Source: a virus. From it: a stretch of DNA of 64,000 bases. This document shows, piece after piece, positions 1-64,000 of this stretch. Numbering within the stretch: the stretch's first letter is position 1; each line of letters begins with the position of its first letter. Under the pieces are notes generated by a model. It saw nothing but the letters and a program-made list of their open reading frames with translations, searched no databases and was not told the DNA's origin. Position numbers and translations under genes: made by a program. Where the stretch lies: the IMG/VR virus record IMGVR_UViG_3300050496_000069, one strand, 5' to 3'.

Positions 1-269
1 ACTCCGCATTGACGCATGTCTCCCAAAAGCGGGAATCGGTTTTGGGATAACGTCACGCGCAAAAAGATCAGCAAGGCACGTCGCGATTCCCGAGATTCGC
101 CGCGTTTCACGCTCTCATTTTGGCGCATGCCATTGCCGCAAAACGATTTCACCCGTTTGCCAGACATGTCTGAAGCCGCTTTTATCCCCAGCCGCCCCCT
201 CTCTCCAATCACCTTTTCGGGGGTGCGACAAAAAAAACCGGATTGATTGTAGAAAGCGCTTTTTTTGGG

Positions 270-298
270 TTGACCGAACGGATCGCTCTACCTATGTT
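270..298 (+). promoter_or_regulatory. sigma70-type promoter of host tRNA-Lys
   Basis: TTGACC (270-275), 17 nt, TATGTT (293-298), about 40 nt upstream of the tRNA. Confidence 0.6.
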
Positions 299-335
299 CC
301 GCGCACTTCCGAAGGGCATCCCAGCCCCGACACGG

Positions 336-411
336 GAGAGCGTAGCTCAGCCGGTAGAGCAACTGACTTTTAATCAGTAGGTCCAGGGTTCGAATCCCTG
401 CGCTCTCACCA
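336..411 (+). tRNA. tRNA-Lys (anticodon TTT); probable prophage integration target (attL side)
   Basis: Cloverleaf: GAGAGCG/CGCTCTC acceptor stem, GCTC/GAGC D stem, ACTGA-CTTTTAA-TCAGT anticodon arm, CAGGG-TTCGAAT-CCCTG T arm, encoded CCA. Confidence 0.97.
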
Positions 412-469
412 CCTAACCACCTGAAATCATTGATAAAACCGGCATATTAGCGAGCGCTTGCGTACATCG

Positions 470-498
470 CAGTTTGCGTATTTTGCTGTCAGTTTGCA
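470..498. repeat. Short direct repeats CAGTTTGC(G/A); candidate integrase arm-type sites
   Basis: CAGTTTGCG at 470-478 and CAGTTTGCA at 490-498, just inside the putative attL. Confidence 0.35.
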
Positions 499-646
499 AA
501 AATCGTTCTGCGGACGTTCTGGTGGTGCAACTTATGCGGAGCAAAGAAAAACACCGCCGTGGTTAGTGGCGGGGTTTCTGTCTACACAATTAGAATGATC
601 CACTCAACGTGATCGTCGGCCATTCAGTTATGATGGAAACCTTTAA

Positions 647-1552
647 TCATATTCCCGATCCACCTTCTGGAGAGGCAGCGGATCTGACATCCTGTTCTTC
701 CATGGCAATTCTCGCAATCTCATGCAGCTTCTCTAGACCGAAATGTATGTCATGCGTTCTGTAGGTGACTGCAAGACTTTCGTACGCCGGTGAACAAGAT
801 CGTGTGAGCGCAGACAGGCGGGCGAACAACTTACGGAAGTACTCCCAGCTTTCATTGTTCACAAAGCTGATGCGTTCAAATGGGTTAGCCTTCAAGGAAT
901 CTGTGTGTTTCTTGATCTTGTTAGCGATCATGTTGAAAAAATCGTAATCATCGGCTTTCTGAGAATGTTGACCCGAGATGAGGAGGCTGTGTGTTCCGTT
1001 CCCCAAGAGCGTAAGATGAACGCCGAATTCTCGTTCGTAATTCATCAGTTCAAGCCGTGCGCGATAAAGCGTCTTGTCGAATTCGTCGTCCGCTAGGCGG
1101 AGATTGTGCTGCTGAGTAAGAAGATTTGTCTGGGCTGTTAAAAGAGCGGTAGAAGCGATTGTCTCTTTAACCTGCTCCCTCGCCACCGCGAGTTGCGCGG
1201 TCATAACAGCTTGCGTCTCGTTGATTTCATGACGCTGCGATGCGAGTTCAAACGCTTGGATGATGAGGGCTCCCGCCAGGAATATGAATGCGAGTGGTGC
1301 GAAAGCACCACCAAGTGAATCTCCGATTTCGTTGACGTTCAGTTTCGATACGCAGTCCTCAAAAAACGTGAGTCCCGTTTTGTTCTTGCATGCATCCGTC
1401 AGGCTTAAAATGTGGAGATAATAAGCGACATAAGCAACCCCAATTAGGAATACGAGAGTTACAATCGCCCCGCTGGGTATCTTCATCCACCACGGCTTTG
1501 TCGGCAGATCCTGGATCCTAGTTGTCTCTCCTGAAATTCCAATACCCGTCAT
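647..1552 (-). CDS. Accessory membrane protein (2 N-terminal TM segments, coiled coil, soluble C-terminus), function unknown
   Basis: 301 aa; hydrophobic IVTLVFLIGVAYVAYYL and GGAFAPLAFIFLAGALII followed by Q/E-rich heptads; AT-richer than core genes. Confidence 0.7.
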   Translation of the reverse strand: MTGIGISGETTRIQDLPTKPWWMKIPSGAIVTLVFLIGVAYVAYYLHILSLTDACKNKTGLTFFEDCVSKLNVNEIGDSLGGAFAPLAFIFLAGALIIQAFELASQRHEINETQAVMTAQLAVAREQVKETIASTALLTAQTNLLTQQHNLRLADDEFDKTLYRARLELMNYEREFGVHLTLLGNGTHSLLISGQHSQKADDYDFFNMIANKIKKHTDSLKANPFERISFVNNESWEYFRKLFARLSALTRSCSPAYESLAVTYRTHDIHFGLEKLHEIARIAMEEQDVRSAASPEGGSGI

Positions 1553-1729
1553 CCGTTTACCCTTTTAGCCAACCTACTGGTCTCTTTGACATCACGAACC
1601 AAAAAGTTGCAAGCCTCCCCGTAACACACCTACAGCCAATTCCATTGCCGCATTCGGTGATTTGGGTGCATGATTAACAAAGAGACCATGCCCAGCGGGC
1701 TCTAGGTGTCCGGCCTTCTGGGAGCTGGA

Positions 1730-2482
1730 TTATGCGGCGACAGCCACATTTTTGAGCAGCACATTGTCAAGCAGCTGTTGCAAGCGATCAATTCCGTGAG
1801 TGTTGCGGATCTCCATGTCCGGCACCCCGCACCCCGCCTCACTCTCATGACCGCCGGCAATGCCGCCACGACCGACAAGCTGCCAGACCACGCCACCGAG
1901 CTTGCGAACCTCGTCGGCCTCATTGGGGAAACGGCAGTCATCCACGACTACGCAGCCACCTGCGGCGATGATGAGATTTACACGGCGCACCCACAACTCA
2001 ATCCAGAAAGACGGCCCAATGCAGACGCGTCCCCATTGTGTGCCCAAGGTTTGCATTGCATGACGCGGCGTAGCCCCCTGAAGCCAGGCGCATGGCTCTT
2101 CCTTCAGTTCGCCTTCAATCTGCGCTTCACTCAAACCTATCGCCCGCAGCATGTCCTTCAACGGCCCTGCAAACTTCACCAGCTGATAGCCGTTCTTTTC
2201 GACCAGGTACTTGCTGGCCGTGCTCTTGCCGCTGCCAGCAAGGCCGGTCAGCGCGATGACGGGTGGCAGGATGGCTGTGCTGGCCTTTCCAATCGCCGCG
2301 CCGAGTGCACGCAGCTCAGCGGGGACGTTATCATTCGCCGGTACGGCTGTGAGGCAGCCGGTATCTTTGGATGTAATGGTGTCGCCCAGCGTGAAGTTTC
2401 TACGAAAGTCTTCCATGGCAGCCTCGTAAACAATTGACGATTTCGCGATTACCGCGTTCATTCGGTTGATCAGGTCGCTCAT
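1730..2482 (-). CDS. Deoxynucleoside monophosphate kinase (T4 gp1-like)
   Basis: Walker A GLAGSGKST, FAGPLK, TPRHAMQTLGTQWGR and VVVDDCRFPNE motifs. Confidence 0.85.
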   Translation of the reverse strand: MSDLINRMNAVIAKSSIVYEAAMEDFRRNFTLGDTITSKDTGCLTAVPANDNVPAELRALGAAIGKASTAILPPVIALTGLAGSGKSTASKYLVEKNGYQLVKFAGPLKDMLRAIGLSEAQIEGELKEEPCAWLQGATPRHAMQTLGTQWGRVCIGPSFWIELWVRRVNLIIAAGGCVVVDDCRFPNEADEVRKLGGVVWQLVGRGGIAGGHESEAGCGVPDMEIRNTHGIDRLQQLLDNVLLKNVAVAA

Positions 2483-2757
2483 ACCGTCTCCTCAATATTC
2501 TTCTTGTTCTCCACCGAAGGCTTCACAACCGGCCTAAACCGCCACGCCGCAAATGGTGGATCCTCTTCACCGAACTGGGGGCAGACACCGCGGTTCACAC
2601 CCGCCAGGCGGATGCCGGCGTAGTCACCGCCAAGATATGTTCGGCACATGCCCACCCACGTCGCAGTGTAGGTCTCCCCGGCACGAATGCCGAGGTATTG
2701 CTCTGGGAGGGTGGTATCGTCGATGCAGACGACTTCGTCGCCGGATTTGATGGTCAT
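2479..2757 (-). CDS. Phage hypothetical protein
   Basis: Start reassigned to MTIKSG (RBS GGAGG); stop overlaps the next start. Confidence 0.65.
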   Translation of the reverse strand: MTIKSGDEVVCIDDTTLPEQYLGIRAGETYTATWVGMCRTYLGGDYAGIRLAGVNRGVCPQFGEEDPPFAAWRFRPVVKPSVENKKNIEETV

Positions 2758-2926
2758 GTGGCCTCCGGTTTCGCTGCATAGTCCAGTACGGCGCAGACGT
2801 GCTGAGCGAATTGATACCACTCGCGCAAACCAAGACCATTTGGCCGGTCAATTTCTCGCGTCCTTAATGAAGATTCGCCATCGTAAATGCGCCCGATATT
2901 CATGTCGTCGAATGACCATCGCCACA

Positions 2927-3361
2927 TTATGCCGCCTCCTTCATCTCAGCCCGTTCGCGGATCGCGCCCATGATGTCCTTCACGGTCGTCCACGGCACGA
3001 CGACGGTGCGGGTACACTCCTCGCCGTCTGCGTCACGATCTTCGACGCCAAAGCTGAACTCGCCGATGTACGCCGCCTTGGTCGCGCCGCTCGGCGCCAG
3101 CGCCTCCTGCAATCGCTCGACCTTCCCCCGCAAATGCGCCAGAGAAAGATCGTGGAAGCACTCGTTGGTGAACTCCGGCGCCACATCAAGCGGGATGGCG
3201 TAGCTGTCGCGCTCCTTCGGCGTGTACCTCTCCTTGATAGGAATGCCGTGGCTGGTGAACTCTTCGGCGAGCCACCGCCCCGCCTTGTTTCGAATGCCGG
3301 TGTAGCCTTTGTGGCCTGGGCATTCGTACAGGTCTCGTTTCAGAAGCACGTACAGGGTCAT
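2927..3361 (-). CDS. Phage hypothetical protein
   Basis: 144 aa, ATGA-coupled to the HD gene. Confidence 0.65.
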   Translation of the reverse strand: MTLYVLLKRDLYECPGHKGYTGIRNKAGRWLAEEFTSHGIPIKERYTPKERDSYAIPLDVAPEFTNECFHDLSLAHLRGKVERLQEALAPSGATKAAYIGEFSFGVEDRDADGEECTRTVVVPWTTVKDIMGAIRERAEMKEAA

Positions 3362-3996
3362 GCCACCCTCCCCGCCGTCAACGCATCAAACGTCGCCAGG
3401 AACTCCAGCTCCGCTTCCTCCGGTGACCAGTACCGCAGCTTCACGCCCAGCGGCCTATCGTGCTTGGCGCGCCACGGCATGTCACGCAGGTTAACCAGTT
3501 CGTCGGCGATAATGCGGTTGTCCGCATCATGTACCTCGCGTGGCAACTCCCGGTCCAGCTGAAACCGGGCCGCGATAGCCAGCCAGTTGTCCTGCTCGAT
3601 GGCTCGGTAGTTCGTCAGGTACGGCTTCAGCGGCCGCGGAATGTCCACGCAGTAGGCTTCAGGTGCATCATGCATAAGGCCAGCCAAAGCGACCTCAGGC
3701 GCGCGTGTCGCCGCGAGGTGACGTGCGATAAGGACAGAGTGCTCGGCGACGCTATAGAACTTGATGCAGTGACCTGCGTAGCGGCATTGCAGGCTCAGCG
3801 AGTGCGCGATGTCCTCGATGTAGATTTCGTGCGGGCGCGGGTCCATCGGCCAGTATTTGCGGCCTGTGAAGGTCTGCATGAAGTCGCCGACGCGGGATGG
3901 CATGTTATCGTTGGCGGCCACGTACTTGTCCAGCGGGCCGAAGGTGGTTGGGGCGAGTTCTGCCGGTACGGCTTCTTCTCTTCGCATGAACATCAC
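3358..3996 (-). CDS. HD-domain phosphohydrolase (YfdR/YfbR-like 5'-deoxynucleotidase)
   Basis: IEDIAHSLSLQCRYAGH, FYSVAEHS and GLMHDAPEAYCVDIPRPLK motifs. Confidence 0.85.
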   Translation of the reverse strand: MMFMRREEAVPAELAPTTFGPLDKYVAANDNMPSRVGDFMQTFTGRKYWPMDPRPHEIYIEDIAHSLSLQCRYAGHCIKFYSVAEHSVLIARHLAATRAPEVALAGLMHDAPEAYCVDIPRPLKPYLTNYRAIEQDNWLAIAARFQLDRELPREVHDADNRIIADELVNLRDMPWRAKHDRPLGVKLRYWSPEEAELEFLATFDALTAGRVA

Positions 3997-4703
3997 GCAC
4001 CCTCCTTCAATTCACGAATTGTCGGACCTTTGATCTCGATCGTTGAGACCGGACCTCCGGCCACATCGTCATCAAAAACGCCGATAACAAGCCTGCCTGT
4101 GTACCAAGCCAGTGTATCGAAGTTGCTCCGACCACGTAGCAACAGAGGACCGTCCTCATGCTGATGATGCCCGTGCACAACGTGAAGGTCGCCGTAGCCG
4201 TCTTCGGCGCCGTCTGGGTAAAGCATCCACGTATTCTTTTGGGCGTCCTGCTCGTCGAGCGGCACGCCGTCCTGAACGCCAGCATGCACAAAGACGCGCT
4301 TGCCATCATTGTGGGTGATTGGAAGGCCAGCCATCCACTGTAGATGGGCAAGCTCTACAACGCTGACATCAATAGCCGCGCCCACCTCGTGCCCGTAGGA
4401 CATCAGCGTTGCGCCGCCGCCGTTTGGAATCCACCACGAGCTTGCCAGACCGGGGGCGTAGCACGCCGCCATCATGATTTCTTCGTGGTTTCCTTGCAGG
4501 CAAATCCACTTCCATCGAGACGGATCGGTGGGCCCAGCCATCAGCGTCTCAATAACCTGCCGGCTTGCCGGACCGCGATCGACGTAGTCGCCAGTAAATA
4601 CAATCGTCCCGCCGCTATGGCTGGATTGCTCAATACGCTTGATTGCGGCGACAAGCAGATCATGTCTGCCGTGAAGGTCCGCTATAATGAATGTTTTGGT
4701 CAA
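3993..4703 (-). CDS. Metallophosphoesterase, Ser/Thr phosphatase family (lambda NinI/PrpA-like)
   Basis: ADLHG, GDYVDRG, LQGNHE and FVHAG motifs; TTG start after RBS GAGGAG. Confidence 0.85.
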   Translation of the reverse strand: MTKTFIIADLHGRHDLLVAAIKRIEQSSHSGGTIVFTGDYVDRGPASRQVIETLMAGPTDPSRWKWICLQGNHEEIMMAACYAPGLASSWWIPNGGGATLMSYGHEVGAAIDVSVVELAHLQWMAGLPITHNDGKRVFVHAGVQDGVPLDEQDAQKNTWMLYPDGAEDGYGDLHVVHGHHQHEDGPLLLRGRSNFDTLAWYTGRLVIGVFDDDVAGGPVSTIEIKGPTIRELKEGA

Positions 4704-4892
4704 CTGTTTCTCCTCAGTGGTGTGGTGGTTGACCTCCAGTTGGTGGCTGGCGGCCATGGTGCAGTTGGGTGTCAATTTAATTTTTTATACGAAATTGAAA
4801 TATTTAAATGGAAAACCTTTAATTCAGTATAGTAATATTAGTTATTGAGTTTTCAATGACTTATACCATAATATTAAAGAAAGAACATAAAG

Positions 4893-4988
4893 ATGAATAT
4901 ACTAATCCGTGAATTCCTACGAACATTATTGCTGTTTGTGCTTGATGAAGTTTGGGAGATGATTAAGCGTTGGTGGGATGGCGATTAA
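4893..4988 (+). CDS. Candidate 31-aa hydrophobic/amphipathic peptide MNILIREFLRTLLLFVLDEVWEMIKRWWDGD
   Basis: ORF read by eye downstream of a very AT-rich patch; stop overlaps the stop of the minus-strand gene. Confidence 0.4.
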   Translation: MNILIREFLRTLLLFVLDEVWEMIKRWWDGD

Positions 4989-6244
4989 GCCACCCCACCC
5001 CGCTTAAGTTGCTCGTTATCATTCGCAGCCGCATATCGCCCGGCTACCATCTCCGGACGCAGCGTGGAGCGCGCCACTTCGCCATATCGGCGCGAGTATG
5101 TGATGACCTTGGCAGACCGACCCGACAGCCAACCGCCGCCAGCGGCATAAGCATCCGGCGCGGCAAGCGTTTCGTGGCGCTCGACATACATCAGCGCGGA
5201 CTTGCGGCCCTCATCGCTGTGCAGGTGGCCGGCATGAGCGAAGGCATATTTCGAAGCGCCGAACATCTCGCGGAACATACCAGCCAGCGTCGCATCGACC
5301 TGAGCCACGCCGCGCTTGTGTCCGTGATGGTAGAACAGCGCCGTGTCGCCCCACTTGTAGGCGTAGTAGAGCATCGGGCTGGTATCGACGGTTACTCTCG
5401 GCTCATTCTCATAGATCGTGGCCAACAACTCGCGCACCCATACCGATGAGGCCGGATCGTGATTGCCAGAAGCCATGACGATGTGAACGTGCTTGTGCTT
5501 CTGTAGAAGCATGTCGATGACAAGGCGCAATGTGCGGATAACGACGCGAACAACCTTATGCAGGCGAGAATCGGCATCAAGGACGTGCTTGTGCGCAGGT
5601 GTGACACTCTCGAGAGCGTCATGGTGTAAAAGGTCGCCGAGCTGCGCGAGAACGGCCGTGTGCGCCTGCGGAGCGCCTGCCACAGCGGCGGCGAACCAAT
5701 CCAGCAACAACTGCTCTGCCAGCCTTAGATCGTAGTCCGCGCCGGTTTCCTCACGATGCGCCAACATACCGAAATGGCTGTCGGTCACAACGAACTGGTT
5801 GAGCAAATCTTCTTCGACGTGCTGCGGCGCGGGCATGATGGTAATGCGCGGCAGGTCTTCCTTGAGGCCGTCGACCATCGCCTTGAAAACGGCAAGCTGG
5901 CCCTCCGCTTCCACAGCCGTCTTTTGCCACTGCTGGATAACGCGCCCCTCACCATCGACGAGGGCCGACACGCCTTTGACCACGTGGCCATTGGGGATGG
6001 CGAATTTTTCGCCGCGCTCCGGAGCCTGCTGAATGAATGTGCCGCTCGGCGTGTTGCTGATGCGGCTGATGCGGAATCCTGGGAGGACAGGATCTGTGCC
6101 AAGCAGGCCAGCCTCAGCTGCCCGTTTGAGGCTTTCAGCAAGCGCCGACTTGCCGATACCAAGTGCTGCGGCCGCTTTGATCAGCGTGCCGTGCTCTCGG
6201 TAGGCGTAGGCTCTTCGGCGGAGTTCTTCGGTGGGTAGAGGCAT
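4985..6244 (-). CDS. Calcineurin-like metallophosphoesterase/nuclease with N-terminal HTH-like segment
   Basis: TDSHFG, LGDLLHHD, SGNHD, YHHGH and GHLH motifs. Confidence 0.75.
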   Translation of the reverse strand: MPLPTEELRRRAYAYREHGTLIKAAAALGIGKSALAESLKRAAEAGLLGTDPVLPGFRISRISNTPSGTFIQQAPERGEKFAIPNGHVVKGVSALVDGEGRVIQQWQKTAVEAEGQLAVFKAMVDGLKEDLPRITIMPAPQHVEEDLLNQFVVTDSHFGMLAHREETGADYDLRLAEQLLLDWFAAAVAGAPQAHTAVLAQLGDLLHHDALESVTPAHKHVLDADSRLHKVVRVVIRTLRLVIDMLLQKHKHVHIVMASGNHDPASSVWVRELLATIYENEPRVTVDTSPMLYYAYKWGDTALFYHHGHKRGVAQVDATLAGMFREMFGASKYAFAHAGHLHSDEGRKSALMYVERHETLAAPDAYAAGGGWLSGRSAKVITYSRRYGEVARSTLRPEMVAGRYAAANDNEQLKRGGVA

Positions 6245-6304
6245 GCAGTCTCCTCGATGTGGTGGTGCTTTTGGTGAAAAAGCAAGCTGGTTAGGCCGAT
6301 AATC

Positions 6305-6334
6305 AAGCTAAACTGTTTTTACAAATTTGTCAAG
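6305..6334 (-). promoter_or_regulatory. Repeated early promoter-operator, copy 1
   Basis: Minus strand TTGACA-17 nt-TAGCTT with palindrome ACAAATTTGT (6321-6330); near-identical copies at 46878 and 59090. Confidence 0.8.
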
Positions 6335-6454
6335 AATCAGTGAGTAATGTATGGGTATGCGACTTGCTGTTTATGTACAAAGATACCGCACGAAAAATTC
6401 CAGCCGAGTGTTTCATGTGCTAACAAGCAATGCCCACTAGCGAAAGGAAGCTAG

Positions 6455-7594
6455 GTGAAGACGGAATACTGTACTCGGACGCAGTCAAGCGATTCAGCAC
6501 CAAAGCCAAAAGTTGGAGAGATTCGTGCGCTGACTGGCCTGCGAGGCGTTGCGGCTACAGATGTTGCGCTGCTCCATATCGGTGGCGTTGCACCGTTAAG
6601 TTTATTTGCATTCCACAATCAGGCCGTCGATATCTTCTTTTGTTTAAGCGGTTTCACGCTATCTCTCGCCTATCGTATAGAATCGGCTCGGCATTTGAAT
6701 TGGAAAGCTTTTTTTGCTGCTAGGTTTGCGAGGGTCTATCCGCTTTGTGCAATAGCGCTGATTTTATGTACGATTTATAGCGCTTTTTGGAACTTAAACA
6801 ATTTTTCGGCCTATGGACCAATAGAATTCATTGGTGACTTCGTGCGCCAACTGCTCATGATAAATGCCCTTCCTGTAATCGGTTCCAGCGTTCACTGGAT
6901 AGCGCCGATGTGGTCGCTCTCAATTGAGGCATTTTGCTATGTTGCAATTTTCCCCATCTTGTTCGCCATAACAATGCCAGCTGGATCTTTGAGCCCAAAA
7001 TGGCGTTTGGCAATTATTCTTATGCTCAGCGGTTTCACCTACGCATTCTATGTACTTTTCATGAATCCGGGGGTTTATTCACATCTTGTTCCGCCGGCAA
7101 CAGGGCCTTGGATACATTGGGTCGCGATAGTGCGGGGAATCTGCATGTTCACCTGTGGCTGGCTGGTTTATACCCTCTATACCAATGCACCCGCAATTTT
7201 GAATGGCGCAATCGAGATGGTTGACATTGTAGTGTTTGTCGCTGCGCTTATTCTAGTTGGCCGGATGTTTGGTGTGGTTGATGTCGCCCTCATCGTACCC
7301 TTAGCGCCCTTTTTAGTTCTTGGCATTTCCAGCGGAGATTCCCTGACATCCCGAATTCTATCAGGTAACACACTGCATTATCTCGGGAAAATTTCCTATT
7401 CTCTCTACATCCTGCATTGGCCTGTAAAAGAATTATACGACTTGCTGGGTGGCAGCTCACAGCCAGAAATAAGGCTCGCCGCAATATTTATCGCATCGTT
7501 GGCCTTATCTGGCTTATCATATTCATATTTAGAAACGCCAATGCGAATATTTTTGTTTAAAAAAATCACGCAAAAACTTAGCAAGCATGGCTAA
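6455..7594 (+). CDS. Acyltransferase-3 family membrane O-acyltransferase (OafA/OatA-like)
   Basis: ALTGLRGVAA, AVDIFFCLSGF, RFARVYP, WSLSIEAFCY and LGKISYSLYILHWP motifs; many TM segments; AT-rich. Confidence 0.9.
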   Translation: MKTEYCTRTQSSDSAPKPKVGEIRALTGLRGVAATDVALLHIGGVAPLSLFAFHNQAVDIFFCLSGFTLSLAYRIESARHLNWKAFFAARFARVYPLCAIALILCTIYSAFWNLNNFSAYGPIEFIGDFVRQLLMINALPVIGSSVHWIAPMWSLSIEAFCYVAIFPILFAITMPAGSLSPKWRLAIILMLSGFTYAFYVLFMNPGVYSHLVPPATGPWIHWVAIVRGICMFTCGWLVYTLYTNAPAILNGAIEMVDIVVFVAALILVGRMFGVVDVALIVPLAPFLVLGISSGDSLTSRILSGNTLHYLGKISYSLYILHWPVKELYDLLGGSSQPEIRLAAIFIASLALSGLSYSYLETPMRIFLFKKITQKLSKHG

Positions 7595-7669
7595 GCCACG
7601 CACGTTTCCAACTACTCGCCGCCCTGTATAGTCCGATGCAAGACTCCGCTTGACTCCTCTCTAAAATGA

Positions 7670-7684
7670 GAACATTTGTAGAAC
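7670..7684 (+). promoter_or_regulatory. Alphaproteobacterial LexA (SOS) box
   Basis: GAAC-ATTTGTA-GAAC matches the GAAC-N7-GAAC consensus; TTGACT at 7650-7655; 18 nt upstream of the cassette containing SRAP. Confidence 0.75.
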
Positions 7685-7702
7685 AGACGAGGAGTACGCA
7701 AC

Positions 7703-7942
7703 ATGGCCGATGAAGAAAAAATCATCGTAGTGCAGTTCAAAAACAGCCGTGGCGGTGTTGTGCCGGGTGAAATGAGACCCGCAACCAGCCAAGCATCCGC
7801 GGAAAAAATGGCAGGCGCAATGGCATCGCGCCACATCGGCGTGGCGGCGTACGCTGTCACTGTAGATGATGAAAGTGGCGCTATGGCCAACCCGCGCCTG
7901 CTAGTTTCACATGGGCAGATTTCGGACTTGATGCCAGACTGA
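7703..7942 (+). CDS. Hypothetical protein, first gene of putative SOS cassette
   Basis: 79 aa, RBS GAGGAG. Confidence 0.7.
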   Translation: MADEEKIIVVQFKNSRGGVVPGEMRPATSQASAEKMAGAMASRHIGVAAYAVTVDDESGAMANPRLLVSHGQISDLMPD

Positions 7943-8015
7943 TTTACCGGCGCGCGGGCGCGCGCCTTTTCATGACAAGGGAAGCTTTGCGGCTCTGAAA
8001 AAGGAGAATGAGGAC

Positions 8016-8216
8016 GTGCGCCCAGAATTCCAAAGGTCGGAAGTTGATCCGGTAGACCACATCATCGCATGGCATGATGGCGATAGTCGCGCCGCCATTG
8101 AGACGCTCATGGGGGACATTCTGCATCTGAAGATGCAACTCGCTCTGGCGACGGCTGCGATGGGCACGGGATTTACGAGAGGATGGAAGCCGGACGCTGA
8201 TCGAGATGCCAGGTAA
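8016..8216 (+). CDS. Hypothetical protein
   Basis: 66 aa, GTG start after GAGGA, overlaps the next gene. Confidence 0.6.
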   Translation: MRPEFQRSEVDPVDHIIAWHDGDSRAAIETLMGDILHLKMQLALATAAMGTGFTRGWKPDADRDAR

Positions 8217-8682
8217 AGGAGTTTATTTGCTGTCGGATTACGGCGGCGAGCCTGTGGGAGTTTTATGCGAGGACTGCGAGCTTCTCAAATTCATCTGCAC
8301 TGCTGAACTAATGATCGAGTTTGGCGACTTACAAATGCCGACTTTGCTCGAAAAAATTTCGCAGGAGGTCCTCAAGTGCCCAAAGCCGATGAAGGGTTTC
8401 TCGGGACGATGCAGGCTCCGATACCACACTCGCTCCGGCAGCATTATGGAAGCATTGAAACAAGCGCCGCCTTCGCCCGTTAAGGTCAAGGAAATACGGA
8501 ACTGGGAGATTGTCGTTGCCAAGTGCAACTACTGCGGTCACGTTTCGAATATCCAGCATTGGCAGCTGAACTGCGTGGCTAAAACCGATACCACCGTCGA
8601 CGATATTGCCAAGCGGCTAAAGTGCAAAAGGTGCAACACCAAGGGTGACGTCAAAATCACCATAGCCAAGATGCCGAGGTGA
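8206..8682 (+). CDS. Putative zinc-binding protein (two Cys-cluster repeats)
   Basis: CEDC..CPK..RC and CNYCGH..CKRCN motifs. Confidence 0.65.
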   Translation: MPGKGVYLLSDYGGEPVGVLCEDCELLKFICTAELMIEFGDLQMPTLLEKISQEVLKCPKPMKGFSGRCRLRYHTRSGSIMEALKQAPPSPVKVKEIRNWEIVVAKCNYCGHVSNIQHWQLNCVAKTDTTVDDIAKRLKCKRCNTKGDVKITIAKMPR

Positions 8683-8684
8683 GC

Positions 8685-9347
8685 ATGTGTAATTTGTACC
8701 GTGTGAAGACCAATCAGGAATCTATCCGCGACATCGTGGGCATCATGCAGGAGCGGCTTAATCTGGAGCCAGACATTGAGGTCTATCCAGATCGGCCGGC
8801 GCCGGTGGTGCGCAACGGTGAGAGCGGCCGGGAGTTGGTCGGCCTGACGTGGGGTATGCCCTCGCCGCAGTTCGTCACGCAAGGCAAGCCTGACACCGGC
8901 GTGACCAACATCCGCAACGTCACGTCACCGCATTGGCGGCGGTGGCTTCGGGTAGAGAACCGGTGCGTGGTTCCGTGGACGACCTTTTGCGAATGGGAAG
9001 ATACCAAACCCCGGAAGACGAAGCGCTGGTTTGCTATCAACGAGGAAACGCCCCTCGCCTTCTTCGCCGGCATCTGGACGGACTGGCATGGCGTTCGGGG
9101 ATCTACGAAGAACCCGCGCGAAGGCGATCATCAGCTTTTTGCATTCCTGACGACCGACCCTAACGGCATTGTGAAGCCGATCCACCCGAAGGCTATGCCG
9201 GTCATTCTGACAAATAAGGATGAAGTGGAAACATGGCTGACCGCACCATGGGAAGAAGCGAAAGCGCTTCAGCGGCCACTGCCTGATGACGGCCTGGTGC
9301 TACTGCCTGTTGAGGAGGAGAGCAAGCCAGCCGATCTTTTTGGATGA
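8685..9347 (+). CDS. yedK: SOS response-associated peptidase SRAP (YedK/HMCES family, abasic-site protection)
   Basis: N-terminal M-C-N-L-Y (catalytic Cys2), NIRNV, RCVVP..FCEW, FFAGIW and IHPKAMPVIL motifs. Confidence 0.9.
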   Translation: MCNLYRVKTNQESIRDIVGIMQERLNLEPDIEVYPDRPAPVVRNGESGRELVGLTWGMPSPQFVTQGKPDTGVTNIRNVTSPHWRRWLRVENRCVVPWTTFCEWEDTKPRKTKRWFAINEETPLAFFAGIWTDWHGVRGSTKNPREGDHQLFAFLTTDPNGIVKPIHPKAMPVILTNKDEVETWLTAPWEEAKALQRPLPDDGLVLLPVEEESKPADLFG

Positions 9348-9763
9348 GGGAGGAGAGAATGCTTCTGAAACCCAACGTGCTTGAAGAACGTGGCATAAGC
9401 GTAACTGACCAGCCAGCCGACGGTGATTACATGGACGTCGACCAAGTGGAGCTATCCACTATCGATCGGCGTCTCATTGATAAGGCGTTGGCCATACCAG
9501 ATTTTAAAGAGGTCTACGCCTATGCAGGGCCGGAGAGGTTTTGGGCCGATCCTGACCGGACATCTGGCGCATCCATTCAGATGCTTTACAGCGATGACCT
9601 CAAGCAAGCCCTGATTCTCTATTTAGACCCTGCCCTGTCAGATGTGGTTATCGGTTCCGTTTCAGCGGACGATCCTGCCGAAGCTCTGCATGAGTGGTCG
9701 ATACAGTATCACGCCCGTGGGGGATCCCCGGTGATTGGTGCGGATGCGCCGCCAGAAGTTTGA
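9344..9763 (+). CDS. Hypothetical acidic protein
   Basis: 139 aa, ATGA overlap with SRAP. Confidence 0.55.
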   Translation: MREERMLLKPNVLEERGISVTDQPADGDYMDVDQVELSTIDRRLIDKALAIPDFKEVYAYAGPERFWADPDRTSGASIQMLYSDDLKQALILYLDPALSDVVIGSVSADDPAEALHEWSIQYHARGGSPVIGADAPPEV

Positions 9764-9774
9764 AGGTAGGAATA

Positions 9775-9936
9775 ATGAGCGACCAATCCAAAAATAGCGA
9801 CGGCATTCACGAGAATCACTATTGCGAGCATCCTGGCTGCAAGAAATGGGGCGGCTTCGGGTATTCTCGATCGAAGGCCGAGAAATCCACCTGGCATTGC
9901 TGGGCGCATTATCCGCATAAGGAGACACTACAATGA
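9775..9936 (+). CDS. Small Cys/His protein
   Basis: HYCEHPGCKKWG..WHCWAH; start reassigned to MSDQ. Confidence 0.55.
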   Translation: MSDQSKNSDGIHENHYCEHPGCKKWGGFGYSRSKAEKSTWHCWAHYPHKETLQ

Positions 9937-10148
9937 TAACCCGCATTTCCCGCCAGAAGAACGCGGAACAACGGTTGGCAATGGCCCTTCGCCAGTTAAA
10001 CGATGCGATCAAAGAAGTTCACAAGACAGGCCTCGACGTCGATATCAGCACCCTGACGATGCATACATCTCGTGGCCCAATGACGCAGGTAAATTTAAAG
10101 ACGTTCAGAGCTGAAGGTGCGCCGCCGGTGCTGCGTGTGGTGGAATAG
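9933..10148 (+). CDS. Hypothetical protein
   Basis: 71 aa, ATGA overlap. Confidence 0.6.
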   Translation: MITRISRQKNAEQRLAMALRQLNDAIKEVHKTGLDVDISTLTMHTSRGPMTQVNLKTFRAEGAPPVLRVVE

Positions 10149-10253
10149 CTAATTTGTTCGGAACCGAGTTTAAGGTCGCGAGTTTTTAAGGTCGGACGGA
10201 CCCTTTCCCCCCCTCCGCCCATTGCTCCTAGTGCCCTTTAGTTGGCACTATTA

Positions 10254-10282
10254 GAACCCTCCCCGCCGGAGGGTTTCTTTTT
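10254..10282 (+). terminator. Rho-independent terminator
   Basis: AACCCTCC-CCGCC-GGAGGGTT stem-loop followed by TCTTTTT. Confidence 0.7.
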
Positions 10283-10367
10283 GTCTGCCCTTTACCAGCC
10301 GTTTACATTGCTATGGCACGCTGAAGCCAAGCGCGAAATGTGTTCAGTACGCGCGGTTTTTCCCAAC

Positions 10368-10397
10368 TAGCCCGCCACACTCGGCGGGTTTTGTTTT
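10368..10397 (+). terminator. Second Rho-independent terminator
   Basis: CCCGCC-ACACTC-GGCGGG followed by TTTTGTTTT. Confidence 0.65.
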
Positions 10398-10412
10398 GCT
10401 CTCGCAACAAAT

Positions 10413-10444
10413 AAAAAACCCGCCTACCTCTCGGCAAGCGGGCT
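10413..10444 (-). terminator. Probable terminator of the late (lysis) operon
   Basis: CCCGC..GCGGG stem with AAAAAA on the plus strand (U tract on minus), right after the last lysis gene. Confidence 0.5.
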
Positions 10445-10447
10445 AAA

Positions 10448-10792
10448 TTAGGAAGCCCGCGTCGCGCGCGGCTTTGATTGATTTTCGACGATGCGATCCA
10501 CGCGCAACGTCATCTTGTCGACGGCGTCCTTCACGGCGCCGATGGCGCCCATGATCTGCTCAGTCTGTTCGCGAAGGCCGGACTTTGAGACGTAGGTTTC
10601 CGCCACATGCAGGCGGTGAGCCGCGAGCTCTTCCCTCGCAAGGGACGCCATTGCCGAAGCCGCAGATGCGGCGCCAGACGCCTCCATCTTTGCGGCACTG
10701 ATCTTCGCGTCGACGTACTTCCAGAGACCGAAGAGGAAACCGAACAGCAGCACGAAGAACCCGCCGACAGCCATGATCTCGGGGCCGGTCAT
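10448..10792 (-). CDS. Single-TM coiled-coil lysis-module protein (holin-like candidate)
   Basis: N-terminal TM MAVGGFFVLLFGFLFGLW; coupled to the o-spanin stop. Confidence 0.55.
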   Translation of the reverse strand: MTGPEIMAVGGFFVLLFGFLFGLWKYVDAKISAAKMEASGAASAASAMASLAREELAAHRLHVAETYVSKSGLREQTEQIMGAIGAVKDAVDKMTLRVDRIVENQSKPRATRAS

Positions 10793-10980
10793 GGCTTCAC
10801 CCCGCACAGCTCGTGAAGCTTTGTGTTTTCAATGAGGATTTGCCGCTGCGTTTCCGGCGTCATGGTATCGTCCGTTGACGGCCGCACCGGTCGCGCGATG
10901 TCGCAGTAATTACCGCTTGTCGCGCATCCACTGAGTAAGACGACGATCAACATCATTGTCGCCAAGATTTTTGATTTCAT
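10789..10980 (-). CDS. Outer-membrane spanin (Rz1-like lipoprotein)
   Basis: MKSK..VVLLSGC lipobox; overlaps the 3' end of the i-spanin gene in another frame. Confidence 0.75.
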   Translation of the reverse strand: MKSKILATMMLIVVLLSGCATSGNYCDIARPVRPSTDDTMTPETQRQILIENTKLHELCGVKP

Positions 10981-11146
10981 GCTCGACGTCCCCGGCCTTC
11001 TTGATAGCCTTGGCATTCGCCGCAGCCTGCTCGTCCTTCGCCGCGGTGCGCCCTGCCCGCTGGCCATACAAAAAGACGCCCGCGAGGATCGCGAGCGCCG
11101 TGCCCATTGCGGCTAGGTAGCCTTTAAGCTTGGCGATGATCATCAA
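10910..11146 (-). CDS. Inner-membrane spanin (Rz-like)
   Basis: N-terminal TM followed by an Ala/Lys helical segment; directly after the endolysin. Confidence 0.7.
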   Translation of the reverse strand: MMIIAKLKGYLAAMGTALAILAGVFLYGQRAGRTAAKDEQAAANAKAIKKAGDVEHEIKNLGDNDVDRRLTQWMRDKR

Positions 11147-12066
11147 ACCACCACCTCCTTGCCGCGCCAGCTATTCCACCGGCGTGCGATCACGTCGCGG
11201 TTGCGATAGGCGACATAGCCGACAACCGCCACAAGCACGCCTGCGGCGATCCAGCCCCATGGAAGGCCCGCGGTGAAGGCAAGCATTCCAGAACCGGCCG
11301 CAGAGCTTGCGCCCTTTGCCACCACGTCCTTGGCCGCGCCTGCGTCGCGACGAAGCTGTGCGATGGTGGCAGGACCGATGATGCCGTCGGCGACAAGGTG
11401 CGGGTGTGCCTTCTGATAGGCGATTACGGCAGCCTTGGTCTTTTCACCCATCCAACCGTCGATAGCGCCGGGATTGAGGCCAGCAGTCGTGAGCAGCTCC
11501 TGCGCTTCCTTCACAACTGGATCCGGTGGCACCGGCGGAGCCGCCGTCACGTCTTTCGTCACGCCAACGCCGGTATAGAAGCCCTTCTCGAATAGAAGCG
11601 CCTCTTCCTTGCGGCGGCGTACGAGGCCGGGCAGTTTCTTGCCTTTCGCAGTGTTGTAATTGCTTGCGAGATGAGCGGCGGCCTTCTTGATCTGGCCCTT
11701 GCGCCACAGCTCAGCCCACGTCCAGTTCATCGCGCCGACGCCGAGATTGAACGTCACAGATGCAGCAGCGTCCAGCTCATGCTGTTTGCGATTCTCGGGC
11801 GAACCAGCAACGACTGCAGGCACGTACTCGGCAGCAAGAACAGCGTCGAGGATAACATCGCTCTGCGCTGCGGTGATCTTGGTCTTTCCTGGCACAAGCT
11901 TCGCAATGCCGATTTTTGCGAGCTCACGACGAACGGAATCGCTGCCCATTGTGAAGCCCGTACCGATCGTCGGAATGCCGACTGGGTCGAGATAGCAGGT
12001 AAGTGGATTGCCCTCGTGCAGGCGCACAAAAGCCCTCCCCTGTGTGGAGATTTTGGTGATTGGCAT
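11143..12066 (-). CDS. Endolysin: GH24 lysozyme, peptidoglycan-binding domain and C-terminal TM helix
   Basis: HEG..YLD..GIPTIG (E-D-T triad), GLVRRRKEE, DGWMGEKT..AVIAYQ..ADGIIGPAT, C-terminal WIAAGVLVAVVGYVAY. Confidence 0.9.
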   Translation of the reverse strand: MPITKISTQGRAFVRLHEGNPLTCYLDPVGIPTIGTGFTMGSDSVRRELAKIGIAKLVPGKTKITAAQSDVILDAVLAAEYVPAVVAGSPENRKQHELDAAASVTFNLGVGAMNWTWAELWRKGQIKKAAAHLASNYNTAKGKKLPGLVRRRKEEALLFEKGFYTGVGVTKDVTAAPPVPPDPVVKEAQELLTTAGLNPGAIDGWMGEKTKAAVIAYQKAHPHLVADGIIGPATIAQLRRDAGAAKDVVAKGASSAAGSGMLAFTAGLPWGWIAAGVLVAVVGYVAYRNRDVIARRWNSWRGKEVVV

Positions 12067-12116
12067 TTGGGAGTCCTTATGGGTGCCGGGTTACGCTACC
12101 GGCCAAGCGATGATCA

Positions 12117-12689
12117 CTACGCAGATGGCGCGAGGATTTCCGTTGCGCGTTCGGCGCCGAAAAGTGTTGTGGCGATCTGCAGCAGGAGCGGCCACAGCTC
12201 ATGGTCACTGCGGTATGAGTTGGCACTTTCGAAGATTTTGCGGGTGCGGATTGGTTGGGTTTCCATAGAGGAAAGCACCTGCGCAACCTCGCCGCCATTG
12301 CCATCTTCGCCACCGTCGAGACGCGTCCAGAAATCGACGGCATAAACGGTAGTGACCGGGTCTGTCACAACAGGAGCTTGAAACTCGCCGCCCACCAAAA
12401 GCCAGCCGAGTTGCGGTACCGGTTCGCCGGCTTCAACCTCGATCAGCTCGAATTGAGACGGCAGCGAAAGCATGGACACATCGGCGCTGATGCAAACCGC
12501 AACCCCGTTCACGACAGCTACCTTGGTCGTTCCCGATGTGTCAGCACCAGCCGCAAACTCGTAAAATAGCCAGCTCCATGCGTAGAGGTCTGCGCCATCT
12601 GACTGTCGCTGCCAGAACAAGGCGTTGACAGGCATACCGAACGGTATTTCGTCGGGAACATAGCTTTCCCATACACCGCGATTTTTCAT
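12117..12689 (-). CDS. Tail fibre assembly-type protein
   Basis: Follows the tail fibre gene; WQRQSDGADLY motif typical of fibre chaperone neighbours. Confidence 0.55.
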   Translation of the reverse strand: MKNRGVWESYVPDEIPFGMPVNALFWQRQSDGADLYAWSWLFYEFAAGADTSGTTKVAVVNGVAVCISADVSMLSLPSQFELIEVEAGEPVPQLGWLLVGGEFQAPVVTDPVTTVYAVDFWTRLDGGEDGNGGEVAQVLSSMETQPIRTRKIFESANSYRSDHELWPLLLQIATTLFGAERATEILAPSA

Positions 12690-12699
12690 GAGATTACCC

Positions 12700-14241
12700 T
12701 TAAACCTGCGCTACAGTTACCCAATTCCCGCTAACGTCTGTTTGCTGGACGGCGCGATAGGCAACTTCTCGGGCGGCGTAGATGCCATCCGACCTAATTG
12801 CCGTAAGGAATGATCCTGACGGAGCTATTGTCCACTGATCAATAACGGTCGTAGCGACACCCTGAGCGCCAAGACGAACTTGCCTGGCTGCGGACGGGAC
12901 CACATCCATAACCGTTCGTGCTTGCGCCGCCGTGAGGTCCTGCACATCGCCCGTTCCCGTGGCAACACGCCCTTTGATTGTGGCCGTGGCTACGTTAGAC
13001 AGCAGCGCGTTCGTAACAACGCTATTCGGTGCTGCCTTCAAGACTTTTCCGCTTGTCCCACTGGAAACAACCAGACCATTATCTACCGATGAAGCAGGGC
13101 CGGTAACATTGCCTTCAGTGAGGTCCCAAGCGCCCCAAGTCCAGTCAACGCTTGCACTGGCCCGGTTGCCAACTCGCTTGTACGTAACCCCGGTTGTTGT
13201 CCGCCAGATTTGGGTGACATGCGTCGAGTATCGCGGGTAAATTTCGACATAACCTGCATGGGTCGCGGGGTTCCCAAGCGGGCCACTCGCATAGCTGCCG
13301 GTCGTGGTGTACACACCGCCGACAGTCAGAGTGTTGAAATCGCCGTCCGTTAGTCCAACGCCAGCCGCCGAGGGTGTTGGTATCGTCCCACCAAAGACAG
13401 GACCAAGTGAGGCCAACGCCTCAAGCGTGGTGAGCGCCTTGGTCAGAAAACCGCTCGTACCGCTGAAACCAACGAAGGAGTTGGCAACCACCGCTGCGCC
13501 GGGACCGGAAAGGTCGCCGTCCATGCGCTTCCATGAACCCCATGAGTTGGCGTTTCTGGCTCGACGCCATACGTTGCCATTGGACGCTCTTATGTATTTC
13601 TGTATCGCCCCCGTAGTGGTGCTGTACATGCCGACTGAGAGCATACCTGCTGCCGCTTCGGGAATGCCTGCAGTTCCAGACGTCACGGCATAGTTGCCAT
13701 TTGTCAGGACCGTATCCGCGTCCGCGATTGCTGGCGACAATTCCCGCAGCCGTGTCGGCAACTGCCCGTTCGGGACTTCCCCCAAGGTACCGTATGCGGC
13801 CGAGCTATTGAGAGCGGCAATCAGCGACTTTCCGAGTGGAGATAGATCAGCAAGAGCTGCCGAGCCATTCTCATCAATCGTCAAGGCTTTGTTCGGCACG
13901 GCGGTGAGCTGCGATAAACCGTAAAGAATACCACCAGACAAAGAACCGAGAACCCTTCGCATAGCCTCAACGGCTATGACGTCGGGGCTGGTCAGTTCGA
14001 TCTTGTAAGCCGCATTCGTTTGCGCTGGACCTGGCCAATTATCCTCAAGGGTCAACTGCGTGTTGCTGTCGACCGAAGCGATGATGATTGGCCGTCCGAC
14101 ATGAATGCCAAACTTGTCACCAGCCTTGATTGCCGTCAGTCCACCGACGACAGAAAGCCAGTTCGTGCCGGTACCGGTCACAGTCTTGGAGTTGACTGCA
14201 ACCGTCGCCGTACCGGTGTTGTAGTAAGCAACGCCCGCCAT
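12700..14241 (-). CDS. Tail fibre / receptor-binding protein
   Basis: YNTGTATVAVNSKTVTGTGTNW N-terminus; two knob-like repeats (DADTVLTNGNY..WGSWK; DFNTLTVGGVY..WGAW). Confidence 0.85.
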   Translation of the reverse strand: MAGVAYYNTGTATVAVNSKTVTGTGTNWLSVVGGLTAIKAGDKFGIHVGRPIIIASVDSNTQLTLEDNWPGPAQTNAAYKIELTSPDVIAVEAMRRVLGSLSGGILYGLSQLTAVPNKALTIDENGSAALADLSPLGKSLIAALNSSAAYGTLGEVPNGQLPTRLRELSPAIADADTVLTNGNYAVTSGTAGIPEAAAGMLSVGMYSTTTGAIQKYIRASNGNVWRRARNANSWGSWKRMDGDLSGPGAAVVANSFVGFSGTSGFLTKALTTLEALASLGPVFGGTIPTPSAAGVGLTDGDFNTLTVGGVYTTTGSYASGPLGNPATHAGYVEIYPRYSTHVTQIWRTTTGVTYKRVGNRASASVDWTWGAWDLTEGNVTGPASSVDNGLVVSSGTSGKVLKAAPNSVVTNALLSNVATATIKGRVATGTGDVQDLTAAQARTVMDVVPSAARQVRLGAQGVATTVIDQWTIAPSGSFLTAIRSDGIYAAREVAYRAVQQTDVSGNWVTVAQV

Positions 14242-14459
14242 TATTCGGTTTCTCCGTCGATGGTATCGCCGTCACCGCGCGCAACACGCAGATCGGCTTC
14301 GAGGCCGGTGATTTTATCGAGAAGCACTTTGTTCTCTGCATTCTGCATAGCGAGGTGCTGAGCGAGAAACAGATTGCGCTGTTTGAAGAACTCTTCGCGC
14401 GCGTTCGCTTCTTGCAGAGCGACCAGAGGGTCAATCTGCATGGTGTTGCCGGTTGTCAT
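14241..14459 (-). CDS. Small coiled-coil tail-module protein
   Basis: 72 aa, coupled to the fibre start. Confidence 0.6.
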   Translation of the reverse strand: MTTGNTMQIDPLVALQEANAREEFFKQRNLFLAQHLAMQNAENKVLLDKITGLEADLRVARGDGDTIDGETE

Positions 14460-14468
14460 GGGATTTCC

Positions 14469-17400
14469 TTAGCGCTTGAAGGTGGATGCTATCAAAATCG
14501 TCCTATCCACCGAACCGATGAACGGACCGCCAGAAACGGTGACTCTGAACGTAGTGGAAGATTGACCGGACGCAGGCGTATAGAGAACGATATCGCTCCC
14601 AACGTAGCGGAACCCGCTGGCATCATCCGTCGAGTTGAAGATGCAGAAGTTGCTCACTTCGCCACCGTTGGTGATGTTTTGCGTAACGATCTGGGACTTT
14701 CCGTTGACCGTTCCGCCAGATATCAGCTTGCTAACTATATCAAGGCGCACAGTCGGAGATCCTTGGCCGTGACTCACCGTGACATCAAACGTACCAGTGC
14801 CAGTTCTCGCGTTGGCGTCGACCCTCGTGATTGCGCCTGGCTCGATGTTAGAGGTTCCAACCTGAAGGTTGCCAACAATGGCGTTCTCAATGTTGACATT
14901 TCCCAACTCACCAGACAGCGCCGAAAGGCTGTTGACGCGGACGTCATCCAGGTAAAGCACGCCGCCCTGATAGACGAAGGGTCGCTTCAGGGAAGACGGG
15001 TCAGTCCCGAACATCAGGATTTGGTCGGCCTGCATCAGGATGCGCGTTGGCAATGAAGGACTGGAAGGAGCATCCATCATAAATGATGCTGCTCTTGTCG
15101 AGCCGTCATTAACTACGGTCACGATGCTAAAACGCGCATCGTATCCCGCTGGGCCTGCACTGGCCTCCCATTTCACTCTAACTTGGGCAGAATTGCCGCC
15201 CAGTGCCGCCGTTAGCGTGTCTGTCCGCGTTGCCAGTGCAGATGTTGCATTGGCGACCACAAGTATGTCCGAAGACAAACTTGCCGTCGCGGCGCCAAAC
15301 TCAACCTCAATCTCGTCCACCCTGCCTGCGAGCGCTTGATTGGCGTCAGCAACGGCTATGACCTGGCTAGTGAGACTTGCGATAGACCCGTTAAAGGATA
15401 CGCCAAGTTCTTCAACTTTGAGCGCAACAGCGGATGTTGCGCTGACGGCAACCTCGATCTTCTCGTTATAATCAGCGCGAGCGTCGCCAAGCGCCAAAGA
15501 AAGACTGCGGCGGATGGACTCGCTGTGCTCCATGCCAGCGGCGGACATTTCCAACTGCGCAGCGATCAGACCCTGAATTTTGTCTTTTGCTGACCTAGCG
15601 CTATCGTTCAGCCATGCGAGGCCTTGTTCAATACCACTCAGATCAATGTCGACATAAACATCAAGGTCGGAAAGCAGCACGTTCGGCGTAGTGACCGGGA
15701 TAAATCCCGACCACAAAACCGGCCTGTCGCCACCTGGTATGTAGCGACCACGAGCAACATAACTCTCGTTCGGCAGAAGGCTCTGCGAGATCAGCATTGA
15801 GCCGACTTGCGGCTGGTCGGTACGGCCCTCGCTTACCTTTTCAAGCGTGGCTTGAAGCCGGACCTCATACTCAATGCCAATGACATCATCGAGGCGACCG
15901 TCGCTATTATCCCACGTCAGCCGGATGGCAGGTCGCCTATCGTCACCCGCCGCGTCTTTGATTGTGGCCGGTTCAGCGAACCAGTCGACAATCGCCTGCG
16001 GCGTCGGTCGAATGACCCCAATCTGCCCGTCAACAGGAGGCTTGAAATCGGCGTTCGTGTTCCAGTCGTAATCGGCTGGATCAACCTCAGTGATGTCGAC
16101 CATCACATCGAGGTTGGCGCGATCGGCCACGCCATCGAGGCGCATGAGCTTGGCGACGTAGCCGTTACGCTCTGACGTCCACGAGAACACCGTCCCCGGC
16201 GTCGCGTAGGCCCAGAAGCGCGGAGGCAGTACAATCGTGTGCCTGCGGAAGCGTCGGGCCTCTTCGAGCGCCGACCTCATCAGCCGCTGCACCTGCTCCG
16301 CATACGGAACAAAGTTCAAATCGACGTCGGCCATAAGACGACGGTTACCGTCGATCGCTTCAAGGTCAGTCCGATAGAGCGGCGGCGCAGTCTTTGATAC
16401 CCAGCCGTCTTGCGGAGAAGGATAGTTAGCCGAAACACCGTTGATAGTGTCTGCCAAACCAAGGAACGGCGTGAATTCCTGCTCTTCAGTGGACAGGATA
16501 TCATCGTCGGTGAATGCAATAACAGGAGCATCCGGAGCACCAGAATGCAGGTAGTAGACGCCACCAACTTCCGAAATCTTGCCTTGGCAGGCCGTGAGCA
16601 ACGCCTCAACAGCAGACGTCAGCGGAGCCTCGACCTGGACTTCGCCGCCGCTTCGGTAGGTGTTTACCCATCCAGTCGATTCTAGCGTACCGGCGCGGTG
16701 CTTTTCGATCTGGGCAATCCACGCCAAAGCAGGAAGGCGCGCCGCCGCCATGTTCTGCAGGCCGTAGAACCATTGGCCGTTATAGGTTATGCCGCGCAGC
16801 AGATTGTAAATCTGTACCGCTGGCAGGAAGTCGCCATCCCCACCCCAAGTTGCCGGATCGGCATAGCGATGAATGCCGACGCCGCCGACAGTGCTGTCGC
16901 GCGACGGGTCATAAAGGCGCATGCCTTCAAGGACAAACTTGAAGGACGGCACACCCGAGAACATGTTCTTCGACACGCGCGCCGTGACGATAGCGTAAGC
17001 AACTCCTCGCCCGATGCGATCGGGGTTCCACCATCTGTTGCCATTCGATACCGACGTGAACAGGAAGCTATCAGCCGTCGTCTGCGTGCCGTCGTAGAAC
17101 TTGACCCAGAGGCTGTCCGGATATTCGTTGACGGCATAGCCGCGATCCGTCAGCCCGCCGAGCGTTACGCGCTCGCCATTGACCCAGACTTCAGCAAGGC
17201 CACGGATCGGCATATCCGACAGCGCAATGACCTGCGTCAGGTAGGCGTTCGGCGTGTCGCCATCCTGTCCCCACGTGTTGACAAAAACAAGCGAGCCAGC
17301 TGTGGCAGTACGACCGAGGATAAAGGAGCGCGAGATATCGCCTCCGCCTTGCAGTGTGCCGTTGATGGAGAAAATCGGGTCTTTGGTTTTGCCAGCGAGC

Positions 17401-17528
17401 GACTGGGCGAGCAGGCTGACGCCGACGCCTACAGCCGTTTTTAGCAGGAAAGAGCCTACAACACCGAGGCCGCCAATAAAGGTCGACACAGCGGAGAACG
17501 CCGCTGCGACCGCGCTGAAAAATGGCAT
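14469..17528 (-). CDS. Tail tip / host-specificity protein (lambda J-like central tail hub)
   Basis: 1019 aa; GRGVAYAIV, FVLEGMRLYDPSRDS, fibronectin-like region and coiled-coil C-terminus. Confidence 0.85.
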   Translation of the reverse strand: MPFFSAVAAAFSAVSTFIGGLGVVGSFLLKTAVGVGVSLLAQSLAGKTKDPIFSINGTLQGGGDISRSFILGRTATAGSLVFVNTWGQDGDTPNAYLTQVIALSDMPIRGLAEVWVNGERVTLGGLTDRGYAVNEYPDSLWVKFYDGTQTTADSFLFTSVSNGNRWWNPDRIGRGVAYAIVTARVSKNMFSGVPSFKFVLEGMRLYDPSRDSTVGGVGIHRYADPATWGGDGDFLPAVQIYNLLRGITYNGQWFYGLQNMAAARLPALAWIAQIEKHRAGTLESTGWVNTYRSGGEVQVEAPLTSAVEALLTACQGKISEVGGVYYLHSGAPDAPVIAFTDDDILSTEEQEFTPFLGLADTINGVSANYPSPQDGWVSKTAPPLYRTDLEAIDGNRRLMADVDLNFVPYAEQVQRLMRSALEEARRFRRHTIVLPPRFWAYATPGTVFSWTSERNGYVAKLMRLDGVADRANLDVMVDITEVDPADYDWNTNADFKPPVDGQIGVIRPTPQAIVDWFAEPATIKDAAGDDRRPAIRLTWDNSDGRLDDVIGIEYEVRLQATLEKVSEGRTDQPQVGSMLISQSLLPNESYVARGRYIPGGDRPVLWSGFIPVTTPNVLLSDLDVYVDIDLSGIEQGLAWLNDSARSAKDKIQGLIAAQLEMSAAGMEHSESIRRSLSLALGDARADYNEKIEVAVSATSAVALKVEELGVSFNGSIASLTSQVIAVADANQALAGRVDEIEVEFGAATASLSSDILVVANATSALATRTDTLTAALGGNSAQVRVKWEASAGPAGYDARFSIVTVVNDGSTRAASFMMDAPSSPSLPTRILMQADQILMFGTDPSSLKRPFVYQGGVLYLDDVRVNSLSALSGELGNVNIENAIVGNLQVGTSNIEPGAITRVDANARTGTGTFDVTVSHGQGSPTVRLDIVSKLISGGTVNGKSQIVTQNITNGGEVSNFCIFNSTDDASGFRYVGSDIVLYTPASGQSSTTFRVTVSGGPFIGSVDRTILIASTFKR

Positions 17529-17535
17529 AGTTACC

Positions 17536-17973
17536 TCAGATTTTCTTGATGTGTCTTACGTCCGACCGGGCATACCCAAGGCCACGCAACGCTCTCGTCA
17601 TGGCTTCCGGCCTAATGCCCTCCTGCGCGGACATCTGGCAGAATTGGCAGCCCGCCTCTTTTGCCCACCGCTCGTATTCCGTCACGAAGGTATTCAGAGC
17701 GCCATTTCGAGTAGCTGGAGTTGCCCATATCAGGAACTCGTCGGCCACCCTTACCGGTGCTATTTGGCTGACGCCGTACTGAGCCATAAACATCGCACTG
17801 ACGGGGCTTCCCGACACCAGGCAGAGCTTATTGTTACCGGAGATGAAGTCTGCCACCGTTACGCTGAAATGCTCGGCGCTGAACGGGAATGGAAAGTCGT
17901 GCGACTTATGGAATTGCTTGGCCAAGGCAACAATTGCGGGGATATCCCTGACAGACGCTCGCCTGACGTCCAT
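17536..17973 (-). CDS. GNAT-family acetyltransferase in the tail module
   Basis: VRRASVRDIPAIV start; YERWAKEAGC..LRGLGYA motif. Confidence 0.65.
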   Translation of the reverse strand: MDVRRASVRDIPAIVALAKQFHKSHDFPFPFSAEHFSVTVADFISGNNKLCLVSGSPVSAMFMAQYGVSQIAPVRVADEFLIWATPATRNGALNTFVTEYERWAKEAGCQFCQMSAQEGIRPEAMTRALRGLGYARSDVRHIKKI

Positions 17974-18638
17974 CAGAAGATTCCTAAAAACTTTTTCCGC
18001 TTCGGCTGCGTCGCGACCTTGCCCTTTTCAGAGCCCCAGAAGAACTCCCACTCGGACGAGGTGTCAGCATCGGTGTAGAATGCATCACCGGCCTGTCGCA
18101 GCACCTGTGTGGCGTGGCTTCGTGTTGACGGATTGGAGCGTGTCATCTCCTGCGTGTGGCTGGCGCAAACCATCGTCACGCTTCCCTCTTCGTTCTCAGA
18201 GGGTGTGTTGATCGTAATGGTATCGACGAAGCCAACAAAGCGGCATTCGGCCGGCGCGACCATCTGCCGACTGTCCGGATCAAATAGGCCTCGGTAAATC
18301 TCGACACGTGCCTGCTTGCAATCGTACTGCCGTACCAGCGTCTGGACGTGCTCGCTCACCTGTGACAGGCGGATGTTGACGTTCTGAACCGACAGGTTGG
18401 CAACCAGAGGAATGTCATCGATCTGAACAAGAGTGCCGGAGCCATACCAGTCACGCGTAACCGGCAGGCCCGTATCCGGGTGCACGATGGCTGCCGACAC
18501 ATTGCCGACGTCCGACCACATGCCATCGGTGACCGGCGCACCAGTTGCTCGGTCACGCGCGACAAACCAGAGGAAGTCACGCGCCACCAGCTGCCGCGCC
18601 TCAAGCGCAGCAAGGTTTTCTGCTGAGATGTTTCTCAT
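17973..18638 (-). CDS. Tail tip / baseplate hub protein
   Basis: Position between distal tail and tip genes; ARVEIYRG..FVGFVD motif. Confidence 0.7.
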   Translation of the reverse strand: MRNISAENLAALEARQLVARDFLWFVARDRATGAPVTDGMWSDVGNVSAAIVHPDTGLPVTRDWYGSGTLVQIDDIPLVANLSVQNVNIRLSQVSEHVQTLVRQYDCKQARVEIYRGLFDPDSRQMVAPAECRFVGFVDTITINTPSENEEGSVTMVCASHTQEMTRSNPSTRSHATQVLRQAGDAFYTDADTSSEWEFFWGSEKGKVATQPKRKKFLGIF

Positions 18639-18646
18639 GATACCCC

Positions 18647-19291
18647 TTAGCGGGCTTCAATCGCCTGAAACGTGACCGTGCCGCGACCCGTTGCCATGTC
18701 GGCAGTTGTGGAAATTGAGCCAGGCACGATCGCCATGATGCAGGAAGGCTTGACCAGCGTAGCGGCGACAGGCGCCACCACCCCCGGCCACAGATGCGGG
18801 CGAACCTCAAACTGCGTTGTCACGCCGCTGCCACTGGCCGTCACGGGTTCCATGACCATGTGCAGGTCTTTGTCGCCGATCTGGATGTAATCGCCGACTG
18901 AGACCTTGTAGCCAGCTGGCAGGCCCGAGAGAGAAATAGCCTTGCGGTTACTCGCAATCGTGGCCACCTGCCCCACGCCACTGAACGCACCGCCGGTTGG
19001 CCAGCTGCCGTTCGGATAGGCAACCGGAAAACATCGCGATTTCGGGAAGGCGCGGAAGGTCTTAAGCCCGTTTTCCAAGCTCGTGAGTCGCGCACGCCAA
19101 TAGTCAAGTTCGTTCGGCTTCATCGAGCGCGACTGCGCCGTCATCTGCCAGAGCGGAGAGCCAAGGTCTTTGACGACGGTCTGCCCCCCTGCCGTGCGCG
19201 ACTGTTCTTGCCGCCAAAGCAACTGAAAGTCGGTCGACCAGCCTGGGAACTCGTCGAAAAACGAAGTTGGGAGCGGGTATGTGATTGTCAT
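18647..19291 (-). CDS. Distal tail protein
   Basis: Start reassigned to MTITYPL; QEQSRTAGG..LGSPLW..WRARL motif; downstream of the tape measure gene. Confidence 0.7.
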   Translation of the reverse strand: MTITYPLPTSFFDEFPGWSTDFQLLWRQEQSRTAGGQTVVKDLGSPLWQMTAQSRSMKPNELDYWRARLTSLENGLKTFRAFPKSRCFPVAYPNGSWPTGGAFSGVGQVATIASNRKAISLSGLPAGYKVSVGDYIQIGDKDLHMVMEPVTASGSGVTTQFEVRPHLWPGVVAPVAATLVKPSCIMAIVPGSISTTADMATGRGTVTFQAIEAR

Positions 19292-19319
19292 TGTGGATTC
19301 CGCCGTTTGGGGACGCAAA

Positions 19320-19344
19320 GGAACAAAGGCCGCAACCGCGCATT
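19320..19344 (+). promoter_or_regulatory. EcfG/RpoE2-type general-stress promoter of yciF-like gene
   Basis: GGAAC-N16-CATT (fits GGAAC-N18-TT). Confidence 0.55.
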
Positions 19345-19375
19345 TTCCCGCAGCAATCAACCACCGGAGGAACCC

Positions 19376-19870
19376 ATGAAAACGCTTGCGGAAATTTTTG
19401 AGCACACGTTGCAGGACGTCTATTACGCCGAGAATGCGATCACGAAGGCTTTGCCAAAGGTCGCTAAAGCCGCAAAAAGCGCCGACCTGAAGAAGGCCGC
19501 CGAAGATCACCTCGCGGAGACGAAGGATCAGATCAAGAAGCTCGATCAGGTCTTCAAGTCCATCGGCAAAAAGGCGTCAGGCGAAAAATGCGATGCCATC
19601 GAGGGCTTGATCAAGGAGGCCGATGGCCTGATGGAAGAAGCCGAGGGAACCGCGCTCGACGCAGGCCTCCTTGCCGCTTGCCAGGCCGTAGAGCATTATG
19701 AAATCGCCCGTTACGGGTCGCTGCGCGAATGGGCTAAGGATCTCGGCCACGATGAAGCACACAAAATCCTGAGCGAAATCCTCGATCAGGAGAAGGCCAC
19801 CAACAACAAGCTGACGAACCTCGCCGTTACGTCAATTAACAAGACGTCGGCTGCGAAGAAAGCGGCGTAA
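19376..19870 (+). CDS. yciF: Ferritin-like DUF892/YciF stress protein (moron)
   Basis: LQDVYYAENAITKAL, HLAETKDQI, CDAIEGLIKE, QAVEHYEIARYG motifs; RBS GGAGG. Confidence 0.9.
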   Translation: MKTLAEIFEHTLQDVYYAENAITKALPKVAKAAKSADLKKAAEDHLAETKDQIKKLDQVFKSIGKKASGEKCDAIEGLIKEADGLMEEAEGTALDAGLLAACQAVEHYEIARYGSLREWAKDLGHDEAHKILSEILDQEKATNNKLTNLAVTSINKTSAAKKAA

Positions 19871-19876
19871 GTAAAG

Positions 19877-19902
19877 AGGCCTCCCTAATCGGGAGGCCTT
19901 TT
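19877..19902 (+). terminator. Terminator after yciF-like gene (possibly bidirectional)
   Basis: AGGCCTCCC-TAATC-GGGAGGCCT followed by TTT. Confidence 0.8.
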
Positions 19903-19931
19903 CTTATACACTTTGCCTGCTTCACACGGCT

Positions 19932-20234
19932 TCAGCAGAGGTCCACGAATTTCGCCAAAAGTGCCTTGACGCGGGCCCGGCCCATTTCGCTGATTTCCTT
20001 CAGGGATCTCTCGCTGAGGTCCTCGCCGCGCAATTGGATCACAATCTCTGCGGTTTCGTAGACATCGGCGTTTTCATCCAAAGCTCTCGCATCGAAAGTC
20101 AGGTGATACCAGTTCTCGTCAACCTGCTCTATCGACTCAAATTTTACTCCGCTTTCGTCATGTGTATTATCTTCGTCCATCATCGTCTCCATGGGTGAGA
20201 ATCGCGTCACATTAGAGTTGTTCGCGCCCATCAC
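19932..20234 (-). CDS. Acidic hypothetical protein
   Basis: 100-aa ORF after the tape measure gene; true start uncertain. Confidence 0.5.
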   Translation of the reverse strand: MMGANNSNVTRFSPMETMMDEDNTHDESGVKFESIEQVDENWYHLTFDARALDENADVYETAEIVIQLRGEDLSERSLKEISEMGRARVKALLAKFVDLC

Positions 20235-22603
20235 CGCAACTTAATGTTTTTACCTGGTGCATCGCGAACAGTGCTGAGGATGGTTGCCTTCAGGTCGCGT
20301 TGTGTACGCTGAAGGCTCGCATCAATTCTTGCAACTGCCGCTGCGTCAGCGCCTCGCGCATCAATGACTGGTGCGTAATTGATGACGGAAGCTTGGCTCG
20401 CGCCGCCCATCGACCTCAAACTCGGCACGCTTGGCACCGAAATCCCCACCGGCCCGCCGTTGGCGTAGCCTTTGAGATTGCGGCGCATGGCTTCCATCGC
20501 TCCAGGACCGCCGGCAGCCTTAACTGCCGCCTGATCAAAGACGTATTCGCCTTTGTGCACGACGCCCGCAGGCTGGTACTTTCCGCCGTCGCCGGTGTAG
20601 CCGCCGTCGGAGAAGCCGGGTCTCGCGATAGGAACCGGCCCCGTCATTGGAAGAGAAGAAAACCCGCCACCACCAAACAGGCCGAGGAAGCTACTCAGGA
20701 GACCGCCACCGCCACCCGCTGCGCTGTTTACCTTGAACAAGCTGGCGAGCACATCGTCGAGAAGCGCATCTGCAATGCGGCTTAGCGCGCCAGCAAATGC
20801 GTCCGCGGCACTCTCGCCATGAATCAGGTCGTCGATAAAGCCACGCGTCGCATCTCTCGCGACGTTATTCCATTCATTCAGCTTCTGCTGTTGCTCTTGC
20901 GCTTGCCTAAGCGCCTCAGACTGCCGCGCGTATGCCGCAGATTCCTGCTCGATTGCGGCAATCTTGTCGGGCGAAAGCGTGATGCTTTCCAGATCCTTCT
21001 CGCCCTTCTTGCGTGCCTCTTCTCGAAGGTCAGCGAGTGCCCTTTGCTCTAGGTCAAGAGCAGTGCGGCGCTTGGTCTGAGCCTCGTTGGACAGGCCTAT
21101 TAGGCTCATCTCCTGGCGAAGCGCTTCGGTTCGATCGCGAACTGCCTGAAGGTCTTCAGCGAAGCGATCGGATGCGGTCTTTTGCGGAGTTCTCGCCCGC
21201 TTTGGTGCACCAAACCCTCTATTTTTGTCCGTATCCAGGTCAGATGGGCGGCGTTCTGGTGTGGGGCCATTATCCGGTAGAGGAAACTGCGTTCCTTGGA
21301 TGGTGGCATCAGCGCCGAATTGAGAGTCCTGCTGGCCTGCTCCGCGCCACGTCCTTGGATCGTTTATCCTGGAGGTCGCGACGGAGGTAACCTCATTGAC
21401 CTTTTGAACGCTATCCGCAGCGGTCAGCGCGGCCGCCGACAGTGTGGAGAAGTATTTCGCGAATTCAGCGAGCGCCGGAATGCCAGTGCTGTTGATTGCC
21501 GCACTTAGGGCGGCCTGCACTCGGTCGACATCTTCAGTCTGCGCCTTGCCTTCTTCGGCAGCCTTCGCAAAGTCATTGAATGCCGACTGGAGGTTCTTGA
21601 TAACGTCAGCTTCTTCACCGGCCGACTGCAGCTGCGAAACCAGGTCAGCAATCGTAGCGCGCGTGCTTTCGACTTCCTTGCGGACGTCGGCAAGCGTACT
21701 CGTGTTTACGATGTCTGCGCCCTTGGTGAGGTCGGCGTTGTCCTGCGCACGCTTCAACTGATCAGCGTAATCGCGCAAGGCAGGCACTGCATCGCCCCAC
21801 CGCTCGGCTACGGCAGCAATCAGCGCAGCCTGCTCTTTGAGCACCTCGGCGGACTTATCGCCTTCGCTCATTATGGTGGAAAAGTACTGAAATGCCGCCG
21901 TACCAGCGGCAATGACACCGATTGTCACCAAAGACAGCGGAGATATTACGGAAGCAAAAGCGGCTGCAAGACCTTGCCCAACCCCCTGCCCGCTATCCTT
22001 TATCTGCTGTAGAACGGCCGAAAGCTGCGTGCCTTGCTGCAAAGCGATCTGGATAGGCGACATGCCCATCGCTGCCGTTACGCCGATGTCCTGAAACTGG
22101 GCGGCGATGTTCGCTGTGTTGAAGCTGTTGCCGCTACTCGTTGTAACTGTAGCCTTCAGTGCGGCGTTACGGCCTTTGATGGCTGCAGTCGACGCAAGGG
22201 CGGCCTGTCGCTCTCGTTGAATTGCCGAGGCCATCTCATTAGCAGAAATGGCGCCGGCAGCATGTGCCTGCCGGATCTCGGCGACGGCGTTTTTATAATT
22301 CGAAATGGTAGCGAACAACGGACTGTATTTGGTGCGGAGGCGATCAAGCTCTTTCTGCTGATCAGCGAGAACCCCGTTCCATTCTTTTGCTGCCGTCGTC
22401 CCAATACCCACCATACTGTTGATGCGATCCTGCATCGACGTGGTGAGCGAATTGTTGATCGATTTCCCAGTCGCGGCAAAACGTTTCTCGATGCCACTGG
22501 ATGCCGCGCCTACGTCCGACACCAGCCTGTTTAGGGCACGCTTTACGGTTGCAAGGTCGGTGCTGATTGAGATAATCAGATCATCACTATTATTACCGGC
22601 CAA
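20231..22603 (-). CDS. Tail tape measure protein
   Basis: 790 aa, Ala-rich helical; TANIAAQFQDIG..IALQQGTQL and FSDGGYTG..PAGVVHKGEYV motifs. Confidence 0.92.
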   Translation of the reverse strand: MAGNNSDDLIISISTDLATVKRALNRLVSDVGAASSGIEKRFAATGKSINNSLTTSMQDRINSMVGIGTTAAKEWNGVLADQQKELDRLRTKYSPLFATISNYKNAVAEIRQAHAAGAISANEMASAIQRERQAALASTAAIKGRNAALKATVTTSSGNSFNTANIAAQFQDIGVTAAMGMSPIQIALQQGTQLSAVLQQIKDSGQGVGQGLAAAFASVISPLSLVTIGVIAAGTAAFQYFSTIMSEGDKSAEVLKEQAALIAAVAERWGDAVPALRDYADQLKRAQDNADLTKGADIVNTSTLADVRKEVESTRATIADLVSQLQSAGEEADVIKNLQSAFNDFAKAAEEGKAQTEDVDRVQAALSAAINSTGIPALAEFAKYFSTLSAAALTAADSVQKVNEVTSVATSRINDPRTWRGAGQQDSQFGADATIQGTQFPLPDNGPTPERRPSDLDTDKNRGFGAPKRARTPQKTASDRFAEDLQAVRDRTEALRQEMSLIGLSNEAQTKRRTALDLEQRALADLREEARKKGEKDLESITLSPDKIAAIEQESAAYARQSEALRQAQEQQQKLNEWNNVARDATRGFIDDLIHGESAADAFAGALSRIADALLDDVLASLFKVNSAAGGGGGLLSSFLGLFGGGGFSSLPMTGPVPIARPGFSDGGYTGDGGKYQPAGVVHKGEYVFDQAAVKAAGGPGAMEAMRRNLKGYANGGPVGISVPSVPSLRSMGGASQASVINYAPVIDARGADAAAVARIDASLQRTQRDLKATILSTVRDAPGKNIKLR

Positions 22604-22650
22604 GTCGGTGTCCTAACGTGAAAAGGCCCGCCAGGAGCGAGCCGAAAGGG

Positions 22651-23103
22651 ATGGATATGCCCAAGTGCAAACGGTGCGGTTCGGACTATTATCTGGGCGG
22701 TAAGGACGGTCACTGCGTTGACTGCGAGGAAGTGCTCGCGAAGAGCGATGGCGACGCAAAAAAGCAGTCAATTATCATGACGACTTCAATTGACGTGCCA
22801 AATCGGCAGGTCGAGAGCGTCATATCGATAGTCGCGTCGGAAGCCGCCTTGGGCATGAGCGTTTTCAAAGACGTGGCCAATAATTGGCGGGATTTTGTGG
22901 GTGGTCGGGCGAACGCTTCCCAAGCCTCACTAAAGGAGGCACGTCTCGCATGTTTGGATGGCCTTAGGTCAGAAGCCTTTGAGGTCGGAGCGGACGCCGT
23001 AATCTCTGTTGACCTGGATTACAATCAACTGGCGACCGGCGGCACCGGAGGCATACTCTTTGTCGCGGCGACGGGTACGGCGGTTAAGCTGAAGCCAGCA
23101 TAA
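22651..23103 (+). CDS. YbjQ/UPF0145-family protein with N-terminal zinc ribbon (moron)
   Basis: CKRC..CVDC followed by IIMTTS..RDFVGGR..LKEAR..GADAVISVDLDY..ATGTAV. Confidence 0.8.
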   Translation: MDMPKCKRCGSDYYLGGKDGHCVDCEEVLAKSDGDAKKQSIIMTTSIDVPNRQVESVISIVASEAALGMSVFKDVANNWRDFVGGRANASQASLKEARLACLDGLRSEAFEVGADAVISVDLDYNQLATGGTGGILFVAATGTAVKLKPA

Positions 23104-23119
23104 TATCTTTGGGGGTACG

Positions 23120-23452
23120 ATGAAAATATCGGTGGCAATGGCGGCTTCAATGGTCGCGGTCCTTACGGGCTGCACCAAAATGGAGCAGTACTATCCAAAC
23201 GGACAAGTCGTTGAGATCGACGGCATTGAATTTTCCGTCTCCCCTATGGGCAACAAGGCTGGCTCCTACAAGGCGATGCCGAACAATCCAAAAGACCAGT
23301 CATTCCTGATGCTCGATCCGATGGTTTGGGTTCGGAACACTAAAGCGATCGAAAAGGCCACCGGATGCAGCGTCTATCGCGAAAGCGTGAAGAATCATGA
23401 GAACACGACTTTCGCCGCGGTAGACTGCTCAGCTAAGCCGAACCCGGCTTAG
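23120..23452 (+). CDS. Putative lipoprotein (moron)
   Basis: MKIS..VAVLTGC lipobox. Confidence 0.7.
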   Translation: MKISVAMAASMVAVLTGCTKMEQYYPNGQVVEIDGIEFSVSPMGNKAGSYKAMPNNPKDQSFLMLDPMVWVRNTKAIEKATGCSVYRESVKNHENTTFAAVDCSAKPNPA

Positions 23453-23453
23453 C

Positions 23454-23687
23454 CTAACCACCATACGTCTTGATCAATTCATCCATCTCTTCGTCAGATG
23501 GTGGAGCGACAGACTTTTTGGTGCCGTTTGCTTCAGCCTTGCCTTTCACCGCGAGAGTGAACTCGGTCAAGCTGGACGACCAGAATATTCCGGGTGTCCA
23601 TCCAAGGCCGCCAAAAGCGATCTTTTGCCAGTCGCGCCAGGGGAACGGTTCTTCTATGCCGCCTTTTGAGCGGCTTCCCCGTTTCCC
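23454..23687 (-). CDS. Tail assembly chaperone T segment, reached by -1 frameshift
   Basis: Open -1 frame from slippery GGGAAAC: ..PFPWRDWQKIAFGGLGWTPGIFWSSSLTEF..; stop at 23454. Confidence 0.7.
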   Translation of the reverse strand, partial: GKRGSRSKGGIEEPFPWRDWQKIAFGGLGWTPGIFWSSSLTEFTLAVKGKAEANGTKKSVAPPSDEEMDELIKTYGG

Positions 23688-24013
23688 TCGTCTTCCTCAT
23701 CAAAATGATGGGACAACGCCTCAGAGATCGCCTTGGCAACAGCGCCGAAGTGCTTCAGCTTCAATGCGCCAATTGCCTTCACCTTGTCGCCCCGCACGGT
23801 AAGCAGATCGAGCGCGGCCACTGTGGCGGCCGGCTCGACGCCGGAAAGGCGAAGGAACAAATCGGACATGCTCTTGCAAGAGAGACGCGTAGACACGGCA
23901 GTAAGTCCGCCCATCTCCGCGACGATGACCAGCGGTTCCTTGCCGACCCACAGGCCGACCTCACCGCGAGCTCCGTTCACTTCCAACGGAAAAGGCTTTT
24001 CAGCATCAGCCAA
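23654..24013 (-). CDS. Tail assembly chaperone G
   Basis: TTG start after GGAGG; lies between major tail and tape measure genes. Confidence 0.75.
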   Translation of the reverse strand: MADAEKPFPLEVNGARGEVGLWVGKEPLVIVAEMGGLTAVSTRLSCKSMSDLFLRLSGVEPAATVAALDLLTVRGDKVKAIGALKLKHFGAVAKAISEALSHHFDEEDEGNGEAAQKAA

Positions 24014-24014
24014 A

Positions 24015-24446
24015 TTACACCTCCGCAACAAACGTCAGAACGCCAGCGGCGACGAACGTGGCAGTGAATTCCATGTTGCCTTCCATCTCGCCGCTGAACT
24101 CGAATTCAGAAACGAACCAAGGGCCGGTGTAAGTTCCGAGGCCAGGCACGATCACCTTGGCATTGAACTTCGTGGCATCGTTGACGTGCGTCATGAACGC
24201 GGTGTTGGAAGCGCTCTTAACGAACTTGCCGGAACCAGAGAACGTACGGTTCTTGATGCCCGGCTCTGCCGTTTTCTGCGGCGTGTTTTCGGGATTGACG
24301 CAGTCCGTGATAGTCGTGTCGACTTCATTTGCGGACATATTGAAGCTGCGGGTCGTCAGACCGCACAGGTTCGAAAAGACTTCAGGAGTTTCGCCGTCAC
24401 CAATCTGGATGAGCAGCGTACGACCAATCTGTTGACCGTCGGCCAT
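24015..24446 (-). CDS. Major tail tube protein
   Basis: FSNLCGLTTRSFNMSANEVDTT..TFSGSG..YTGPWFVSEFE motif. Confidence 0.85.
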   Translation of the reverse strand: MADGQQIGRTLLIQIGDGETPEVFSNLCGLTTRSFNMSANEVDTTITDCVNPENTPQKTAEPGIKNRTFSGSGKFVKSASNTAFMTHVNDATKFNAKVIVPGLGTYTGPWFVSEFEFSGEMEGNMEFTATFVAAGVLTFVAEV

Positions 24447-24480
24447 TTGTAAACCTCAAAAACTAGGGGTTGGTGGCCAA

Positions 24481-24891
24481 TCAGGCCGGTGTCTCGACGC
24501 GCGCAACGAACTCGACGACGCCATGCGTCGTAACTTCATCCGGGTCTTTGAAATGACGGGTGTCTTGCCGAGTAATCGATATCAATCGATGCGAGGGCAG
24601 CACTAAGGGCGCCTCATCCAGAGCCTCGACGACCTCGTGAATGATTTCCTTGAGCTCCTTGAAGCCGCCTGAGTATTGCGACCAAACGTGGATCGTCACA
24701 TAGATGAGGTTCGACTTCAGACAGTCGACATCATCCCTGATGACTTGGCTTTCCCCGTATTCGACGTATGGAAACGGTGCGTTGGTCGGCGGTCTGTCAT
24801 AAATCCTTTGGGCCACCTTCGACGTCAGACCGGCTCGCGCCTTCAGCCTGGCAACGATGGCACCCTGCAATTCGAGATCTGGGTTGGCCAT
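24481..24891 (-). CDS. Tail terminator (DUF3168-like)
   Basis: RIYDRPP..FPYV..TIHVWS motif; position. Confidence 0.8.
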   Translation of the reverse strand: MANPDLELQGAIVARLKARAGLTSKVAQRIYDRPPTNAPFPYVEYGESQVIRDDVDCLKSNLIYVTIHVWSQYSGGFKELKEIIHEVVEALDEAPLVLPSHRLISITRQDTRHFKDPDEVTTHGVVEFVARVETPA

Positions 24892-25385
24892 TACTTTTTC
24901 ATGGCCTCCCTCACGCCTCGCCAGACGGCGTCGTTGATCCGCTTTTTCGCCTTAGCCCTGAACGCGCGCCATGTCGGGAAAATATGCGGTTGCGCCCGCG
25001 TGCCAGGGTGCATCTTTGCGCCTGCCGCCTGTTTCTTGCCGGCAACCGTACCGCCACCCTTCGCAACGTTATGCGGCCGCGTTCCGAACTCCAAAAAGTG
25101 CCAGATCCACGCGGCGAAAACGCCCGTCGCATCCGGATCTTTGCTGGCCGTTGCACCGACTAGCGCCTTTGCGCTCGGCCGGTCAGAAATCTTGCCGCCC
25201 TGTATCGAAGCAGCGTAGTCGCCAGCAGTTGCGCTGTTGCTTATCGGCGCTCGGTCGGAGATTTTATCGGCGGCTTCGGTAGCAATCTGAAGTTTCGCTT
25301 CGGCGGCGTATTTGTTGGCGAGCGGAGCGACCTGATTGAGCTTTTTTGTCAGCGCCTCGCGGCCCAGAACCTTTGCCTTGATCAC
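24891..25385 (-). CDS. HK97 gp10-like neck/tail completion protein
   Basis: WHFLEFGT..HPGTRAQPHIFP motif; GTG start. Confidence 0.8.
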   Translation of the reverse strand: MIKAKVLGREALTKKLNQVAPLANKYAAEAKLQIATEAADKISDRAPISNSATAGDYAASIQGGKISDRPSAKALVGATASKDPDATGVFAAWIWHFLEFGTRPHNVAKGGGTVAGKKQAAGAKMHPGTRAQPHIFPTWRAFRAKAKKRINDAVWRGVREAMKK

Positions 25386-25738
25386 GACGCCTCCCCCTGC
25401 ACCACAAGCAGCTCGATCCACTGGTTGCGCTCGTCGATGTTGACCCCAGCCTTCATCGCGTAGAGCACACCGGTGCGCTTGTTGCGCGCCCTCCACGCTG
25501 GCGTGATGGTGCGCGTGCGTTCGTTGCTGCGGACGGTCATGGTGAAGGGCTGGACGCCTTGCAGGCGGCTGGCGATGACAGTCGCACTGCCGACACGCGG
25601 TTCAAGCCTGGCTGGCTCCTCGAATTGCTCCGCGAACCCGACCACAACACCGCCATACCCATCGTCGCCCTCAACCTCGGCCTCAAAGCCGATGCGCTCA
25701 CTCAGCGAGCCTGCGCCCGCCCTCTTGCGTTTTGGCAT
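25382..25738 (-). CDS. Head closure protein
   Basis: AGSLSERIGF start; position. Confidence 0.75.
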   Translation of the reverse strand: MPKRKRAGAGSLSERIGFEAEVEGDDGYGGVVVGFAEQFEEPARLEPRVGSATVIASRLQGVQPFTMTVRSNERTRTITPAWRARNKRTGVLYAMKAGVNIDERNQWIELLVVQGEAS

Positions 25739-25883
25739 TCGGTCGATCCTTGGTGGGTTCGGCAGCCCGAGCCGCTATCGCAGCCGCGGCGCACTTGCGC
25801 GTGACGTTGTAGAGGCCCGGCTGATAGGCGATGGTGAAGCTTGGCTGGCGCCAGTCGAACGGTTCATGGAAGCGGAGCCACAT
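25698..25883 (-). CDS. Small hypothetical neck-region protein
   Basis: MWLRFHEPFDW..; lies between connector and closure genes. Confidence 0.5.
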   Translation of the reverse strand: MWLRFHEPFDWRQPSFTIAYQPGLYNVTRKCAAAAIAARAAEPTKDRPNAKTQEGGRRLAE

Positions 25884-26211
25884 AGTCGTCCGCCACTGTT
25901 CGCCAGACACGCCACGGCGCCAAAAGCATCCGCACTGCACGCGGAAGGACTGCGTCGCCCGTTGCCTTGGGGTCAGGCTCGCGCACCTCGTAGAGGTCTC
26001 CTGTCACAAGAAGGATCGCCGACACGATTGCGGGCGTTGCCTCAATGCCATCAGCAGCCGTAGGCGTTTCACCGGCAGCTACGACTTCGCGATCAAGATG
26101 TTGCGCCACGATGCTTTCAGCAGCGTCGCGATATAGGCCGATCTCCGTATCTTCATCTTCATGAAAGACACGGAGATGCTTCTTGACGGTTTCGAGATCG
26201 ACGATCGCCAT
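25864..26211 (-). CDS. Head-tail connector (HK97 gp6-like)
   Basis: VDLETVKKHLRV..AILLVTGDLYEVRE..LLAPWR. Confidence 0.85.
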   Translation of the reverse strand: MAIVDLETVKKHLRVFHEDEDTEIGLYRDAAESIVAQHLDREVVAAGETPTAADGIEATPAIVSAILLVTGDLYEVREPDPKATGDAVLPRAVRMLLAPWRVWRTVADDYVAPLP

Positions 26212-26212
26212 A

Positions 26213-26554
26213 TCAGGCAGCCACTACTGCGGACGTGGGCGCGCTTGTGACCGGCACACTGCCCTTGTCATTTGTGGCTGTGACGCGAACCGTGATGGCC
26301 TTACCAACGTCACCCACAACGGGAACGTAAGTCGCGGCCGTAGCGCCAGAAATCGCGACGCCATCAGCAAACCACTGCCGGGCGTAAGTCGGGGAGCCAG
26401 ACCATGTGCCTGTGGTCGATGTCAGCGTCTGGCCGACCTGAGCCGTGCCCGTGATGGCAGGTGCAACAGAATTCACCGGCGAGCCGATACCGTTGACGAT
26501 ACCGGCGCCGATATAGGACGCGACCCTGCGCTTACGAACCTTCGTTGACAGCAT
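26213..26554 (-). CDS. Ig-like small virion protein
   Basis: APAITGTAQVGQTLT..TYARQWFADG..ITVRVTA motif. Confidence 0.6.
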   Translation of the reverse strand: MLSTKVRKRRVASYIGAGIVNGIGSPVNSVAPAITGTAQVGQTLTSTTGTWSGSPTYARQWFADGVAISGATAATYVPVVGDVGKAITVRVTATNDKGSVPVTSAPTSAVVAA

Positions 26555-26798
26555 CGGGTTTGTCCTTCTTCTTCGTCGAGCGAGCAGAGGAGATCACCGG
26601 CTTGTCATCTGATTCATCCGCGGCGTCGTCTTCAACGGCTGCCTTTGCCTCGCCGACGATGTCGACCAGCCCCTGCGCCTCGAGCTGCTTTGCCTCGCCT
26701 GCCTCGACCTTGAACGGATCGCTCTTTTTAGTCTTCAGTTCTTTGCCAACGGCGAACGTGCGCTTGGCCTTCACTTCCAGAAAATCGGTCATGCTCAT
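26532..26798 (-). CDS. Hypothetical head-associated protein
   Basis: 88 aa after the capsid gene. Confidence 0.6.
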   Translation of the reverse strand: MSMTDFLEVKAKRTFAVGKELKTKKSDPFKVEAGEAKQLEAQGLVDIVGEAKAAVEDDAADESDDKPVISSARSTKKKDKPDAVNEGS

Positions 26799-26839
26799 TC
26801 CCTTTCAAGGAAGGGGAGCCGAAGCTCCCCTTAGTTCAA

Positions 26840-28042
26840 TCAGGCGCCTTCGACATCGCCAGTCACAAAGGACTCGGGGCGATAGACTGCGAATGCCAGG
26901 CGCTCTTCAGCGCGGATCGTGAACATGTTCTTCTCGAAGTCGTCGACGTTCTCGCTGGACAACAGAACCTCGATTTCCATGCGGTCGAAGATCTGGGCTG
27001 CGAAGCTGAACGCGCCGGTGAGGAACTCGCCTGCGGCCATGGCCTGCGTCGAAACCACCGGCAGGTTCCAGAGCGTCGGAGTGAGCGAGCCCTGCGGATT
27101 GCCGATGATGTAGTTGCCGCCGGCGTCCTTGGTCAGCTCGATCTTCGCCCAGTCGATCGGGTTCAGAACGAACGCGGTCGCCGGATACTCAGCGAGAACG
27201 ACCTGCAGAACAGCCAGACGGAGACGGTCGATGCCTGTTTCGTCTGCGGCAGCGAATGCCGGGTTGAATGCGGTTGCCTGCGGAACCAGACCGTGGATGT
27301 TCTGGCCGGTGCCAGAGCCATTCAACAGCTGATTTTCCTCGGCGAAACGGAGACCGTAGCGAGCGCGGCCGTCGATGTAGGAGCGAAGCGCAGGCGCGTC
27401 GTCCAGGATCTGACGGGAGGCCTTGAAGAGGTGCGCGATTGTGCGGACCGGCGCGGACGTCATGTCGAACGTCAGATCCGAATAAGGCTTCGCAGTCGTT
27501 TCAGCGACCGGTGCAGCGTTGTTCGTGTAGCCGGTTTCCTTGACGTATTCGATCGAGCTCGAAGCAGTCTGGCCGGGCAGAACCAGGTCGCGGATCGTCA
27601 GCTGGCGCTCAGGCAGACCAAAGATACCAGGAACGCGCGCGCCGGGAACCAGAGAGGTACCCTGAGATCGGCCGGCGCCGACAGTGGTATTGGCCGAGGT
27701 GATGGCAGCGCGGTCGGCCTTGACGCGGATGGATCCACGAGAAGCGCCGGTGAGCATACCAGCCTTAAACTCAGAGGAATCGATGACGAGGTCACCGAGG
27801 GACTTTTGCTCGTCTTCGCCGTTTTCCCGCTCACGCGCGGCGCGCTTCTCCATCTCGCCGAGGCGGGTCGTAACGTCGCCAAGTTCAGACAGAGCCTTGT
27901 CGGTCTTTTCCTTCAGCTCCGCCGAAACTTCGCCGTTGGCGGCAAGCTTCGAGGTGAAGTCGGTGGCGAGATTGCCCACCTGCTCCTTGATGGATGCGAG
28001 GGAGGCGCCAAGTTCGCCAATTTTTTCTGCAAGTTCGGCCAT
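26840..28042 (-). CDS. HK97-fold major capsid protein
   Basis: Start MAELAEK; coiled-coil delta domain; TIAHLFKASRQILDDA and TIRAEERLAFAVYRPESFV. Confidence 0.95.
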   Translation of the reverse strand: MAELAEKIGELGASLASIKEQVGNLATDFTSKLAANGEVSAELKEKTDKALSELGDVTTRLGEMEKRAARERENGEDEQKSLGDLVIDSSEFKAGMLTGASRGSIRVKADRAAITSANTTVGAGRSQGTSLVPGARVPGIFGLPERQLTIRDLVLPGQTASSSIEYVKETGYTNNAAPVAETTAKPYSDLTFDMTSAPVRTIAHLFKASRQILDDAPALRSYIDGRARYGLRFAEENQLLNGSGTGQNIHGLVPQATAFNPAFAAADETGIDRLRLAVLQVVLAEYPATAFVLNPIDWAKIELTKDAGGNYIIGNPQGSLTPTLWNLPVVSTQAMAAGEFLTGAFSFAAQIFDRMEIEVLLSSENVDDFEKNMFTIRAEERLAFAVYRPESFVTGDVEGA

Positions 28043-28052
28043 GAGTGGCTCC

Positions 28053-29171
28053 TTATTGAATGAGGGGTGTTTTTGCTTCGGCCAAAAGCCGTTCAATGGC
28101 TGCCAAAGCAGCAGCATCCGTCTCGACGTCAGGAGCCCCCTGACCATCCTTGAGGTAGAGCCGAGCGGCCCGCTCTGCCTCAGAGCCCGACAACCCCATC
28201 AGTCCCCTGATGCCGTTTTCGAACTCGCGTTTTGTGATTTGCTCGCCGGCGGACATCTTCGCAACCAGCGTCTGTGCGGCCTCAGCCTTCGCGGCGTTCG
28301 CGGCCTTGATGCGCTTTACCGGCGCAGGTTCCGCGTCCGCGCCGTAGCGGGCCAAGGTCTCGTCAAGCGTGGCAATTCGGTCGACCATGCCGCGGTCCAT
28401 GAGCGCTTCTGCGTAAAACACGCGCCCCTGACCGTAGCCGTCCTCAACCTTACTGACCGTCACACCGCGCCCTTCGGCGACAGCTGCGACAAAGCGATTG
28501 TAAGAGCGGTTCACGCCATCCTGGACGTGGGCCAAGGTATCCTTGCCAAGCGCCTCGGTTTCGTTGCCCTCGACCTTGTGCTTGCCGGCTGAAATGTATG
28601 TGCGCTTTATGCCTCGCTGCTCAAGAGCGGCGGATAGGTCATCATGGGCGGTGTAAACGCCGATCGAACCCGCGCGCCCGGAAGGCGTGACGACAATTTC
28701 GTCGGTCGACGCCGCGATCCAGTAAGCCGCGCTCGCTGCCAAGCTGTTGACCTGAGCAATGATCGGCTTCTCGCCGCCGCGTAGCTTGCGGATCTCCGTT
28801 GCGAGCTCATCGGTGCCAGGTACCGTGCCGCCTGGGCTGTCGATGTCGAGAACGACGGCCTTGATGTCCGCGTTCGAAAGCGCCTTGTGCAGCGTTTTCT
28901 TGATGCCAGCATAGGAAGTGCCCCCGCTCATCGCGGAAAAAACATCCATTTTGTCGGCCAAGACCCCGTAAACCGGGATTACTGCCACGCTGCCGGACGT
29001 TTCTGCAATTTCCTTGGCGCGCGCATCGTCGATCGATGCGGCGAACTCGGACGAAAACAGCTTCTCACCTTCGGCCCGCGCCACCAAAACATCAGCCAAA
29101 ACGCCCAGTTTTTCGCGCTGAATAGCCCAAGGCTCGGCCAAAAAGGCCGAAATCAGGTGTTCAAACTTCAT
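28053..29171 (-). CDS. Prohead protease, S49/ClpP-like
   Basis: LDIDSPGG, AASAAYWIA and GSIGV motifs. Confidence 0.9.
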   Translation of the reverse strand: MKFEHLISAFLAEPWAIQREKLGVLADVLVARAEGEKLFSSEFAASIDDARAKEIAETSGSVAVIPVYGVLADKMDVFSAMSGGTSYAGIKKTLHKALSNADIKAVVLDIDSPGGTVPGTDELATEIRKLRGGEKPIIAQVNSLAASAAYWIAASTDEIVVTPSGRAGSIGVYTAHDDLSAALEQRGIKRTYISAGKHKVEGNETEALGKDTLAHVQDGVNRSYNRFVAAVAEGRGVTVSKVEDGYGQGRVFYAEALMDRGMVDRIATLDETLARYGADAEPAPVKRIKAANAAKAEAAQTLVAKMSAGEQITKREFENGIRGLMGLSGSEAERAARLYLKDGQGAPDVETDAAALAAIERLLAEAKTPLIQ

Positions 29172-29180
29172 GATTTTCCC

Positions 29181-30410
29181 TTATGCAGCGCGCGCTGCTG
29201 GCGTTGGCGCCGGAGTTTCGGTCTTGCCCAGCGTATCGAGGCGCGTCATCGTGCCGTTCACGATGGCCTTGTTGCCGCCGTCTACTGGCGCCTTGTCTTC
29301 GTACGAGCGAGCCTCATCGACGAGGTAAATGCCGTTCGTGACCATCTTCGACAGGAATTCCGCCCGCGCCGTGCTGTCGCCGCGCAAGAGTTCTTCCATG
29401 TTGAATTTCACCTTCGTAGTCTTCCTGGTCTTTGCGTCCAGCAAGTCACGATAGATTGCCGCTTCGATGCGCTTGAGCATCGGCCGCATGCAGGTCTTGG
29501 TGAATTGGAGGATCAGCTGCTCGATGCCGCTGCCCCAGGTCGTGGTGCCGTTTGCCGCGTGACCAATCATCACGGGAGGAACGCCGAAAATGCGGCAGAT
29601 CTGCTCAACGCTGTACTGCCGGGCCTCAAGGAACTGAGCATCTTTAGGGTTGATCGACATCGGATACGGCTTGAAGCCAGCCTCCAATACCGTCACCCCA
29701 CCAGCCTTCTCCGCACCGGCGAATTGCGTCAGCGTGTCGGATATCTGCTTGCGCTGATCTGCTTTGAGAATTTGGTCAGAGCTGACAATGAGCGAAGAAA
29801 GCAGGCCGTTCTTGAACATGCGGCCGGCGACCTTCTCGCCCGCCAATGCACTCCCGACCGTATTGCGCACCACACCGATCGGCGACATGCCGCGATCACA
29901 GCCAGGCAAACGGACGCCGCGGACGTGAAACATCTTGCCTTCTGGCACTCGGCGCTTTTTGCCGTCTTCCGTCACCTCGTAGTAGCGCGTGTTCCGCCCA
30001 TCTTTGGAGCGACACACGTCCACGTTCAAAGGGTGAAGCGGATTAAGTGCAACGAGGCGCTCGCCGTTCATCTTCTTTTCGGCGAAGAAATTGCCGTCGA
30101 GCAGCAGGCACATCGCCGCCATCGACCAGAACTCTGGCGCAGTGTCGTCCATGTTCGGCATGTCGTGCAGAAGCTCGTATAGCGGAGCGTTCTTATCGAC
30201 CGTGACGCCGTCCTCGCCGTAAACGATGCAAGGAAGCGTTCCGGCCGCGTTTTGCACTAAGTTGACGCATGCCCAAACCGCATCAAGCGAAAGGGCGCTC
30301 TCAATCGTGACTGTCTCCCCGGACGTGGTGCCGAGGCCGAAGAAGCCTCGCCAGAACTCGCCGTCGGTGAGCTTGATAGGCCTTCCGACCCATCTCTCAA
30401 AAAAGCCCAT
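29181..30410 (-). CDS. HK97-type portal protein
   Basis: AVWACVNLV, LLDGNFF, GMSPI and ICRIFGVPP motifs. Confidence 0.95.
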   Translation of the reverse strand: MGFFERWVGRPIKLTDGEFWRGFFGLGTTSGETVTIESALSLDAVWACVNLVQNAAGTLPCIVYGEDGVTVDKNAPLYELLHDMPNMDDTAPEFWSMAAMCLLLDGNFFAEKKMNGERLVALNPLHPLNVDVCRSKDGRNTRYYEVTEDGKKRRVPEGKMFHVRGVRLPGCDRGMSPIGVVRNTVGSALAGEKVAGRMFKNGLLSSLIVSSDQILKADQRKQISDTLTQFAGAEKAGGVTVLEAGFKPYPMSINPKDAQFLEARQYSVEQICRIFGVPPVMIGHAANGTTTWGSGIEQLILQFTKTCMRPMLKRIEAAIYRDLLDAKTRKTTKVKFNMEELLRGDSTARAEFLSKMVTNGIYLVDEARSYEDKAPVDGGNKAIVNGTMTRLDTLGKTETPAPTPAARAA

Positions 30411-30434
30411 CAGGCCTCACCACTAGGTTGCCCG

Positions 30435-32099
30435 TCACCAGGTGACAGAAATGATATTGTTGACGAAGTCGTCCAAGTCACCGCTGTCGCCGCCCTCGTA
30501 GGTGCCAGCCATCGCCGTTGCCATTGCCAAGGCGACCGCGCCGTCGATGCGGCGTTCGCGGTTGTGTTTGACGAGCTTTCGATTGCCGGCAGGATCCGCT
30601 TTGACGGTGGCATTCATCATGCACATCGTCAGCACTGGATGGTCGCCGTGGGCCAGATTGCCATTCAGGATGATGCTTTCTAGCTCGCGGAGAGCTGGCG
30701 ACATCGACTGAAACCCTTGCCCAAAAGGCTGGAAAACAGCGTCATCGCCTTCGAGCTGATCATCAGTAAAGCCAGCCTTTTGCAGCCATGGCTTCAGATG
30801 TCGGAAGTTCCATCGGTCGAACGCGATCTTGCGGATATCCATCTCTTCGAAGCGGTCTCGCAGGTAATGCGCGACAAACTCGTAGTCGACAGTTCTGCCT
30901 GGGGCGGCTTCGAGATGCCCATCTTTATGCCACACATCGTACGGCACGCGGTCGGCTTTTGCCTTCGCGCGTATCCCGTCGCCGGGCAGCCAGAACGTCG
31001 GCTTTACGTGCCAGGTGGTCTTTCCGTCCTGCTCTTTCGGCGCCATGAGCACCAGAGCAGTCAAGTCGCTCACCTCAGAAAGGTCGAGCCCACCAAACAC
31101 AGGGAGACCATCAAAGTCCACAACTCGAGCGTTACACGCTCGCCAAATAGCCGGAGACACAAACGGTGCATTGGCATCGATCCTTTGGTTGAGATGGAGC
31201 CAACGGAAGCTGGCCTCCTCAGTCGGCATACGTGCCGCGCGCTCAGCGTCGTCGCGAACCGATGAAACGGACTTGAACTTGCCAAGCGCAGGGTTCGCGG
31301 CCTGCCACGCTTCCTCGTCGAGGACGTCGCAATCAGCCGGAGCCGTGTAAAGGTGCGAAACCGTTCGTGGTGCTTTTGATGTCTCGGCATCGTCCAGCCA
31401 TCGCGAAAAGAGGTCGCCGTCAGTCGCTGCCTGCGTCGAGATAGCGAAGATCATCGCCTTATCGCCGTAAGCGCCTTGCGACGTCACGATCGCTTCGACG
31501 AAGTCGTCGTGCGGGCCTTTGATCTGGCCGACCTCGTCGAGGATGGCGACCAGTGGCGACCCACCGTGCGCGCTCTTGGCTTCCGCCGAGCTGGCTTGAT
31601 ATTCAACTGCTTTGCTCAAGCCAACGATGGTTTTACTGGACGGCACAAGCCTGTATTTTTTGTTGAGCTCAGGAGACAGCAGAAGCATCTTGCTGGCGTA
31701 ATTGTAGACCTCTGCCGCTTGTTTGCGCGACCGAGCACCTGACATCATACGACTGTTTGGAAACGCCTCCGGGCCCACGATATGAGCTAACAGAAGACAT
31801 GCTATTGTTGCCGTCTTTGAATTCTTACGTGCAATCGACAGGTAAGCCCTGCCCGTTCCGTGGGGGTTGTCGTAGACCGCCAGGATGAAGCACTCTTGAA
31901 AGTCAAGAAGCCTGATAGGTTGGCCGACGAGATCCCCCTCCGGGACAACCAAAAAGCCCTCGATAAATCGGCATACCTTTTCGCCTCTCGTAAGCTCGCT
32001 GACCGGAAGTCTGCGCCAGTCCCGCCTTAGTGGGGTGGGACCGCTCTTAATCGCCTCCAAAACACTTGGCGGCCAACTCAGATTTTGGCCGTTCATCAT
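30435..32099 (-). CDS. terL: Terminase large subunit
   Basis: IARKNSKT Walker A, ILDE Walker B, GGLDLSEVSDLT and RIDGAVAL nuclease motifs. Confidence 0.95.
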   Translation of the reverse strand: MMNGQNLSWPPSVLEAIKSGPTPLRRDWRRLPVSELTRGEKVCRFIEGFLVVPEGDLVGQPIRLLDFQECFILAVYDNPHGTGRAYLSIARKNSKTATIACLLLAHIVGPEAFPNSRMMSGARSRKQAAEVYNYASKMLLLSPELNKKYRLVPSSKTIVGLSKAVEYQASSAEAKSAHGGSPLVAILDEVGQIKGPHDDFVEAIVTSQGAYGDKAMIFAISTQAATDGDLFSRWLDDAETSKAPRTVSHLYTAPADCDVLDEEAWQAANPALGKFKSVSSVRDDAERAARMPTEEASFRWLHLNQRIDANAPFVSPAIWRACNARVVDFDGLPVFGGLDLSEVSDLTALVLMAPKEQDGKTTWHVKPTFWLPGDGIRAKAKADRVPYDVWHKDGHLEAAPGRTVDYEFVAHYLRDRFEEMDIRKIAFDRWNFRHLKPWLQKAGFTDDQLEGDDAVFQPFGQGFQSMSPALRELESIILNGNLAHGDHPVLTMCMMNATVKADPAGNRKLVKHNRERRIDGAVALAMATAMAGTYEGGDSGDLDDFVNNIISVTW

Positions 32100-32125
32100 C
32101 CGCCCTCAAAGGGCAAGCGCGCCAT

Positions 32126-32749
32126 TCAAAGGAGGCTTGTCCTGCTGTTCTTCTTTTTGTTGTTTTCGTCGGCCCACATTGGGCGTAGGTTCGAAAGCTG
32201 GTTGAGCGCTACGACGTCCTCCAAGTTTCGGGCCGAACTTGCAGGAACGATGTGATCAACCTGCCATGCACTCATGTTGTGCCATCCCATACCCGAGTGA
32301 AATTGGCGCTCGACATGACGAACAAAGTCATCGACGGTATAACCGAGTTGTTCGAACGTCTTGGAAGTCTTGATCGCCCCAACCCTGGCGAGGGCGTGCC
32401 GGTGCAACCTGCTTAAGCGGGCCTGCATTGCAGATCTGGGATCGGACTTTCGTCGCTGCCGCTGTCTGGTTCTGTTCTCCAGCACCCTTGCGAACCGCTC
32501 ATCATCCGGAAGAGATCGTGAACGCAGTATCTCAGCAGCAACCTCCTTTTGCAGGCACCCACAGGACTTGGTCAGATGTGGAGAAGAGGTGGTAGTGGTG
32601 TTTCCACAGTCGCAAACAGCTTCCCATATTTTGTGCCTATGAACAGTTTCGCCTACACATTTGGTGAACGTCAAGCGGCCGTTTTTCGTCCCGGATCGGT
32701 CTTTGAAGCGAGTGCCATTGCCAGTTTTGCTATCCACACCTTTCGGCAA
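32126..32749 (-). CDS. Free-standing HNH homing endonuclease between terS and terL
   Basis: CDCG..SCGC N-terminus; WQVDHIVP..NLRPMWADEN HNH core. Confidence 0.75.
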   Translation of the reverse strand: MPKGVDSKTGNGTRFKDRSGTKNGRLTFTKCVGETVHRHKIWEAVCDCGNTTTTSSPHLTKSCGCLQKEVAAEILRSRSLPDDERFARVLENRTRQRQRRKSDPRSAMQARLSRLHRHALARVGAIKTSKTFEQLGYTVDDFVRHVERQFHSGMGWHNMSAWQVDHIVPASSARNLEDVVALNQLSNLRPMWADENNKKKNSRTSLL

Positions 32750-32758
32750 ACGAAACTC

Positions 32759-33214
32759 CTACGCAAGCAAATCGCTATCTGATCTGACGCCTGCCTCGAT
32801 CTCCTTGGCTTGGTCTCGCCGCTTAGCCGCGTCCCTCGCCTCGCCTTGTACGGCGCGCGCATGCAGCGCCAGTGATCGGCGAAACGAAAGGATGGAAGAA
32901 GCGTGCATCTGGACGACGGATTTCCGTGGGTTGGCTACGGGCGTCCCTTTTTCCGTAACGGCGACCGAGCCCTCAGTACGGAGCAGGTCCTGCTCCCTCA
33001 CGAGGTCGGCCATAGTGCGGGCGAGCATTGCGGCAATCTCAAGCTGGTGCGCCGACCAGTCGGCGCGCGCGTATTCGGCAATGACATTCTTGAAAAATGG
33101 GACGTCGCCGTCGTCGAGCGGCACGTTTTCAGGAAACTGGATCTCCTCAGAAGCCACAGAGGCAATCCTCACGGCTTCATCAACGCTGTCGACGCGGCTT
33201 TTCTTATCAGACAT
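32759..33214 (-). CDS. terS: Terminase small subunit (P27-like)
   Basis: TEKGTPVANPRK..FRRSLAL motif; start MSDKK. Confidence 0.8.
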   Translation of the reverse strand: MSDKKSRVDSVDEAVRIASVASEEIQFPENVPLDDGDVPFFKNVIAEYARADWSAHQLEIAAMLARTMADLVREQDLLRTEGSVAVTEKGTPVANPRKSVVQMHASSILSFRRSLALHARAVQGEARDAAKRRDQAKEIEAGVRSDSDLLA

Positions 33215-33441
33215 GCGGAATCCCCTCGCGCACGCGCGCTTGCGCACGCGCTAGGCAAAAATCTGTGTTTGCATTTGAATTGCGTTACCCCGGCGGTCCT
33301 TGGCCGGGTCGACCGTCGACTTTTCGACCACCCCCCCGGTCGGGCAAAACCATCCATTATGTCACGGATCGAGAAAATTGTCAAGCATAAAATGTGATTT
33401 TATTAAATAAAATCAACAATTTTTCGACATTTCTTCAACCA

Positions 33442-33759
33442 TCACATCATCTCGATAGGATATCCATCAACGCCAATGACCACCGCCTGCTGGCCTCGCT
33501 CGAGGCGAGCCTTCAGCTTGTCGTGGCATGGAGCGCAAAGTGATTGCAGGTTGCTCGGGTCGTAGAACAAAGCCTCGTCGCCCTTGTGCGGCTTGACGTG
33601 GTCACACACTCTGGCCTCCGTCACATCCTCGACAGCTAGGCAGAACCGACATAGCGGCTCGGCAGCAAGCTGCGCCTCACGTAAGCGCTGCCATCGTGCA
33701 GTCTTATACATACGGCGGTAGAGAGCAGCTTCGGTTGAACGGCCGTAGAGTTTGGTCAT
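33442..33759 (-). CDS. Packaging-associated HNH endonuclease (HK97 gp74-like)
   Basis: RWQRLR..PLCRFC..CDHVKPHKGD..NLQSLCAPCH; upstream of terS. Confidence 0.9.
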   Translation of the reverse strand: MTKLYGRSTEAALYRRMYKTARWQRLREAQLAAEPLCRFCLAVEDVTEARVCDHVKPHKGDEALFYDPSNLQSLCAPCHDKLKARLERGQQAVVIGVDGYPIEMM

Positions 33760-33822
33760 TGCGCCACACCCTTATGACGTGCATTCTGACTAAGCGCGCA
33801 AGGATAAATTGGGAGTGTCAAG

Positions 33823-34845
33823 TTGGCAGAAGATCATCTGGATAAAGAAATAAGCGTCGGAGCCTCACTCACCGAAAGTGGTGTAGAGGCTAAGGCGAAC
33901 TCAAGAACGTTGGCCGCGCTTGATCGATTAGGGGGAAACCTTGTCGAATTCGGGAACGTGTATCTCGAAAAAGGACTTTCCAGGAAAAGAGCCACTATTG
34001 AAGGCGAGAAGCAAATTATCGCGGCGGTGGCGGCAAAGGCGGTTGAGGTCATCGGAAGCGATAACGCCTTTGCCGCGAGAGCGATTGCGGCCCACTTCGG
34101 GGAAGCGGCGCGAAAACAACTTAATAAAGACGGTGTGCTAGAAAAAGCCCTTGAAGACTTGCGGCACGCACCCCCTAGTCCTGAAGATGCAGGCACGGGT
34201 CCGGACACATTGGCTGATGAGTTCGTAACTCGAATAGAGCATTACTCATCTGAGGCAACCACTGAAGAACTGCGCGAACGATGGGGACGCGTTCTAGCTG
34301 CTGAAATTAGACGGCCTGGCACATTCTCAAGGGGCGTTCTCCGCGCCATAGACGAATTAGACGCCGATGCAGCTAGAATTTTCGAACAGGTCTGTCAGAA
34401 TCGCATCAGAAGAAGTCTCCCTAAAACTTTGACCGGAGAACTAAGTTTCAACACCGTTGCAAAGCTTGTGGAAGCGGGTTTATTGCTTGACCCTGGCACC
34501 GGGCATACTCTTAGTTTCTCCGAAAAATCGGACTCTGAAGGCAAAAAAGTTTGGTTTCTTAACCTCGGAAATTTTGGTGTTTCCTTCGACGCAGACAAAA
34601 GTCTAGTACTTATCGGTAGCGATCCTATCGGTGTGGACGGCAACGTTCCATATATCAAGGTCTATGTCCTCACTGAGGTGGGACACGCTGTAAGCTCGAT
34701 TTTACCTGACCATTCTGATGCCGCAGCAAAAAGGCTCATTGCATCGATTGTAAAGTTTTACCCCGACGTCTCCGTTTACTTTCAAAATAAGGCCACGAAC
34801 ACATATCGATATCTTGACCCATCATCGTTCGTGGATGCCCAATAG
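33823..34845 (+). CDS. DUF2806-like protein (moron)
   Basis: SSEATTEELRERWGRVLAAEIRRPGTFS motif; antisense to the late operon; AT-richer. Confidence 0.7.
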   Translation: MAEDHLDKEISVGASLTESGVEAKANSRTLAALDRLGGNLVEFGNVYLEKGLSRKRATIEGEKQIIAAVAAKAVEVIGSDNAFAARAIAAHFGEAARKQLNKDGVLEKALEDLRHAPPSPEDAGTGPDTLADEFVTRIEHYSSEATTEELRERWGRVLAAEIRRPGTFSRGVLRAIDELDADAARIFEQVCQNRIRRSLPKTLTGELSFNTVAKLVEAGLLLDPGTGHTLSFSEKSDSEGKKVWFLNLGNFGVSFDADKSLVLIGSDPIGVDGNVPYIKVYVLTEVGHAVSSILPDHSDAAAKRLIASIVKFYPDVSVYFQNKATNTYRYLDPSSFVDAQ

Positions 34846-35182
34846 GCATTATGCGCAGAAGCCCAACATATTTTTGGTAATCACGCCGCAATACTTTGCG
34901 CGAGAAGGCCTTTTCAATCCTTGCGAGGGCGGATAGTGCCCCCCCGATTTTTCAGGAGATCAGCGAATGCAAAGCCGACATCTAGACAACCTCGCTCTTC
35001 TTTCGGGAGCGCAACGATAGAGAGGTTTGCAAACGCCTAGCAGTACCGAGACGAGTGTACCATAACCACGCCATCTGACTTTTGCGCCCATCCTCTAAGG
35101 AGAATAACAAAAGCGGCCCGCTCAACCACTTAAGGGAACGGGCCGCATGAACCCACGCTGCGGAGGAGAACGCGCATGGGAT

Positions 35183-35259
35183 TGGTTGCGGAGGTGAGAT
35201 TTGAACTCACGGCCTCCAGCTTATGAGGCTGGCGAGCTACCGGGCTGCTCTACTCCACG
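35183..35259 (-). tRNA. Phage tRNA-Met (CAT), initiator-like
   Basis: C1:A72 mismatch, GAGC-AGCCCGGTA-GCTC D arm, CCAGC-CTCATAA-GCTGG anticodon arm, GTGAG-TTCAAAT-CTCAC T arm, encoded CCA; 77 nt. Confidence 0.9.
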
Positions 35260-35403
35260 TGATAGTTACCCAAAGCTCAGAGGCTGCAACGAGTGCAGCA
35301 TGGCGATGGGTCCGACGCTTAGAGCGCTCGGAGTGTGGTGGGGTTCGCAACTACGTTGCGCCACCCCTTCACATTACTCTCTCCGAGATCGCGGAAAGGG
35401 ACG

Positions 35404-36309
35404 TTATGACGCCGCCTTTCGTAGTGCAGCCATCAATTTGTCGTTCGCGGCCATCAGTCGACGTTTTCCTTGTCGTTCGGCCTGCTTGCCTGAGTATCCG
35501 GCCTTGGTCCCGAGATCGGACATGTTCCTCGCTGACCGCGCGGCTTCAAGCGTCGCTCTGTCTTCGTCTTTCAACTCATCAACCGCATCGAACCACTCCT
35601 TGCGATCCGCCATTGCGGCTACGATATCCTGCCACATCATCGAGCCGCCGCCGGCGCATGTGGTCTTTTGCATTCCTAGAAAGCTATCTGCGATCTTGGC
35701 GGAGCCACACGGCAGTCCATCAGGGCAGCGGGTGAATGTAACCTTGCTCATGTCGGTGTTGGCATAAGCCCTGGCCAACTGCGCCTTGGCTTCGTCGTGG
35801 CTTAGATTGATGCGAATACCCTTGTGCCTGCGCCCCGTGACGTATCTGGGCTTCTTGGTGTCCAGCATCTCGGCGAAGTAGTTGTTGCTCTCTATCACCT
35901 CACGTGGGTTTTCGTCACCGCCAAGCGCAACGTCAACCTTGTCCCGTGAACCAAGCATCGCACCTGCTGGCATCCTTGCCGCATATTCCTCAACGCCTCC
36001 GTCGATCTTAAGCCTGAACGCTCTTTCGGTCTGGCTCCCGTCACTGAACCGCAGCTTTCCGATCCGGACAACCTGCCCTGCTGGGTTCCGCTCGACGTCA
36101 CCCGTAGCAACGTTCTTCATGATCTCGGCGACAGATGGCGTTACCAGCCTTTTGCGATCGTGCTTTAGGTCTTCGATTTCGTCGGGGTTGTTGTCGTTTG
36201 CTGGGACGACAGACCAGTTAGTTTGTAGCGGCTCCGGCTGATGATCTGGTTCGGCGGCGAAGCGGCGGACCGCTGCCAGCTGCTCTGCAAGTGATCCATG
36301 TCTAGCCAT
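35404..36309 (-). CDS. Phage protein, candidate late-transcription regulator
   Basis: 301 aa just upstream of the tRNA and packaging genes; C-terminal helical HTH-like segment; function inferred from position. Confidence 0.55.
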   Translation of the reverse strand: MARHGSLAEQLAAVRRFAAEPDHQPEPLQTNWSVVPANDNNPDEIEDLKHDRKRLVTPSVAEIMKNVATGDVERNPAGQVVRIGKLRFSDGSQTERAFRLKIDGGVEEYAARMPAGAMLGSRDKVDVALGGDENPREVIESNNYFAEMLDTKKPRYVTGRRHKGIRINLSHDEAKAQLARAYANTDMSKVTFTRCPDGLPCGSAKIADSFLGMQKTTCAGGGSMMWQDIVAAMADRKEWFDAVDELKDEDRATLEAARSARNMSDLGTKAGYSGKQAERQGKRRLMAANDKLMAALRKAAS

Positions 36310-36348
36310 TCTCGTCTCCCCTGTGGTGAAGGCGCTTGGTGGGCGCCG

Positions 36349-36825
36349 TTACTGCTGCCTGGTGTTGTCGTTATCGGCCAGCCAGCTTTTGACGAGCGAC
36401 ACGGCCTTGCTTGCCGCTTCCCCTGTGGACGTGAACCGCACCACCTCGACCGGATGCCCCAGTCTGACGAGCGATGCGTGGCGCTCGACCTGCGCAGGAG
36501 ATAGCCGGCCTTTACCAACCTTGTTCTCGATCATCCGCAGCTTGCCGCCCTTGAGGTAAATCCGTAGATCGGCTTCGCCTGGCGTCAACCCGGTGGCTAT
36601 AGCATCAGCTTGGGCACGTGGTCCGCGCTTGGCTGAATTCATGTCACCCGCGAGCAGGAACTGCCGTCCATACTCTGGCAAGGCGCGCAGCGCGCGCACC
36701 TGAGCCGCCTGCCCTTCGCTTTCCTTGATGGGTGCGTCAGCGACACTCACCTTGCCCTTGGCGCTCGTGCGGATGACCACGCGCTTCCCGTTGACGCGGG
36801 TGGTTTGGGTGGTGGCTTTTCCCAT
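36349..36825 (-). CDS. VRR-NUC domain nuclease
   Basis: GLTPGEADL..IENKVGKGRLSPAQVERH motif. Confidence 0.8.
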   Translation of the reverse strand: MGKATTQTTRVNGKRVVIRTSAKGKVSVADAPIKESEGQAAQVRALRALPEYGRQFLLAGDMNSAKRGPRAQADAIATGLTPGEADLRIYLKGGKLRMIENKVGKGRLSPAQVERHASLVRLGHPVEVVRFTSTGEAASKAVSLVKSWLADNDNTRQQ

Positions 36826-36932
36826 GGCTGTCTCCTCGTGTGGTGGCTCGCCAGTGGCGGTGGCGACACACATACTTTCCGAGAGAGGAGCGAAAACGGG
36901 TAGTCGATTTGTGAAATATTTTTTGCGCAAAC

Positions 36933-36963
36933 AAAAAGACCGGCTGAACGCCGGCCTTTTTTT
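36933..36963. terminator. Bidirectional terminator
   Basis: AAAAAGACCGGC-TGAAC-GCCGGCCTTTTTT. Confidence 0.7.
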
Positions 36964-37123
36964 AGTGCTCGTCACCGCGATGCGGACATCGCTTCATCAG
37001 CTTCTTGATCGTCCGTCGATCTCCGCCGAACCGATCCATGACCTCAACGGCCTTTGGCAGGCTGACCGAATATTCCTGTTGCAGTTGCTCGACGGTGTAT
37101 GGCTGCGTTTCGTTGTCTGGCAT
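36962..37123 (-). CDS. Small hypothetical protein with EcfG-type promoter
   Basis: MPDNETQPY..; RBS GAAGGAGG; GGAAC-N17-CATT upstream. Confidence 0.6.
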   Translation of the reverse strand: MPDNETQPYTVEQLQQEYSVSLPKAVEVMDRFGGDRRTIKKLMKRCPHRGDEH

Positions 37124-37145
37124 GGCGCCCTCCTTCAGACCCGCA

Positions 37146-37171
37146 AATGCGACCACCCCGATTCGAGTTCC
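37146..37171 (-). promoter_or_regulatory. EcfG/RpoE2-type promoter candidate
   Basis: Minus strand GGAAC (37171-37167), N17, CATT (37149-37146). Confidence 0.5.
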
Positions 37172-37186
37172 AGTCAAAATGCAGGT

Positions 37187-37374
37187 TGCACCCGGACCGC
37201 CCTTCTGCCCGCTGCACGTTGCCCAGATAAATCATCATCAGAACCGTGCGCGCGGCACACCGCCCTGCACGGTTGCACGTGTAGGGGTATATATAAATAT
37301 ATACCCTACTAAACGTGCACCAACCGGGCAGCGCTGTGCGGGTGTCTCCGCCCGTATGTGCACAGTTAGTGCAC
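37187..37374. repeat. TGCAC repeat cluster with central AT-rich palindrome; candidate replication origin
   Basis: Seven TGCAC copies; GTAGGGGTATATAT-AA-ATATATACCCTAC inverted repeat at 37281-37309. Confidence 0.5.
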
Positions 37375-37442
37375 GGATAGAAAAGTAGCTATCCGGGCAA
37401 ACTTTTAGTTGTAATCATGTTGGGTAATAGGTTGCATTAACA

Positions 37443-38519
37443 TCAGACTTTTCCGAGGACAACGTCTCTGAAAAACTGTGTCCTCGTTGCCAACGCCACG
37501 TCCTTTGAGACATTTTTTCGCCGGTAGTTTGAAATTTTTGTTTGTCGGCCGGAGGACTTTGAAAGCTTGAAACACTCGAACGCGCTATTACCGGGGCCTA
37601 ACGCCTGGCACGAAAACTTATATAGATACTTGCTGTCCTCTCCTACGAAGTCACCTGCGTCGTCAACCGTCCAGCTACCGCAGAATGATAACTTCTCGAG
37701 GTCGCGGCGCATTGCCAGAGCGGACTGGTATCTCTTTGCCGGATTGGGATCTATCGACTTCAAGATGGTGGACCTCAACGCAAGCGGCACATAGTCTGGA
37801 AAATCCTTCTTGGTAATCAATTTTCCGTTCGCCACCGCGCCTTCATAGCCAGCTTCCCCTAAGTCGCACATTTTGCTCTCGAGAACTCCAAGGCCCACAA
37901 GAAGACGAAAGAAAGTTAAGCCAGCTTGGAAGATGTCGGTCTTGGCTTCGATACCTAGTCCCTGGCCGATCTCTGGAGCGGCGTGGAGTTTGTACCAAGC
38001 GGATGGAGCTACCGCTTCGCCGTTTTTCGATGATCCAACAATACCGTAGTCGCTCAATTTTGCTTGGCCTTGGTCACCGAGCAGTATGTTTTGCGGCTTG
38101 ATGTCGTTGTGGTAGAAATTGTGAATATGCAGGTGCTCGAGGCCGCGAAGGAAATCGATTGTTGCCCGAAGCGCAAGATTGAGCGGAATGAAATTAGCAC
38201 AGTTGGCGAGGTTGGTTACCGACCCCTTCTGGAAATAATCCATAGCGATCAGAACCATCCCGTCTGATGTTACGTCAGCCTGATGGACGCGAACCAGATT
38301 GTTATGCGAGAATTGGTGCCCTACACGGGCCTCGATCAGTTTCGCATCTATTGAGGCGCTAGGCATCAGTATTTTAAGTGCGAACTCATGACTAAGCGCC
38401 ATGTCGTGAGCTAACCAAACTTCACCAAACGATCCGCTGCCGATCTTTTCTTTAAGGACGTACTTGTTGAGGTAGGTAGTACCGTTGGTGAGAGGAGATA
38501 TCGCCAGATTGTTCGGCAT
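37443..38519 (-). CDS. Hanks-type Ser/Thr protein kinase (non-RD)
   Basis: IGSGSFGEV, ALK, HNDIKPQN, SDYG, APE and TDIF subdomains; start MPNN in TAATG overlap. Confidence 0.92.
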   Translation of the reverse strand: MPNNLAISPLTNGTTYLNKYVLKEKIGSGSFGEVWLAHDMALSHEFALKILMPSASIDAKLIEARVGHQFSHNNLVRVHQADVTSDGMVLIAMDYFQKGSVTNLANCANFIPLNLALRATIDFLRGLEHLHIHNFYHNDIKPQNILLGDQGQAKLSDYGIVGSSKNGEAVAPSAWYKLHAAPEIGQGLGIEAKTDIFQAGLTFFRLLVGLGVLESKMCDLGEAGYEGAVANGKLITKKDFPDYVPLALRSTILKSIDPNPAKRYQSALAMRRDLEKLSFCGSWTVDDAGDFVGEDSKYLYKFSCQALGPGNSAFECFKLSKSSGRQTKISNYRRKNVSKDVALATRTQFFRDVVLGKV

Positions 38520-38980
38520 TATCCCTTCTCCGACCACCAAGCCGCGATCACCGCGTCGGCCATCTTCGCGTCCCAATATTTTGCTGTTTTTCCGACGCGA
38601 GCTTCGGCATGTTGCTTCACTTGCGAGGAGTTTGTTGAAAGAGATGCGTAAATCTTATTAGCGACAGGTATACCTTTCAGCGCGCAGAATAGAAGAACTG
38701 TCGCTTCCTGATACGAGGCTAGCCGCTTTGCGTTGTTGTCGCCGGCAGTGAATTCACCCTTCTTTACGACAACCTTCGCGATATCTGGATGCTTGTGCAG
38801 TAGGCGATCGAGTTCATTGTACAACCATGAAATTTTATGCTCGTCTGCTTGGGCACCTGCCGGAAACACAAGCTTTGTTTCGTCGTCTGCATTCACCAAC
38901 ACGAGTGCGTCATCTTTTGTCCGCGAGACAATGGCATATCTCGGATTTTTCGGATCGCTTCTAAAACCCAGCGTTGTCAT
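38519..38980 (-). CDS. RNase H/RuvC-like fold protein coupled to the kinase
   Basis: TTLGFRSD-RYAIV strands, helix WLYNELDRLL, strand VVVK, C-terminal MADAVIAAW; pattern resembles RuvC, assigned by eye. Confidence 0.6.
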   Translation of the reverse strand: MTTLGFRSDPKNPRYAIVSRTKDDALVLVNADDETKLVFPAGAQADEHKISWLYNELDRLLHKHPDIAKVVVKKGEFTAGDNNAKRLASYQEATVLLFCALKGIPVANKIYASLSTNSSQVKQHAEARVGKTAKYWDAKMADAVIAAWWSEKG

Positions 38981-39072
38981 ACGGTTTAGTCCCTGCGGTT
39001 GATTTAGCGAATCACATTCAACTACTAATCACCCGCAAAATCTACTAGAGATAAGCGTATCAACAATTTGGA

Positions 39073-39285
39073 GTGGTGGGACAAGTGTTCAAAATTCGTA
39101 AACCCAGCATCAAAAAGAGCATAGCTGCCCGGACATCTGGAAAACGGATTGTGAAGAACGCGCTCGGACTAAAAGCCCCCAAGGGCGCAGGGTGGATCAC
39201 AAACCCCAAGAAAGCAGCATACAACCGATCCTACAACAAGAGAACGGTTAGCATTTGGTCTATAATTCGGCGTCTTTTCAAATAG
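39073..39285 (+). CDS. Small basic phage protein
   Basis: KPSIKKSIAART..GAGWITNPKKAAYNR; K/R-rich. Confidence 0.65.
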   Translation: MVGQVFKIRKPSIKKSIAARTSGKRIVKNALGLKAPKGAGWITNPKKAAYNRSYNKRTVSIWSIIRRLFK

Positions 39286-39456
39286 CAAACCAACAAAAAA
39301 GGCCGGGCATCTCTGCTCCAGCCTTCATGTCGCTTGTCATCTTCTGCCAGTACATCCGTGGTCAGTGCGCAAGCTACTTGGGTGAATAATGCGCGCCAAC
39401 GGCATTGGTTCCCCAAAATGCCGCCAGCCATCTTTGACCAGCGGCCTTGCATTGCA

Positions 39457-39660
39457 TTACCAACCCTGACGACCATACCAGTCGTCAATGTCTTTCTTGG
39501 TCTGTTCCTTCGCATAGCCATAGCGCTCCTGGATCTTGCCTTCCAACTGCTCGCGCTTGCCATTGATGACGTCAAGGTCGTCGTCGGTGAGTTTGCCCCA
39601 CTGCTCCTTAACCTTGCCCTTCATCTGCTTCCAGTTACCTTCTACGCGGTTCCAATCCAT
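39457..39660 (-). CDS. csbD: CsbD-family general stress protein
   Basis: MDWNRVEGNWKQMKGKVKEQWGKLTDDDL..REQLEGKIQERYG. Confidence 0.93.
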   Translation of the reverse strand: MDWNRVEGNWKQMKGKVKEQWGKLTDDDLDVINGKREQLEGKIQERYGYAKEQTKKDIDDWYGRQGW

Positions 39661-39692
39661 TGATATGTCTCCTCTTTGTTGTGTGGGGAGAA

Positions 39693-39717
39693 AACGCAAG
39701 GTGTCGCCAAAGGTTCC
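39693..39717 (-). promoter_or_regulatory. EcfG/RpoE2/SigT promoter of csbD
   Basis: Exact GGAAC-N16-CGTT on the minus strand. Confidence 0.8.
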
Positions 39718-39801
39718 GCGATAAGTGAGAACGGCGATCAAAGCCGCCGCAGACGAAACAAAAAACCGCCAGCCCTGCAAAGCTGACGGTTCTATTTTTT
39801 T

Positions 39802-39853
39802 ACCACCAAAATGGTGGTTTTCGCTTGCGCAACCACCAAAATGGTGGCATAAA
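39802..39853 (+). promoter_or_regulatory. Tandem palindromic operators overlapping a promoter
   Basis: ACCACCAAAATGGTGG at 39802-39817 and 39832-39847; TTGCGC-17 nt-CATAAA. Confidence 0.7.
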
Positions 39854-39900
39854 GAAATCACCGAAGCAAACCCGCTTCGGCAACCCGACTGGAGGATACC

Positions 39901-39969
39901 ATGAGCATCAAGCTCACCGTCCAAGTCCGGTTCGGCAAGTGGAGAGTAACGATCTCCATCGGCCGTTAA
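39901..39969 (+). CDS. 22-aa peptide MSIKLTVQVRFGKWRVTISIGR
   Basis: Strong RBS GGAGG; followed by a 14-bp stem-loop and an XRE gene. Confidence 0.6.
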   Translation: MSIKLTVQVRFGKWRVTISIGR

Positions 39970-40035
39970 ACTGGGGGCCGGAGAGGCTGCAACCTCTCCG
40001 GTTCCCCAAGATAGCAAAAGGGAGTGTGGAATTCA

Positions 40036-40278
40036 ATGTTAGACCTTAAAGGCCTTCGCACTGGCGCAGCCTTGACCCAAGCAGAATTTGCGGAGGCCAT
40101 GGGCGTTCCTTTGCGCACCTACGAGAACCTAGAGAGCGGAAGGGTGGAGGTTCGTGCGGTTCACTTGAACGCTGCGTACTGGGGACTCATCACGTTGGCT
40201 GCGAAATCCGGACGCGGCCTCGGCTTCCTCCCCTTCGAGGTCGGCGAAATCGTGCGAAAAGTCGCTGGCGGCATTTAA
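40036..40278 (+). CDS. XRE-family HTH regulator
   Basis: LRTGAALTQAEFAEAMGVPLRTYENLESG. Confidence 0.85.
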   Translation: MLDLKGLRTGAALTQAEFAEAMGVPLRTYENLESGRVEVRAVHLNAAYWGLITLAAKSGRGLGFLPFEVGEIVRKVAGGI

Positions 40279-42515
40279 GCCGCCCTGACAAACACCGCCA
40301 GTTCCCGCCGCACAGGATCGCGCTCCTCCCTCTCGACGAGCGCTCCTTCACGCATCAGCGCCGTCACAAGGCTGGAGGCGCGCTTGCGCTGGACATTGTC
40401 GTCCAGATCCAGCCCCACAGCGTACGCTACAGCGGTTCCAACCCAGTTCTTGGCCTTCGGTGACTTCTTGTAGTCGGACGCGCTCACGGCCGCCAGAATC
40501 GACGCTCGCTGGTCCTCCGTGAGGTCTACCGCCACATCCTCGGCGCTCGGCCAATGCCATTCCGTCACCACCGGCGCGAAGTCCTGCGGTTGCGCAAGGC
40601 CGGTTCCGTTGCCAAGCGGTGTCGAGACCAGATGGCGCCATTCTGCCTTGTGTGAGAGCGGCGTCAGGTTGGACTTGCCATAGGTGGTGTAGAAGTATCC
40701 AAAACGATCTTCCTTGTTGATACCCGCCTCACCTGCTTGCTCTTCCGACATGCGGTTTAGGACGCGCACCGAGCGCGCCGCGCCGATCAGCGACACCGCA
40801 CCTCTAGCGTCTTCGACGGTAGCCTCTCGGTCCGCCACCTTCCGCAGATGGTGCACGATATCGATCGAACAATTGGTGTAGTCGGCGATCTGCGCCCAGA
40901 GCTTCGCCACTTTGTCGATCGCGCCGTTGTCATTTTCGTTTACGCCGTGTGTGGACACGAATGGGTCCACGATCATGACATCAATGCCATATCGCTCGAT
41001 CTGCTCGACCACCGCCTCAACGATCGGCTGCTGGATGCGAACGCCAGCCTTCTTGTCTTCGATGGCGACGACCAGCTCCTGTTCGCGGCCGCTATCCAGG
41101 AAGAGATGTCCCTCGAGGTCGGCAGGCTTCAGCTTATAGTGGATGCAAGCCGCCATGATGCGCCGCTCCATTTCGTCACGCGGGTCTTCGGCATTGAATA
41201 TCCACGTGCGCAAGCGCTTGGGTGGTTTGATACCGAGCAGCGCCCTGCCCGACACCATAGCAAGGCCCTCGGCGATGCTGGCTGACGTCTTACCCAGGCC
41301 GCCCGGCGATACCGTGACGGAAACATACTTGCGGATGAAATGCGAGCCGTAGGCAAACTCACGGCGCGGCAATGTCTTTGGGTCTATCCACTTGAATGCC
41401 GTAGCGACAATGGGTGATTGCTGTTCTGTAGGCAAAGGCACGTTGTCGTTGGCGGGCTCGATGTCTCCGTCAGGTGATATGGCTTCCTGCTCGGGAATAT
41501 CCGCGCCGTTTTGCGGCACTTCTTCCTGTACGGTAAGGTCTGCATCGACCCGTGCTGCCTGCTCGCGCAGCCTGCCCTTCTCCAACCCTCGATGGATCAT
41601 GCGCGTGATATCGACCAAGCGCGTGTTGTCGTGCGCAGGGAAGTCCGGCTCCGGGATGTGGCGCGGGTTCTGGATACCAGCCTTCAAGCCGTTCTCAATC
41701 GTCTTGCAGCAGCGTGACCAGTCCCTGCCCCAGCCTCGTGCGACGTCTTGCAGCAGTGCGCGTGCCTCGGCCTCGCTCAGCGCGCCAGCGCCCACTATAG
41801 TGCCGATCGAGAATGCAGCGTCGTTGAGCGCATTGTTGCGCGTACCCATAGGCGCGCCAGCAAGGTCCGCCAGTTCGCGATCAACGGCGGCATCCACATA
41901 GGCGTTGTTGGTTGCGGCCGACAGACTGTACTGCGTGTGAGCGGGCGCCGACTTCGGCAGCAACAGGTCGAGCAGCCATGCCGGCGCATCCGCGATCTCG
42001 CGCGTGTCCGTTTCCCACTTGTAGGAGCGGCCGTTGGCCATCGTGCTGCCAGCAGCGAGCACGTAGCCGCCTTCGGAGCGAATATCCACGCCAGCGCCAA
42101 GCGCTCCGCGGTTGCGCGTGCCCACTACATACTTGAAGTAAATATGTAGGCCGCCGTTCGGGCTCGTCACGCGTGCTGTGTCGGGCATCGGGCCGTGTTC
42201 GGCCTCCATCTCCGTCAGCCAGTCAAAGCCGTTCGCACCGCCCGGCTTGTTGTCGATGTCCAGCGCGAAGAAGCCGGTCTTCTCGCCAGTCGGCAGGCCG
42301 ACGGCCGCATCTGGCCAGTCCGACCACCATCTCTCGATGATGCGCGGAAAGCGCGTTGCGCCCTTGAAACCATTGGGGGTCAATGGCGTCTTCTCGCCGA
42401 GCGTGATGACCTCGCCAGTCGCTTGGTCGACATTCTCCTCGGCGTGCGAGCGGCAGGGAAATACCGGCCAGCCTTGGGCGACGTAGTGTTGCGCTAGTTC
42501 AAGCGGCGTTTGCAA
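40275..42515 (-). CDS. Bifunctional primase-polymerase plus AAA (RepA-like) helicase
   Basis: GWPVFPC, ALDIDNK and SPNGGLHIYF Prim-Pol motifs; SPGGLGKT Walker A; IVDP Walker B. Confidence 0.9.
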   Translation of the reverse strand: MQTPLELAQHYVAQGWPVFPCRSHAEENVDQATGEVITLGEKTPLTPNGFKGATRFPRIIERWWSDWPDAAVGLPTGEKTGFFALDIDNKPGGANGFDWLTEMEAEHGPMPDTARVTSPNGGLHIYFKYVVGTRNRGALGAGVDIRSEGGYVLAAGSTMANGRSYKWETDTREIADAPAWLLDLLLPKSAPAHTQYSLSAATNNAYVDAAVDRELADLAGAPMGTRNNALNDAAFSIGTIVGAGALSEAEARALLQDVARGWGRDWSRCCKTIENGLKAGIQNPRHIPEPDFPAHDNTRLVDITRMIHRGLEKGRLREQAARVDADLTVQEEVPQNGADIPEQEAISPDGDIEPANDNVPLPTEQQSPIVATAFKWIDPKTLPRREFAYGSHFIRKYVSVTVSPGGLGKTSASIAEGLAMVSGRALLGIKPPKRLRTWIFNAEDPRDEMERRIMAACIHYKLKPADLEGHLFLDSGREQELVVAIEDKKAGVRIQQPIVEAVVEQIERYGIDVMIVDPFVSTHGVNENDNGAIDKVAKLWAQIADYTNCSIDIVHHLRKVADREATVEDARGAVSLIGAARSVRVLNRMSEEQAGEAGINKEDRFGYFYTTYGKSNLTPLSHKAEWRHLVSTPLGNGTGLAQPQDFAPVVTEWHWPSAEDVAVDLTEDQRASILAAVSASDYKKSPKAKNWVGTAVAYAVGLDLDDNVQRKRASSLVTALMREGALVEREERDPVRRELAVFVRAA

Positions 42516-42592
42516 TCGGGGTCTCCTTGGCTTGATATGGCGAGCCAGCGGCTGCTACACAACGCAGGCACGCATTTTGGCTAGGGGTGGCT

Positions 42593-43414
42593 ATGTCCTG
42601 GGGATTCGATAAAGGTCGCATTTACAACAGACGCGCGAGCATTCACGCGCCGTTCGGCGGTCAGCAGCAGGGTGGCATCATCACCCCTAAGAAACATAAT
42701 CTCGTGATTATCGTCACAGGCGAAGAAGGTCACGAACATGGCTACAATGACACGTGGTCTCCAGATGGAAGGTTCGATTACTTTGGCGAGGGCCAAGTCG
42801 GCGACATGAAGATGGAGAAGGGCAATCTCGGTATTGCCAGCCATTCCGCCCGCGGCAAAAGCCTCTTACTCTTCACTAAACTGAAGACAGGCCTAAGGTT
42901 CGAAGGCGAGATGGTTTATGAGGGCCACAAGATCGTTAGAGCTCCAGACCGATTAGGGGATATGCGTGACGCCATAGTTTTTACCCTTCGCCCGATCGAC
43001 ACGGTGTTCGAGCAGGTCGAAACTATGCCCGTCGCTTCTCCACAGACAGCCAAGTCCTTGGATGAACTCAAGAAGCGCGCCTTTGCCGCATCTGTCCAGA
43101 AACCGACTAAAAATCAGGTGACTACGAGCGTCTTTGACAGAAGTCGTGACGTGCGAGATTACGTGGTTGCACGCTCTCTCGGCAAGTGCGAGGGCTGCGG
43201 TAATGACGCGCCTTTCACCAGGCCCAACGGCGTCCCCTACCTCGAGCCTCATCACATCCGCCGTCTCACGGATGGCGGGCCAGACGACCCGAGATTTGTC
43301 ATTGCGCTGTGCCCCAACTGTCATCGACGCGTTCATTCTGGAAGTGATGGTGCCGATTACAACGGCACCCTCCTCCACAAGATGAAAAGTATCGAGGCGG
43401 GCATTCTCACCTAA
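42593..43414 (+). CDS. SRA-like plus HNH endonuclease, candidate modification-dependent (type IV) restriction enzyme
   Basis: YNRRASIHAPFGGQQQGGI..GYND..YFGEGQVGDM..GN N-domain; CEGC..YLEPHHI..ALCPNCHRRVH. Confidence 0.75.
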   Translation: MSWGFDKGRIYNRRASIHAPFGGQQQGGIITPKKHNLVIIVTGEEGHEHGYNDTWSPDGRFDYFGEGQVGDMKMEKGNLGIASHSARGKSLLLFTKLKTGLRFEGEMVYEGHKIVRAPDRLGDMRDAIVFTLRPIDTVFEQVETMPVASPQTAKSLDELKKRAFAASVQKPTKNQVTTSVFDRSRDVRDYVVARSLGKCEGCGNDAPFTRPNGVPYLEPHHIRRLTDGGPDDPRFVIALCPNCHRRVHSGSDGADYNGTLLHKMKSIEAGILT

Positions 43415-43419
43415 CCGGC

Positions 43420-43794
43420 TCAAAAAGGCGCCTCACTCAAAGCCGCCCTTAGGCCTCTGGCACAGCCCTCCCACGCAGCCTTGACCATCATCCGCTGCAT
43501 GAGCTCGTCGAAGTGCGCGAGGTCAGTCACGCCATGCTTGGCGATGTACTCGCCGACGGCATCAACGCCGGCATCCAAGGCGCGCAGCTCGTAGTCGTCG
43601 AGCCGGTCGATCTTTTTGTAATTGTCGATGCCCACGGCGCACCTCCGGCAGATGTAATGAGGGTCCTTCTCTCGGCCGTTGGCGTTCACCCCGATTCCGA
43701 AGGCGTGCATGCCGCAGACAAAGCAGGTGGTCGGGTTATGATCGGCGTCTACAGTCGGAGTGTGCTGGCGGGGAGTGGTTGGGAGTTTGGTCAT
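43420..43794 (-). CDS. Phage hypothetical protein with Cys pairs
   Basis: CFVC..CRRC; ATGA coupled. Confidence 0.65.
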   Translation of the reverse strand: MTKLPTTPRQHTPTVDADHNPTTCFVCGMHAFGIGVNANGREKDPHYICRRCAVGIDNYKKIDRLDDYELRALDAGVDAVGEYIAKHGVTDLAHFDELMQRMMVKAAWEGCARGLRAALSEAPF

Positions 43795-44024
43795 GCTTGT
43801 GCCTCCGCCCATTTGATCCACGCCAAGAGCTTCTTTGCAGGAAAGCTACGCAGTCGGCTGCCGTCATCCTTGACCTGCAGCAGGTATCCACGCGGAAACT
43901 TCTCCGGTGGCTTGAAGCCCTGAGGCAAAACCAAAGCGACGCTAGCCTTGCTCTCTTCTAGACCTAGTTCGCGCGCACCTGTGAGGCTTGCGTTGCAGGC
44001 TTCTTTCATTTCGGCGGGGGTCAT
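43791..44024 (-). CDS. Phage hypothetical protein
   Basis: 77 aa, ATGA coupled on both sides. Confidence 0.65.
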   Translation of the reverse strand: MTPAEMKEACNASLTGARELGLEESKASVALVLPQGFKPPEKFPRGYLLQVKDDGSRLRSFPAKKLLAWIKWAEAQA

Positions 44025-45277
44025 GCTGCCACTCCAAACAAATCAGCACGCCGATTGTCATTTGCCGGTACCGCAGCGGGTTCGTCATCCTTGCTAGTCG
44101 CTCCAATCGCCCACGCAATTCGAGCAGTGGCGATAGGTATGTATTCGTCCTCACGCTCGCAGCCGATAAAATGAAAGCCCTCGAAAACAGCCGCCTTGCC
44201 TGTGCTCCCTGAGCCCATGAAAGGATCAAGAATTACGCCGCCGGGTGGCGTGATAAGGCGGCAGAGCCACTGCATAAGCGTGGTGGGCTTTACGGTTGGG
44301 TGGGTGTTGGCGCGGAGCGTTTTGCCTCGCTGATAGGCATTATCCGCAGCGACGGCCGGGCCGTCGCTCGTTGTCGACTTCGTTGCGCTTTCCAGACCAG
44401 CGTCTCTGTCGGCGCGGCTGGCCTTGGCGCAGTAGAAGAAGCGGGCTGCAGATTTGTCTAGTTCGATACGTGGCGCGAAGTGCTCTCGTGCGCCAAAGTC
44501 TCCGTAGACTCCTCGGCTTTCCTTCTTGCCGTGCTCTGGCCCAACGGCACGCTGCTGCCCTGGAGCATCAGGAAACGCTGCCAGCACCTCGTCGCTACCG
44601 TCGTGGATGATGTTGGCGGGCCAGCGGCCAATTGCTACCCGACCGTCGTCTTCTGCGCCCTTAAACTGTCCATAAATTTCATTGCGGCTTGCAGACGGGT
44701 TAAAACGCTCCTCATCTCCAACCCGACAACCATCCACATTGATCGCACCCACGCCCCACTCAGCAAGGTTAGCAGCGACGGTGCCAGTCAAAGGTTTTCG
44801 CGCTAGAGCAATAGGCTCCCATGCTGGCTTGAGTGCGGTACCCCAGCCCTCCCAATCGCCATGCTGGTTGTGAGACTTCGGAAAGCCCGACCCATAAACC
44901 CAGCCAAGTTGATCGCGGATCTCAAATCCAGCATCTTCGATCGCAACAGCCATACGGTGATAGGTTCGCGTGCCAGAGAATGCCACCACGTGGCCGCCTG
45001 GCTTCAAAGCGCGCAGAACTTCGGCCCAGAACTCCTCTGAGAATGCGACCTCTCCTGTATCCCACTGCTTGCCCATGAAACCGGCAGCCCCGCGACCATA
45101 AACGTCTTTGGCCGGGGCGGAACCCGGCTTTCCGAAACGCTTCTGGATCGAGACCAGCGCATAAGGCGGGTCGGTAACGACACTGTCGATCGAGTTGTCG
45201 GCAAGGCCGCGCAACACGTCGCGGCAATCGTTTTGGTGCAGCACGACTCTTCCGTCGTGCATCGAGGTGATGCTCAC
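44021..45277 (-). CDS. DNA amino-methyltransferase (N6-A/N4-C, beta-class order), orphan
   Basis: VVTDPPY catalytic motif precedes HPTVKP and LDPFMGSGSTG SAM-binding motif. Confidence 0.92.
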   Translation of the reverse strand: MSITSMHDGRVVLHQNDCRDVLRGLADNSIDSVVTDPPYALVSIQKRFGKPGSAPAKDVYGRGAAGFMGKQWDTGEVAFSEEFWAEVLRALKPGGHVVAFSGTRTYHRMAVAIEDAGFEIRDQLGWVYGSGFPKSHNQHGDWEGWGTALKPAWEPIALARKPLTGTVAANLAEWGVGAINVDGCRVGDEERFNPSASRNEIYGQFKGAEDDGRVAIGRWPANIIHDGSDEVLAAFPDAPGQQRAVGPEHGKKESRGVYGDFGAREHFAPRIELDKSAARFFYCAKASRADRDAGLESATKSTTSDGPAVAADNAYQRGKTLRANTHPTVKPTTLMQWLCRLITPPGGVILDPFMGSGSTGKAAVFEGFHFIGCEREDEYIPIATARIAWAIGATSKDDEPAAVPANDNRRADLFGVAA

Positions 45278-45386
45278 GTTGGTTTGTCTCCTCAGACTGT
45301 GGTGTTCCCGCCGAAGCGGAAGCCGCGTTGGTGGCGCAGCGGGTGGTGTGGTAGTGTCGCCGGCGGGAATCGGGGTCGGCGAAATC

Positions 45387-46115
45387 GTGGAAAATCTTAA
45401 GCGTTACTGGTGGGTAGGCGTCTGTTTGTGGGCTCTCCTCGCTTTTGTCTCATGGCACTATGACAGCACCTGCGGCATTTTTCTTTCCTCTGCATGCCTC
45501 TCCCAGTACTGGGAGGGCGTTCGGTGGATCGCCTTACTCAGATGGGTCTCTCCCTATCAGACACTCATCGCCGGCGTCTTTGCCGTAGCTGGTGGCGCGT
45601 TTGCACTGATAGCAGCTCGTCATTCAACTGCGACCGCTTTGGCCTTGGAAGATGCCAAGAATAAGAGATCAGCCGCAATAGCATGCTCGATCGTAGGCGA
45701 CGAATTCAGGGATGCCGCCTATCGAGCAAGCCAGAACTATGTGGGGGCCGGCCTAGCAATTATTGATCGCTCATCACCCTTTGTCCAAACAAACACGTTC
45801 ATCACAACTCTCCATGCGGTAGATCCAATGCTCGGGTCCATAGTTTCGGCGCAGCGTCGCGATATTGAAGAAGCGTTGTCATCAAGATCAATTCACGACC
45901 TCTATCGCACGCTCAGAGAGGCCAGGGCCAAAAGCTATGTTGTGTGGCACCTTCTGTTGAGCGTAGCAGAACAGTTAGACCAATCAGGCAGGTTCGACTT
46001 AAGCAATGGTGAAAAATTTTCTCCAGGGGATCTTCCGAACCTACTTAAGAGAGACAATGTAGACCCGAAGACTCTTGTTGGGCTTTATGGGCTTTTTGAT
46101 TGGCCCGAAACCTAA
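45387..46115 (+). CDS. Accessory membrane protein
   Basis: Two N-terminal TM segments (YQTLIAGVFAVAGGAFALIAA); antisense insertion. Confidence 0.65.
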   Translation: MENLKRYWWVGVCLWALLAFVSWHYDSTCGIFLSSACLSQYWEGVRWIALLRWVSPYQTLIAGVFAVAGGAFALIAARHSTATALALEDAKNKRSAAIACSIVGDEFRDAAYRASQNYVGAGLAIIDRSSPFVQTNTFITTLHAVDPMLGSIVSAQRRDIEEALSSRSIHDLYRTLREARAKSYVVWHLLLSVAEQLDQSGRFDLSNGEKFSPGDLPNLLKRDNVDPKTLVGLYGLFDWPET

Positions 46116-46633
46116 GCCACCCTCACCGACAGCTGCTCACCCGCCGCACCCATCTGCGCACCGCGGACCTTCTTGCCCGCCTGCAACGCTTCCTTGATGG
46201 CGGTCTTGTCCGGCGACGTAGAAACGCGCACGTAGGCCTTCGGTAACGCGGCCTCGTCAATGATCTCAACCGACGCTGCCTTCTTGCCGATGGAGATGGT
46301 CGCCTCAGCCAGCGGTACGCGCGGTACGCCGGCTGCTTTCAACAGCTTGAACATCAGACTGCGCATGGCTTCCTTGCGGCGATCGGCCCGCGACTTGCGT
46401 GCTTGTAGGTCGGAGATGCGGCCAGCCACGGCCTTGGCCAGGCTATCGGCATCGCGCTCGCCATTGACGAGGCGAGTCAGGACGGCGTGGAAGTTGGTCG
46501 CGCCTTCCAGCATGTCGGCGCGTAGCTCTTCGTCGGCCTCGAGCTCCGGATAAGCGGCCAGCATGTCGGCGAAGAGTGCTTCTAGGTTGGCGACGTCGGC
46601 GGCTAAGAAGTTGTCGTTAGCTGGTTTGGTCAT
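46112..46633 (-). CDS. Siphovirus Gp157-like protein
   Basis: VPLAEATISIGK..IIDEAALPKAY..PDKTAIKEALQAGKKVRGA. Confidence 0.85.
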   Translation of the reverse strand: MTKPANDNFLAADVANLEALFADMLAAYPELEADEELRADMLEGATNFHAVLTRLVNGERDADSLAKAVAGRISDLQARKSRADRRKEAMRSLMFKLLKAAGVPRVPLAEATISIGKKAASVEIIDEAALPKAYVRVSTSPDKTAIKEALQAGKKVRGAQMGAAGEQLSVRVA

Positions 46634-46830
46634 GCTGCGGCTCCGACTACGCGGTAGCGCGCAACATCGCGGTTATTCCTGCTGCTCCAACGAATCTCAT
46701 CGCTGTATTCTTCGTATTGCATGCCGTTTTTCAAAACGACCTCAAGCAGGACTTCATCATCGACTGGCTGGTTGCCGCCACTCCATTCGATCCATGCAGA
46801 ATCGTCCTGCGGCGATCTTCTCTCGCTCAT
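46630..46830 (-). CDS. Small phage protein
   Basis: WIEWSGGNQPV..VARYRVV; RBS GAGGAG. Confidence 0.6.
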   Translation of the reverse strand: MSERRSPQDDSAWIEWSGGNQPVDDEVLLEVVLKNGMQYEEYSDEIRWSSRNNRDVARYRVVGAAA

Positions 46831-46877
46831 TCTCATCTCCTCAATGTGGTGACGCCATTGGTGTGGCGTAGAGTATG

Positions 46878-46907
46878 AAGCTAAACCGTTTTTACAAATT
46901 TGTCAAG
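46878..46907 (-). promoter_or_regulatory. Repeated early promoter-operator, copy 2
   Basis: AAGCTAAACCGTTTTTACAAATTTGTCAAG, one mismatch to copy 1. Confidence 0.8.
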
Positions 46908-46969
46908 GTTTAAGGGTTCCTAAACTTCATGCCGGTATCTGTGCGGTCAACTAAACCGGAAACCAATTC

Positions 46970-47548
46970 ATGCTAGCAATTGTCTATCTGCTCGCGTTCG
47001 TAATTCTTGCAATATTGGTTGCAATTGCACTCCTATTCACGTTTAACTCGCCGAAATCGGGCACTGGAATATCGATTGCAAGGCCCCCAATTATCGAAAT
47101 GAAAGTGAGAGACTCGGCAATGGACCCCATTATCTTCCTCGGCGCGCTTAGCAGCATCATAACGATCGCCAGCGCGATCAGGGACAATGGCCGCCCTCTC
47201 CTGCCTCACGTGGTGAGGATTCGATACGATGAGAAGGCGGAAACACCCGGCACCATCGAGGCCAAGTTGAATGCAGACGACGAGGTGGTGGATAAGGCCA
47301 TCTCTACTGTGATCGCTATCTCTCATACAGATAGGCTTTTTCTGGACCGCATTCAGGCTAAATGCCTAAAAGCATTTAATGAAGCCATAGAAGACCACGC
47401 ATTGTCTGACGCTCGCGTCAGTCAAGCTTACGACCACGCTCGTGTTTGCGTCTGCAGCAACATTAAGACCGTGCAAAGGATGCATGGAGGCAGAGTCCCC
47501 GACGAGTTCCAAGAACTTTTCGAAAGGTACCGTTGCGACATGTTCTAA
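46970..47548 (+). CDS. Accessory protein with N-terminal TM
   Basis: 192 aa antisense insertion; start uncertain. Confidence 0.55.
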   Translation: MLAIVYLLAFVILAILVAIALLFTFNSPKSGTGISIARPPIIEMKVRDSAMDPIIFLGALSSIITIASAIRDNGRPLLPHVVRIRYDEKAETPGTIEAKLNADDEVVDKAISTVIAISHTDRLFLDRIQAKCLKAFNEAIEDHALSDARVSQAYDHARVCVCSNIKTVQRMHGGRVPDEFQELFERYRCDMF

Positions 47549-49303
47549 TCAGAACGGCACGTCATCGTCCATCAATACCCGCCAATCCTCTTCCTCTGGC
47601 ACGTTGTCATTCACCGGTGACACCCGATTGTCATTCGCAGCACCGACCGCATGGCCCACAACGTCCCAGTATTTCTGGCGCGGCTTAACCGTGATCTCGA
47701 CGGTGTCGGCCAACTCCGCCTGACGCTCGATCCATTCCAGCACAGACTTGGGAAACGGCATCTTGCCGCCATGCGCGCGCCAGTAGCGGTCGGCCTTGGA
47801 CTTCGGGAAGCCTTGGTGCTGAGGGCAGATCCACTCATTGATCGCGGTCATGCCGGACATGTAGCTGACCTTTACCGACGGCGGCTTATCGCCCTTCCCT
47901 TCGTGGTAGTAGAAACTGCGTGACGTCACTGTGCGAGGTTCTGGTTCTGCCGTCGACATGATCGGCGTGTCTGCTGCGGTCGCTGTGATCTTCGGGCTGT
48001 CATCGATGTCGAACTCATAGCCGCAGCAAGAGCACGTGCGCGCGGAGGCATGCACCTTTTCGCCACAGCCGAAGCGTCCATTCTTGTCCTCGACGTCGAA
48101 CGGGCACACCTTCACCGGCGCTTCGCCGTCGCCCTTGTTGGGCGTCTTTGGCTGCACCATGTCGACTGGTCCATGCTTGTCGACGAGACCGGCGAAATCC
48201 AGCACGAGGCACGAAGGTTTCGGACCAGCCTTGATCGCCGCTATGCGCTCTTCAGGCGTCTCAAGAGGCATGCCGGACGCGTATATGACGCGAGTGCCGC
48301 GGCCCATCATTTGCACATAGAGCGATACCGACAACGTCGGACGCAATGCCGCGATCAGGTCGACGCCCTTGTGATTGAAGCCGGTAGTGAGGACCGAGTT
48401 GTTGGTGAGCGCACGGATCTTGTAGGACTTGAAGTCCTCGATGATGCGCCGGCGCTCATCCTTCGGGGTTTCGCCGCTGATCATTTCGCATGATATGCCC
48501 CGCGATCGGATCTCATCACGCACGTGCTCGGCGTGCTCAACTCCCGAACAAAAGCAGAGCCACGACTTGCGGTCGGCGCCTTTCGCAACGATTTCATCAA
48601 CGGCGGAGCGCGTGACGTCCATCTTGTCCACGGCAGCCTGCAATGCTGACTGCTTGTAATCGCCTCCGTGCCTGCCGACGCCTTTCATGTCGAAGGTGGT
48701 TGCCGTTGCCTTGGACGAAAGTGGCGCGAGATAACCGTCGCTGACACCGTCGGCGATGCCGTAGGTGTAGACGATCTGGTCGAAGAGCCGATCGTCGCCT
48801 TCGTCCAGCCGACCTGTGTCCAGCCGGTAAGGCGTGGCGGTGAGCCCCAGGATCTTCATGTCTGGATTGATCGCGCGCAACGCCGCTATGAAGCGGCCGT
48901 ACATTGTGTTGCTGCTGGCGGGGATCAGATGGCACTCGTCCACCATCAGCACGTCGATATGCCCGATGAGCTCAGCTTTGCTGTGCACGGTCTGGATTCC
49001 CGCAAAGATGATCTGGCTACGCGCGTCACGGCGACCCAGGCCGGCGGAGAAAATGCCAGCGGGCGCAAACGGCCAAATGCCGAGCAACTCAAGATAATTC
49101 TGCTCGATCAGTTCGGCGACATGGGTAGCCACGAGGATCCGCATGTCCGGCCAGCCCTCGACCAGCCTCTTGATGAGGGAAGCCATCAGAAGGGACTTGC
49201 CGCATCCTGTTGCGAGATCGACAAGAGGATTGCCAGCCGTCGTTGACCAATAATCGAAAACGGCGTTTTCTGCCTCTTCCTGGTAGTGGCGAAGTTGGAG
49301 CAT
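47549..49303 (-). CDS. Superfamily II (DEAD/DEAH-type) helicase with zinc ribbon
   Basis: ATGCGKS, DECH, GLTATP, TTGFN and QMMGRGTR motifs; C-terminal CP..C..CSCC. Confidence 0.92.
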   Translation of the reverse strand: MLQLRHYQEEAENAVFDYWSTTAGNPLVDLATGCGKSLLMASLIKRLVEGWPDMRILVATHVAELIEQNYLELLGIWPFAPAGIFSAGLGRRDARSQIIFAGIQTVHSKAELIGHIDVLMVDECHLIPASSNTMYGRFIAALRAINPDMKILGLTATPYRLDTGRLDEGDDRLFDQIVYTYGIADGVSDGYLAPLSSKATATTFDMKGVGRHGGDYKQSALQAAVDKMDVTRSAVDEIVAKGADRKSWLCFCSGVEHAEHVRDEIRSRGISCEMISGETPKDERRRIIEDFKSYKIRALTNNSVLTTGFNHKGVDLIAALRPTLSVSLYVQMMGRGTRVIYASGMPLETPEERIAAIKAGPKPSCLVLDFAGLVDKHGPVDMVQPKTPNKGDGEAPVKVCPFDVEDKNGRFGCGEKVHASARTCSCCGYEFDIDDSPKITATAADTPIMSTAEPEPRTVTSRSFYYHEGKGDKPPSVKVSYMSGMTAINEWICPQHQGFPKSKADRYWRAHGGKMPFPKSVLEWIERQAELADTVEITVKPRQKYWDVVGHAVGAANDNRVSPVNDNVPEEEDWRVLMDDDVPF

Positions 49304-49854
49304 ACGAAATTCCAGACCTTGAGATAAACGATTGGATTGCAGGGTTATCTGCGCTCGCCGCTATTCTCGCGGCTGCTTTTGCTTTTTCGTCGGCCCGCCA
49401 AGCCAAAAGACAAGCGGACGCGGTTCTCGGAGACGTAGAGCCTGTATTCAGCGCGTATCAGATGCCAGACGACGGAGTGAATTACCGCCACAGGGCTGCA
49501 ATTGAGATAGTCAATCACAACAGGCTTCCTCTCTATGTGCTGAGTATTAGCCTCGAATTCCCTGACTGGGTGGTCGTCCACCGCGGCGCTGAGGAGGTTC
49601 GCGGTCTCGTTGCCGCGCTATACGGCGACATTATCGAAAAAAGGCGGGAGCACGTTTTTGATGTTCCCTTTCGACTTGCGGGGCGCTTTTCCAGTGATAT
49701 GCCAGCCGTTTCCACAAGCATTTTCAACGTGAACTTCATCGACCAAGATAAGCAAGGCGGATTCCATCTCGGATTTAGGATAAGTTACCGGATGCACGGA
49801 TCGAAGGATGTTCGCATTGCTTTCGCCTCGACCGGCTTCGACGTCTTGGACTAA
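49210..49854 (+). CDS. Accessory single-TM protein; start codon unclear, 5' end overlaps the helicase start
   Basis: WIAGLSALAAILAAAFAFSSARQAKRQ TM/coiled-coil; no clear ATG with RBS. Confidence 0.5.
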   Translation: MRDRQEDCQPSLTNNRKRRFLPLPGSGEVGAYEIPDLEINDWIAGLSALAAILAAAFAFSSARQAKRQADAVLGDVEPVFSAYQMPDDGVNYRHRAAIEIVNHNRLPLYVLSISLEFPDWVVVHRGAEEVRGLVAALYGDIIEKRREHVFDVPFRLAGRFSSDMPAVSTSIFNVNFIDQDKQGGFHLGFRISYRMHGSKDVRIAFASTGFDVLD

Positions 49855-50369
49855 CCCGCCTCCCGCAGCAGCCCAAGCACCCTCGCCCGCTGCTTGATGA
49901 CGATTTGGCGCACGCGCTCTTTGGTAAGGCCATGGTCATTCCCAATGGCCTCCAGCGTCTCACCCATTGCCCTACGCATCAGCATCGTGCCATTGCGGCC
50001 TTCCAGAAGAGAGACTACGCGCGACAAGTCGGTGCCCTCCTCCTGATGCGGATCGGTTGAGCCCGGCAGTTCTTCAAAGGCCGAGAGACTGCAGACTTCG
50101 GCAGAGCGCGACTTGGTGGAGTTGGTGCGAACGAACTCCTGCGCTGTCCCCCGAACGCAGAGGACGGCCCACGTCCAGAAGGTCTCAAGGCGGCATTCGC
50201 GATGCCGGCGCAACATGACGACCATCGCCGACTGAAACAGTTCATCGGCGGCGTCTTCGTTCTTCGTGATCTTTCGCGCCAGTCTCCGCAAGGCCGGCTC
50301 GTAAGCCAACAGCTTGCGGTCGAACTCGGGACTGCGCGGGTTGTTATCATTCGCCGCAATAGGTGGCAT
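49851..50369 (-). CDS. Sigma70-family (ECF-like) sigma factor
   Basis: Region 2 LRRLARKIT..ADELFQ..TFWTW; region 4 LEAIGNDHGLTKERVRQI. Confidence 0.7.
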   Translation of the reverse strand: MPPIAANDNNPRSPEFDRKLLAYEPALRRLARKITKNEDAADELFQSAMVVMLRRHRECRLETFWTWAVLCVRGTAQEFVRTNSTKSRSAEVCSLSAFEELPGSTDPHQEEGTDLSRVVSLLEGRNGTMLMRRAMGETLEAIGNDHGLTKERVRQIVIKQRARVLGLLREAG

Positions 50370-50491
50370 CGTGGTCTCCTCATGTGGTGGTTCAGGCGTT
50401 GGTGGCACCAGATTTCTCTTTGTGGATATTGATCCGTTGAGCGTTTAAACGCCCTTGGGTTGTGCTAGCGTCCCAGCAAAGTGAGGGACCC

Positions 50492-51085
50492 ATGAAAGAA
50501 GAAGAGAGCTTTTCGAACGCACTGCTGATAGCGACATCGGCGATTTACATTGCAGTCGTCGCCGCGACATTTGCGGGGTTGATGGTCACCAAAGCTACAG
50601 CTGGCCTAGCTATTTACGCATGGGCGAAAGACTTCGGATCCATTATTGCGGGTCTTCCAGTTATCATTGCGGTGGTGGTAGCAAAGCAGCAGCTAGATGC
50701 CAGCAGAGTTCAGCACGAGGCCGCGATAAAACTGCAATTCAAAGACGAATTAGAGGGTCTTCAAACAGCGGCGGAGGTTGCGTCGTCATTTAGAACTCCT
50801 AAGGTTTTTCGATCATTCCTTTTCTCATCCAGAAAAAAAATTACGGACAGTGAGGTCGAGTCTGTGTCCAAATCAGGTAGTCCTGAGGTGGTCAAGGCAT
50901 TTGCAGATCTAAAAGCAGTTGTTAATGATGGGGCAAAGTTAGCTAGACCAAAGAATCTTGCGACTTTCATATCGGGCGTCTCACAGCCCTTCGACGATGA
51001 TGAAACGGTGGCCGCCAAAGCAGTGCTTAGCGCTGTAGACAATAGAAAGAAATTCCTTCGTCAATTCCTGCCGAACCTAGTTTGA
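50492..51085 (+). CDS. Accessory membrane protein
   Basis: Two N-terminal TM segments then AKQQL coiled coil; antisense insertion. Confidence 0.65.
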   Translation: MKEEESFSNALLIATSAIYIAVVAATFAGLMVTKATAGLAIYAWAKDFGSIIAGLPVIIAVVVAKQQLDASRVQHEAAIKLQFKDELEGLQTAAEVASSFRTPKVFRSFLFSSRKKITDSEVESVSKSGSPEVVKAFADLKAVVNDGAKLARPKNLATFISGVSQPFDDDETVAAKAVLSAVDNRKKFLRQFLPNLV

Positions 51086-52003
51086 CGCACCATCAATCCA
51101 TGTCGTGCCGTCTCGCAGCACATATGTGATCGTCTCGGCTTCCTCGTCGCAATCTGTTTGCTCCCCAGGGACTAAAGCCGGGATCGTCAGATGCGTAGGG
51201 CAGCCTTCCTTTTGCTCGTCGAACGAGATCGGCTTTGCCCAACGCGCGCAGGACCAATGACCGTCACCGCCCATCTCCGGAGATGAGTGGATACAGGAGC
51301 GGCACGTGACGCGGGGCCATGCGCCCTCCTTGCAGGCAGGCTTGTGCTTGCAGAAGGTGCATTCGAACCAGTCTGGGGCTTCGTTGATACGTGACGGCGG
51401 CTCCGGCGAGTTGATGATGCGTTCTAACCGCGCCAGCAGGCGCAGGCAGAACTCAGGATCGTATTCGATGCGTTCAGCGTAGAGCGTGTCGTCATCCTTG
51501 CAACTGACGAGGTAGAGGCATCGTGACAGGCCGAAGGCGTGCATTCCCAGCTGGCACTGGCCGTAGTGGAGCGGCTTGGCTTCCTTGCAGCCCTTCTTGA
51601 CGATCTCCTTCATGCCCTTGGCGTTGCTCGACTTGAATTCGAGCAGATGCTCAGTCTTTGGCGCCTCAACGACGCCCATCGCCTTGCCGTCGCACTTACC
51701 GCGGACGTGGCCCTGCACCAGCCTGATCTTGTCTTGCTGGCCGTAGACATCGACGCCGATACGTTCGAGGTCGGCAACGAGCCTGTCTTCTTCGATGTTG
51801 CCGGTTTCGAAAAGTCGCAGCTGGCGGCCATGGTGCTTTTCGAGTGGCGATGCCCAACGGAAGGCGTACCAGAGAGCGCGATCGCATGGATTGTTCGCCT
51901 CGCCGACGGATATGCCGAGGCTATCCCATGACGAGGCCGCAGCTTCGTAGGCGGCGTAGATCGCTCTGACAGTGCTGGATTCTGCGCGGGGTAATGGGGC
52001 CAA
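51077..52003 (-). CDS. Cas4-like PD-(D/E)XK exonuclease
   Basis: CDRALWY, GKCDG, LEFKS, YGQCQLGM and C-terminal CTFC..C Fe-S-type cysteines. Confidence 0.8.
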   Translation of the reverse strand: MAPLPRAESSTVRAIYAAYEAAASSWDSLGISVGEANNPCDRALWYAFRWASPLEKHHGRQLRLFETGNIEEDRLVADLERIGVDVYGQQDKIRLVQGHVRGKCDGKAMGVVEAPKTEHLLEFKSSNAKGMKEIVKKGCKEAKPLHYGQCQLGMHAFGLSRCLYLVSCKDDDTLYAERIEYDPEFCLRLLARLERIINSPEPPSRINEAPDWFECTFCKHKPACKEGAWPRVTCRSCIHSSPEMGGDGHWSCARWAKPISFDEQKEGCPTHLTIPALVPGEQTDCDEEAETITYVLRDGTTWIDGASN

Positions 52004-52181
52004 GGTTAGAAGACCTCTTTGTTGATGATGTCTTCGGCCTTGGCATCACGCCAATGTGTCGTTTCGCCTTCGTCGTAATATCCGCTGCCATTCAAGTCGT
52101 GGCAGTAGTATCGAATGAATTCCACTTGCAGGATCAGCTTGCCACGCCAGTTTGTTCGGTAACGCGTGCGTCCGGTGAGCT

Positions 52182-52469
52182 TCATAAATCCATCTCCTTC
52201 GTAAACAGGCAGCGGGCTGGCTTGTCAGGATCCTGCGTGAAAGCCAGACACCAAGGCATGCCACCGCGGCGCACCCAGTCGTCAGGCTGGCCGCCCCATA
52301 AGGCTTGCGACCGGATGACACAGACGCCGGGAACGTTGCTGCCAAACTCGTCTTCCCAGTTCTCGCCTTCATCGCTGCGACAGTGGCGGCACCAGTTGCG
52401 CTCGAAATCCTCGCCTTCGGTGGAGTTGGCGGGCCTCCAAAGCCCGCCGTTCTGGTTCTCGGCGCCCAT
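52182..52469 (-). CDS. Small Cys-rich phage protein
   Basis: PANSTEG..WCRHC..C..WCLAF. Confidence 0.6.
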   Translation of the reverse strand: MGAENQNGGLWRPANSTEGEDFERNWCRHCRSDEGENWEDEFGSNVPGVCVIRSQALWGGQPDDWVRRGGMPWCLAFTQDPDKPARCLFTKEMDL

Positions 52470-53521
52470 CAGACCCTCATAGGCATGCAAACGAGCGTAA
52501 GCCCCTCAAAGCCATCCGACGTGATCAGCCCCGGCGTGCCGCCATCCTGCAAGGCCAGCTTGACCGGCCCAGACGGCAACACGTTCAGCACGTCGCGGAC
52601 ATAGGCGGCGTTGAAACCGATATCCATTGGCTCGCCGCTATATTCCGCCTCGACTTCGTCATTCGCCGACGCCTCGCCTGCGGCCACAGCAAGTGCGATA
52701 CTGCCAGGTGCGATGCTGAACTTCACGGCGCGCCCACGTTCAGACGAAACCGTCGACACGCGGTCGGATGCCTTCATCAGCGCATCGCGATCGACCGTAA
52801 CGACACGCTCGTTGTTCTTGGGGATAACGCGCTCGTAGTCAGGGAACGTGCCGTCGATCAGCTTCGACGTAATGCGCACGTCATCCGACACGATGCGTAT
52901 TTTCTGTTGGCTTACCGCAACCTGCACCTTGCCCTTTGGAAGCAGGCTGACGGTCTTGCGCGGCACAATAATGCCCTCGAAGGCAGGCAGATCAGGGCCG
53001 TAGTGACGGCCCAGACGATGGCCATCGGTGGCTACGGCTTCCGACTTGCCACCGCCCTTGAAGAACACGCCGTTCAGATAATAGCGGGTTTCCTCGGTCG
53101 AAATGGCGAACGACACTGGCGCGAACAATCCTGCCAGATCGATCTCGAATTCAGCGTCGAACTTGTCGTCGCCGAGCGTTGGGAAGTCACCTGCTGACAG
53201 CGTGGCAAGAGAAAAGCGCGACCGTCCGGACTTCACCAGAAGCTTGTCACCATCCAGTGTCATGGTGATGTCGCCGGTTGCCTTGCGTGCGATGTCGTTG
53301 AGCAGCTTCGCGCTGACGCAGATGTTGCCTGGCTTGCCGACCTCAGCAGGCACGCCTGCGGTGGCGATAATGTCGAGGTCAGTTGCGGTGATCGCAAGGC
53401 CCTCACCTGCGGCCGCAACTTGCACGCTCGACAGGATGGGAATGGTGGATCTTGCCTCGACGACCTTCGTTGTGGCCGCAAGCGCACGCGTCAGGTCTTC
53501 CTTGTGGATGACAAGGTGCAT
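52469..53521 (-). CDS. dnaN: DNA polymerase III beta sliding clamp (phage copy)
   Basis: ATDLD, STEETRYYLNGV, ATDGHRL, SKLIDGTFPDYERVIP and LVCMPMRV motifs. Confidence 0.95.
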   Translation of the reverse strand: MHLVIHKEDLTRALAATTKVVEARSTIPILSSVQVAAAGEGLAITATDLDIIATAGVPAEVGKPGNICVSAKLLNDIARKATGDITMTLDGDKLLVKSGRSRFSLATLSAGDFPTLGDDKFDAEFEIDLAGLFAPVSFAISTEETRYYLNGVFFKGGGKSEAVATDGHRLGRHYGPDLPAFEGIIVPRKTVSLLPKGKVQVAVSQQKIRIVSDDVRITSKLIDGTFPDYERVIPKNNERVVTVDRDALMKASDRVSTVSSERGRAVKFSIAPGSIALAVAAGEASANDEVEAEYSGEPMDIGFNAAYVRDVLNVLPSGPVKLALQDGGTPGLITSDGFEGLTLVCMPMRV

Positions 53522-53586
53522 GGATGTCTCCTCGGTGATTTGTGGTGGTGCCTGCCGTGGTGAGCGGCAGGCGTGGTCTGTGGTGG

Positions 53587-54423
53587 TTAGGCTGCGAAAG
53601 AAAACGGCGACCGCTTCTTGGGCGGCTCGTAGCCAATCGGATATCCGCAGCCATCCTCACCTTCATCGTACCGGTTCTCGTCGAACTGCTCGCCCTTCAG
53701 CTCAGCGATTTTCTTGAACAGACCAATCGCACTGCCCGGCTGCTCTTCGTTGTCGTTTGCGACCCACGCATCCTTGCCTTCTTCATCAACGGTCAACGCC
53801 GAGATTGCGGCATCGATCGAGTAAGGAGTGCCTTCCGTGCCGAGAACGACCTTCTCGCCATAAGCGCCGCCGATCTGATCTTTGAGTTCCTCCCAGGTGT
53901 CGATCTTCACCTTACGGCCAGCCAGCGCGATCTTGAGGATATCCCCCTTGCCGATCGTGTAACCGCGATCCTGATACTTGAGGACGCGTGTCGCTGACGC
54001 CAGTGGATAGCGAGTGCCAGGATGGAATCGCAGAAAGCGTTGAGAGTTGTGTTTCAGGAAGTCGTCGTGGAACGAGAATTCGTCAGTGTCGAAATCCAGT
54101 GCGCCCATCACGACGGTGAAGTCGAAAGCGTCAAAGATGTCCTGCGCTGTCGGGAAGAAATCGAAGTGCATGAACTGGATGGGAGTGCCGCCATTGTCTG
54201 TAAATGTCACGGCGCGCTTTGTCGTGGATACGCACCAGAAGCCATTCTCGTATGCGTCCGCGACAGCATATTCGAAGGCCTCACGGCTCTTGAAGTAGAC
54301 GTCGACGTCGTTGATGTCTCGATTGGTGAATACGCTCGTCACCGCTCCGCCGGCAGCGAATGCCCCGGGGATCGGGTAGCATTTCTCCGTGATCTTTCTG
54401 GCTTCCGCCTTATAGTTCGTCAT
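53587..54423 (-). CDS. Nucleotidyltransferase related to the CCA-adding/poly(A) polymerase head domain
   Basis: AGGAVTSVF..NDVDVYF (GG..DxD) and FDFTVVMGA (compare DFTINAMA). Confidence 0.6.
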   Translation of the reverse strand: MTNYKAEARKITEKCYPIPGAFAAGGAVTSVFTNRDINDVDVYFKSREAFEYAVADAYENGFWCVSTTKRAVTFTDNGGTPIQFMHFDFFPTAQDIFDAFDFTVVMGALDFDTDEFSFHDDFLKHNSQRFLRFHPGTRYPLASATRVLKYQDRGYTIGKGDILKIALAGRKVKIDTWEELKDQIGGAYGEKVVLGTEGTPYSIDAAISALTVDEEGKDAWVANDNEEQPGSAIGLFKKIAELKGEQFDENRYDEGEDGCGYPIGYEPPKKRSPFSFAA

Positions 54424-54481
54424 GAAAATCTCCTCTTATGGTGAAGTAGCGGGCCGCTGGTGAGGCAGCCCGCGTCGATGG

Positions 54482-55039
54482 TTACTTGCTGCCCCAGGGC
54501 CGGCGCGTCGTGCCTGAGGCCGCAGCGGCAGGCTTGTTGTCATTGCTGGCGGCAGTGCGGCGGTTGTCGTTGGCTGCGACTGGCTGTGGTGCGGGCTGGT
54601 TGACGTCGACAGCCGGGGCTGGGACGTTTCCTTCATCTTCGAAGAAGTAGCGCTTAATCTCGGCGCGCGCTGGGTAGCCGTTCTGCGCCTTGCCAAGGCC
54701 GATCTTGGCAGTGAACGCCAGGAAGTGGAGCTCTTCACTGTCCTCGACCGCAGAAACACCAACGGCGCGGCAAAGGCTGGCGAACTGCTTCTGCCCGATC
54801 TCCTGGGCTTGCGGGTTGGAGTTTTCGAGATTGTAGGTCGTGAAGAGCTTGCGGCCCTTCAGGCTTTCAGGCTCGATAACAACCATAGTCGTCTTGAGGA
54901 TGGTGCCGTTGCCCGCCTTCGTCGGGCCGACGTCACTCGCCTCGATCTCGAGCTTGTAAATGCCGTTTGGAAGTTCGGCATAGTCGTTCTGCTGTGTGTC
55001 ATGTGCGGTCGCATCAAATCTTTGACCAAGTCCTGCCAT
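54482..55039 (-). CDS. DUF669-like ssDNA-binding/recombination protein
   Basis: YAELPNGIY..GRKLFTTYNL..IGQKQFASLCRAVG; follows the AAA gene. Confidence 0.75.
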   Translation of the reverse strand: MAGLGQRFDATAHDTQQNDYAELPNGIYKLEIEASDVGPTKAGNGTILKTTMVVIEPESLKGRKLFTTYNLENSNPQAQEIGQKQFASLCRAVGVSAVEDSEELHFLAFTAKIGLGKAQNGYPARAEIKRYFFEDEGNVPAPAVDVNQPAPQPVAANDNRRTAASNDNKPAAAASGTTRRPWGSK

Positions 55040-55072
55040 GCGTAGTCTCCTTCAGTGGTGGTGTGGTGGTGG

Positions 55073-55711
55073 TTAGAGAAGTCGCCCTTGCTCGCGAGCG
55101 AAGTCTAATGGGTGCTTTGCTGCCTTCCTAAGATTGCAGCGAGGGCAAAGTATCTGGAGGTTCTCTTTGCCGTTTGATCCTCCACGCGAGAGCGGCATTA
55201 TGTGGTCAACATGCCGCTCTGTGGTTTTGCGAACCGACGCGCCACATTCTGCGCATCGGTATTTCTGTCGTCGCAGTATTTCCGCTACGTCTTCTTTCGT
55301 ATGTTGCCCGGAACTCCCTCGACGCAGAGCTCTACGATTTCGGTCTGAAACAAGCCTGATCTCCTGCGCGCGTTCAGGGTTAGCCTCTACCCACCTCCTG
55401 GCTCGTCGAACGTTGTTCGCTGAGACTTCCGGCTTGGCGTTGGACCTTCTTGCATACTCACGTTTTAGGTCAGGATTGTTCTGCGCCCACTTCCTCAAGC
55501 TGGTGATCCTGCTTTCGCGCTCCTTTTCAGGATTTGATGCAGCCCACTTCCTTCGATGTTCTCGCTGGCAATCAGCGCATTGACCGGTGCTGGCGTAACG
55601 GCGAGCTACATGGCCTTTCTTACAAGGGAGGCCCGTGAAGAAATGCCTTGCACCTATCTCCCTCGCCTTCTCCTTTGAAGCAGGAAGATTGTCGTTGGCC
55701 ACATCGAGCAT
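55073..55711 (-). CDS. Free-standing HNH endonuclease
   Basis: FFTGLPCKKGH..CADC; QKYRCAEC..HVDHIMPLSRGGSN..LCPRCNLRK. Confidence 0.85.
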   Translation of the reverse strand: MLDVANDNLPASKEKAREIGARHFFTGLPCKKGHVARRYASTGQCADCQREHRRKWAASNPEKERESRITSLRKWAQNNPDLKREYARRSNAKPEVSANNVRRARRWVEANPERAQEIRLVSDRNRRALRRGSSGQHTKEDVAEILRRQKYRCAECGASVRKTTERHVDHIMPLSRGGSNGKENLQILCPRCNLRKAAKHPLDFAREQGRLL

Positions 55712-56478
55712 CAGACACCGGTGGGCGCCGGAAAGTACTTCGAGAGCTCGACGTACCCGTTGCCTTTTTTGTAGGGGATCGAATCCGGCATGCTGTATCG
55801 ATTTTTCGAATTGAAGCCCGCGCCCTCGACGAGGTGGATCTGACGTTCCTTGCCGCCTTCAGCATGAGCGACCTTCGTCTGGCGTGCGACCTCCTTCTCC
55901 TTGATGGAGATGCGGTAGTTCATGAAGGCGACGATATCCGACTTCTCGCGAACAAGGGCGTTGGCGCGCTTGTGCAGCTTCGGCTGATACCGGCTGTACG
56001 GGTCTGTGACAGGGCTGTCGAACCGGACGATTTCAGGATGGGCCAGCATCACAACGCAAATACCTCGCCGAGTAAGGGCGGAAACTGCCGCCATAAGCTC
56101 GTTCCATTCTGTATCGGTTTCAATGTAGCCACGACCGTAGCCAGGCTCCTCGATCGAGGCGACGCCGATGCGGCGGCAGGTTGCGCCCCATACAAGCGGC
56201 TCGAGGCCATCAAGGCTATCGAGAATAACCGTCTTGCGGTCGTGCTCCTCAGTGAGCAGTTCGCCGAAGACGTCGAGCAGCTCGTCGAAGCTCTCGATGG
56301 TGCCGGGCGTGACGAGTTCAACGTCAGACGGTGTGCGCTCGCCTTCTGTCGGTAGATAGAGCGCGTCAGGGAATTCGGCGGCAAGGCTGGTTTTGCCGAT
56401 ACCGTCGACGCCATAGAGCAAGATGACCGGTGGGTCCGCTCTCTTCGTCGACTTCAGGGACGAAAGTGAAATAGCCAT
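55711..56478 (-). CDS. AAA-family ATPase (Sak4-like recombination NTPase)
   Basis: YGVDGIGKTS, TVILDSLD and VMLAH motifs. Confidence 0.85.
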   Translation of the reverse strand: MAISLSSLKSTKRADPPVILLYGVDGIGKTSLAAEFPDALYLPTEGERTPSDVELVTPGTIESFDELLDVFGELLTEEHDRKTVILDSLDGLEPLVWGATCRRIGVASIEEPGYGRGYIETDTEWNELMAAVSALTRRGICVVMLAHPEIVRFDSPVTDPYSRYQPKLHKRANALVREKSDIVAFMNYRISIKEKEVARQTKVAHAEGGKERQIHLVEGAGFNSKNRYSMPDSIPYKKGNGYVELSKYFPAPTGV

Positions 56479-56567
56479 AAGGCCTCCTCAGTGTGGTGGT
56501 GCAGTGAAAATGATGGCGGCGATGTAGGCGGCGGCTGCAAAGACAATGAGCCACCGCCAATGAGTGA

Positions 56568-56795
56568 TCAGCGCGCGAACAGACGGCAAAACAGCCACCA
56601 GAAGGAGCCAAGCACGACAATCGCAACGACTGCGAACGGAAACAGCGTAATCAGGCCTATGGCCGCTGCTGCTGTAACGGCGGCGATTGCACCGCGCTTC
56701 AGGCCACGACGAACGTATTTGCGCGGCGTTGGCGTGACCGGCACGTGATCGAGCGGTGGTGCGGTGATGGATTCGGTGTACCAGGGGGACGTCAT
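56568..56795 (-). CDS. Small membrane protein
   Basis: Hydrophobic C-terminal half; ATGA coupling. Confidence 0.55.
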   Translation of the reverse strand: MTSPWYTESITAPPLDHVPVTPTPRKYVRRGLKRGAIAAVTAAAAIGLITLFPFAVVAIVVLGSFWWLFCRLFAR

Positions 56796-56995
56796 CAGAA
56801 CGCTCCCAACCAAACACCTACGCCGTGGATGATGCCGACAGGTGCGACGACGCAGCCAAAGGCCAGCAGGATCCACGCACTTGCCTGAATACAGACATAG
56901 ACGTGCGTCACCCAAGCGGCGACCGCGGCGACAACAGCGCTGAGCGGCACGAGCGTGATCAGCGTCGCGCCGAGGATTGCGAAAGCATCCTTCAT
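56795..56995 (-). CDS. Small 2-TM membrane protein
   Basis: 66 aa, RBS GAGGAG. Confidence 0.6.
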   Translation of the reverse strand: MKDAFAILGATLITLVPLSAVVAAVAAWVTHVYVCIQASAWILLAFGCVVAPVGIIHGVGVWLGAF

Positions 56996-57055
56996 AAAGG
57001 TCTCCTCAATGATGTGGTGAAGTGCGGCTGGTTGGTAGCCAGCCGCTAGCGCTGG

Positions 57056-58171
57056 TTAGGCTGCTTGCTCGAAAGCCTCGACAGCCCGCTTTGCTGATAG
57101 AAGGTCAAGACCCGCAACAGCCCGCAATTCCTTGATCGCGTCGATCTTGAGGCCCAGTGCAGCCATATTCTGCCACTTGTGGTCATAGACCGGCGCGGCT
57201 TCTTCATGCGTCGCCGTCAGCGTGAACACGCCGAACTTCTTGCCCTTGTATTTCGCGGCAAGGCGAGTGGCTTCCTTGTGCGCTGCGACTTCGGAGGTAT
57301 GGACATGCGGTGTCGAAGATGGCTTGGGCTGGCCGCTTTCGATCAGGGCGACGATGGCGGTGGTGGTGGGAGTGGTGAGCTCGAAGAACTTGGACAGCCA
57401 GCCGTTCTCGGTCGATCCGCCATCATCGCGCTTGACCTTCACGCTCTCGTATTCGCGCCCAAAGTGATCGGCGGCCACGACATATTCCTTTCCGGCAGTG
57501 AATTGTCCAGGATAGCTCTCAAGGCATTTCACCCGATCGCCAACCTTGAACTTCGGCTTGGCGTTGTCATTGCTGGGCTTCGCCACAGGCTCGTCGATCC
57601 ATTCAGCGATGAGTGGCGGAACGTCATATTCGCTGGTGCCGTCGTCGCGCCAGATGTCGCCGCCTTTAGTGAATACGCTGCTGCCGCCTTGCTGCTCCCA
57701 CGGATGCTCAACTGTCTGCGACCACCGTGACATCGGCCCGACCTTCCGGCCATCGCGGGTCTTGTAGAAGCGACCAGCCTCGATCTTGAGGGTGGCGGGC
57801 TGTTCTGGCGTTGCGGGGGCGAGGATCGGTTCGAGCTCATCAGCGCGCCAAACATAGCCACCCGCGTTGTCTCCACCCCATGTCTGCACACCGTTCCCTA
57901 CCTTGTAGGCCTCTTTGGTCACAGTGAACTCAAGACCAATGGCTGCGGACTTGTGTTGAAGTTCGGCCCGCGCAACCCGCACCCGCTCGCCGACGCGCGG
58001 CTGCCAGGGTTCGAAGCGCTTGGCAAACATCGCGGCGTCACCGCAATATATGAGGTCTTTGCGCACAGCGCTGACTTGGCAAACGTCGTCCTTCTTATAG
58101 TCCATCGGCGCACCGCGATTGTCTATGACGCGAACCCAGTCACCAACCTTAAATCTCTGCTCACCCATCAC
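57056..58171 (-). CDS. Multidomain phage protein: SH3-like repeats and C-terminal ribosomal bL12-like motif
   Basis: FKVGDWV, PRVGERV and FKVGDRV repeats; KIDAIKELRAVAGLDLLSAKRAVE. Confidence 0.6.
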   Translation of the reverse strand: MMGEQRFKVGDWVRVIDNRGAPMDYKKDDVCQVSAVRKDLIYCGDAAMFAKRFEPWQPRVGERVRVARAELQHKSAAIGLEFTVTKEAYKVGNGVQTWGGDNAGGYVWRADELEPILAPATPEQPATLKIEAGRFYKTRDGRKVGPMSRWSQTVEHPWEQQGGSSVFTKGGDIWRDDGTSEYDVPPLIAEWIDEPVAKPSNDNAKPKFKVGDRVKCLESYPGQFTAGKEYVVAADHFGREYESVKVKRDDGGSTENGWLSKFFELTTPTTTAIVALIESGQPKPSSTPHVHTSEVAAHKEATRLAAKYKGKKFGVFTLTATHEEAAPVYDHKWQNMAALGLKIDAIKELRAVAGLDLLSAKRAVEAFEQAA

Positions 58172-58449
58172 GCTGCTCCTTCCGTGTTTGTCTCGGCGGT
58201 CATCGCGCGCCGTTGTGTGAAGTCGACCTTGACGACGTTCGTGTCGTCGTCCTCTTTTGCAGGCGGCTCGCCATCCGGATCGTGCTCGATCTCAAAGCCG
58301 TGCCACCAGATCGTTGTCGCGCCGTCAGCAAGGCGCACCTGATACTCACTGCCCCAGTTGCGGTCGCCGATAACGACGCCGGTAAGATGAGGGTTTTGCC
58401 GGTTGCGGACCGGATCGCCGAAATTGAAGAAATCGCAGTCGCAGGTCAT
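58168..58449 (-). CDS. Phage hypothetical protein
   Basis: FNFGDPV SH3-like start; coupled genes. Confidence 0.6.
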   Translation of the reverse strand: MTCDCDFFNFGDPVRNRQNPHLTGVVIGDRNWGSEYQVRLADGATTIWWHGFEIEHDPDGEPPAKEDDDTNVVKVDFTQRRAMTAETNTEGAA

Positions 58450-58694
58450 TCGAGACCCTCCGGCTTGATCATCCGTGGATATGCGAAAGGATGAGCGCAA
58501 TTGTCGTCAGGGATAATGATTACAAACATATCGTCACCAAGAGTGCTGATACCTGGCATGCCGCCGTTCTCAGCGACGATGTGCTCGCGCTGGATGGTGA
58601 AAACGTCAGCCGTCGGAAAGACCCCGCGGCCTTCGTATTTCCACTTCCCGCTCTCCTTGAAATACAGGTACGTGCAGTCCTCTTGCCGGGTCAT
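58446..58694 (-). CDS. Phage hypothetical protein
   Basis: YFKESGKWKYEG motif; coupled genes. Confidence 0.65.
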   Translation of the reverse strand: MTRQEDCTYLYFKESGKWKYEGRGVFPTADVFTIQREHIVAENGGMPGISTLGDDMFVIIIPDDNCAHPFAYPRMIKPEGLE

Positions 58695-59035
58695 GCCGCC
58701 ACCCCACGCAGAGCATACTCATTGACTGCCTGCCCGGCCTGCAAGTCAGCATCGTCGATGTTGTCGTTCGCAGCGACGCGCGGCAGCGAAACTGGCATGT
58801 GGCCGGATAGCGTAGAGCAACCGCCGTTGTGCGGCGCCAAGTGCGTCACGCGGTCGGGATTGTTGTCGTTGGCCGGGATGAAGGTGCGCTGCTTCTGCAG
58901 GCCGTATGTGCGCCGCAGCCGCTGGTATGCGGCCATTGGCTTGACGTTGTGTCTGGCGGCAATATCTGCGACGCTCTCGCCGTTCTCACGGCGCGCGTGC
59001 ATATCCGCCAGCATAGTGCTGGTGATAAGCGTCAT
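58691..59035 (-). CDS. HTH protein, first gene of the main leftward early operon
   Basis: GESVADIAARHNVKPMAAYQRL. Confidence 0.65.
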   Translation of the reverse strand: MTLITSTMLADMHARRENGESVADIAARHNVKPMAAYQRLRRTYGLQKQRTFIPANDNNPDRVTHLAPHNGGCSTLSGHMPVSLPRVAANDNIDDADLQAGQAVNEYALRGVAA

Positions 59036-59089
59036 GTCGTCTCCTCTGAGTGGTGGTCGCCTTGTGGTTGACAAAGCGACAGGGTTATG

Positions 59090-59119
59090 AAACTAAACTA
59101 TTTTTACAAATTTGTCAAG
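59090..59119 (-). promoter_or_regulatory. Repeated early promoter-operator, copy 3
   Basis: AAACTAAACTATTTTTACAAATTTGTCAAG; divergent from regulator gene 59139. Confidence 0.8.
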
Positions 59120-59138
59120 ATTTCACCAAGGTGGATGG

Positions 59139-59741
59139 ATGCCTGAAGTTAAGTCGCGCCTCCTGCAATCGATACTGAAAGAACAGAAGCGGAGAGCCGT
59201 AAAGGATCGCGCTGTGTACGAAGAGCTAGGCGTGCCTCAGCAGACCTACAGCACCTGGAAGGCTGGCGTCATTCCAAGACCTAGGCAATTCCCGGCGATT
59301 GCCGCCTTCCTGGGTGTCTCCGAAGATGACGTGGCAGAGATGGCTCGCGAGGCGGCAGAAACCGCTCCTTCCATCACGCCTATAACGGTTGCCCGCACCT
59401 ACGGCAAAATCTCCGACCGCAAGGCTGGCAAGTTCAAGTTCGAGCCCATCAACGACGGCCGCAAACGCATTCCCGAAGGCCGTTACGCCATCGTCATCGA
59501 CACGAAGGTGATGGAGCCAGTCTTCCACGTTGGCGTGAAAGCTTGGCTCGACCCTTCCCGCTGGCCCGCCCTTGGTGACGACGTGCTTGCGCATTCGGGT
59601 GGGTTTGCTTGGATCGGGCGATTCGAAGGCATGAGCAACGGCGCTGTTCAACTGGGCCGCTACGATGGTTCGCAGCTTGAGGTGAAAAACGTGGAAGCTG
59701 TTCATGTCATCGTCCTTTCGGAGCGGGTGGTTACGGCGTAG
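59139..59741 (+). CDS. XRE HTH regulator with degenerate S24-like C-terminal domain
   Basis: ELGVPQQTYSTWKAG HTH; YAIVIDTKVMEP where GxSMxP is expected. Confidence 0.7.
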   Translation: MPEVKSRLLQSILKEQKRRAVKDRAVYEELGVPQQTYSTWKAGVIPRPRQFPAIAAFLGVSEDDVAEMAREAAETAPSITPITVARTYGKISDRKAGKFKFEPINDGRKRIPEGRYAIVIDTKVMEPVFHVGVKAWLDPSRWPALGDDVLAHSGGFAWIGRFEGMSNGAVQLGRYDGSQLEVKNVEAVHVIVLSERVVTA

Positions 59742-59785
59742 CGGGTTGGTTGCGTTATAAGGCATTAGGTGAAACCTTATAGCGC

Positions 59786-59819
59786 TTGACAATTCCTACA
59801 AATTTGTGTAGGAATTGTC
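59786..59819 (+). promoter_or_regulatory. 13-bp inverted repeat containing ACAAATTTGT; candidate promoter/operator
   Basis: GACAATTCCTACA-AATTTG-TGTAGGAATTGTC; TTGACA-17 nt-TAGGAA. Confidence 0.6.
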
Positions 59820-60289
59820 TGTCCGATGTGGTGTCGGATATGGAACACGCGCTTTGATCCCGCCTCACGGCGAAGGTCTCCTCGGCGTGTTAGTACGGAG
59901 AAGGGGCGGAGTTACGGGTGGTGCCGGCTCATTACGCCCCTTTTCGTTTTATGCTGCATGCACGACAACGCCGGCAGAGCTTCATGCTCCACCGGCGCTA
60001 AGTTTTCGAAGTCATTATTTGCGGTCTTTCTCATAGTCGTCTCCCCTTCTGGCATTATTGATTTTGTTATCGCCAGTTGGTTTCTGGCGCTTACGGCGGC
60101 CCGGTCACTGGCCGCCATCTTCTTCTGCGCTCGGGCGCCTCATGCACCCATCTTCTTCTCGCGGTCATCGCTTGGGTCGTTGACCGTCTTCTTTCGGAGT
60201 CTTTCATCACGCGCATTTCCCTTTCATTTGCAGTTTCGTCTTTCGGGTCTTTTGCCCTGCCGGCTTCTGTTTGGCCGCTGTTGATTTTG

Positions 60290-60330
60290 GTTCTACCGCT
60301 TTACCGGTTTAGTGTCAACTCTAAACCGGT
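60290..60330 (-). promoter_or_regulatory. Leftward promoter with operator palindrome, divergent from cI-like gene
   Basis: ACCGGTTTAG-N8-CTAAACCGGT; TTGACA (60318-60313)-17 nt-TAGAAC. Confidence 0.7.
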
Positions 60331-60366
60331 TTTATTTTTCGAAATTTTTCCGTTATACCGGTACGC

Positions 60367-61074
60367 ATGGCAAAGCTGAGTGACATCATAAGGTCTAAGC
60401 GCAAGGAAATGGGCTTAACGCAGAAGGCGTTCGGCAACCTTTTTGGTGCGCAGCAGACCACCGTCTCCGATTGGGAGAAGGGTAAAATATCGATGATGCG
60501 CAACTGGCAGAAGCTCGCTGTGTCTCTTGGCCTGCGCGAATCGGAATTTCTCGACCTTATGGCCGAGGCAACGACAGAATCAGAAAAGACAGAGCGGATG
60601 ATCCCTGCTCTGCGTCAGGCAACCGCGCCTCAAATCAGTACTGGTAGCATTATTGCCGCTCCTAAACCGCCGTCCGGGGAGCGTGACGTGCCCGTGCTGG
60701 GCAGGTCAAAAGGAGGGTCAGACGGTGAGTTTGAGTTTAATGGGCAGGTCATGGGCTGGGAGTGGAGGCCGCCACACCTGGCGGGAGTCGTTGAGGCTTA
60801 CGCGACGTATGTCGACGGCGAAAGCATGTACCCGAGGTATAAGCCGGGCGAAACGGTCTGGACAAATCCACCCAAGCCAATAGCGCGTGGCGACGATATC
60901 ATCGTGCAGCTAGCTCCAAATGAAGAGGATGGCGTTCCTCGCGGCTTCATCAAAGAGTTTGTGCGGTGGGAGCCAAGCTTTCTGGTCGTGTGCCAGTTCA
61001 ATCCTCCGATGGAAATCAAATATCCTCGCGATGACGTCGTCTCGATCCACAAAATCGACTACGCACAGAAATAA
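60367..61074 (+). CDS. CI/LexA-type phage repressor (HTH plus S24 peptidase)
   Basis: MGLTQKAFGNLFGAQQTTVSDWE HTH; VDGESMYP Ser and FIK Lys catalytic pair. Confidence 0.9.
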   Translation: MAKLSDIIRSKRKEMGLTQKAFGNLFGAQQTTVSDWEKGKISMMRNWQKLAVSLGLRESEFLDLMAEATTESEKTERMIPALRQATAPQISTGSIIAAPKPPSGERDVPVLGRSKGGSDGEFEFNGQVMGWEWRPPHLAGVVEAYATYVDGESMYPRYKPGETVWTNPPKPIARGDDIIVQLAPNEEDGVPRGFIKEFVRWEPSFLVVCQFNPPMEIKYPRDDVVSIHKIDYAQK

Positions 61075-61093
61075 CGCTTTACCGTTTTAACGG

Positions 61094-61122
61094 TTGACGA
61101 CGCACCGGTATCGTTCTATATC
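61094..61122 (+). promoter_or_regulatory. Rightward promoter with ACCGGT operator driving the xis-int operon
   Basis: TTGAC-N17-CTATAT with ACCGGT in the spacer; coordinates approximate. Confidence 0.6.
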
Positions 61123-61172
61123 TTCTCTTGTACCCAGCAAACCAAGCTGGCCACCACAAGAGGAGATACACC

Positions 61173-61526
61173 ATGTACAGACCACGTCCCGAAGAGTTTG
61201 ACGATATCGCCGTTGCCGCCCAGTCCGACGAGCCAATGAAGCGCCCGGACCACAAGGCCAAGAAGCACGGCAAGCCCAAGACGAAATATGAATACATGCG
61301 CCGCTTCCCCAAGAAGCCGCGCAACGGCGAGGAAGTCGGCGGCGGCCACTTCGTATTCCGCCGTGGCGACAGCACTGGACGCATTCGTCCCTGCATGTGG
61401 CCCTTCGAACACCCCTCCTATGATTCTGCGCTGGTCGAAGCCGCGCGCCTGCACAAAGAGCATGGCGGCATCTTTGAAGTCTTCGTTCGCGTCGGCAGCG
61501 TCGAGGCGCTTGAGGCCGGCGAATGA
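61173..61526 (+). CDS. Phage hypothetical protein
   Basis: Start MYRPRP after CACCACAAGAGGAG. Confidence 0.7.
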   Translation: MYRPRPEEFDDIAVAAQSDEPMKRPDHKAKKHGKPKTKYEYMRRFPKKPRNGEEVGGGHFVFRRGDSTGRIRPCMWPFEHPSYDSALVEAARLHKEHGGIFEVFVRVGSVEALEAGE

Positions 61527-61660
61527 GCGTGGCAGCGGCGCCCGCGCCGACCACCGTTCAGCAGATCATTCTCTCGCATCACGCCGACCTGATGAAGGAC
61601 ATCGCCGGTTTTCTGGCGCTGTCGCTCTTCATCGCGGCTCTGCTCATCTGGGCTTACTGA
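61523..61660 (+). CDS. Small membrane peptide (45 aa)
   Basis: MSVAAAP..IAGFLALSLFIAALLIWAY; ATGA overlap. Confidence 0.5.
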   Translation: MSVAAAPAPTTVQQIILSHHADLMKDIAGFLALSLFIAALLIWAY

Positions 61661-61661
61661 G

Positions 61662-61952
61662 ATGTCGACCGCTGTTAAGCCGCCCTTCATGGGCGAAGCG
61701 ATGCAGGAGTTCGTCTTCTGCATCGAGAAGTACGGCGAATACACTTTCGACAACGACCATCGCGCTCGTCTGATTGCCGAAAGCAAATCATTTGAAGAGT
61801 TGCGCGCCCTTCTCTCAGCTTTCGAAAACCTGGTCGACGGCGAGGCTAAGGAAGAGACGTTGGGCGATCTCGCTCGCCACCTTGGCACTCCAGTACCTCG
61901 GCTAGATCGCATGATGCGCTGGCCGTGGGACGAAGAATTCGAGCCAAACTGA
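61662..61952 (+). CDS. Phage hypothetical protein
   Basis: 96 aa in the rightward operon. Confidence 0.55.
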   Translation: MSTAVKPPFMGEAMQEFVFCIEKYGEYTFDNDHRARLIAESKSFEELRALLSAFENLVDGEAKEETLGDLARHLGTPVPRLDRMMRWPWDEEFEPN

Positions 61953-61990
61953 AACACCACCCACCACCACACCACATCGAGGAGACAATC

Positions 61991-62347
61991 ATGTCCAGAA
62001 GACGCGACACTACCTACACCCCTGCCCCGTATGCCGGCGACGGTCTTGAAGTCGTAGCCAACATTTCATCTGAAACCGCACCGACTACCATTCTCGTGGC
62101 GGTCGCCAAATGGCACGAGCGCAGGAAGGACGGTCGTAATCGCGTCATCGCTTCAAGCTTCGTGCTCTCGTCGCGGCGAATGATAATGGGAGGAGAAGAT
62201 GAGGACGACAGACATATTCGTGGTGGGGATTCACCGAAGGAATCGCCTGATTTCCTCGCAGACAACTGCCCGACTAGCCCACCTGCGGGTCTAAAAACCG
62301 AAGTTTTATTTTGCATAGCACTAAAGGCGCCCCAGCGCCGGGAATGA
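61991..62347 (+). CDS. Phage hypothetical protein
   Basis: Start MSRRRD after a CACCAC-rich leader and GAGGAG. Confidence 0.5.
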   Translation: MSRRRDTTYTPAPYAGDGLEVVANISSETAPTTILVAVAKWHERRKDGRNRVIASSFVLSSRRMIMGGEDEDDRHIRGGDSPKESPDFLADNCPTSPPAGLKTEVLFCIALKAPQRRE

Positions 62348-62684
62348 AGTAGCCAGTCTCTCCAGCTATGCCCAACAATTTCCCTCTGATCACGGTCGTG
62401 GGAGCTCCTCCCTTGCCGCCACCGGACAACTTACGGCCCTTGCGAGTTTCGAAGTGGAGGTAATCTACGACAGCGCCGTGATTTATAAGGACCATTGAAA
62501 TGTAATCATCGGAGTCAATATAGAGGTCTTTAGTCAATGAGCCACCATCTCCACCAAATCCTTGGTCGTTGATGATGATTTTGTCGATAAACGAGCCAAC
62601 CCGCATGGAGAGCTTACTGAAACCAGTTTGCTCGGGGAACGGCGTTCCTTTGTTCTTGCCCAACTCAAAGACATACTCAGCCAT
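62274..62684 (-). CDS. Jacalin-like (beta-prism) lectin-domain protein (moron)
   Basis: GSFIDKI, FGGDGG, VVDYLHFET..GR..GGGKGG and LLGIAG..G pattern; no signal peptide. Confidence 0.65.
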   Translation of the reverse strand: MAEYVFELGKNKGTPFPEQTGFSKLSMRVGSFIDKIIINDQGFGGDGGSLTKDLYIDSDDYISMVLINHGAVVDYLHFETRKGRKLSGGGKGGAPTTVIRGKLLGIAGETGYFIPGAGAPLVLCKIKLRFLDPQVG

Positions 62685-62880
62685 TCGCTTGCTCCCCCAT
62701 TGGAAATGCAAGTGTTGTCCGAATTTCTTTATTCTGTCCAGACCGGAGGTATCAATTGTGTGAGTTTGAAAACATCGCAGTACTACATGGAATTCTTCGG
62801 CTACACCTCTCTGGGCCGTGCGCTTTCGAAAAATGTTCGTCGTCTGTCAGCATTGCATTTGCCGCCAGGGAGAGGCGAAC

Positions 62881-63156
62881 ATGACAGGCACTACGAACGC
62901 GCCATCCAAATCTAAGGCTGCAGCCAATGACAACCCTCCTCGCCTCATCGGCCGCAAGGAGGCTGCAGAATATCTTGGCATAGCCGAGTCCACGTTCTCG
63001 ATGTGGGTGGCCACTCTCAAGATGCCGCAGCCGATCGCCGGCACCAGAAGATGGGACAAAAAGGCGATCGATGCTCGCCTTGACGAACTGAGCGGCTTGT
63101 CAGCCAATGACAACGAAGACCCATATGAGAAATGGATGAGGGAAAATGCGAGTTAA
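62881..63156 (+). CDS. xis: Excisionase / AlpA-like HTH
   Basis: LIGRKEAAEYLGIAESTF..MPQPIAGTRRWDKKAIDARL; overlaps the int start. Confidence 0.8.
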   Translation: MTGTTNAPSKSKAAANDNPPRLIGRKEAAEYLGIAESTFSMWVATLKMPQPIAGTRRWDKKAIDARLDELSGLSANDNEDPYEKWMRENAS

Positions 63157-64000
63157 GCTCAAAGGGCTGATGAAGGTCAAAAAGACCCTCGCGAGCGGCA
63201 AGACCATCTATTACTGCTACGCTTGGCGCGGCGGTCCGCTTCTCAAAACAAAGAGCGGCGAGCCAATGCAGCCGGGCGATCCCATGTTGATCAAGGCGTT
63301 TTCGGACGCGACGAAAGATCGCCACGTTGACCCGAGCGAAACGTTGGGAGCCCTCATCACCGAATACAGGGCGTCGACCGAGTTCTTATCGAAAGCCGAC
63401 AAGACACGCCGCGAATATGACCGGTACCTCGATCTAATTCGAGAGAAGTTCGGCAAGGCACCATTCTTCATGCTCCAGGATCCGCGCTACCGAGGCGAGC
63501 TCAAGAAGTGGCGCGACAGCATGGCGGACAAGCCTCGCACAGCGGATTATGCGTGGACCACCCTTGCCCGCATACTTTCTTTCGGCAAGGACCGCGGCAA
63601 GCTGTCAGTGAACATTGCTGAGAAAGGCGGCCGCCTCTATTCCGCCGACCGTACCGAAAACATCTGGACAGAAGAGCACTTGCAGAAGCTGTTCGCCGTT
63701 GCGACGAAAGAGATAAAGGCTGCAGTTATCTTCGCCCTGTGGACAGGCCAGCGCAAAGGCGACCTGCTGGTTGCCCCATGGAGCGACTACGACGGCAAGA
63801 CCATCAAGGTGAAGCAGAGCAAGACGGGCGCGCGCGTAAAAATTCCTTGCGGCAACGAACTGAAACAGATTTTGGACGCGATGCCGCGAAGGTCGACGGT
63901 GATTCTCACCAACACGAGAAAGAAGATCCCGTGGACGTCGGATGGCTTCGACACATCGTTCCAAAAAACAAAAGCAAAGGCTGGCATCGAGGATCTGACC
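63146..64000 (+). CDS. int: Tyrosine integrase, truncated by the window end
   Basis: Absent from the ORF track; read by eye: MRVKLKGL..YYCYAWRGGP..ALWTGQRKGDLL (catalytic R)..QSKTG (K)..AGIEDLT. Confidence 0.92.
   Translation, partial: MRVKLKGLMKVKKTLASGKTIYYCYAWRGGPLLKTKSGEPMQPGDPMLIKAFSDATKDRHVDPSETLGALITEYRASTEFLSKADKTRREYDRYLDLIREKFGKAPFFMLQDPRYRGELKKWRDSMADKPRTADYAWTTLARILSFGKDRGKLSVNIAEKGGRLYSADRTENIWTEEHLQKLFAVATKEIKAAVIFALWTGQRKGDLLVAPWSDYDGKTIKVKQSKTGARVKIPCGNELKQILDAMPRRSTVILTNTRKKIPWTSDGFDTSFQKTKAKAGIEDLT

Follow-up and report, generated by a model that had tools for sequence, protein, structure and literature searches.

The four-residue motif ANDN, with which the tmRNA (ssrA) tag of the host begins, is written into 14 unrelated early proteins of a temperate phage of Agrobacterium that is a relative of Rhizobium phage 16-3, and on the sequence evidence it probably ties these proteins to the host SspB-ClpXP protease. 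Its identification as a genome-encoded copy of the tag head, that is, as tag mimicry, is well supported by sequence comparison; the purpose, timed turnover or decoy, is one that we infer. The window analysed was the whole 64,000-nucleotide stretch of IMG/VR record IMGVR_UViG_3300050496_000069. The carriers were early replication, nucleotide-metabolism and regulatory proteins, with the motif on flexible N- or C-terminal tails and in interdomain linkers.

Six-frame translation of the window yielded 17 copies of ANDN, 16 of them in frame in 14 called genes and every one of these in the sense frame (Table 1). The original prediction had listed the same 16 copies in 14 proteins, with each minus-strand 12-nt site named by its lower coordinate, and all were found in place; the copy at 62176 was added here. 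Amino-acid composition gave an expectation of 0.15 copies against the 16 observed in frame, in line with the earlier estimate of well below one, and 2000 within-protein shuffles gave a mean of 0.17 and a maximum of 3, so chance or composition was rejected as the source of the motif. No other 4-mer in the proteome was as strongly enriched as ANDN (log10 P ~ -24.6). With a preceding alanine (AANDN) it occurred seven times in the window proteins and with a preceding proline (PANDN) six times; the phage form of the motif is [A/P]ANDN. The variants VNDN, SNDN (twice), DNDN and one C-terminal ANDK, all of which had been noticed before, were present, and ENDN besides. Every ANDN copy lay outside domain-matched regions.

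Table 1. Positions of ANDN and associated variants in the window, with the genes that carry them.
Product	Gene	Motif	Coordinates	Strand	Context
dNMP kinase	1730-2482	ANDN	2327-2338	-	residue 49, N-terminal extension; kinase domain from ~residue 75; ends AA
HD/YfbR-like hydrolase	3358-3993	ANDN	3904-3915	-	residue 27, ahead of domain 74-162; ends VA
DNA repair exonuclease/phosphoesterase	4985-6244	ANDN	5015-5026	-	stop 13 residues on; tag-length tail ending VA
301-aa protein, phrog_36072	35404-36309	ANDN	36190-36201	-	residue 37
301-aa protein, phrog_36072	35404-36309	ANDK	35437-35448	-	14 residues from stop; ANDN there in relatives' orthologues
Prim-Pol/AAA_25 primase	40275-42515	ANDN	41442-41453	-	residue 355, hypervariable interdomain linker; ends AA
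N6/N4 DNA methyltransferase	44021-45277	full tag look-alike	44024-44065	-	C-terminal ANDN + 10 residues, ending VAA
Gp157 protein	46112-46633	ANDN	46610-46621	-	residue 5, ahead of domain 17-171
ResIII/SNF2 helicase	47549-49303	ANDN, VNDN	47603-47638	-	residues 556 (ANDN) and 564 (VNDN), tail past last matched domain
Sigma-70-like factor	49851-50369	ANDN	50343-50354	-	residue 6, ahead of region 2
278-aa protein	53587-54423	ANDN	53749-53760	-	residue 222, past PHROG-matched core 62-212; ends AA
DUF669 protein	54482-55039	ANDN, SNDN	54536-54574	-	residues 156 (ANDN) and 165 (SNDN), tail past domain 15-121
HNH endonuclease	55073-55711	ANDN	55688-55699	-	residue 5
114-aa protein	58691-59035	ANDN, ANDN	58760-58873	-	residues 55 and 89, past weak HTH; ends AA
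17th ANDN		ANDN	62176-62187	+	out of frame in window, just upstream of ribosome-binding site
Xis-like HTH_17 protein	62881-63156	ANDN	62923-62934	+	residue 15, ahead of HTH
Xis-like HTH_17 protein	62881-63156	ANDN	63103-63114	+	past HTH, 17 residues from stop

Some of the earlier gene labels are best taken as tentative. The 278-aa product, previously called an NTase, had no Pfam match and matched only PHROGs of unknown function; for the "Xis" and "HTH" labels HTH matches do exist, but they are weak. The helicase tail ends like the host SSB, another host docking peptide that has been copied.

All four alanine codons and both codons each for asparagine and aspartate were used at ANDN, giving 11 distinct 12-mers. 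In the primase linker, xNDNxP was retained in 12 of 13 orthologues; the motif was likewise retained in 6 orthologues of the Gp157 protein and 7 of the sigma-70-like factor, with codons differing. As had been argued from codon usage, ANDN is selected as a peptide and not as DNA, because it stands in the sense frame throughout, is encoded by 11 distinct 12-mers, and shows synonymous changes and variable flanks among orthologues. A signal in DNA or RNA that translates as ANDN by chance (an operator, a recombination or packaging site, a site of translational pausing, or a mimic of the resume region of tmRNA) could appeal to the 17th copy, which lies outside an intact frame, and to two copies whose 12-mer is identical to that in the host tmRNA gene. 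The 16 genic copies, however, all lie in one frame on the sense strand, their third positions vary freely, the sequence upstream of the copies has no visible common bases, and among orthologues the codons change while the residues stay. Frame, strand and the variation in codons led to the rejection of a DNA-level motif, which the frame statistics come near to refuting and which is considered very nearly negligible as an explanation. The 17th copy is homologous to the in-frame C-terminal ANDN of a 71-aa ORF in a related prophage (L004), from which the window differs by a 1-nt deletion ~13 codons upstream; judged by this comparison it is a coding copy in a small frameshifted gene, and its reading as an intergenic DNA signal was rejected.

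The copies were unevenly spread. No ANDN was found between 5026 and 36190 in the six-frame translation of the window, and by PHROGs the large genes at 11.1-32.1 kb encode endolysin, tail fibres, tape measure, major tail and major head proteins, with further matches to protease, portal and large terminase. The chance probability that the late genes would be without any of the 16 copies is 5e-4. The earlier claim that the motif is confined to non-structural proteins thus stands for the late proteins of this phage, but not for its relatives, since the portals of 16-3 and several others carry a full mimic at the C-terminus.

The tag of the Agrobacterium host tmRNA was predicted by ARAGORN to be ANDNNAKEYALAA, in agreement with the original prediction that the motif is the alphaproteobacterial tag head; further host tags were ANDNYAEARLAA and ANDNYAPVALAA. 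The host tags start with ANDN and are 12-13 residues long, and sspB adjoins ssrA in three hosts. In Caulobacter, the tag AANDNFAEEFAVAA leads to rapid proteolysis, which is slowed by deletion of sspB (PMC9393093). The density of the ANDN coding pattern was ~4.5 per Mb of host DNA outside prophages vs 266 per Mb in the phage, and the comparison of phage with host proposed earlier came out at a density ~46-60 times higher in the phage. In Agrobacterium burrii, 16 of 44 coding-pattern matches lay inside one related prophage, and a 400-kb host sample held two copies in 113,679 aa. Proteins ending in AA made up 18% in the phage vs 4.9% in the host sample (p = 0.001); in the window such ends were found on 5/14 ANDN carriers vs 8/87 non-carriers (p = 0.017).

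Copies were also counted across a family consisting of this phage and 12 related prophages. A third of the 101 family copies (33/101) sit 11-17 residues before the stop, with a mode of 13-14, and among the 41 near-terminal copies (<=20 residues from the stop) 24 belong to proteins ending Ala-Ala. A frequent layout is ANDN, 7-13 residues, Ala-Ala and stop, which gives the look of a full-length tag. Among the copies in the window, only that of the methyltransferase has a tag-length tail ending Ala-Ala (14 residues); 14 copies are head-only, several of them N-terminal. Phage 16-3 has 18 copies of ANDN and HK97 none, and several ANDN tails of the same design were found on contigs without homology to this phage. 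Prophage loci with a related primase (L015, L017), in Phyllobacterium and a Hyphomicrobiales MAG, had no ANDN despite host tags starting with ANDN; the motif is a lineage habit and not a host necessity, because these prophages do without it in hosts with the same tag head, and host necessity was rejected. Viral contigs were also scanned for an ANDE-type mimic (ANDE, 4-8 residues, AA and stop). Among the matches listed, most were real tmRNA genes, no locus had multiple copies, and ANDE behind long ORFs showed no in-frame excess (19 in frame, summed over 5 gap lengths, vs 26 out of frame, summed over 8), so extension to ANDE-type tags was rejected.

The fold of Agrobacterium SspB residues 21-145 with methyltransferase residues 379-418 was predicted, and scored 0.42 vs 0.02 for the best of 3 controls, with confident tail contacts at methyltransferase residues 402-411, which span the motif. 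The mark that it passed was reached by 51/78 solved complexes and 2/108 mismatched pairs. This pass is a weak one, because only 5/78 solved complexes passed with scores <=0.60 and all 4 passing mismatches (of 180) lay there too, and it may reflect memory of the solved SspB structures 2NYS, 2QAS and 2QAZ. The model lends weak support to binding of the methyltransferase tail by SspB.

We lean towards an explanation in which tag-head mimics on early proteins bring about delivery by SspB to ClpXP and short lifetimes. Host SspB would bind the [A/P]ANDN head and tether the carrier to ClpX, and ClpXP would unfold and degrade those carriers whose C-terminus is tag-like or ends Ala-Ala. Early proteins would then have short, host-controlled lifetimes, lytic functions would be cleared either once lysogeny has been decided on or at a late stage of infection, and in relatives unassembled portal would be removed. 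Head-only copies would act as tethers needing a second, weaker ClpX signal, as with the RseA N-terminal fragment of E. coli. Against this explanation stand the predominance in the window of head-only copies, several of them N-terminal, where delivery by SspB is conjectural, the weak pass of the fold, the related primase loci that do without ANDN, and the lack of an excess of ANDE-type mimics.

Head-only copies also bear on a decoy function, in which the motifs bind SspB, the AA ends bind ClpX, and the selected effect is saturation of adaptor and protease during infection; other ClpXP substrates (e.g. abortive-infection antitoxins or phage regulators) would be stabilised, and the carriers themselves would be lost only incidentally. 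Most window copies are of this kind and on abundant early proteins, the tails of the helicase and the DUF669 protein have paired heads 8-9 residues apart, which would fit an adaptor that is a dimer, and the host-tag match, the fold and the tag-like tails apply as they do to degradation of the carriers. Tag-length completion with Ala-Ala in many proteins is, however, what a substrate needs and not what a competitor for SspB needs, and one abundant decoy protein would be cheaper than 14 modified enzymes; we regard titration as unlikely.

Alternatively, ANDN could be a docking peptide for another reader, either the DNA polymerase III beta clamp encoded by the phage (52469-53521) or a host factor, gathering replication and nucleotide-metabolism enzymes. 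The carriers are mostly DNA-metabolism proteins, a sliding clamp is encoded by 16-3 too, clamp-binding peptides likewise occur on termini and linkers, and the SSB-like end of the helicase shows that other host docking peptides are copied. This does not account for why the motif equals the head of the host tag, nor for the tag-like tail length and the Ala-Ala ends, and it does not suit the sigma, HTH and Xis-like carriers, the portals of relatives, or the presence of the design on unrelated contigs. Clamp-binding motifs are, moreover, hydrophobic. Such a reader is judged quite improbable.

Among known systems, the phage motif shares with the native alphaproteobacterial tag the first residues, [A]ANDN, and in many family members also the length (12-14) and the Ala-Ala C-terminus, next to a host sspB that adjoins ssrA. 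The native tag is added by trans-translation, whereas the phage motif is part of the reading frames of the genes and is not added co-translationally by tmRNA; most copies in this phage, in contrast to the tag, are head-only at N-termini or in linkers, and there is no conservation of the tag's middle part. In E. coli, RseA yields an N-terminal fragment that is a non-ssrA substrate delivered by SspB (Flynn et al. 2004, as cited in PMC5587285). There the SspB-binding peptide is apart from a C-terminal ClpX signal of Ala-Ala type, and the phage carriers too are enriched in AA ends, but the RseA sequence is unlike the tag and concerns one host protein vs 14 viral proteins. Pseudomonas phage pf16 encodes an SspB homologue, gp18 (PMC5587285), which is another contact with the SspB-ClpXP route; there the adaptor is carried and here its ligand, no SspB homologue having been found in the window.

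A viral precedent is that of the cluster P/G mycobacteriophages, in which Int and Rep carry C-terminal ssrA-like tags (Broussard et al. 2013, as described in PMC9635641). In that account of integration-dependent immunity, tags encoded by the phage likewise hand lysis-lysogeny regulators to ClpXP, but they copy the tag at its C-terminal end only, on two proteins and in hosts without SspB, whereas here the adaptor-binding head is conserved and spread over the early proteome. In that type Int is tagged, and the repressor has a tag that integration removes, attP lying within the repressor gene. A tagged repressor of this kind was not found here: the repressor-like proteins at 59139-59741 and 60367-61074 end in TA and QK, neither AA, and the integrase end falls beyond the window. 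A literature search on ANDN, AANDN and ssrA-like motifs in phages found no description of this motif or of an SspB-binding head copied throughout a proteome. The suggestion that such a degron system is undescribed is upheld to that extent, although, given the tags of Int and Rep (PMC9635641), it is not wholly without precedent.

Across a lineage of temperate phages of alphaproteobacteria, 16-3 and unrelated GC-rich phages among them, ANDN, whether or not an Ala-Ala end goes with it, may be a proteome-wide adaptor-dependent degron that sets the lifetimes of early proteins and free portal through ribosome-rescue proteolysis, a generalisation offered tentatively and slightly short of even confidence. 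If SspB and ClpXP read the motifs, the regulation of phage genes would include protein lifetime as a programmed layer, in which a four-residue host mimic sets many proteins at once, and phage development would be coupled to the load on the ribosome-rescue proteolysis route. Degron mimicry on the scale of a proteome would then be described for the first time from a virus of bacteria. Short-linear-motif mimicry is an established concept in eukaryotic viruses, where short host docking peptides likewise arise time and again in the disordered parts of unrelated proteins. The present case differs in being a bacterial virus with one motif across much of its early proteome, and would bring such mimicry to bacteriophages. 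It would also provide a natural, graded set of SspB-dependent degrons for alphaproteobacteria, with 16-3 in Sinorhizobium meliloti, and Agrobacterium, as tractable systems, and, in a classic phage family, would tie the choice between lysis and lysogeny to the state of trans-translation and proteolysis in the host.

Six-frame translation of the window gave 17 copies of Ala-Asn-Asp-Asn (ANDN), the head of the host tmRNA (ssrA) tag; the minus strand carries 14 of them and the plus strand 3. Sixteen fall within 14 genes, in the sense frame, as the original prediction had it, positions included, and its chance expectation of well below one copy was also borne out (0.15 copies from composition; mean 0.17 and maximum 3 in 2000 within-protein shuffles). 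ANDN was the top over-represented tetrapeptide (log10 P about -24.6), and AANDN occurred seven times and PANDN six times in the window proteins. Of the 16 in-frame copies, 15 are in N-terminal extensions, C-terminal tails and linkers, beyond the regions matched by Pfam or PHROG domains; the other (36190) belongs to a protein with no known function, and the sole match of that protein, phrog_36072, covers its full length.

Selection had been proposed to act on the peptide rather than the DNA, and this was upheld. The 17 copies comprise 11 distinct 12-mers using all four Ala codons and both codons each of Asn and Asp, and no copy was found by six-frame translation of the window in other frames or on the antisense strand of genes. 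Comparison of orthologous sites (sigma N-terminus, Gp157 N-terminus, primase linker) with up to 13 relatives showed the residues kept and the codons differing; the linker is otherwise unalignable, yet 12 of 13 sequences retain xNDNxP. ANDN is a mimic of the host tag under peptide selection, and a nucleic-acid signal, ranked last among the readings, is highly improbable on the same evidence. The 17th copy (62176) was considered as a free DNA site and rejected: in L004, a related prophage, the equivalent sequence closes a 71-aa ORF at its C-terminus, and the window has a one-base deletion ~13 codons upstream. The small gene there is frameshifted relative to its L004 orthologue, and restoring the frame would place ANDN 8 residues before the stop; candidate causes are sequencing error, recent mutation and programmed frameshifting.

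The window is nearly all of a 64,189-bp virus record rated 100% complete, from which window bases 1-284 are absent, and has a GC content of 56.6%. Rhizobium phage 16-3, which likewise encodes a beta sliding clamp (p081), has a large terminase 76% identical to that of the window. Agrobacterium burrii, A. pusense and A. tumefaciens carry prophages whose primases are 94%, 92% and 85% identical to the window primase, and the host is therefore an Agrobacterium or close kin.

Features of the phage genome, by gene annotation
Feature	Position	Strand
tRNA-Lys(ttt)	336-411	
NinI-like Ser/Thr phosphatase (accessory)	3993-4757	-
Endolysin, tail fibres, tape measure, major tail, major head, protease, portal, large terminase	11.1-32.1 kb	
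Portal	29181-30410	-
Nucleotide-metabolism, replication, regulatory, integration genes	outside 11.1-32.1 kb	
tRNA-Met(cat)	35183-35259	
Ser/Thr kinase (accessory)	37443-38519	-
ResIII/SNF2 helicase	47549-49303	
Helicase last 7 codons (MDDDVPF)	47552-47572	-
DNA polymerase III beta sliding clamp, all three domains	52469-53521	-
Small frameshifted gene	61990-62200	+
Jacalin-like lectin-domain protein (immunity/integration region)	62274-62684	-

Tags were read by ARAGORN from tmRNA genes of host genomes bearing related prophages, giving ANDNNAKEYALAA in two Agrobacterium species, ANDNYAEARLAA in Limoniibacter and Phyllobacterium, and ANDNYAPVALAA in a Hyphomicrobiales MAG; sspB adjoins ssrA in these hosts. 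The coding pattern GCNAAYGAYAAY had 44 matches in the 6.1-Mb A. burrii genome, 16 of them in one related 55-kb prophage and 1 being the tmRNA gene itself. The motif proved far rarer in the host, the remaining matches amounting to ~4.5 per Mb versus 266 per Mb in the window, with 2 ANDN per 113,679 residues in a 400-kb host sample.

The strongest argument for tag mimicry is the family-wide position of ANDN together with its Ala-Ala ends. ORFs of the window and of 12 related prophage loci hold 101 copies in all. Of these, 41 are no more than 20 residues from the stop and 33 are at 11-17 residues (mode 13-14; host tags are 12-13 residues long); 24 of the 41 have Ala-Ala ends. The window methyltransferase carries such a terminal tail, 14 residues long (ANDN plus ten residues, the last three VAA), and the exonuclease a 13-residue ANDN tail terminating in VA. 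Ala-Ala termini are in excess in the phage, at 18% of its confident proteins and 4.9% of the host sample (p = 0.001), and occur in 5 of 14 ANDN carriers versus 8 of 87 non-carriers (p = 0.017). The predicted restriction of ANDN to non-structural proteins stood in the window, where late genes have zero copies (P = 5e-4), and failed in relatives, whose tagged portals are structural proteins. The window portal ends in AA without ANDN; portals of 16-3, of the relatives L003, L007 and L010 and of many viral contigs terminate in ANDN, 8-11 residues and AA.

We infer that host SspB reads the motif. Its tethering of the carriers, leading to their turnover by ClpXP, is ranked first and is somewhat favoured; proteolysis in Caulobacter is rapid for substrates with the native tag and slower when sspB is lost (PMC9393093). 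Agrobacterium SspB residues 21-145 modelled with methyltransferase residues 379-418 scored 0.42, with the best of three controls at 0.02, and the confident predicted contacts on the tail (residues 402-411) centred on ANDN. Of 78 solved complexes, 51 reached that mark, as did 2 of 108 mismatched pairs; only 5 of the 78 passed at 0.60 or below, as did all 4 passing mismatches of 180, and the score was therefore rated weak. It lends weak support to the modelled pairing and may come from solved SspB complexes memorised by the predictor (structures exist for A. tumefaciens SspB, 2NYS, and Caulobacter SspB-alpha, 2QAS/2QAZ). That the carriers act instead as a decoy saturating SspB/ClpXP is ranked second and rather unlikely; third, and less likely again, is reading by another factor, for instance the beta clamp of the phage itself.

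Phage 16-3 has 18 ANDN copies, its portal ending in a 12-residue mimic; HK97, with a related terminase and an E. coli host, has zero. Viral contigs were scanned for GCC-type ANDN, 7-10 residues, AA and a stop, giving at least 120 stretches. Among the 122 matches listed, 106 were in frame versus 40% expected; 42 of these 106 had an ORF of at least 60 residues upstream, and most others were real tmRNA genes. Many low-GC contigs (including L054, L057, L071, L101 and L105) contain genuine tmRNA genes whose tags take forms such as ANDN, 6-8 residues and YALAA, with just 3-30 open codons ahead of them; they may represent flanks of attachment sites or tmRNAs carried by phages. Several matching contigs had no detectable protein in common with the window phage, yet carried 2-4 motifs each; some alphaproteobacterial relatives of the primase locus had no ANDN, and the equivalent test of ANDE-type tags gave no excess among the matches listed. 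Use of the motif is therefore a habit of certain phage lineages of ANDN-tag hosts, not a universal one.

The helicase terminus, MDDDVPF, resembles that of host SSB (MDDDIPF), and orthologues in relatives end in DDVPF, DDIPF, DDIQF or GIPF. This end is a copied SSB C-terminal tip, a second host docking peptide on a phage protein, and shares the helicase tail with ANDN and VNDN.

Mycobacteriophages with integration-dependent immunity (PMC9635641) resemble the window phage in having ssrA-like C-termini written in phage genes, there Int and Rep. According to PMC5587285, RseA is a non-ssrA substrate delivered by SspB (cited therein) and some phages encode SspB itself; by contrast, no SspB gene was found in the window phage. 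Literature searches found no description of proteome-wide copying of the tag head. What is new is an adaptor-binding tag head copied across an early proteome.

Follow-up and report, generated by a model that had tools for sequence, protein, structure and literature searches.

A repeated hairpin, C/A tract and Shine-Dalgarno leader at the starts of early and middle genes of a 16-3-like rhizobial prophage

Background

The closest described counterparts of the leader considered here are the start-associated repeats of mycobacteriophages, SAS and ESAS, which were described in 2011 (PMC3203893) and surveyed in 188 genomes (PMC12699233); the function of SAS was still unverified in 2025 (PMC3203893, PMC12699233). 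ESAS are inverted repeats of 17 bp whose arms are conserved and show no compensatory changes, and their authors favoured DNA binding. A different precedent is provided by Salmonella, where ACA and C/A-rich sequences beside the Shine-Dalgarno sequence (SD) raise translation up to 100-fold and are subject to no strict spacing (PMC3879156).

Two further kinds of RNA element that contain a hairpin serve for comparison. The 5'-terminal stem-loops of the ompA type stabilise bacterial mRNAs against 5'-end-dependent decay, and the nut sites of the lambda type consist of boxA and a boxB hairpin and work with the N protein. Here, we describe a leader that stands before about 16 early and middle genes of a 16-3-like rhizobial prophage, contained in a stretch of viral DNA of 64,000 nucleotides (hereafter, the window). 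In the literature, we found no published description of this leader cassette.

Results and discussion

Anatomy and distribution of the leader

Read from 5' to 3', the leader comprises a G+C-rich hairpin of 4-9 bp, a tract composed of C and A only, GAGGAG(AC), a gap of 5-7 nt and an ATG (Table 1). The stem sequence varies, whereas the loop in the window leaders is constantly CCACCAA, CTACCAA or CTCACCA, apart from the variants that are listed in the table; the tract is usually CACCACA and the ribosome-binding site that follows it is typically GAGGAGAC. The pattern CACCAC-N1-8-GAGGAG has 13 matches in the window, representing 12 separate sites, against 0.03 expected from shuffled sequences, none of which reached 13. 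Altogether, there are 16 leader copies, 15 strict ones and one variant (39660), each co-oriented with its own gene and separated from the start codon by 5-7 nt, rarely by 4-10.

Table 1. Leaders and an associated promoter in the window (positions are those of the whole 64,000-nucleotide stretch)
Feature	Position	Strand	Details
Leader, NinI-like phosphatase gene (start 4703, TTG)	4701..4750	-	4-bp hairpin, loop CCACCAA; 15-nt C/A tract; GAGGAGAA
Leader, exonuclease gene (start 6244)	6242..6284	-	6-bp hairpin, loop TTCACCA; CACCACCACA; GAGGAGAC
Promoter 5' of the 6244 leader	6321-6330		TTGACA...ACAAATTTGT-type
Leader, additional member (start 36309)	36307..36347	-	5-bp hairpin, loop CCACCAA; CACCACA; GGGGAGAC
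Leader, VRR-NUC gene (start 36825)	36823..36866	-	6-bp hairpin, loop CCGCCAC; CCACCACAC; GAGGAGAC
Variant leader (start 39660)	39658..39688	-	no hairpin; 14-nt C/A-only tract without CACCAC; GAGGAGAC
Leader, methyltransferase gene (start 45277, GTG)	45275..45340	-	6-bp hairpin, loop CCACCAA; second small hairpin; AACACCACA; GAGGAGAC
Leader (start 46830)	46828..46869	-	6-bp hairpin, loop CACCAA; CACCACA; GAGGAGAT; directly 3' of promoter copy 46894-46903
Leader, sigma-factor-like gene (start 50369)	50367..50409	-	4-bp hairpin, loop CCACCAA; AACCACCACA; GAGGAGAC
Leader, sliding-clamp gene (start 53521)	53519..53572	-	8-bp hairpin, loop CTCACCA; CACCACCACAAA; GAGGAGAC
Leader, 278-aa gene (start 54423)	54421..54473	-	9-bp hairpin, loop CTCACCA; CACCA; GAGGAGAT
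Leader, DUF669 gene (start 55039)	55037..55074	-	no hairpin; 20-nt C/A tract; AAGGAGAC
Leader, Sak4-like gene (start 56478)	56476..56501	-	no hairpin; CACCACCACAC; GAGGAGGC
Leader (start 56995)	56993..57046	-	8-bp hairpin GCGGCTGG/CCAGCCGC, loop CTACCAA; CACCACA; GAGGAGAC
Leader, first gene of rightward early operon (start 59035)	59033..59080	-	9-bp hairpin, loop TCAACCA; ACCACCAC; GAGGAGAC; directly 3' of promoter copy 59106-59115
Leader, first gene beyond C-repressor gene (start 61173)	61134..61175	+	5-bp hairpin, loop AAACCAA; CCACCACAA; GAGGAGAT; 3' of promoter-like site TTGACG-17-TATATC
Leader (start 61991)	61952..61993	+	no hairpin; 25-nt C/A tract; GAGGAGAC

The original prediction had named 14 non-structural starts, and the motif is indeed present at all of them in the orientation of the respective gene, 12 on the minus strand and two (61173 and 61991) on the plus strand. 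The copy at 54423, already regarded as weak, is a weaker variant (CACCAT), and so is the copy at 55039 (AAGGAG). Two members were added, namely 36309 (CACCACA-GGGGAGAC) and the variant 39660 (a C/A tract with GAGGAGAC). The hairpin with an ACCA loop, which the original prediction had not noted, lies just 5' of the tract in 12 of the 16 window leaders and, as far as the tracts can be read by eye, 14 of the 16 contain ACA. The spacing between tract and SD is loose (about 0-7 nt), as is the spacing to the hairpin. Among 115 copies of the Rhizobiaceae type, ATG is the start codon behind 107, and hardly any G or T (0-5%) occurs from position -9 to position -5 ahead of the SD. The AC after GAGGAG is conserved in Rhizobiaceae-type phages, and ACAC before GAGGAG in those of the Brucellaceae type.

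As originally claimed, the capsid, portal and tail genes lack the motif: by our own rough gene calls, it precedes none of the 31 genes of the structural block and 15 of the 63 genes outside it (Fisher p = 0.002). When only genes with an upstream spacer of at least 30 nt are counted, the figures on the same gene calls are 0 of 16 structural against 15 of 39 other genes (p = 0.0025). Within the window gene set, the leader is also absent from the opposite-strand accessory genes.

Phage 16-3 carries about 14 copies of this cassette and phage NV1.1.1 carries 13; it is also found in prophages of Agrobacterium, Rhizobium, Brucella/Ochrobactrum, Shinella and Devosia, and most of the 34 prophage loci that were scanned retain its architecture. 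In 16-3, the leader also stands before p103, the orthologue of the VRR-NUC gene (start 36825), and the annotated PL promoter is directly followed by a hairpin, ACCACCACC, GAGGAGAC and ATG; four of the window leaders are no more than a few nt away from the start predicted for a promoter-like site. In four host genomes, 5-6 Mb in size, prophages hold 13 of the 14 matches in G001, about 9 of 11 in G002 and about 16 of 21 in G004; G003 has only 4 matches, one of them inside the prophage stretch fetched. With a relaxed pattern (nine C/A followed by GAGGAG), the same clustering in prophages is seen in G001 and G004, and in G002 only one match of five is in a prophage. Since the matches cluster in prophages in three of the four host genomes, the leader is not a host habit, and the matches left outside prophages equal the control count, so the motif is not equally frequent before host genes any more than before late ones. 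Conservation across related prophages combined with near absence from host genes makes the leader look like a phage-owned start signal. Accordingly, the prediction of a cis-element of early mRNAs acting on translation stands as far as the element is concerned, which is conserved, phage-specific and co-oriented at non-structural starts, and a role in translation fits these properties; the suggested partnership with an ANDN motif fell away, as the association was gone after control for gene length and direction (7/11 against 6/11, p = 1.0).

The hairpin as a conserved RNA structure

Stems of at least 6 bp around an ACCA loop are found in 57 of 168 distinct leaders, compared to 2.1 in shuffled sequences, and represent 37 different stem sequences. 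In a set of leaders preselected for stems, 89% of cells pair and double changes occur at all 9 pairs. Independently of any forced alignment, RNAalifold recovered the hairpin from the leaders of orthologous clamp genes, with 6 of 7 pairs compensatory. Compensatory changes of the stem, along with a fixed loop, tract composition and SD, indicate selection on RNA structure rather than mere copying.

The element does not reduce to an extended SD. The 3' end of the host 16S rRNA reads ...GGATCACCTCCTTTCT; the C/A tract lies beyond the reach of this end and the conserved AC after GAGGAG is unable to pair with it. A purely anti-structure role of the tract, whereby it would keep the SD open, is unsupported: in predicted folding, the unpaired fraction is 0.47 for native leaders and 0.48 for leaders with randomised tracts. 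We also rejected REP-type mobile palindromes, as the arms change from copy to copy, leaving just the loop and the 3' tract in common, and a tRNA-like minihelix mimicking a substrate of RNase P or the CCA enzyme (a stem, one unpaired base and CCA), given that, by eye, stem and CCA are separated by anything between 0 and more than 5 nt and that the arrangement is matched by only about 4 of 12 hairpins.

Comparison with described systems

SAS and the window leader are both short asymmetric repeats that embed the SD core and lie 3-7 nt before the start codon with a strong preference for ATG. Each genome carries 11-19 of them, nearly all pointing the same way, and they are confined to the non-structural half, before unrelated gene families, and essentially absent from the host genome; in both, an inverted repeat stands 5' of about half the copies, and some conserved positions are unable to pair with 16S rRNA. 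The sequences are, however, unrelated, and the hosts are actinobacteria in one case and alphaproteobacteria in the other: the 13-bp SAS consensus GGGATAGGAGCCC, allowing up to 2 mismatches, has a single 2-mismatch match in the window, inside a structural gene, with 1.1 expected. Furthermore, what is conserved 5' of the SD in the window leader is a loosely spaced tract of C and A only. In contrast to ESAS, its arms vary and co-vary (37 stem sequences) and its loop is conserved, a combination that marks an RNA hairpin. The leader appears to be an independent, structurally richer counterpart of the mycobacteriophage start-associated sequences.

The C/A (ACA) enhancers of GcvB targets (Yang, Figueroa-Bossi and Bossi 2014; PMC3879156) share with the leader a G-poor C/A tract with ACA immediately 5' of the SD, a likeness that would explain a strong SD-independent contribution to initiation, and their lax spacing matches the loose tract-to-SD spacing of the window leaders. 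Unlike the leader, these enhancers are features of single host genes, with no family-wide consensus and no hairpin with a matching loop, and they are silenced by a known G/U-rich small RNA, a partner of which no equivalent was found in the window. Our literature search found no test of C/A enhancer activity in Rhizobiales. The promoter-proximal copies resemble the ompA-type stabilisers in having a G+C-rich hairpin a few nt from the predicted or annotated transcription start; the differences are that most window copies are operon-internal and that a conserved loop would be superfluous for a simple stabiliser.

A proposed start-associated RNA leader

The explanation that we favour, and to which we give about even chances, is that the leader is a start-associated RNA owned by this phage lineage, which combines a C/A enhancer, a strong SD and a capping or insulating hairpin. 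It would make up the 5' untranslated region of the lytic early and middle genes, or the segment between cistrons, and would be built of three modules. The G+C-rich hairpin, located at the extreme 5' end where the promoter is near and between cistrons in the other copies, would display ACCA in its 7-nt loop and may protect the RNA end and insulate the start site from the neighbouring coding sequence. The single-stranded tract, nearly always containing ACA, may serve as a translation enhancer or ribosome landing site, by analogy with enterobacteria. The third module, the strong SD shortly before the ATG, would, jointly with the other two, ensure efficient translation of each independently initiated early or middle gene by host ribosomes. 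This reading starts from the observed anatomy, conservation, phage specificity, stem covariation and placement right after a mapped promoter, and the roles of enhancer and stabiliser that it proposes are drawn by analogy from gamma-proteobacteria. The repeated leader doubles as a recombination joint for the gain and loss of gene cassettes, as illustrated by the chimeric leader of L122 and L123 described below.

It is odd, nevertheless, that such leaders are nearly absent from host genes if the host ribosome is their sole reader. The AC after GAGGAG, the Brucellaceae-type ACAC and the invariant ACCA loop have no obvious ribosomal partner, which hints at a specific reader, although these conserved non-pairing positions could alternatively result from common descent or homogenisation of copies.

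The leader is carried by temperate phages whose hosts, Agrobacterium, Sinorhizobium and Brucella/Ochrobactrum, have good genetics, and the classical 16-3 is among these phages, so that a direct test is possible of whether phages carry a translation-start code for their early genes. In addition, such compact leader cassettes may serve expression in Rhizobiales.

Alternative explanations

The strongest competitor, in our estimate rather unlikely, holds that the leader binds a dedicated trans factor, be it an RNA-binding protein of the phage or the host or a G/U-rich small RNA, which reads the ACCA of the loop together with the tract on the SD side, such that translation or stability of the whole early and middle set is switched together. 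CsrA, which uses a loop site plus an SD-proximal site, and T4 RegA, which shuts off early mRNAs, offer parallels. The constant loop on varying stems is consistent with this possibility, as are the lineage-specific conserved bases on either side of the SD, for which 16S rRNA offers no pairing, and the confinement of a phage-specific motif to lytic early and middle genes, with none at late or opposite-strand accessory genes. Hairpin-less leaders have longer C/A runs (median 13 against 9 nt) and about 3 CCA units, equal to the total of the hairpin forms once the loop is counted, both comparisons being confounded by length; where both sites exist, the CCA of the loop and that of the tract are mostly 12-19 nt apart. 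Against these points stand the loose spacing to SD and hairpin and the fact that no candidate factor was found: the early proteins that were scanned contain no RNA-binding domain according to Pfam and PHROGs, the window has no conspicuous free G/U-rich anti-motif RNA, and Rfam returned two tRNAs only. The best co-occurring protein, P0001 (61173-61526), has a WGR-like fold and a basic tail and is a truncated remnant in the viable 16-3. In its fullest form, which we entertain as an unlikely but tangible option, the trans-factor explanation amounts to a phage-wide translational regulon, where a factor reading ACCA twice sets all early and middle genes up or down at the switch to late development; this factor might be encoded by the phage itself or be a host component that the phage alters, e.g., through its Ser/Thr kinase. 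If real, the regulon would be a two-site RNA switch of new specificity, and would suggest a purpose for the start-associated sequences of other phages.

It seems improbable that the leader is only a linker at gene boundaries, spread by recombination between copies and carrying translation signals along with no special regulation, even though one concrete case of gene-cassette exchange by recombination inside leaders is documented. Specifically, the 278-aa gene (53587-54423) and one leader are present in the window and absent in two relatives (L122 and L123) and in a relative from public RNA-run contigs. In L122 and L123, two window leaders are combined into a chimera: the hairpin half of the 54423 leader is joined to the tract of the clamp leader, and the junction is inside the C/A tract and SD; a crossover within the tract accounts for the gain or loss of this cassette. 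Moreover, the identical hairpin GCGGCTGG/CCAGCCGC stands before different genes in different prophages. The Sak4-like annealase and Cas4-like exonuclease of the phage could help such recombination. Similarity blocks between relatives often end within leaders too, but any such block ends at gene boundaries anyway, so that this observation does not discriminate. What the linker proposal fails to accommodate is the compensatory divergence of stems against a fixed loop, tract composition and SD, and it leaves the absence of leaders at late and opposite-strand accessory genes unexplained.

An action on transcription elongation, be it as a nut-like site that loads an antiterminator or as a site, rich in C and poor in G, at which Rho is loaded and early transcription is coupled to translation, is very improbable. 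It would be in line with the occurrence of a hairpin and a linear element right after early promoters, including the annotated PL of 16-3, with the C-rich tract devoid of G, and with the small basic protein encoded by the first gene beyond the repressor gene, beside one of the leaders. Nevertheless, antitermination, as had been proposed originally, is not borne out: no boxA-like sequence was found at the window leaders, the elements come in another order than in nut sites, ACCA loops of 7 nt do not resemble boxB, and each genome has about 16 leaders, placed before individual genes at a fixed distance from the start codon and not one per operon, while the basic protein is only a remnant, and dispensable, in 16-3. 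A Rho loading site needs roughly 70-80 nt, far more than the 7-25 nt of the tracts. Intrinsic termination was rejected as well, considering that C/A tracts, not a T run, follow the hairpins and that no leader is among the terminator-like sites of our scan.

Finally, the idea that the leader is a double-stranded DNA site, bound by a phage repressor or activator at many gene boundaries and akin to cluster A mycobacteriophage stoperators or to the ESAS inverted repeats found in cluster K, draws on the inverted repeat and on the many asymmetric, co-oriented intergenic copies in one phage lineage, but is most improbable, because the arms vary between copies and the spacer (the loop) is constant, the opposite of a dimeric operator, the register with SD and ATG is fixed, and palindromic operators of the conventional kind, ACAAATTTGT and CCACCA-AAA-TGGTGG, exist separately in the window.

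Occurrence and anatomy of the leader

At all of the about 14 non-structural gene starts for which the original prediction had reported a CACCAC...GAGGAG motif, this motif is present and oriented as the respective gene. The strict pattern CACCAC-N1-8-GAGGAG has 13 matches (at 12 sites) in the window against 0.03 expected, a count that was reached by no shuffle; GAGGAGA by itself is threefold over-represented. With 36309 as a further member and 39660 as a C/A-tract variant, the total comes to 16 leaders, each named here by its start position.

The element is larger than first described. In 12 of the 16 leaders, it opens with a G+C-rich hairpin, 4-9 bp long, the loop of which, usually of 7 nt, reads CCACCAA, CTACCAA, CTCACCA or a close variant. 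A tract that consists only of C and A follows 0-5 nt past the hairpin; it spans 7-25 nt, is usually represented by CACCACA, and nearly always has ACA inside. The tract gives way to the SD sequence GAGGAG, mostly as GAGGAGAC, and, after 5-7 nt more, to the ATG. The longest C/A tracts belong to the four leaders that have no hairpin, and the upstream gene often has more CCACC directly 3' of its stop codon.

The claim that capsid, portal and tail genes are devoid of the motif held in a count over the whole window: a leader precedes none of the 31 genes of the structural block versus 15 of the 63 genes outside it (p = 0.002), and the difference persists when only genes preceded by a spacer of 30 nt or more are counted (0/16 versus 15/39, p = 0.0025). 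The leaderless non-structural genes form two groups, namely, those that are translationally coupled to the preceding gene and those on the opposite strand (repressors, HNH genes, accessory cassettes). The tetrapeptide ANDN, which had been proposed as a possible partner of the leader, occurs at 17 sites between 2338 and 63103, in 14 gene calls, all of them non-structural and none in the structural block, often as AANDN or PANDN. This partnership finds no support: when the comparison is limited to main-direction genes with 100 aa or more, the numbers are 7/11 versus 6/11 (p = 1.0), so that the overlap with the leader genes stems from gene length and direction.

The hairpin as a probable RNA element

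Among 168 distinct leaders from the window and its relatives, 57 form stems of 6 bp or more around an ACCA loop, as compared to 2.1 in dinucleotide shuffles, and these hairpins comprise 37 different stem sequences. In a set of 22 such hairpins, 89% of the cells pair and all nine pairs have changed on both sides, whereas in slid controls pairing drops to 26-48%. Since this set was selected for having stems, the orthologous leaders of the clamp gene were also taken from every locus, with structure disregarded, and 17 of them were aligned by plain MAFFT; RNAalifold recovered the hairpin from this alignment, with 6 of 7 pairs compensatory. Clearly, selection maintains the pairing of the stem. Taken together, the variable arms, the constant loop, the fixed register relative to SD and ATG, and the strict co-orientation with genes indicate an RNA element rather than a double-stranded operator.

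Some leaders abut promoters. [quoted passage not shown] Three of these four sites are copies of a repeated promoter, TTGACA-ACAAATTTGT-TAAAA, in which a copy of the perfect palindrome ACAAATTTGT is embedded in TTGACA...TAAAA(A)C, with the leader directly next. The same pairing of ACAAATTTGT promoter and leader occurs four times in Rhizobium phage 16-3, four times in the related phage NV1.1.1, and also in the prophage loci L151 and L154; in 16-3, hairpin, ACCACCACC, GAGGAGAC and ATG likewise come directly after the annotated PL promoter. The ACAAATTTGT sites probably represent a second operator/promoter class and perhaps serve the HTH protein encoded at 59139-59741. Another palindrome of the window, CCACCA-AAA-TGGTGG, located upstream of a small XRE-like gene (40036-40278), holds the ACCACCA of the leader together with its complement; no link between this palindrome and the leaders was found.

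Distribution among relatives and host genomes

The leader is present in about 14 copies in phage 16-3 and in 13 copies in NV1.1.1; the structural block of NV1.1.1 has none, and none was seen in that of 16-3. A search with the Sak4-like protein of the window retrieved 35 prophage loci from Agrobacterium, Rhizobium, Neorhizobium, Shinella, Brucella/Ochrobactrum, Devosia and others, and 171 leaders were gathered from the window, 16-3 and 34 of the 35 loci (L122-L155). In Rhizobiaceae-type phages, CACCACA at loose spacing and GAGGAG-AC are conserved; in Brucellaceae-type phages, the C/A tract ends in ACAC and directly abuts GAGGAG. When IMG/VR was scanned, most multi-copy matches were on contigs in the size range of this phage group, 58-66 kb; we estimate that the single matches elsewhere are at chance level.

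In host genomes of 5-6 Mb, matches to the strict pattern concentrate in the prophage (13/14 in G001, about 9/11 in G002, about 16/21 in G004); G003, Brucella pituitosa, has 4 strict matches only, one of them in the fetched prophage stretch. Outside the prophages of the four genomes, the number of strict matches equals that of a reversed-pattern control. Matches to a relaxed pattern (nine C/A, any base, GAGGAG) likewise lie mostly within the prophage for G001 and G004, with only 1 of 5 there in G002. Thus, the leader is not equally common before late or host genes, and a ribosome-binding habit of the host is rejected, both patterns being almost confined to the prophage.

The closest described system is that of the start-associated repeats SAS/ESAS of cluster K mycobacteriophages (PMC3203893, PMC12699233), which resemble the leader in placement, copy number, orientation, restriction to non-structural genes and absence from the host, as well as in having some positions that are unable to pair with rRNA. 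Unlike SAS/ESAS, the leader has an unrelated sequence (a search of the window with the SAS consensus was negative), and its upstream inverted repeat behaves as an RNA hairpin, whereas that of SAS/ESAS is a conserved DNA repeat. No description of the leader was found in those papers on 16-3-like phages that are open to searching.

How the leader may work

Bacterial mRNAs are shielded from 5'-end-dependent decay by 5'-terminal stem-loops, and for viral leaders that are CA-rich and lack G, TMV omega among them, enhanced translation has been reported in bacteria, Agrobacterium included. ACA and C/A-rich sequences next to the SD increase translation in Salmonella by as much as 100-fold, with no strict spacing, and are the targets for repression by the small RNA GcvB (PMC3879156); the description of these enhancers fits the leader tract. 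By analogy with these three precedents, we favour a composite leader that would be read by the host ribosome: the hairpin would serve as a cap or insulator, the C/A tract as an enhancer or landing site, and the strong SD would complete the element. The originally proposed translation-linked cis-element of early and middle genes thus far finds general support, with the mechanism being the part that we infer.

The 16S rRNA of the host ends in GGATCACCTCCTTTCT and pairs well with GAGGAG; the C/A tract falls beyond this 3' end, which rules out extended pairing with the 16S tail, and the conserved AC after GAGGAG is unable to pair. Internal 16S complements to ACCACCA and CCACCAA, near positions 1187 and 221, are near chance for a 7-mer in about 1,500 nt with six motifs tried, and both sites are presumably base-paired in the 16S structure. 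Predicted folding partially supports the composite leader: start regions of leader genes are predicted to be somewhat more open, with a median of 0.56 unpaired versus 0.44 (p = 0.005). The predicted accessibility of the start region did not change when the tract was randomised, so that a tract serving solely to keep the SD unpaired finds no support; it would rather act via its sequence than by mere avoidance of structure.

Alternatively, a dedicated factor may read the leader. Such a factor would account for the near absence of these leaders from host genes, for the conserved loop sequence and for the flanking bases conserved by lineage; hairpin-less copies have longer tracts (median 13 versus 9 nt), and about three CCA units are present with or without a hairpin, both being features confounded by length. 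However, no RNA-binding domain was detected in 20 early proteins with Pfam and PHROGs, no free G/U-rich anti-motif RNA was found in the window, where Rfam recognises two tRNAs only, and the candidate factor, the protein P0001, survives in the viable phage 16-3 only in truncated form, as an unannotated remnant directly 3' of PL. P0001 is basic and Lys/Arg-rich in its N-terminal part; its conserved domain, GGGHFVFRRG...GRI...WPFEH, recurs in the 370-aa protein at 57056-58168 (phrog_17352). Structure prediction for P0001 (mean pLDDT 73) yields a fold similar to that of entries named WGR-domain, DUF2188 and DUF1902, with no match among solved structures. Although P0001 and the leader motif occur together in many loci, the truncation in 16-3 means that P0001 cannot be a universal N-like factor.

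Antitermination, also part of the original prediction, is not supported: a boxA search at the leaders was negative, and the leader is no nut site. A promoter for phage sigma factors is rejected because the loop-to-tract distance changes with stem length and, by our reasoning, the start site would fall inside the SD. An intrinsic terminator, a REP family and a consistent tRNA-like minihelix were rejected as well.

Recombination at leaders

The gene for a 278-aa protein (53587-54423, minus strand) forms a cassette that the window shares with some relatives (L125, L128 and others); it is absent from the nearest relatives, the prophage loci L122 and L123, and from a related prophage in contigs of public RNA runs, which contained this prophage only, in small shares. 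The cassette junctions lie inside leader repeats. The joint in the RNA-run contig connects 53533 to 54439, that is, the SD of one leader to that of the next, and the L122/L123 leader combines the hairpin half of the window leader 54423 with the tract/SD half of the leader 53521. Furthermore, the identical hairpin GCGGCTGG/CCAGCCGC precedes different genes in different prophages. Hence, leaders are crossover points for the gain and loss of cassettes; we treat this role as a documented consequence of the leaders, not as their primary function, and perhaps as a reason for their spread. Contig breaks near leaders were given no weight as evidence. The ends of mosaic blocks at leaders do not discriminate between readings, since gene boundaries are where such blocks stop in any case.

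Gene content of the prophage

The window holds the genome of a temperate siphophage that is integrated in a bacterial chromosome, with most genes on the minus strand; a virus contig of 64,189 bases covers positions 285-64000 in reverse orientation. The tRNA-Lys(UUU) gene is a likely integration site. Among the genes of the window are matches to the 16-3 terminase, exonuclease p044, phosphatase p047, VRR-NUC p103, clamp p081, Sak4-like p077, Cas4-like exonuclease p085, helicase p088, primase p101 and C repressor. Identity to the Agrobacterium pusense LMG 25623 prophage (L122) is 93% for the Sak4-like protein and reaches 97% for other early proteins common to the two.

Features of the window outside the leaders
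Feature	Position	Strand	Remark
tRNA-Lys(UUU) gene	336-411	+	left prophage edge
Perfect palindrome ACAAATTTGT, four copies	6321-6330, 46894-46903, 59106-59115, 59798-59807
Structural block	~10.4-33.3 kb
tRNA-Met(CAT), phage-borne	35183-35259	-	NV1.1.1 also has one
Hanks-type Ser/Thr protein kinase	37443-38519	-	early region; Pfam Pkinase, E = 1e-31
Palindrome CCACCA-AAA-TGGTGG, two copies ~30 bp apart	39800-39850		non-coding gap upstream of XRE-like gene
HNH endonuclease gene	42593-43414	+	between conserved replication genes
HNH endonuclease gene	55073-55711	-	between conserved replication genes
P0001, 117 aa	61173-61526	+	first gene beyond repressor gene

Between its sigma-like and helicase genes, 16-3 carries a second sigma-70-family gene, p087; the corresponding stretch of the window (49304-49850, about 550 nt) has only small, poorly scoring ORFs, and the adjacent helicase start is without a recognisable SD. 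The two HNH genes are probably homing-type insertions, and the one on the minus strand shares one base with the stop of the Sak4-like gene. The start of the kinase gene likewise overlaps by one base the stop of the upstream gene for a 153-aa protein (38519-38980).

Follow-up and report, generated by a model that had tools for sequence, protein, structure and literature searches.

The gene pair described here lies in a DNA stretch of 64,000 nucleotides from a virus (IMG/VR record IMGVR_UViG_3300050496_000069; hereafter the window), in the cargo region of a siphovirus-like prophage, with the replication module on one side and the packaging module on the other. Both open reading frames named in the preliminary description, one of 153 aa and one encoding a Hanks kinase, were present on the minus strand and joined by TAATG. 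All motifs quoted there were also found, namely, LGFRSD (R7), VVVKK (K73), and MADAV (D142) in the small protein, which we call pseudo-RuvC, and YHND in the kinase. The features of the locus are the following:

38519..38980, minus strand: pseudo-RuvC gene P0001, 153 aa, RuvC/RNase H-like fold (open reading frame and translation)
37443-38519, minus strand: kinase gene P0002, 358 aa, its start ATG overlapping the upstream TAA by one base
38517-38521, minus strand: TAATG stop/start overlap of P0001 and P0002, read from the sequence and suggestive of translational coupling
38990..38994, minus strand: putative Shine-Dalgarno-like AGGGA, 10-14 nt upstream of the pseudo-RuvC ATG (from the sequence)
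37686..38519, minus strand: Hanks-type Ser/Thr kinase domain, P0002 residues 1-278 (PF00069, alignment, AF2, and PknB-like Foldseek matches)
37446..37685, minus strand: C-terminal domain of the kinase, P0002 residues 279-358 (AF2 secondary structure and conservation)
37198..39381, no strand: cargo block of 2.2 kb containing the pair (blastn against the MEJ076 locus; low GC)

The GC content was 0.47-0.51 over positions 37250-39500 and 0.57-0.65 on both flanks, in agreement with the earlier view of the pair as part of an accessory region that is AT-richer than its surroundings. The 37198..39381 block was 87.6% identical at the nucleotide level (blastn) to its counterpart in a related Agrobacterium tumefaciens MEJ076 prophage (L006), and in this comparison the shared 2.2-kb block was flanked by non-homologous segments. 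A promoter scan found no sigma-70-like promoter upstream of the pair, and the terminator-like matches that the same scan returned were unconvincing.

The AF2 model of pseudo-RuvC (pLDDT 90.9) was matched by Foldseek to the RuvC proteins of D. radiodurans and T. thermophilus (E 1.3e-10, TM 0.76). With VIA-align, 145 residues were superimposed on RuvC with a Z score of 17.6 and an rmsd of 2.8 A, the scores across bacterial RuvC structures ranging from 16.9 to 17.6, and hhalign provided a residue mapping to RuvC with a probability of 97.4%. Pseudo-RuvC resembles RuvC resolvases (PDB entries 1HJR from E. coli, 7XHJ from D. radiodurans, and 4LD0 from T. thermophilus; PF02075) in size and in fold over the full length, so that the RuvC/RNase H pattern first noticed in the sequence corresponds to a genuine RuvC fold. 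PF02075 itself gave no match to pseudo-RuvC at E<=1, hence below the Pfam gathering threshold, and P0001 had no family in Pfam, NCBIfam, PHROGs, or PADLOC 2.0. Weak matches to SLOG and TIR (E 0.006-0.02) were dismissed as noise in view of the clear RuvC fold.

The catalytic tetrad of RuvC, which we take to be D7, E66, D/H138, and D141 in E. coli numbering, was located by hhalign and HMM alignments at R7, K73, K139, and D142 of pseudo-RuvC, the tetrad positions having been verified against RuvC sequences from five genomes. Whereas RuvC carries D, E, and D/H at the first three positions, pseudo-RuvC has R7, K73, and K139, and only the last Asp is common to both. These alignments upheld the proposal that R and K had taken the place of the first two acidic residues, the C-terminal D being kept. 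Among 86 diverse family representatives, position 7 was R or K in 83 and position 73 was K in 83, with D or E at either position in none, whereas position 142 was D or E in 78. Since conserved basic residues stand in for three of the four carboxylates that bind metal, the alignments make it very improbable that pseudo-RuvC is a canonical two-metal nuclease. Column counts over the same 86 representatives showed strong conservation in the former nuclease cleft, and we infer that it remains under selection. Other acidic residues are conserved as well (E34, E56, E76, and D/E92), which leaves room for a non-canonical active site; E76, however, aligned three residues past the position of the catalytic Glu. 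D9 and E76 had both been considered as displaced catalytic residues of an active nuclease; D9 was rejected, as Asp was present there in only 5 of the 86 representatives.

Pseudo-RuvC also differs from RuvC in its genetic partner, as it is encoded with a kinase and not with ruvAB. The genomes that carry it retain a normal ruvC: a PF02075 search of five of them detected the housekeeping gene only. Precedents for such a protein are the C-terminal domain of human TEFM and the YqgF domain of Spt6/Tex, which have a resolvase fold without catalytic carboxylates and bind rather than cut. Both were among the structural matches of pseudo-RuvC (Z 10.6-11.7), but these matches were weaker than those to bacterial RuvC, and the proteins function in eukaryotic or transcription-factor contexts without a kinase partner.

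The second protein matched the Pfam Pkinase family PF00069 with 110.7 bits (cut-off, 31.7), and its AF2 model (pLDDT 90.8) was PknB-like according to Foldseek. The G-loop, K49, E63, H137-N138-D139, K141, N144, D157-Y-G, A181-P-E, and R263 were invariant, and the catalytic residues were unchanged in all 25 aligned sequences. The catalytic loop is thus an invariant HND of the non-RD type, and with all motifs kept the protein is a catalytically complete Hanks Ser/Thr kinase. The extra C-terminal domain of about 80 aa, which had been announced together with the intact non-RD kinase, was likewise borne out by the alignment of 25 sequences and by the AF2 model, where it spans residues 281-358. It is beta-rich, consisting of six beta strands and a terminal helix (pLDDT 91-97), and contains the invariant residues G281, W283, G293, F349, and V353. 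No match to this domain was obtained in Pfam, in the Atlas, or, apart from noise, in the PDB sequences. When 401 sampled genomes of the class were searched with a profile of the domain, a single one matched, the query's own relative, and a word-indexed search retrieved only 4 close kinases. The domain is private to the kinase family of this pair.

The pair recurs in 46 other genomes, so that a chance juxtaposition can be rejected. The kinase gene was immediately downstream of the pseudo-RuvC gene in 42 of the 46 related loci; three of the remaining loci end at a contig edge before the kinase slot and one is decayed. The co-occurrence that had been put forward as a check on the pair was therefore strict, with no intact checkable exception, and occurred in defence contexts. 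The junction was ATGA in 36 loci and TAATG or TGATG in 6, and relatives with only 25-29% identity were still paired. Wherever pairing could be checked, gene order and junctions point to pseudo-RuvC and kinase forming one obligate, translationally coupled module. The tree required at least five changes between an R-M-embedded and a standalone setting and was incongruent with taxonomy; both observations indicate a mobile module.

In 31 of the 46 related loci, part of them with RefSeq annotation, the pair was inserted in a type I R-M operon, with hsdS on one side and hsdR on the other. At these loci overlapping stop and start codons join the cassette to both neighbours, hsdS running into the pseudo-RuvC gene and the kinase gene into hsdR. 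This main habitat of the cassette was absent from the earlier reading of the locus. At least 12 loci contained an intact and conserved pair without adjacent R-M genes, including the A. tumefaciens prophage and the window, where no type I R-M genes were found near the pair. Other copies adjoin a dGTPase gene, SIR2-HerA, CBASS, or a SIR2-like DUF4917 gene, and the neighbours of the pair include the PADLOC candidates PDC-S14 and PDC-S21. Elsewhere, the hsdS-hsdR slot is occupied by known defence genes. An example is the anticodon nuclease PrrC of the EcoprrI locus (hsdM-hsdS-prrC-hsdR), which is activated upon inhibition of EcoprrI (PMC12707154); DarTG2 (PMC12255303) and PADLOC PDC candidates (Payne et al. 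2024, 10.1101/2024.01.29.577857) are also embedded in R-M operons. The cassette shares the slot of PrrC and, as PrrC does, may represent a second-line module. It differs from PrrC, an ATPase-anticodon nuclease unrelated to a kinase and a pseudo-nuclease, and it also occurs standalone, as in this prophage, where the pair is cargo and not placed in a PrrC-like manner. Placement in R-M operons amounts to guilt by association.

Structure prediction of the complex, which together with Foldseek had been named as a way to examine the pair, gave an ipSAE of 0.73 for pseudo-RuvC and kinase, compared with 0.01 for the best control. Among solved complexes, 58 of 80 attained this mark, compared with 2 of 110 mismatched pairs; these counts apply only roughly here because custom alignments were used. 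Contact agreement between three runs was 100% and the pLDDT of the partner was 90. In the model, pseudo-RuvC docks onto the back of the kinase C-lobe, where its helix alpha1 and P40 loop touch the kinase helices alphaE and alphaI. The predicted contacts include residues that are invariant, namely, L268, R272, and E275 of the kinase and P40 and R59 of pseudo-RuvC. The prediction thus supports direct binding of the two proteins, with the kinase active site left unoccluded.

Kinases are known as defence proteins. Stk2 of Staphylococcus is reportedly a defence system consisting of a single kinase gene. The same holds for PD-T4-6 (Vassallo et al. 2022, PMC9519451). In these systems, as in the cassette, mobile or defence DNA encodes an active Hanks-type Ser/Thr kinase, but they are single genes, whereas the kinase studied here has an obligate pseudo-RuvC partner and a private C-terminal domain. 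By analogy, abortive infection through phosphorylation would be a natural mode of action for it. The PADLOC models for PD-T4-6 matched the kinase core only (profile positions 9-270 of 347; best E value, 1e-33), and an NCBIfam model of the PknB type gave a similar score of 115 bits, so that the PD-T4-6 match is unspecific. Moreover, a coupled upstream partner was present at every checkable locus, at odds with the single-gene architecture of PD-T4-6. The kinase was also compared with MAD6, the MADS kinase, and this assignment was rejected, since NF047741 scored 116 bits (cut-off, 460), no better than housekeeping models of the PknB type, and matched the kinase part only. On the question of whether the pair is already catalogued, raised with the preliminary description, the small protein is new to the databases searched, and the kinase domain alone scores on the PD-T4-6 models. 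No description of a RuvC-like protein paired with a kinase was found in the literature searched, which lay mostly outside subscription journals, so that this absence is not proof.

Considering these data together, the pair is a credible candidate for an anti-phage module and apparently undescribed. Our best reading, to which we assign a probability of roughly 60%, is a kinase-based abortive-infection or second-line module that is regulated by the pseudo-nuclease. Pseudo-RuvC would act as the regulatory or sensing subunit, its cleft binding a nucleic-acid structure, a phosphate-bearing ligand, or a phage protein, and would restrain the kinase until infection. The freed kinase might then phosphorylate host proteins, phage proteins, or both, and phage growth would stop. 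The PrrC-like placement between hsdS and hsdR suggests that the cassette probably backs up type I restriction in most relatives, and the prophage copy, having no adjacent R-M genes, suggests that it can work without such a neighbour.

To our knowledge, few kinase-based phage defence systems have been described, all of them consisting of a single gene, and little is understood of how they detect infection. The cassette would be a two-protein system with a division of labour between a resolvase fold, serving as non-catalytic partner, and a complete kinase. The contact residues and the conserved cleft residues offer targets for mutation, and the usual position of the cassette, where type I R-M operons may carry PrrC, offers a handle on a second defence layered behind restriction.

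A further elaboration of this reading, which we regard as rather unlikely, is that pseudo-RuvC is a structure-specific sensor, in which basic residues take the place of the metal ligands and the cleft recognises branched or recombination DNA of phages, or a phosphorylated or nucleotide ligand. A possible RuvC-like dimer would join two kinases and thereby switch the kinase on. Such a DNA-structure-gated kinase would serve as an immune sensor and, inside hsd operons, would also guard type I restriction. If pseudo-RuvC does sense DNA structure, it would constitute a new type of input for bacterial Ser/Thr kinase signalling.

It is unlikely that the pair is a plain TA (addiction) pair, in which the kinase is a growth-arresting toxin and pseudo-RuvC the antitoxin, stabilising the carrier element without a dedicated antiviral role. 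The gene order, with a small gene upstream, an overlap of 1-4 nt, and a larger enzyme downstream, would suit such a pair, as would the predicted direct binding, the mobile carriers (the prophage in this case and plasmids in Methylocystis and Marinibacterium), and the existence of decayed copies (L020, L046, L049, and L051). However, in the model pseudo-RuvC sits on the rear face of the C-lobe and leaves the active site free, which disfavours a simple antitoxin that blocks this site, and no DNA-binding autoregulator domain of the kind usual in type II antitoxins is evident. Strong conservation of the former nuclease cleft suggests ligand sensing beyond neutralisation, and the preferred site is the hsdS-hsdR slot, elsewhere a home to known defence genes. 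Roles in addiction and abortive infection are compatible with each other.

We consider it quite improbable that the pair regulates or guards type I restriction, with the kinase phosphorylating Hsd subunits or being held by them, pseudo-RuvC reporting DNA breaks or branched intermediates made by restriction, and the prophage copy being an orphan remnant. The 31 embedded loci, with their overlapping starts and stops on both sides, and the slot shared with PrrC, which responds to EcoprrI inhibition (PMC12707154), would agree with this role, whereas the loci with an intact, conserved pair and no R-M neighbour, among them the window, and the repeated exits of the intact pair from R-M operons seen in the tree argue against it.

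A benefit to the phage, with pseudo-RuvC as a working resolvase-type nuclease with a non-canonical site and the kinase serving host takeover (cf. T7 gp0.7), is very improbable: the location between replication and packaging modules, the match of the kinase to phrog_2361 ("serine-threonine kinase" in PHROGs), and the remaining conserved acidic residues are outweighed by the family-wide basic residues at the canonical tetrad, the lack of any tblastn match of P0001 among 50,697 phage records, the location of most copies in chromosomal or plasmid-borne R-M operons rather than in phages, and the low-GC, cargo-like placement of the block. For the preferred abortive-infection or second-line module, the prophage copy indicates that it can move to a phage, presumably for superinfection exclusion.

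The gene pair consists of two minus-strand open reading frames (ORFs) within a siphovirus-like prophage, which surrounds it over 11-45 kb of the window; the IMG/VR virus record comprises 64,189 bases and has a CheckV completeness of 100%. The pair and the phage genes around it are as follows.

14469-17528, tail fibre
20231-22603, tape measure
29181-30410, portal
30435-32099, large terminase
37443-38519, minus strand, P0002, the kinase (358 aa)
38519-38980, minus strand, P0001, the small protein or pseudo-RuvC (153 aa)
40275-42515, PrimPol-helicase
44021-45277, DNA methyltransferase

The pair is placed between the replication and packaging modules. Both ORFs are joined by a TAATG at 38517-38521, in which one base is common to the ATG of P0002 and the upstream TAA, and an AGGGA motif precedes the P0001 ATG by 10-14 nt. 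The GC content was 0.47-0.51 over about 37250-39500, as compared to 0.57-0.65 on both flanks. Furthermore, a 2.2-kb block holding the pair (37198-39381) recurs, at 87.6% nucleotide identity, in a related prophage of Agrobacterium tumefaciens MEJ076, where the segments flanking the block are non-homologous to the window; such a conserved block between non-homologous flanks would be the pattern expected for prophage cargo. The preliminary description of an AT-rich two-gene operon in an accessory region was thus confirmed in the window.

When one genome per species was scanned, 46 loci with a P0001 homologue were retrieved, mostly from Alphaproteobacteria (Rhizobiales, Rhodobacterales, Acetobacteraceae, and Rhodospirillales), along with Acidobacteriota, Bacteroidota, and Desulfovibrionaceae. 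The kinase gene was located directly downstream of the small gene in 42 of them, so that the pair is kept elsewhere; in another three the sequence ends less than 450 nt from the small gene, and the remaining one, L046, is a truncated copy. Four loci with a fragmented or truncated kinase look like pseudogenes. The gene junction was ATGA in 36 loci and TAATG or TGATG in 6, a count that takes in five extra loci from other look-ups. Kinase length varied only from 354 to 369 aa, and metagenomic relatives with 25-29% identity to P0001 still had a 354-358-aa kinase downstream. In silico, the two genes thus form an obligate, translationally coupled pair.

Complex prediction points to direct binding of the two proteins. 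The ipSAE scores were 0.73, 0.72, and 0.73, as compared to 0.01 for the best control, with agreement of 100% of the contacts between runs and a partner pLDDT of 90. Of 80 solved complexes, 58 reach this ipSAE mark, as do 2 of 110 mismatched pairs; the calibration holds only roughly, since the alignments were custom-made. In the predicted interface, the P40 loop (38-42) and helix alpha1 (55-63) of the pseudo-RuvC meet the kinase at residue 73, helix alphaE (121-133), and helix alphaI (268-278). Among the contacts are the invariant kinase residues L268, R272, and E275 as well as E/D128, together with P40 and R59 of the partner; the interface would lie on the back of the kinase C-lobe, away from the catalytic cleft.

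P0001 homologues vary strikingly little in length (about 153 aa). A word-indexed search provided 65 clusters and an exhaustive search 132 representatives at 50% identity, none of which exceeded 204 aa, indicating the absence of fusions among them. The AlphaFold2 (AF2) model of P0001, built from 39 homologues, had a pLDDT of 90.9 and an RNase H-like order of strands and helices. Bacterial RuvC ranked first in Foldseek (7xhj, 4ld0, and 1hjr; E 1.3e-10 to 1.8e-8; TM 0.74-0.77), and VIA-align gave Z scores of 16.9-17.6 across 143-146 residues. Well below were MOC1 (about 14), the poxvirus resolvase and IscB (about 12), and the pseudo-nucleases TEFM and Spt6 (about 11).

The family was also aligned globally, using hhalign, with the RuvC sequences of five pair-carrying genomes (probability 97.4%). 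R7 was placed over the first Asp (LGFR vs. GID), K73 over the Glu (VVK vs. AIE), K139 over the third residue, which is Asp or His, and D142 over the fourth. When a profile of 86 diverse family members was aligned to Deinococcus radiodurans RuvC, K73 likewise coincided with the catalytic Glu, and D142 with the final catalytic Asp. Residue counts in these 86 representatives are listed below.

Conserved positions of the pseudo-RuvC family
Position 7, R/K, never acidic, 83/86
Position 14, R, 82/86
Position 30, N, 86/86
Position 40, P, 83/86
Position 56, E, 81/86
Position 73, K, never acidic, 83/86
Position 76, E, 82/86
Position 136, W, 84/86
Position 142, D/E, 78/86

The earlier proposal of a dead RuvC is therefore correct as far as the canonical two-metal site is concerned. 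The remodelled cleft is itself under strong selection, which favours a binding role over decay. As a caveat, the acidic residues still conserved (E34, E56, E76, and D/E92) might form a non-canonical catalytic site.

The partner, described initially as an intact non-RD kinase with an additional C-terminal domain of about 80 aa, has both properties. P0002 scored 110.7 bits against Pfam Pkinase (cut-off, 31.7), and in an alignment of 25 orthologues (39-96% identity) the glycine loop, K49, E63, H137-N138-D139, K141, N144, D157-Y-G, A181-P-E, and R263 were all invariant; the conserved HND motif makes it a non-RD kinase. The AF2 model (pLDDT 90.8) consists of a PknB-like core followed by a compact domain at residues 281-358 (six strands and a terminal helix; pLDDT 91-97), for which no sequence match was obtained in Pfam, PDB, or Atlas. 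The cassette family is rare: when 401 genomes sampled from the class were searched with a profile of this domain, 1 matched. The best PADLOC matches were mad6 (1.6e-37) and PD-T4-6 (1e-33), both covering the kinase core only, and the NCBIfam PknB-type model scored the same as these defence-kinase models. MAD6 reached 116 bits against a cut-off of 460. The likeness to PD-T4-6 and MADS is restricted to the core and does not establish membership, although P0002 would operate as the defence kinases do.

Type I restriction-modification (R-M) operons enclose the pair in 31 of the 46 loci. Such an operon typically runs as follows: a short hsdS-like gene, hsdM, an optional DUF4357/GIY-YIG gene, hsdS, pseudo-RuvC, kinase, an optional DUF4917 gene, hsdR, and a YgjP/SprT-like metalloprotease gene that overlaps hsdR and closes the operon. 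Starts and stops overlap on either side of the cassette. The plasmid copy of Methylocystis parvus, between subunit S and HsdR, is annotated in RefSeq as "hypothetical protein" and "serine/threonine-protein kinase". The same slot holds prrC in the EcoprrI locus (PMC12707154) and DarTG2 in EPEC (PMC12255303), and was mined in the "guilt-by-embedding" study behind the PADLOC PDC candidates (10.1101/2024.01.29.577857), of which PDC-S14 (DUF4357) and PDC-S21 (DUF4917, SIR2-like) match the optional genes. Some copies adjoin dGTPase and SIR2-HerA, and one lies in an hsd operon that also holds a CBASS pair. Defence-type and mobile settings for the pair are thus borne out in silico; the anti-phage role is one that we infer.

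Pfam, NCBIfam, PHROGs, and PADLOC 2.0 contained no family for the small protein, and a literature search of incomplete coverage returned no description of a RuvC-like protein paired with a kinase. The cassette may be classed as abortive-infection cargo that is kinase-based and R-M-embedded, with a pseudo-nuclease as its new partner, and is a well-defined, experimentally tractable candidate, one among many embedded candidates. The pseudo-RuvC would act as a regulatory or sensing subunit and the kinase as the effector of an abortive-infection response. Non-RD kinases need no activation-loop phosphorylation, so a bound partner could plausibly control this one. RuvC itself forms dimers; should the pseudo-RuvC retain this property, a 2:2 assembly joining two kinases would be an attractive switch. 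We assign a probability of roughly 0.6 to an anti-phage module of this general design. A plain addiction toxin-antitoxin (TA) pair is unlikely, and TA and abortive-infection roles overlap. A regulator or guard of the R-M system would need the hsd enzyme and is quite improbable; in no fewer than 12 loci the cassette forms a standalone islet of two or three genes amid housekeeping genes, one of these islets adjoining an integrase fragment. A nuclease/kinase benefiting the phage is very improbable.

A maximum-likelihood tree of the concatenated pair comprised 35 rows, after removal of L042 and of loci that were truncated, pseudogenised, very short, or near-duplicates. It was incongruent with taxonomy and requires the pair to have changed between an R-M-embedded and a standalone setting at least five times. 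The window and A. tumefaciens copies formed a long-stemmed pair that was nested, with 100/100 support, within a mostly R-M-embedded clade. Given this nested position, the prophage copy is a derived one that escaped from the hsd operon, where the cassette is mainly found.

The DUF4917 gene (360 aa; L001:9535-10614; also L005, L009, L011, L012, and L016; PDC-S21 E 3.6e-122) comes after the kinase gene in about 10 loci, overlapping it by 4 nt, even where the trio is standalone. In one subclade it may serve as a third component, possibly an added effector. The short HsdS-like half-subunit (about 195 aa; L001:3692-4270) has equivalents in about 30 loci and precedes hsdM in nearly all these operons, beside a full-length hsdS. 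L065, a metagenomic operon, carries a CBASS-like SAVED and CD-NTase pair between hsdM and hsdS (3005-5671) and a SLATT and SMODS pair after the YgjP-like gene (12489-13756), which with the cassette makes three cargo modules in one hsd operon.

Further features of the window are listed below.

336-411, tRNA-Lys, near the window edge
33442-33759, HNH gene
33823-34845, plus strand, DUF2806 ORF (340 aa), weak Abi_alpha match
35183-35259, minus strand, tRNA-Met (CAT), inside the prophage between packaging and cargo regions
37285-37306, perfect inverted repeat GGGTATATAT / ATATATACCC, 10-nt arms, 2-nt spacer
39073-39285, plus strand, basic 70-aa ORF, divergent from the pair
39457-39660, minus strand, small stress protein of CsbD type (PF05532, E 2.6e-22), making up the C-terminal third of a longer called ORF
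42587-43414, plus strand, HNH protein (275 aa; PADLOC mREase_IV, E 1.8e-17; phrog_15103)

The DUF2806 ORF (GC 0.47-0.53), without PADLOC or PHROG match, runs opposite to the phage late genes, lies between the HNH gene at 33442-33759 and a tRNA, and is a candidate abortive-infection cargo gene. The very basic 70-aa ORF had 81% protein identity in the MEJ076 prophage and no counterpart in any other locus carrying the pair; it could encode a local regulator, or be a conserved but spurious frame. The inverted repeat, about 140 nt 3' of the kinase stop and within the conserved block, could be a terminator stem lacking a T tract, or an operator. The CsbD-like gene shares the low-GC cargo stretch with the pair. 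The 275-aa HNH gene, on the opposite strand between the PrimPol-helicase and phrog_19707 genes, matches PADLOC models of type IV methyl-directed restriction enzymes and is a second defence-like cargo gene of the prophage.
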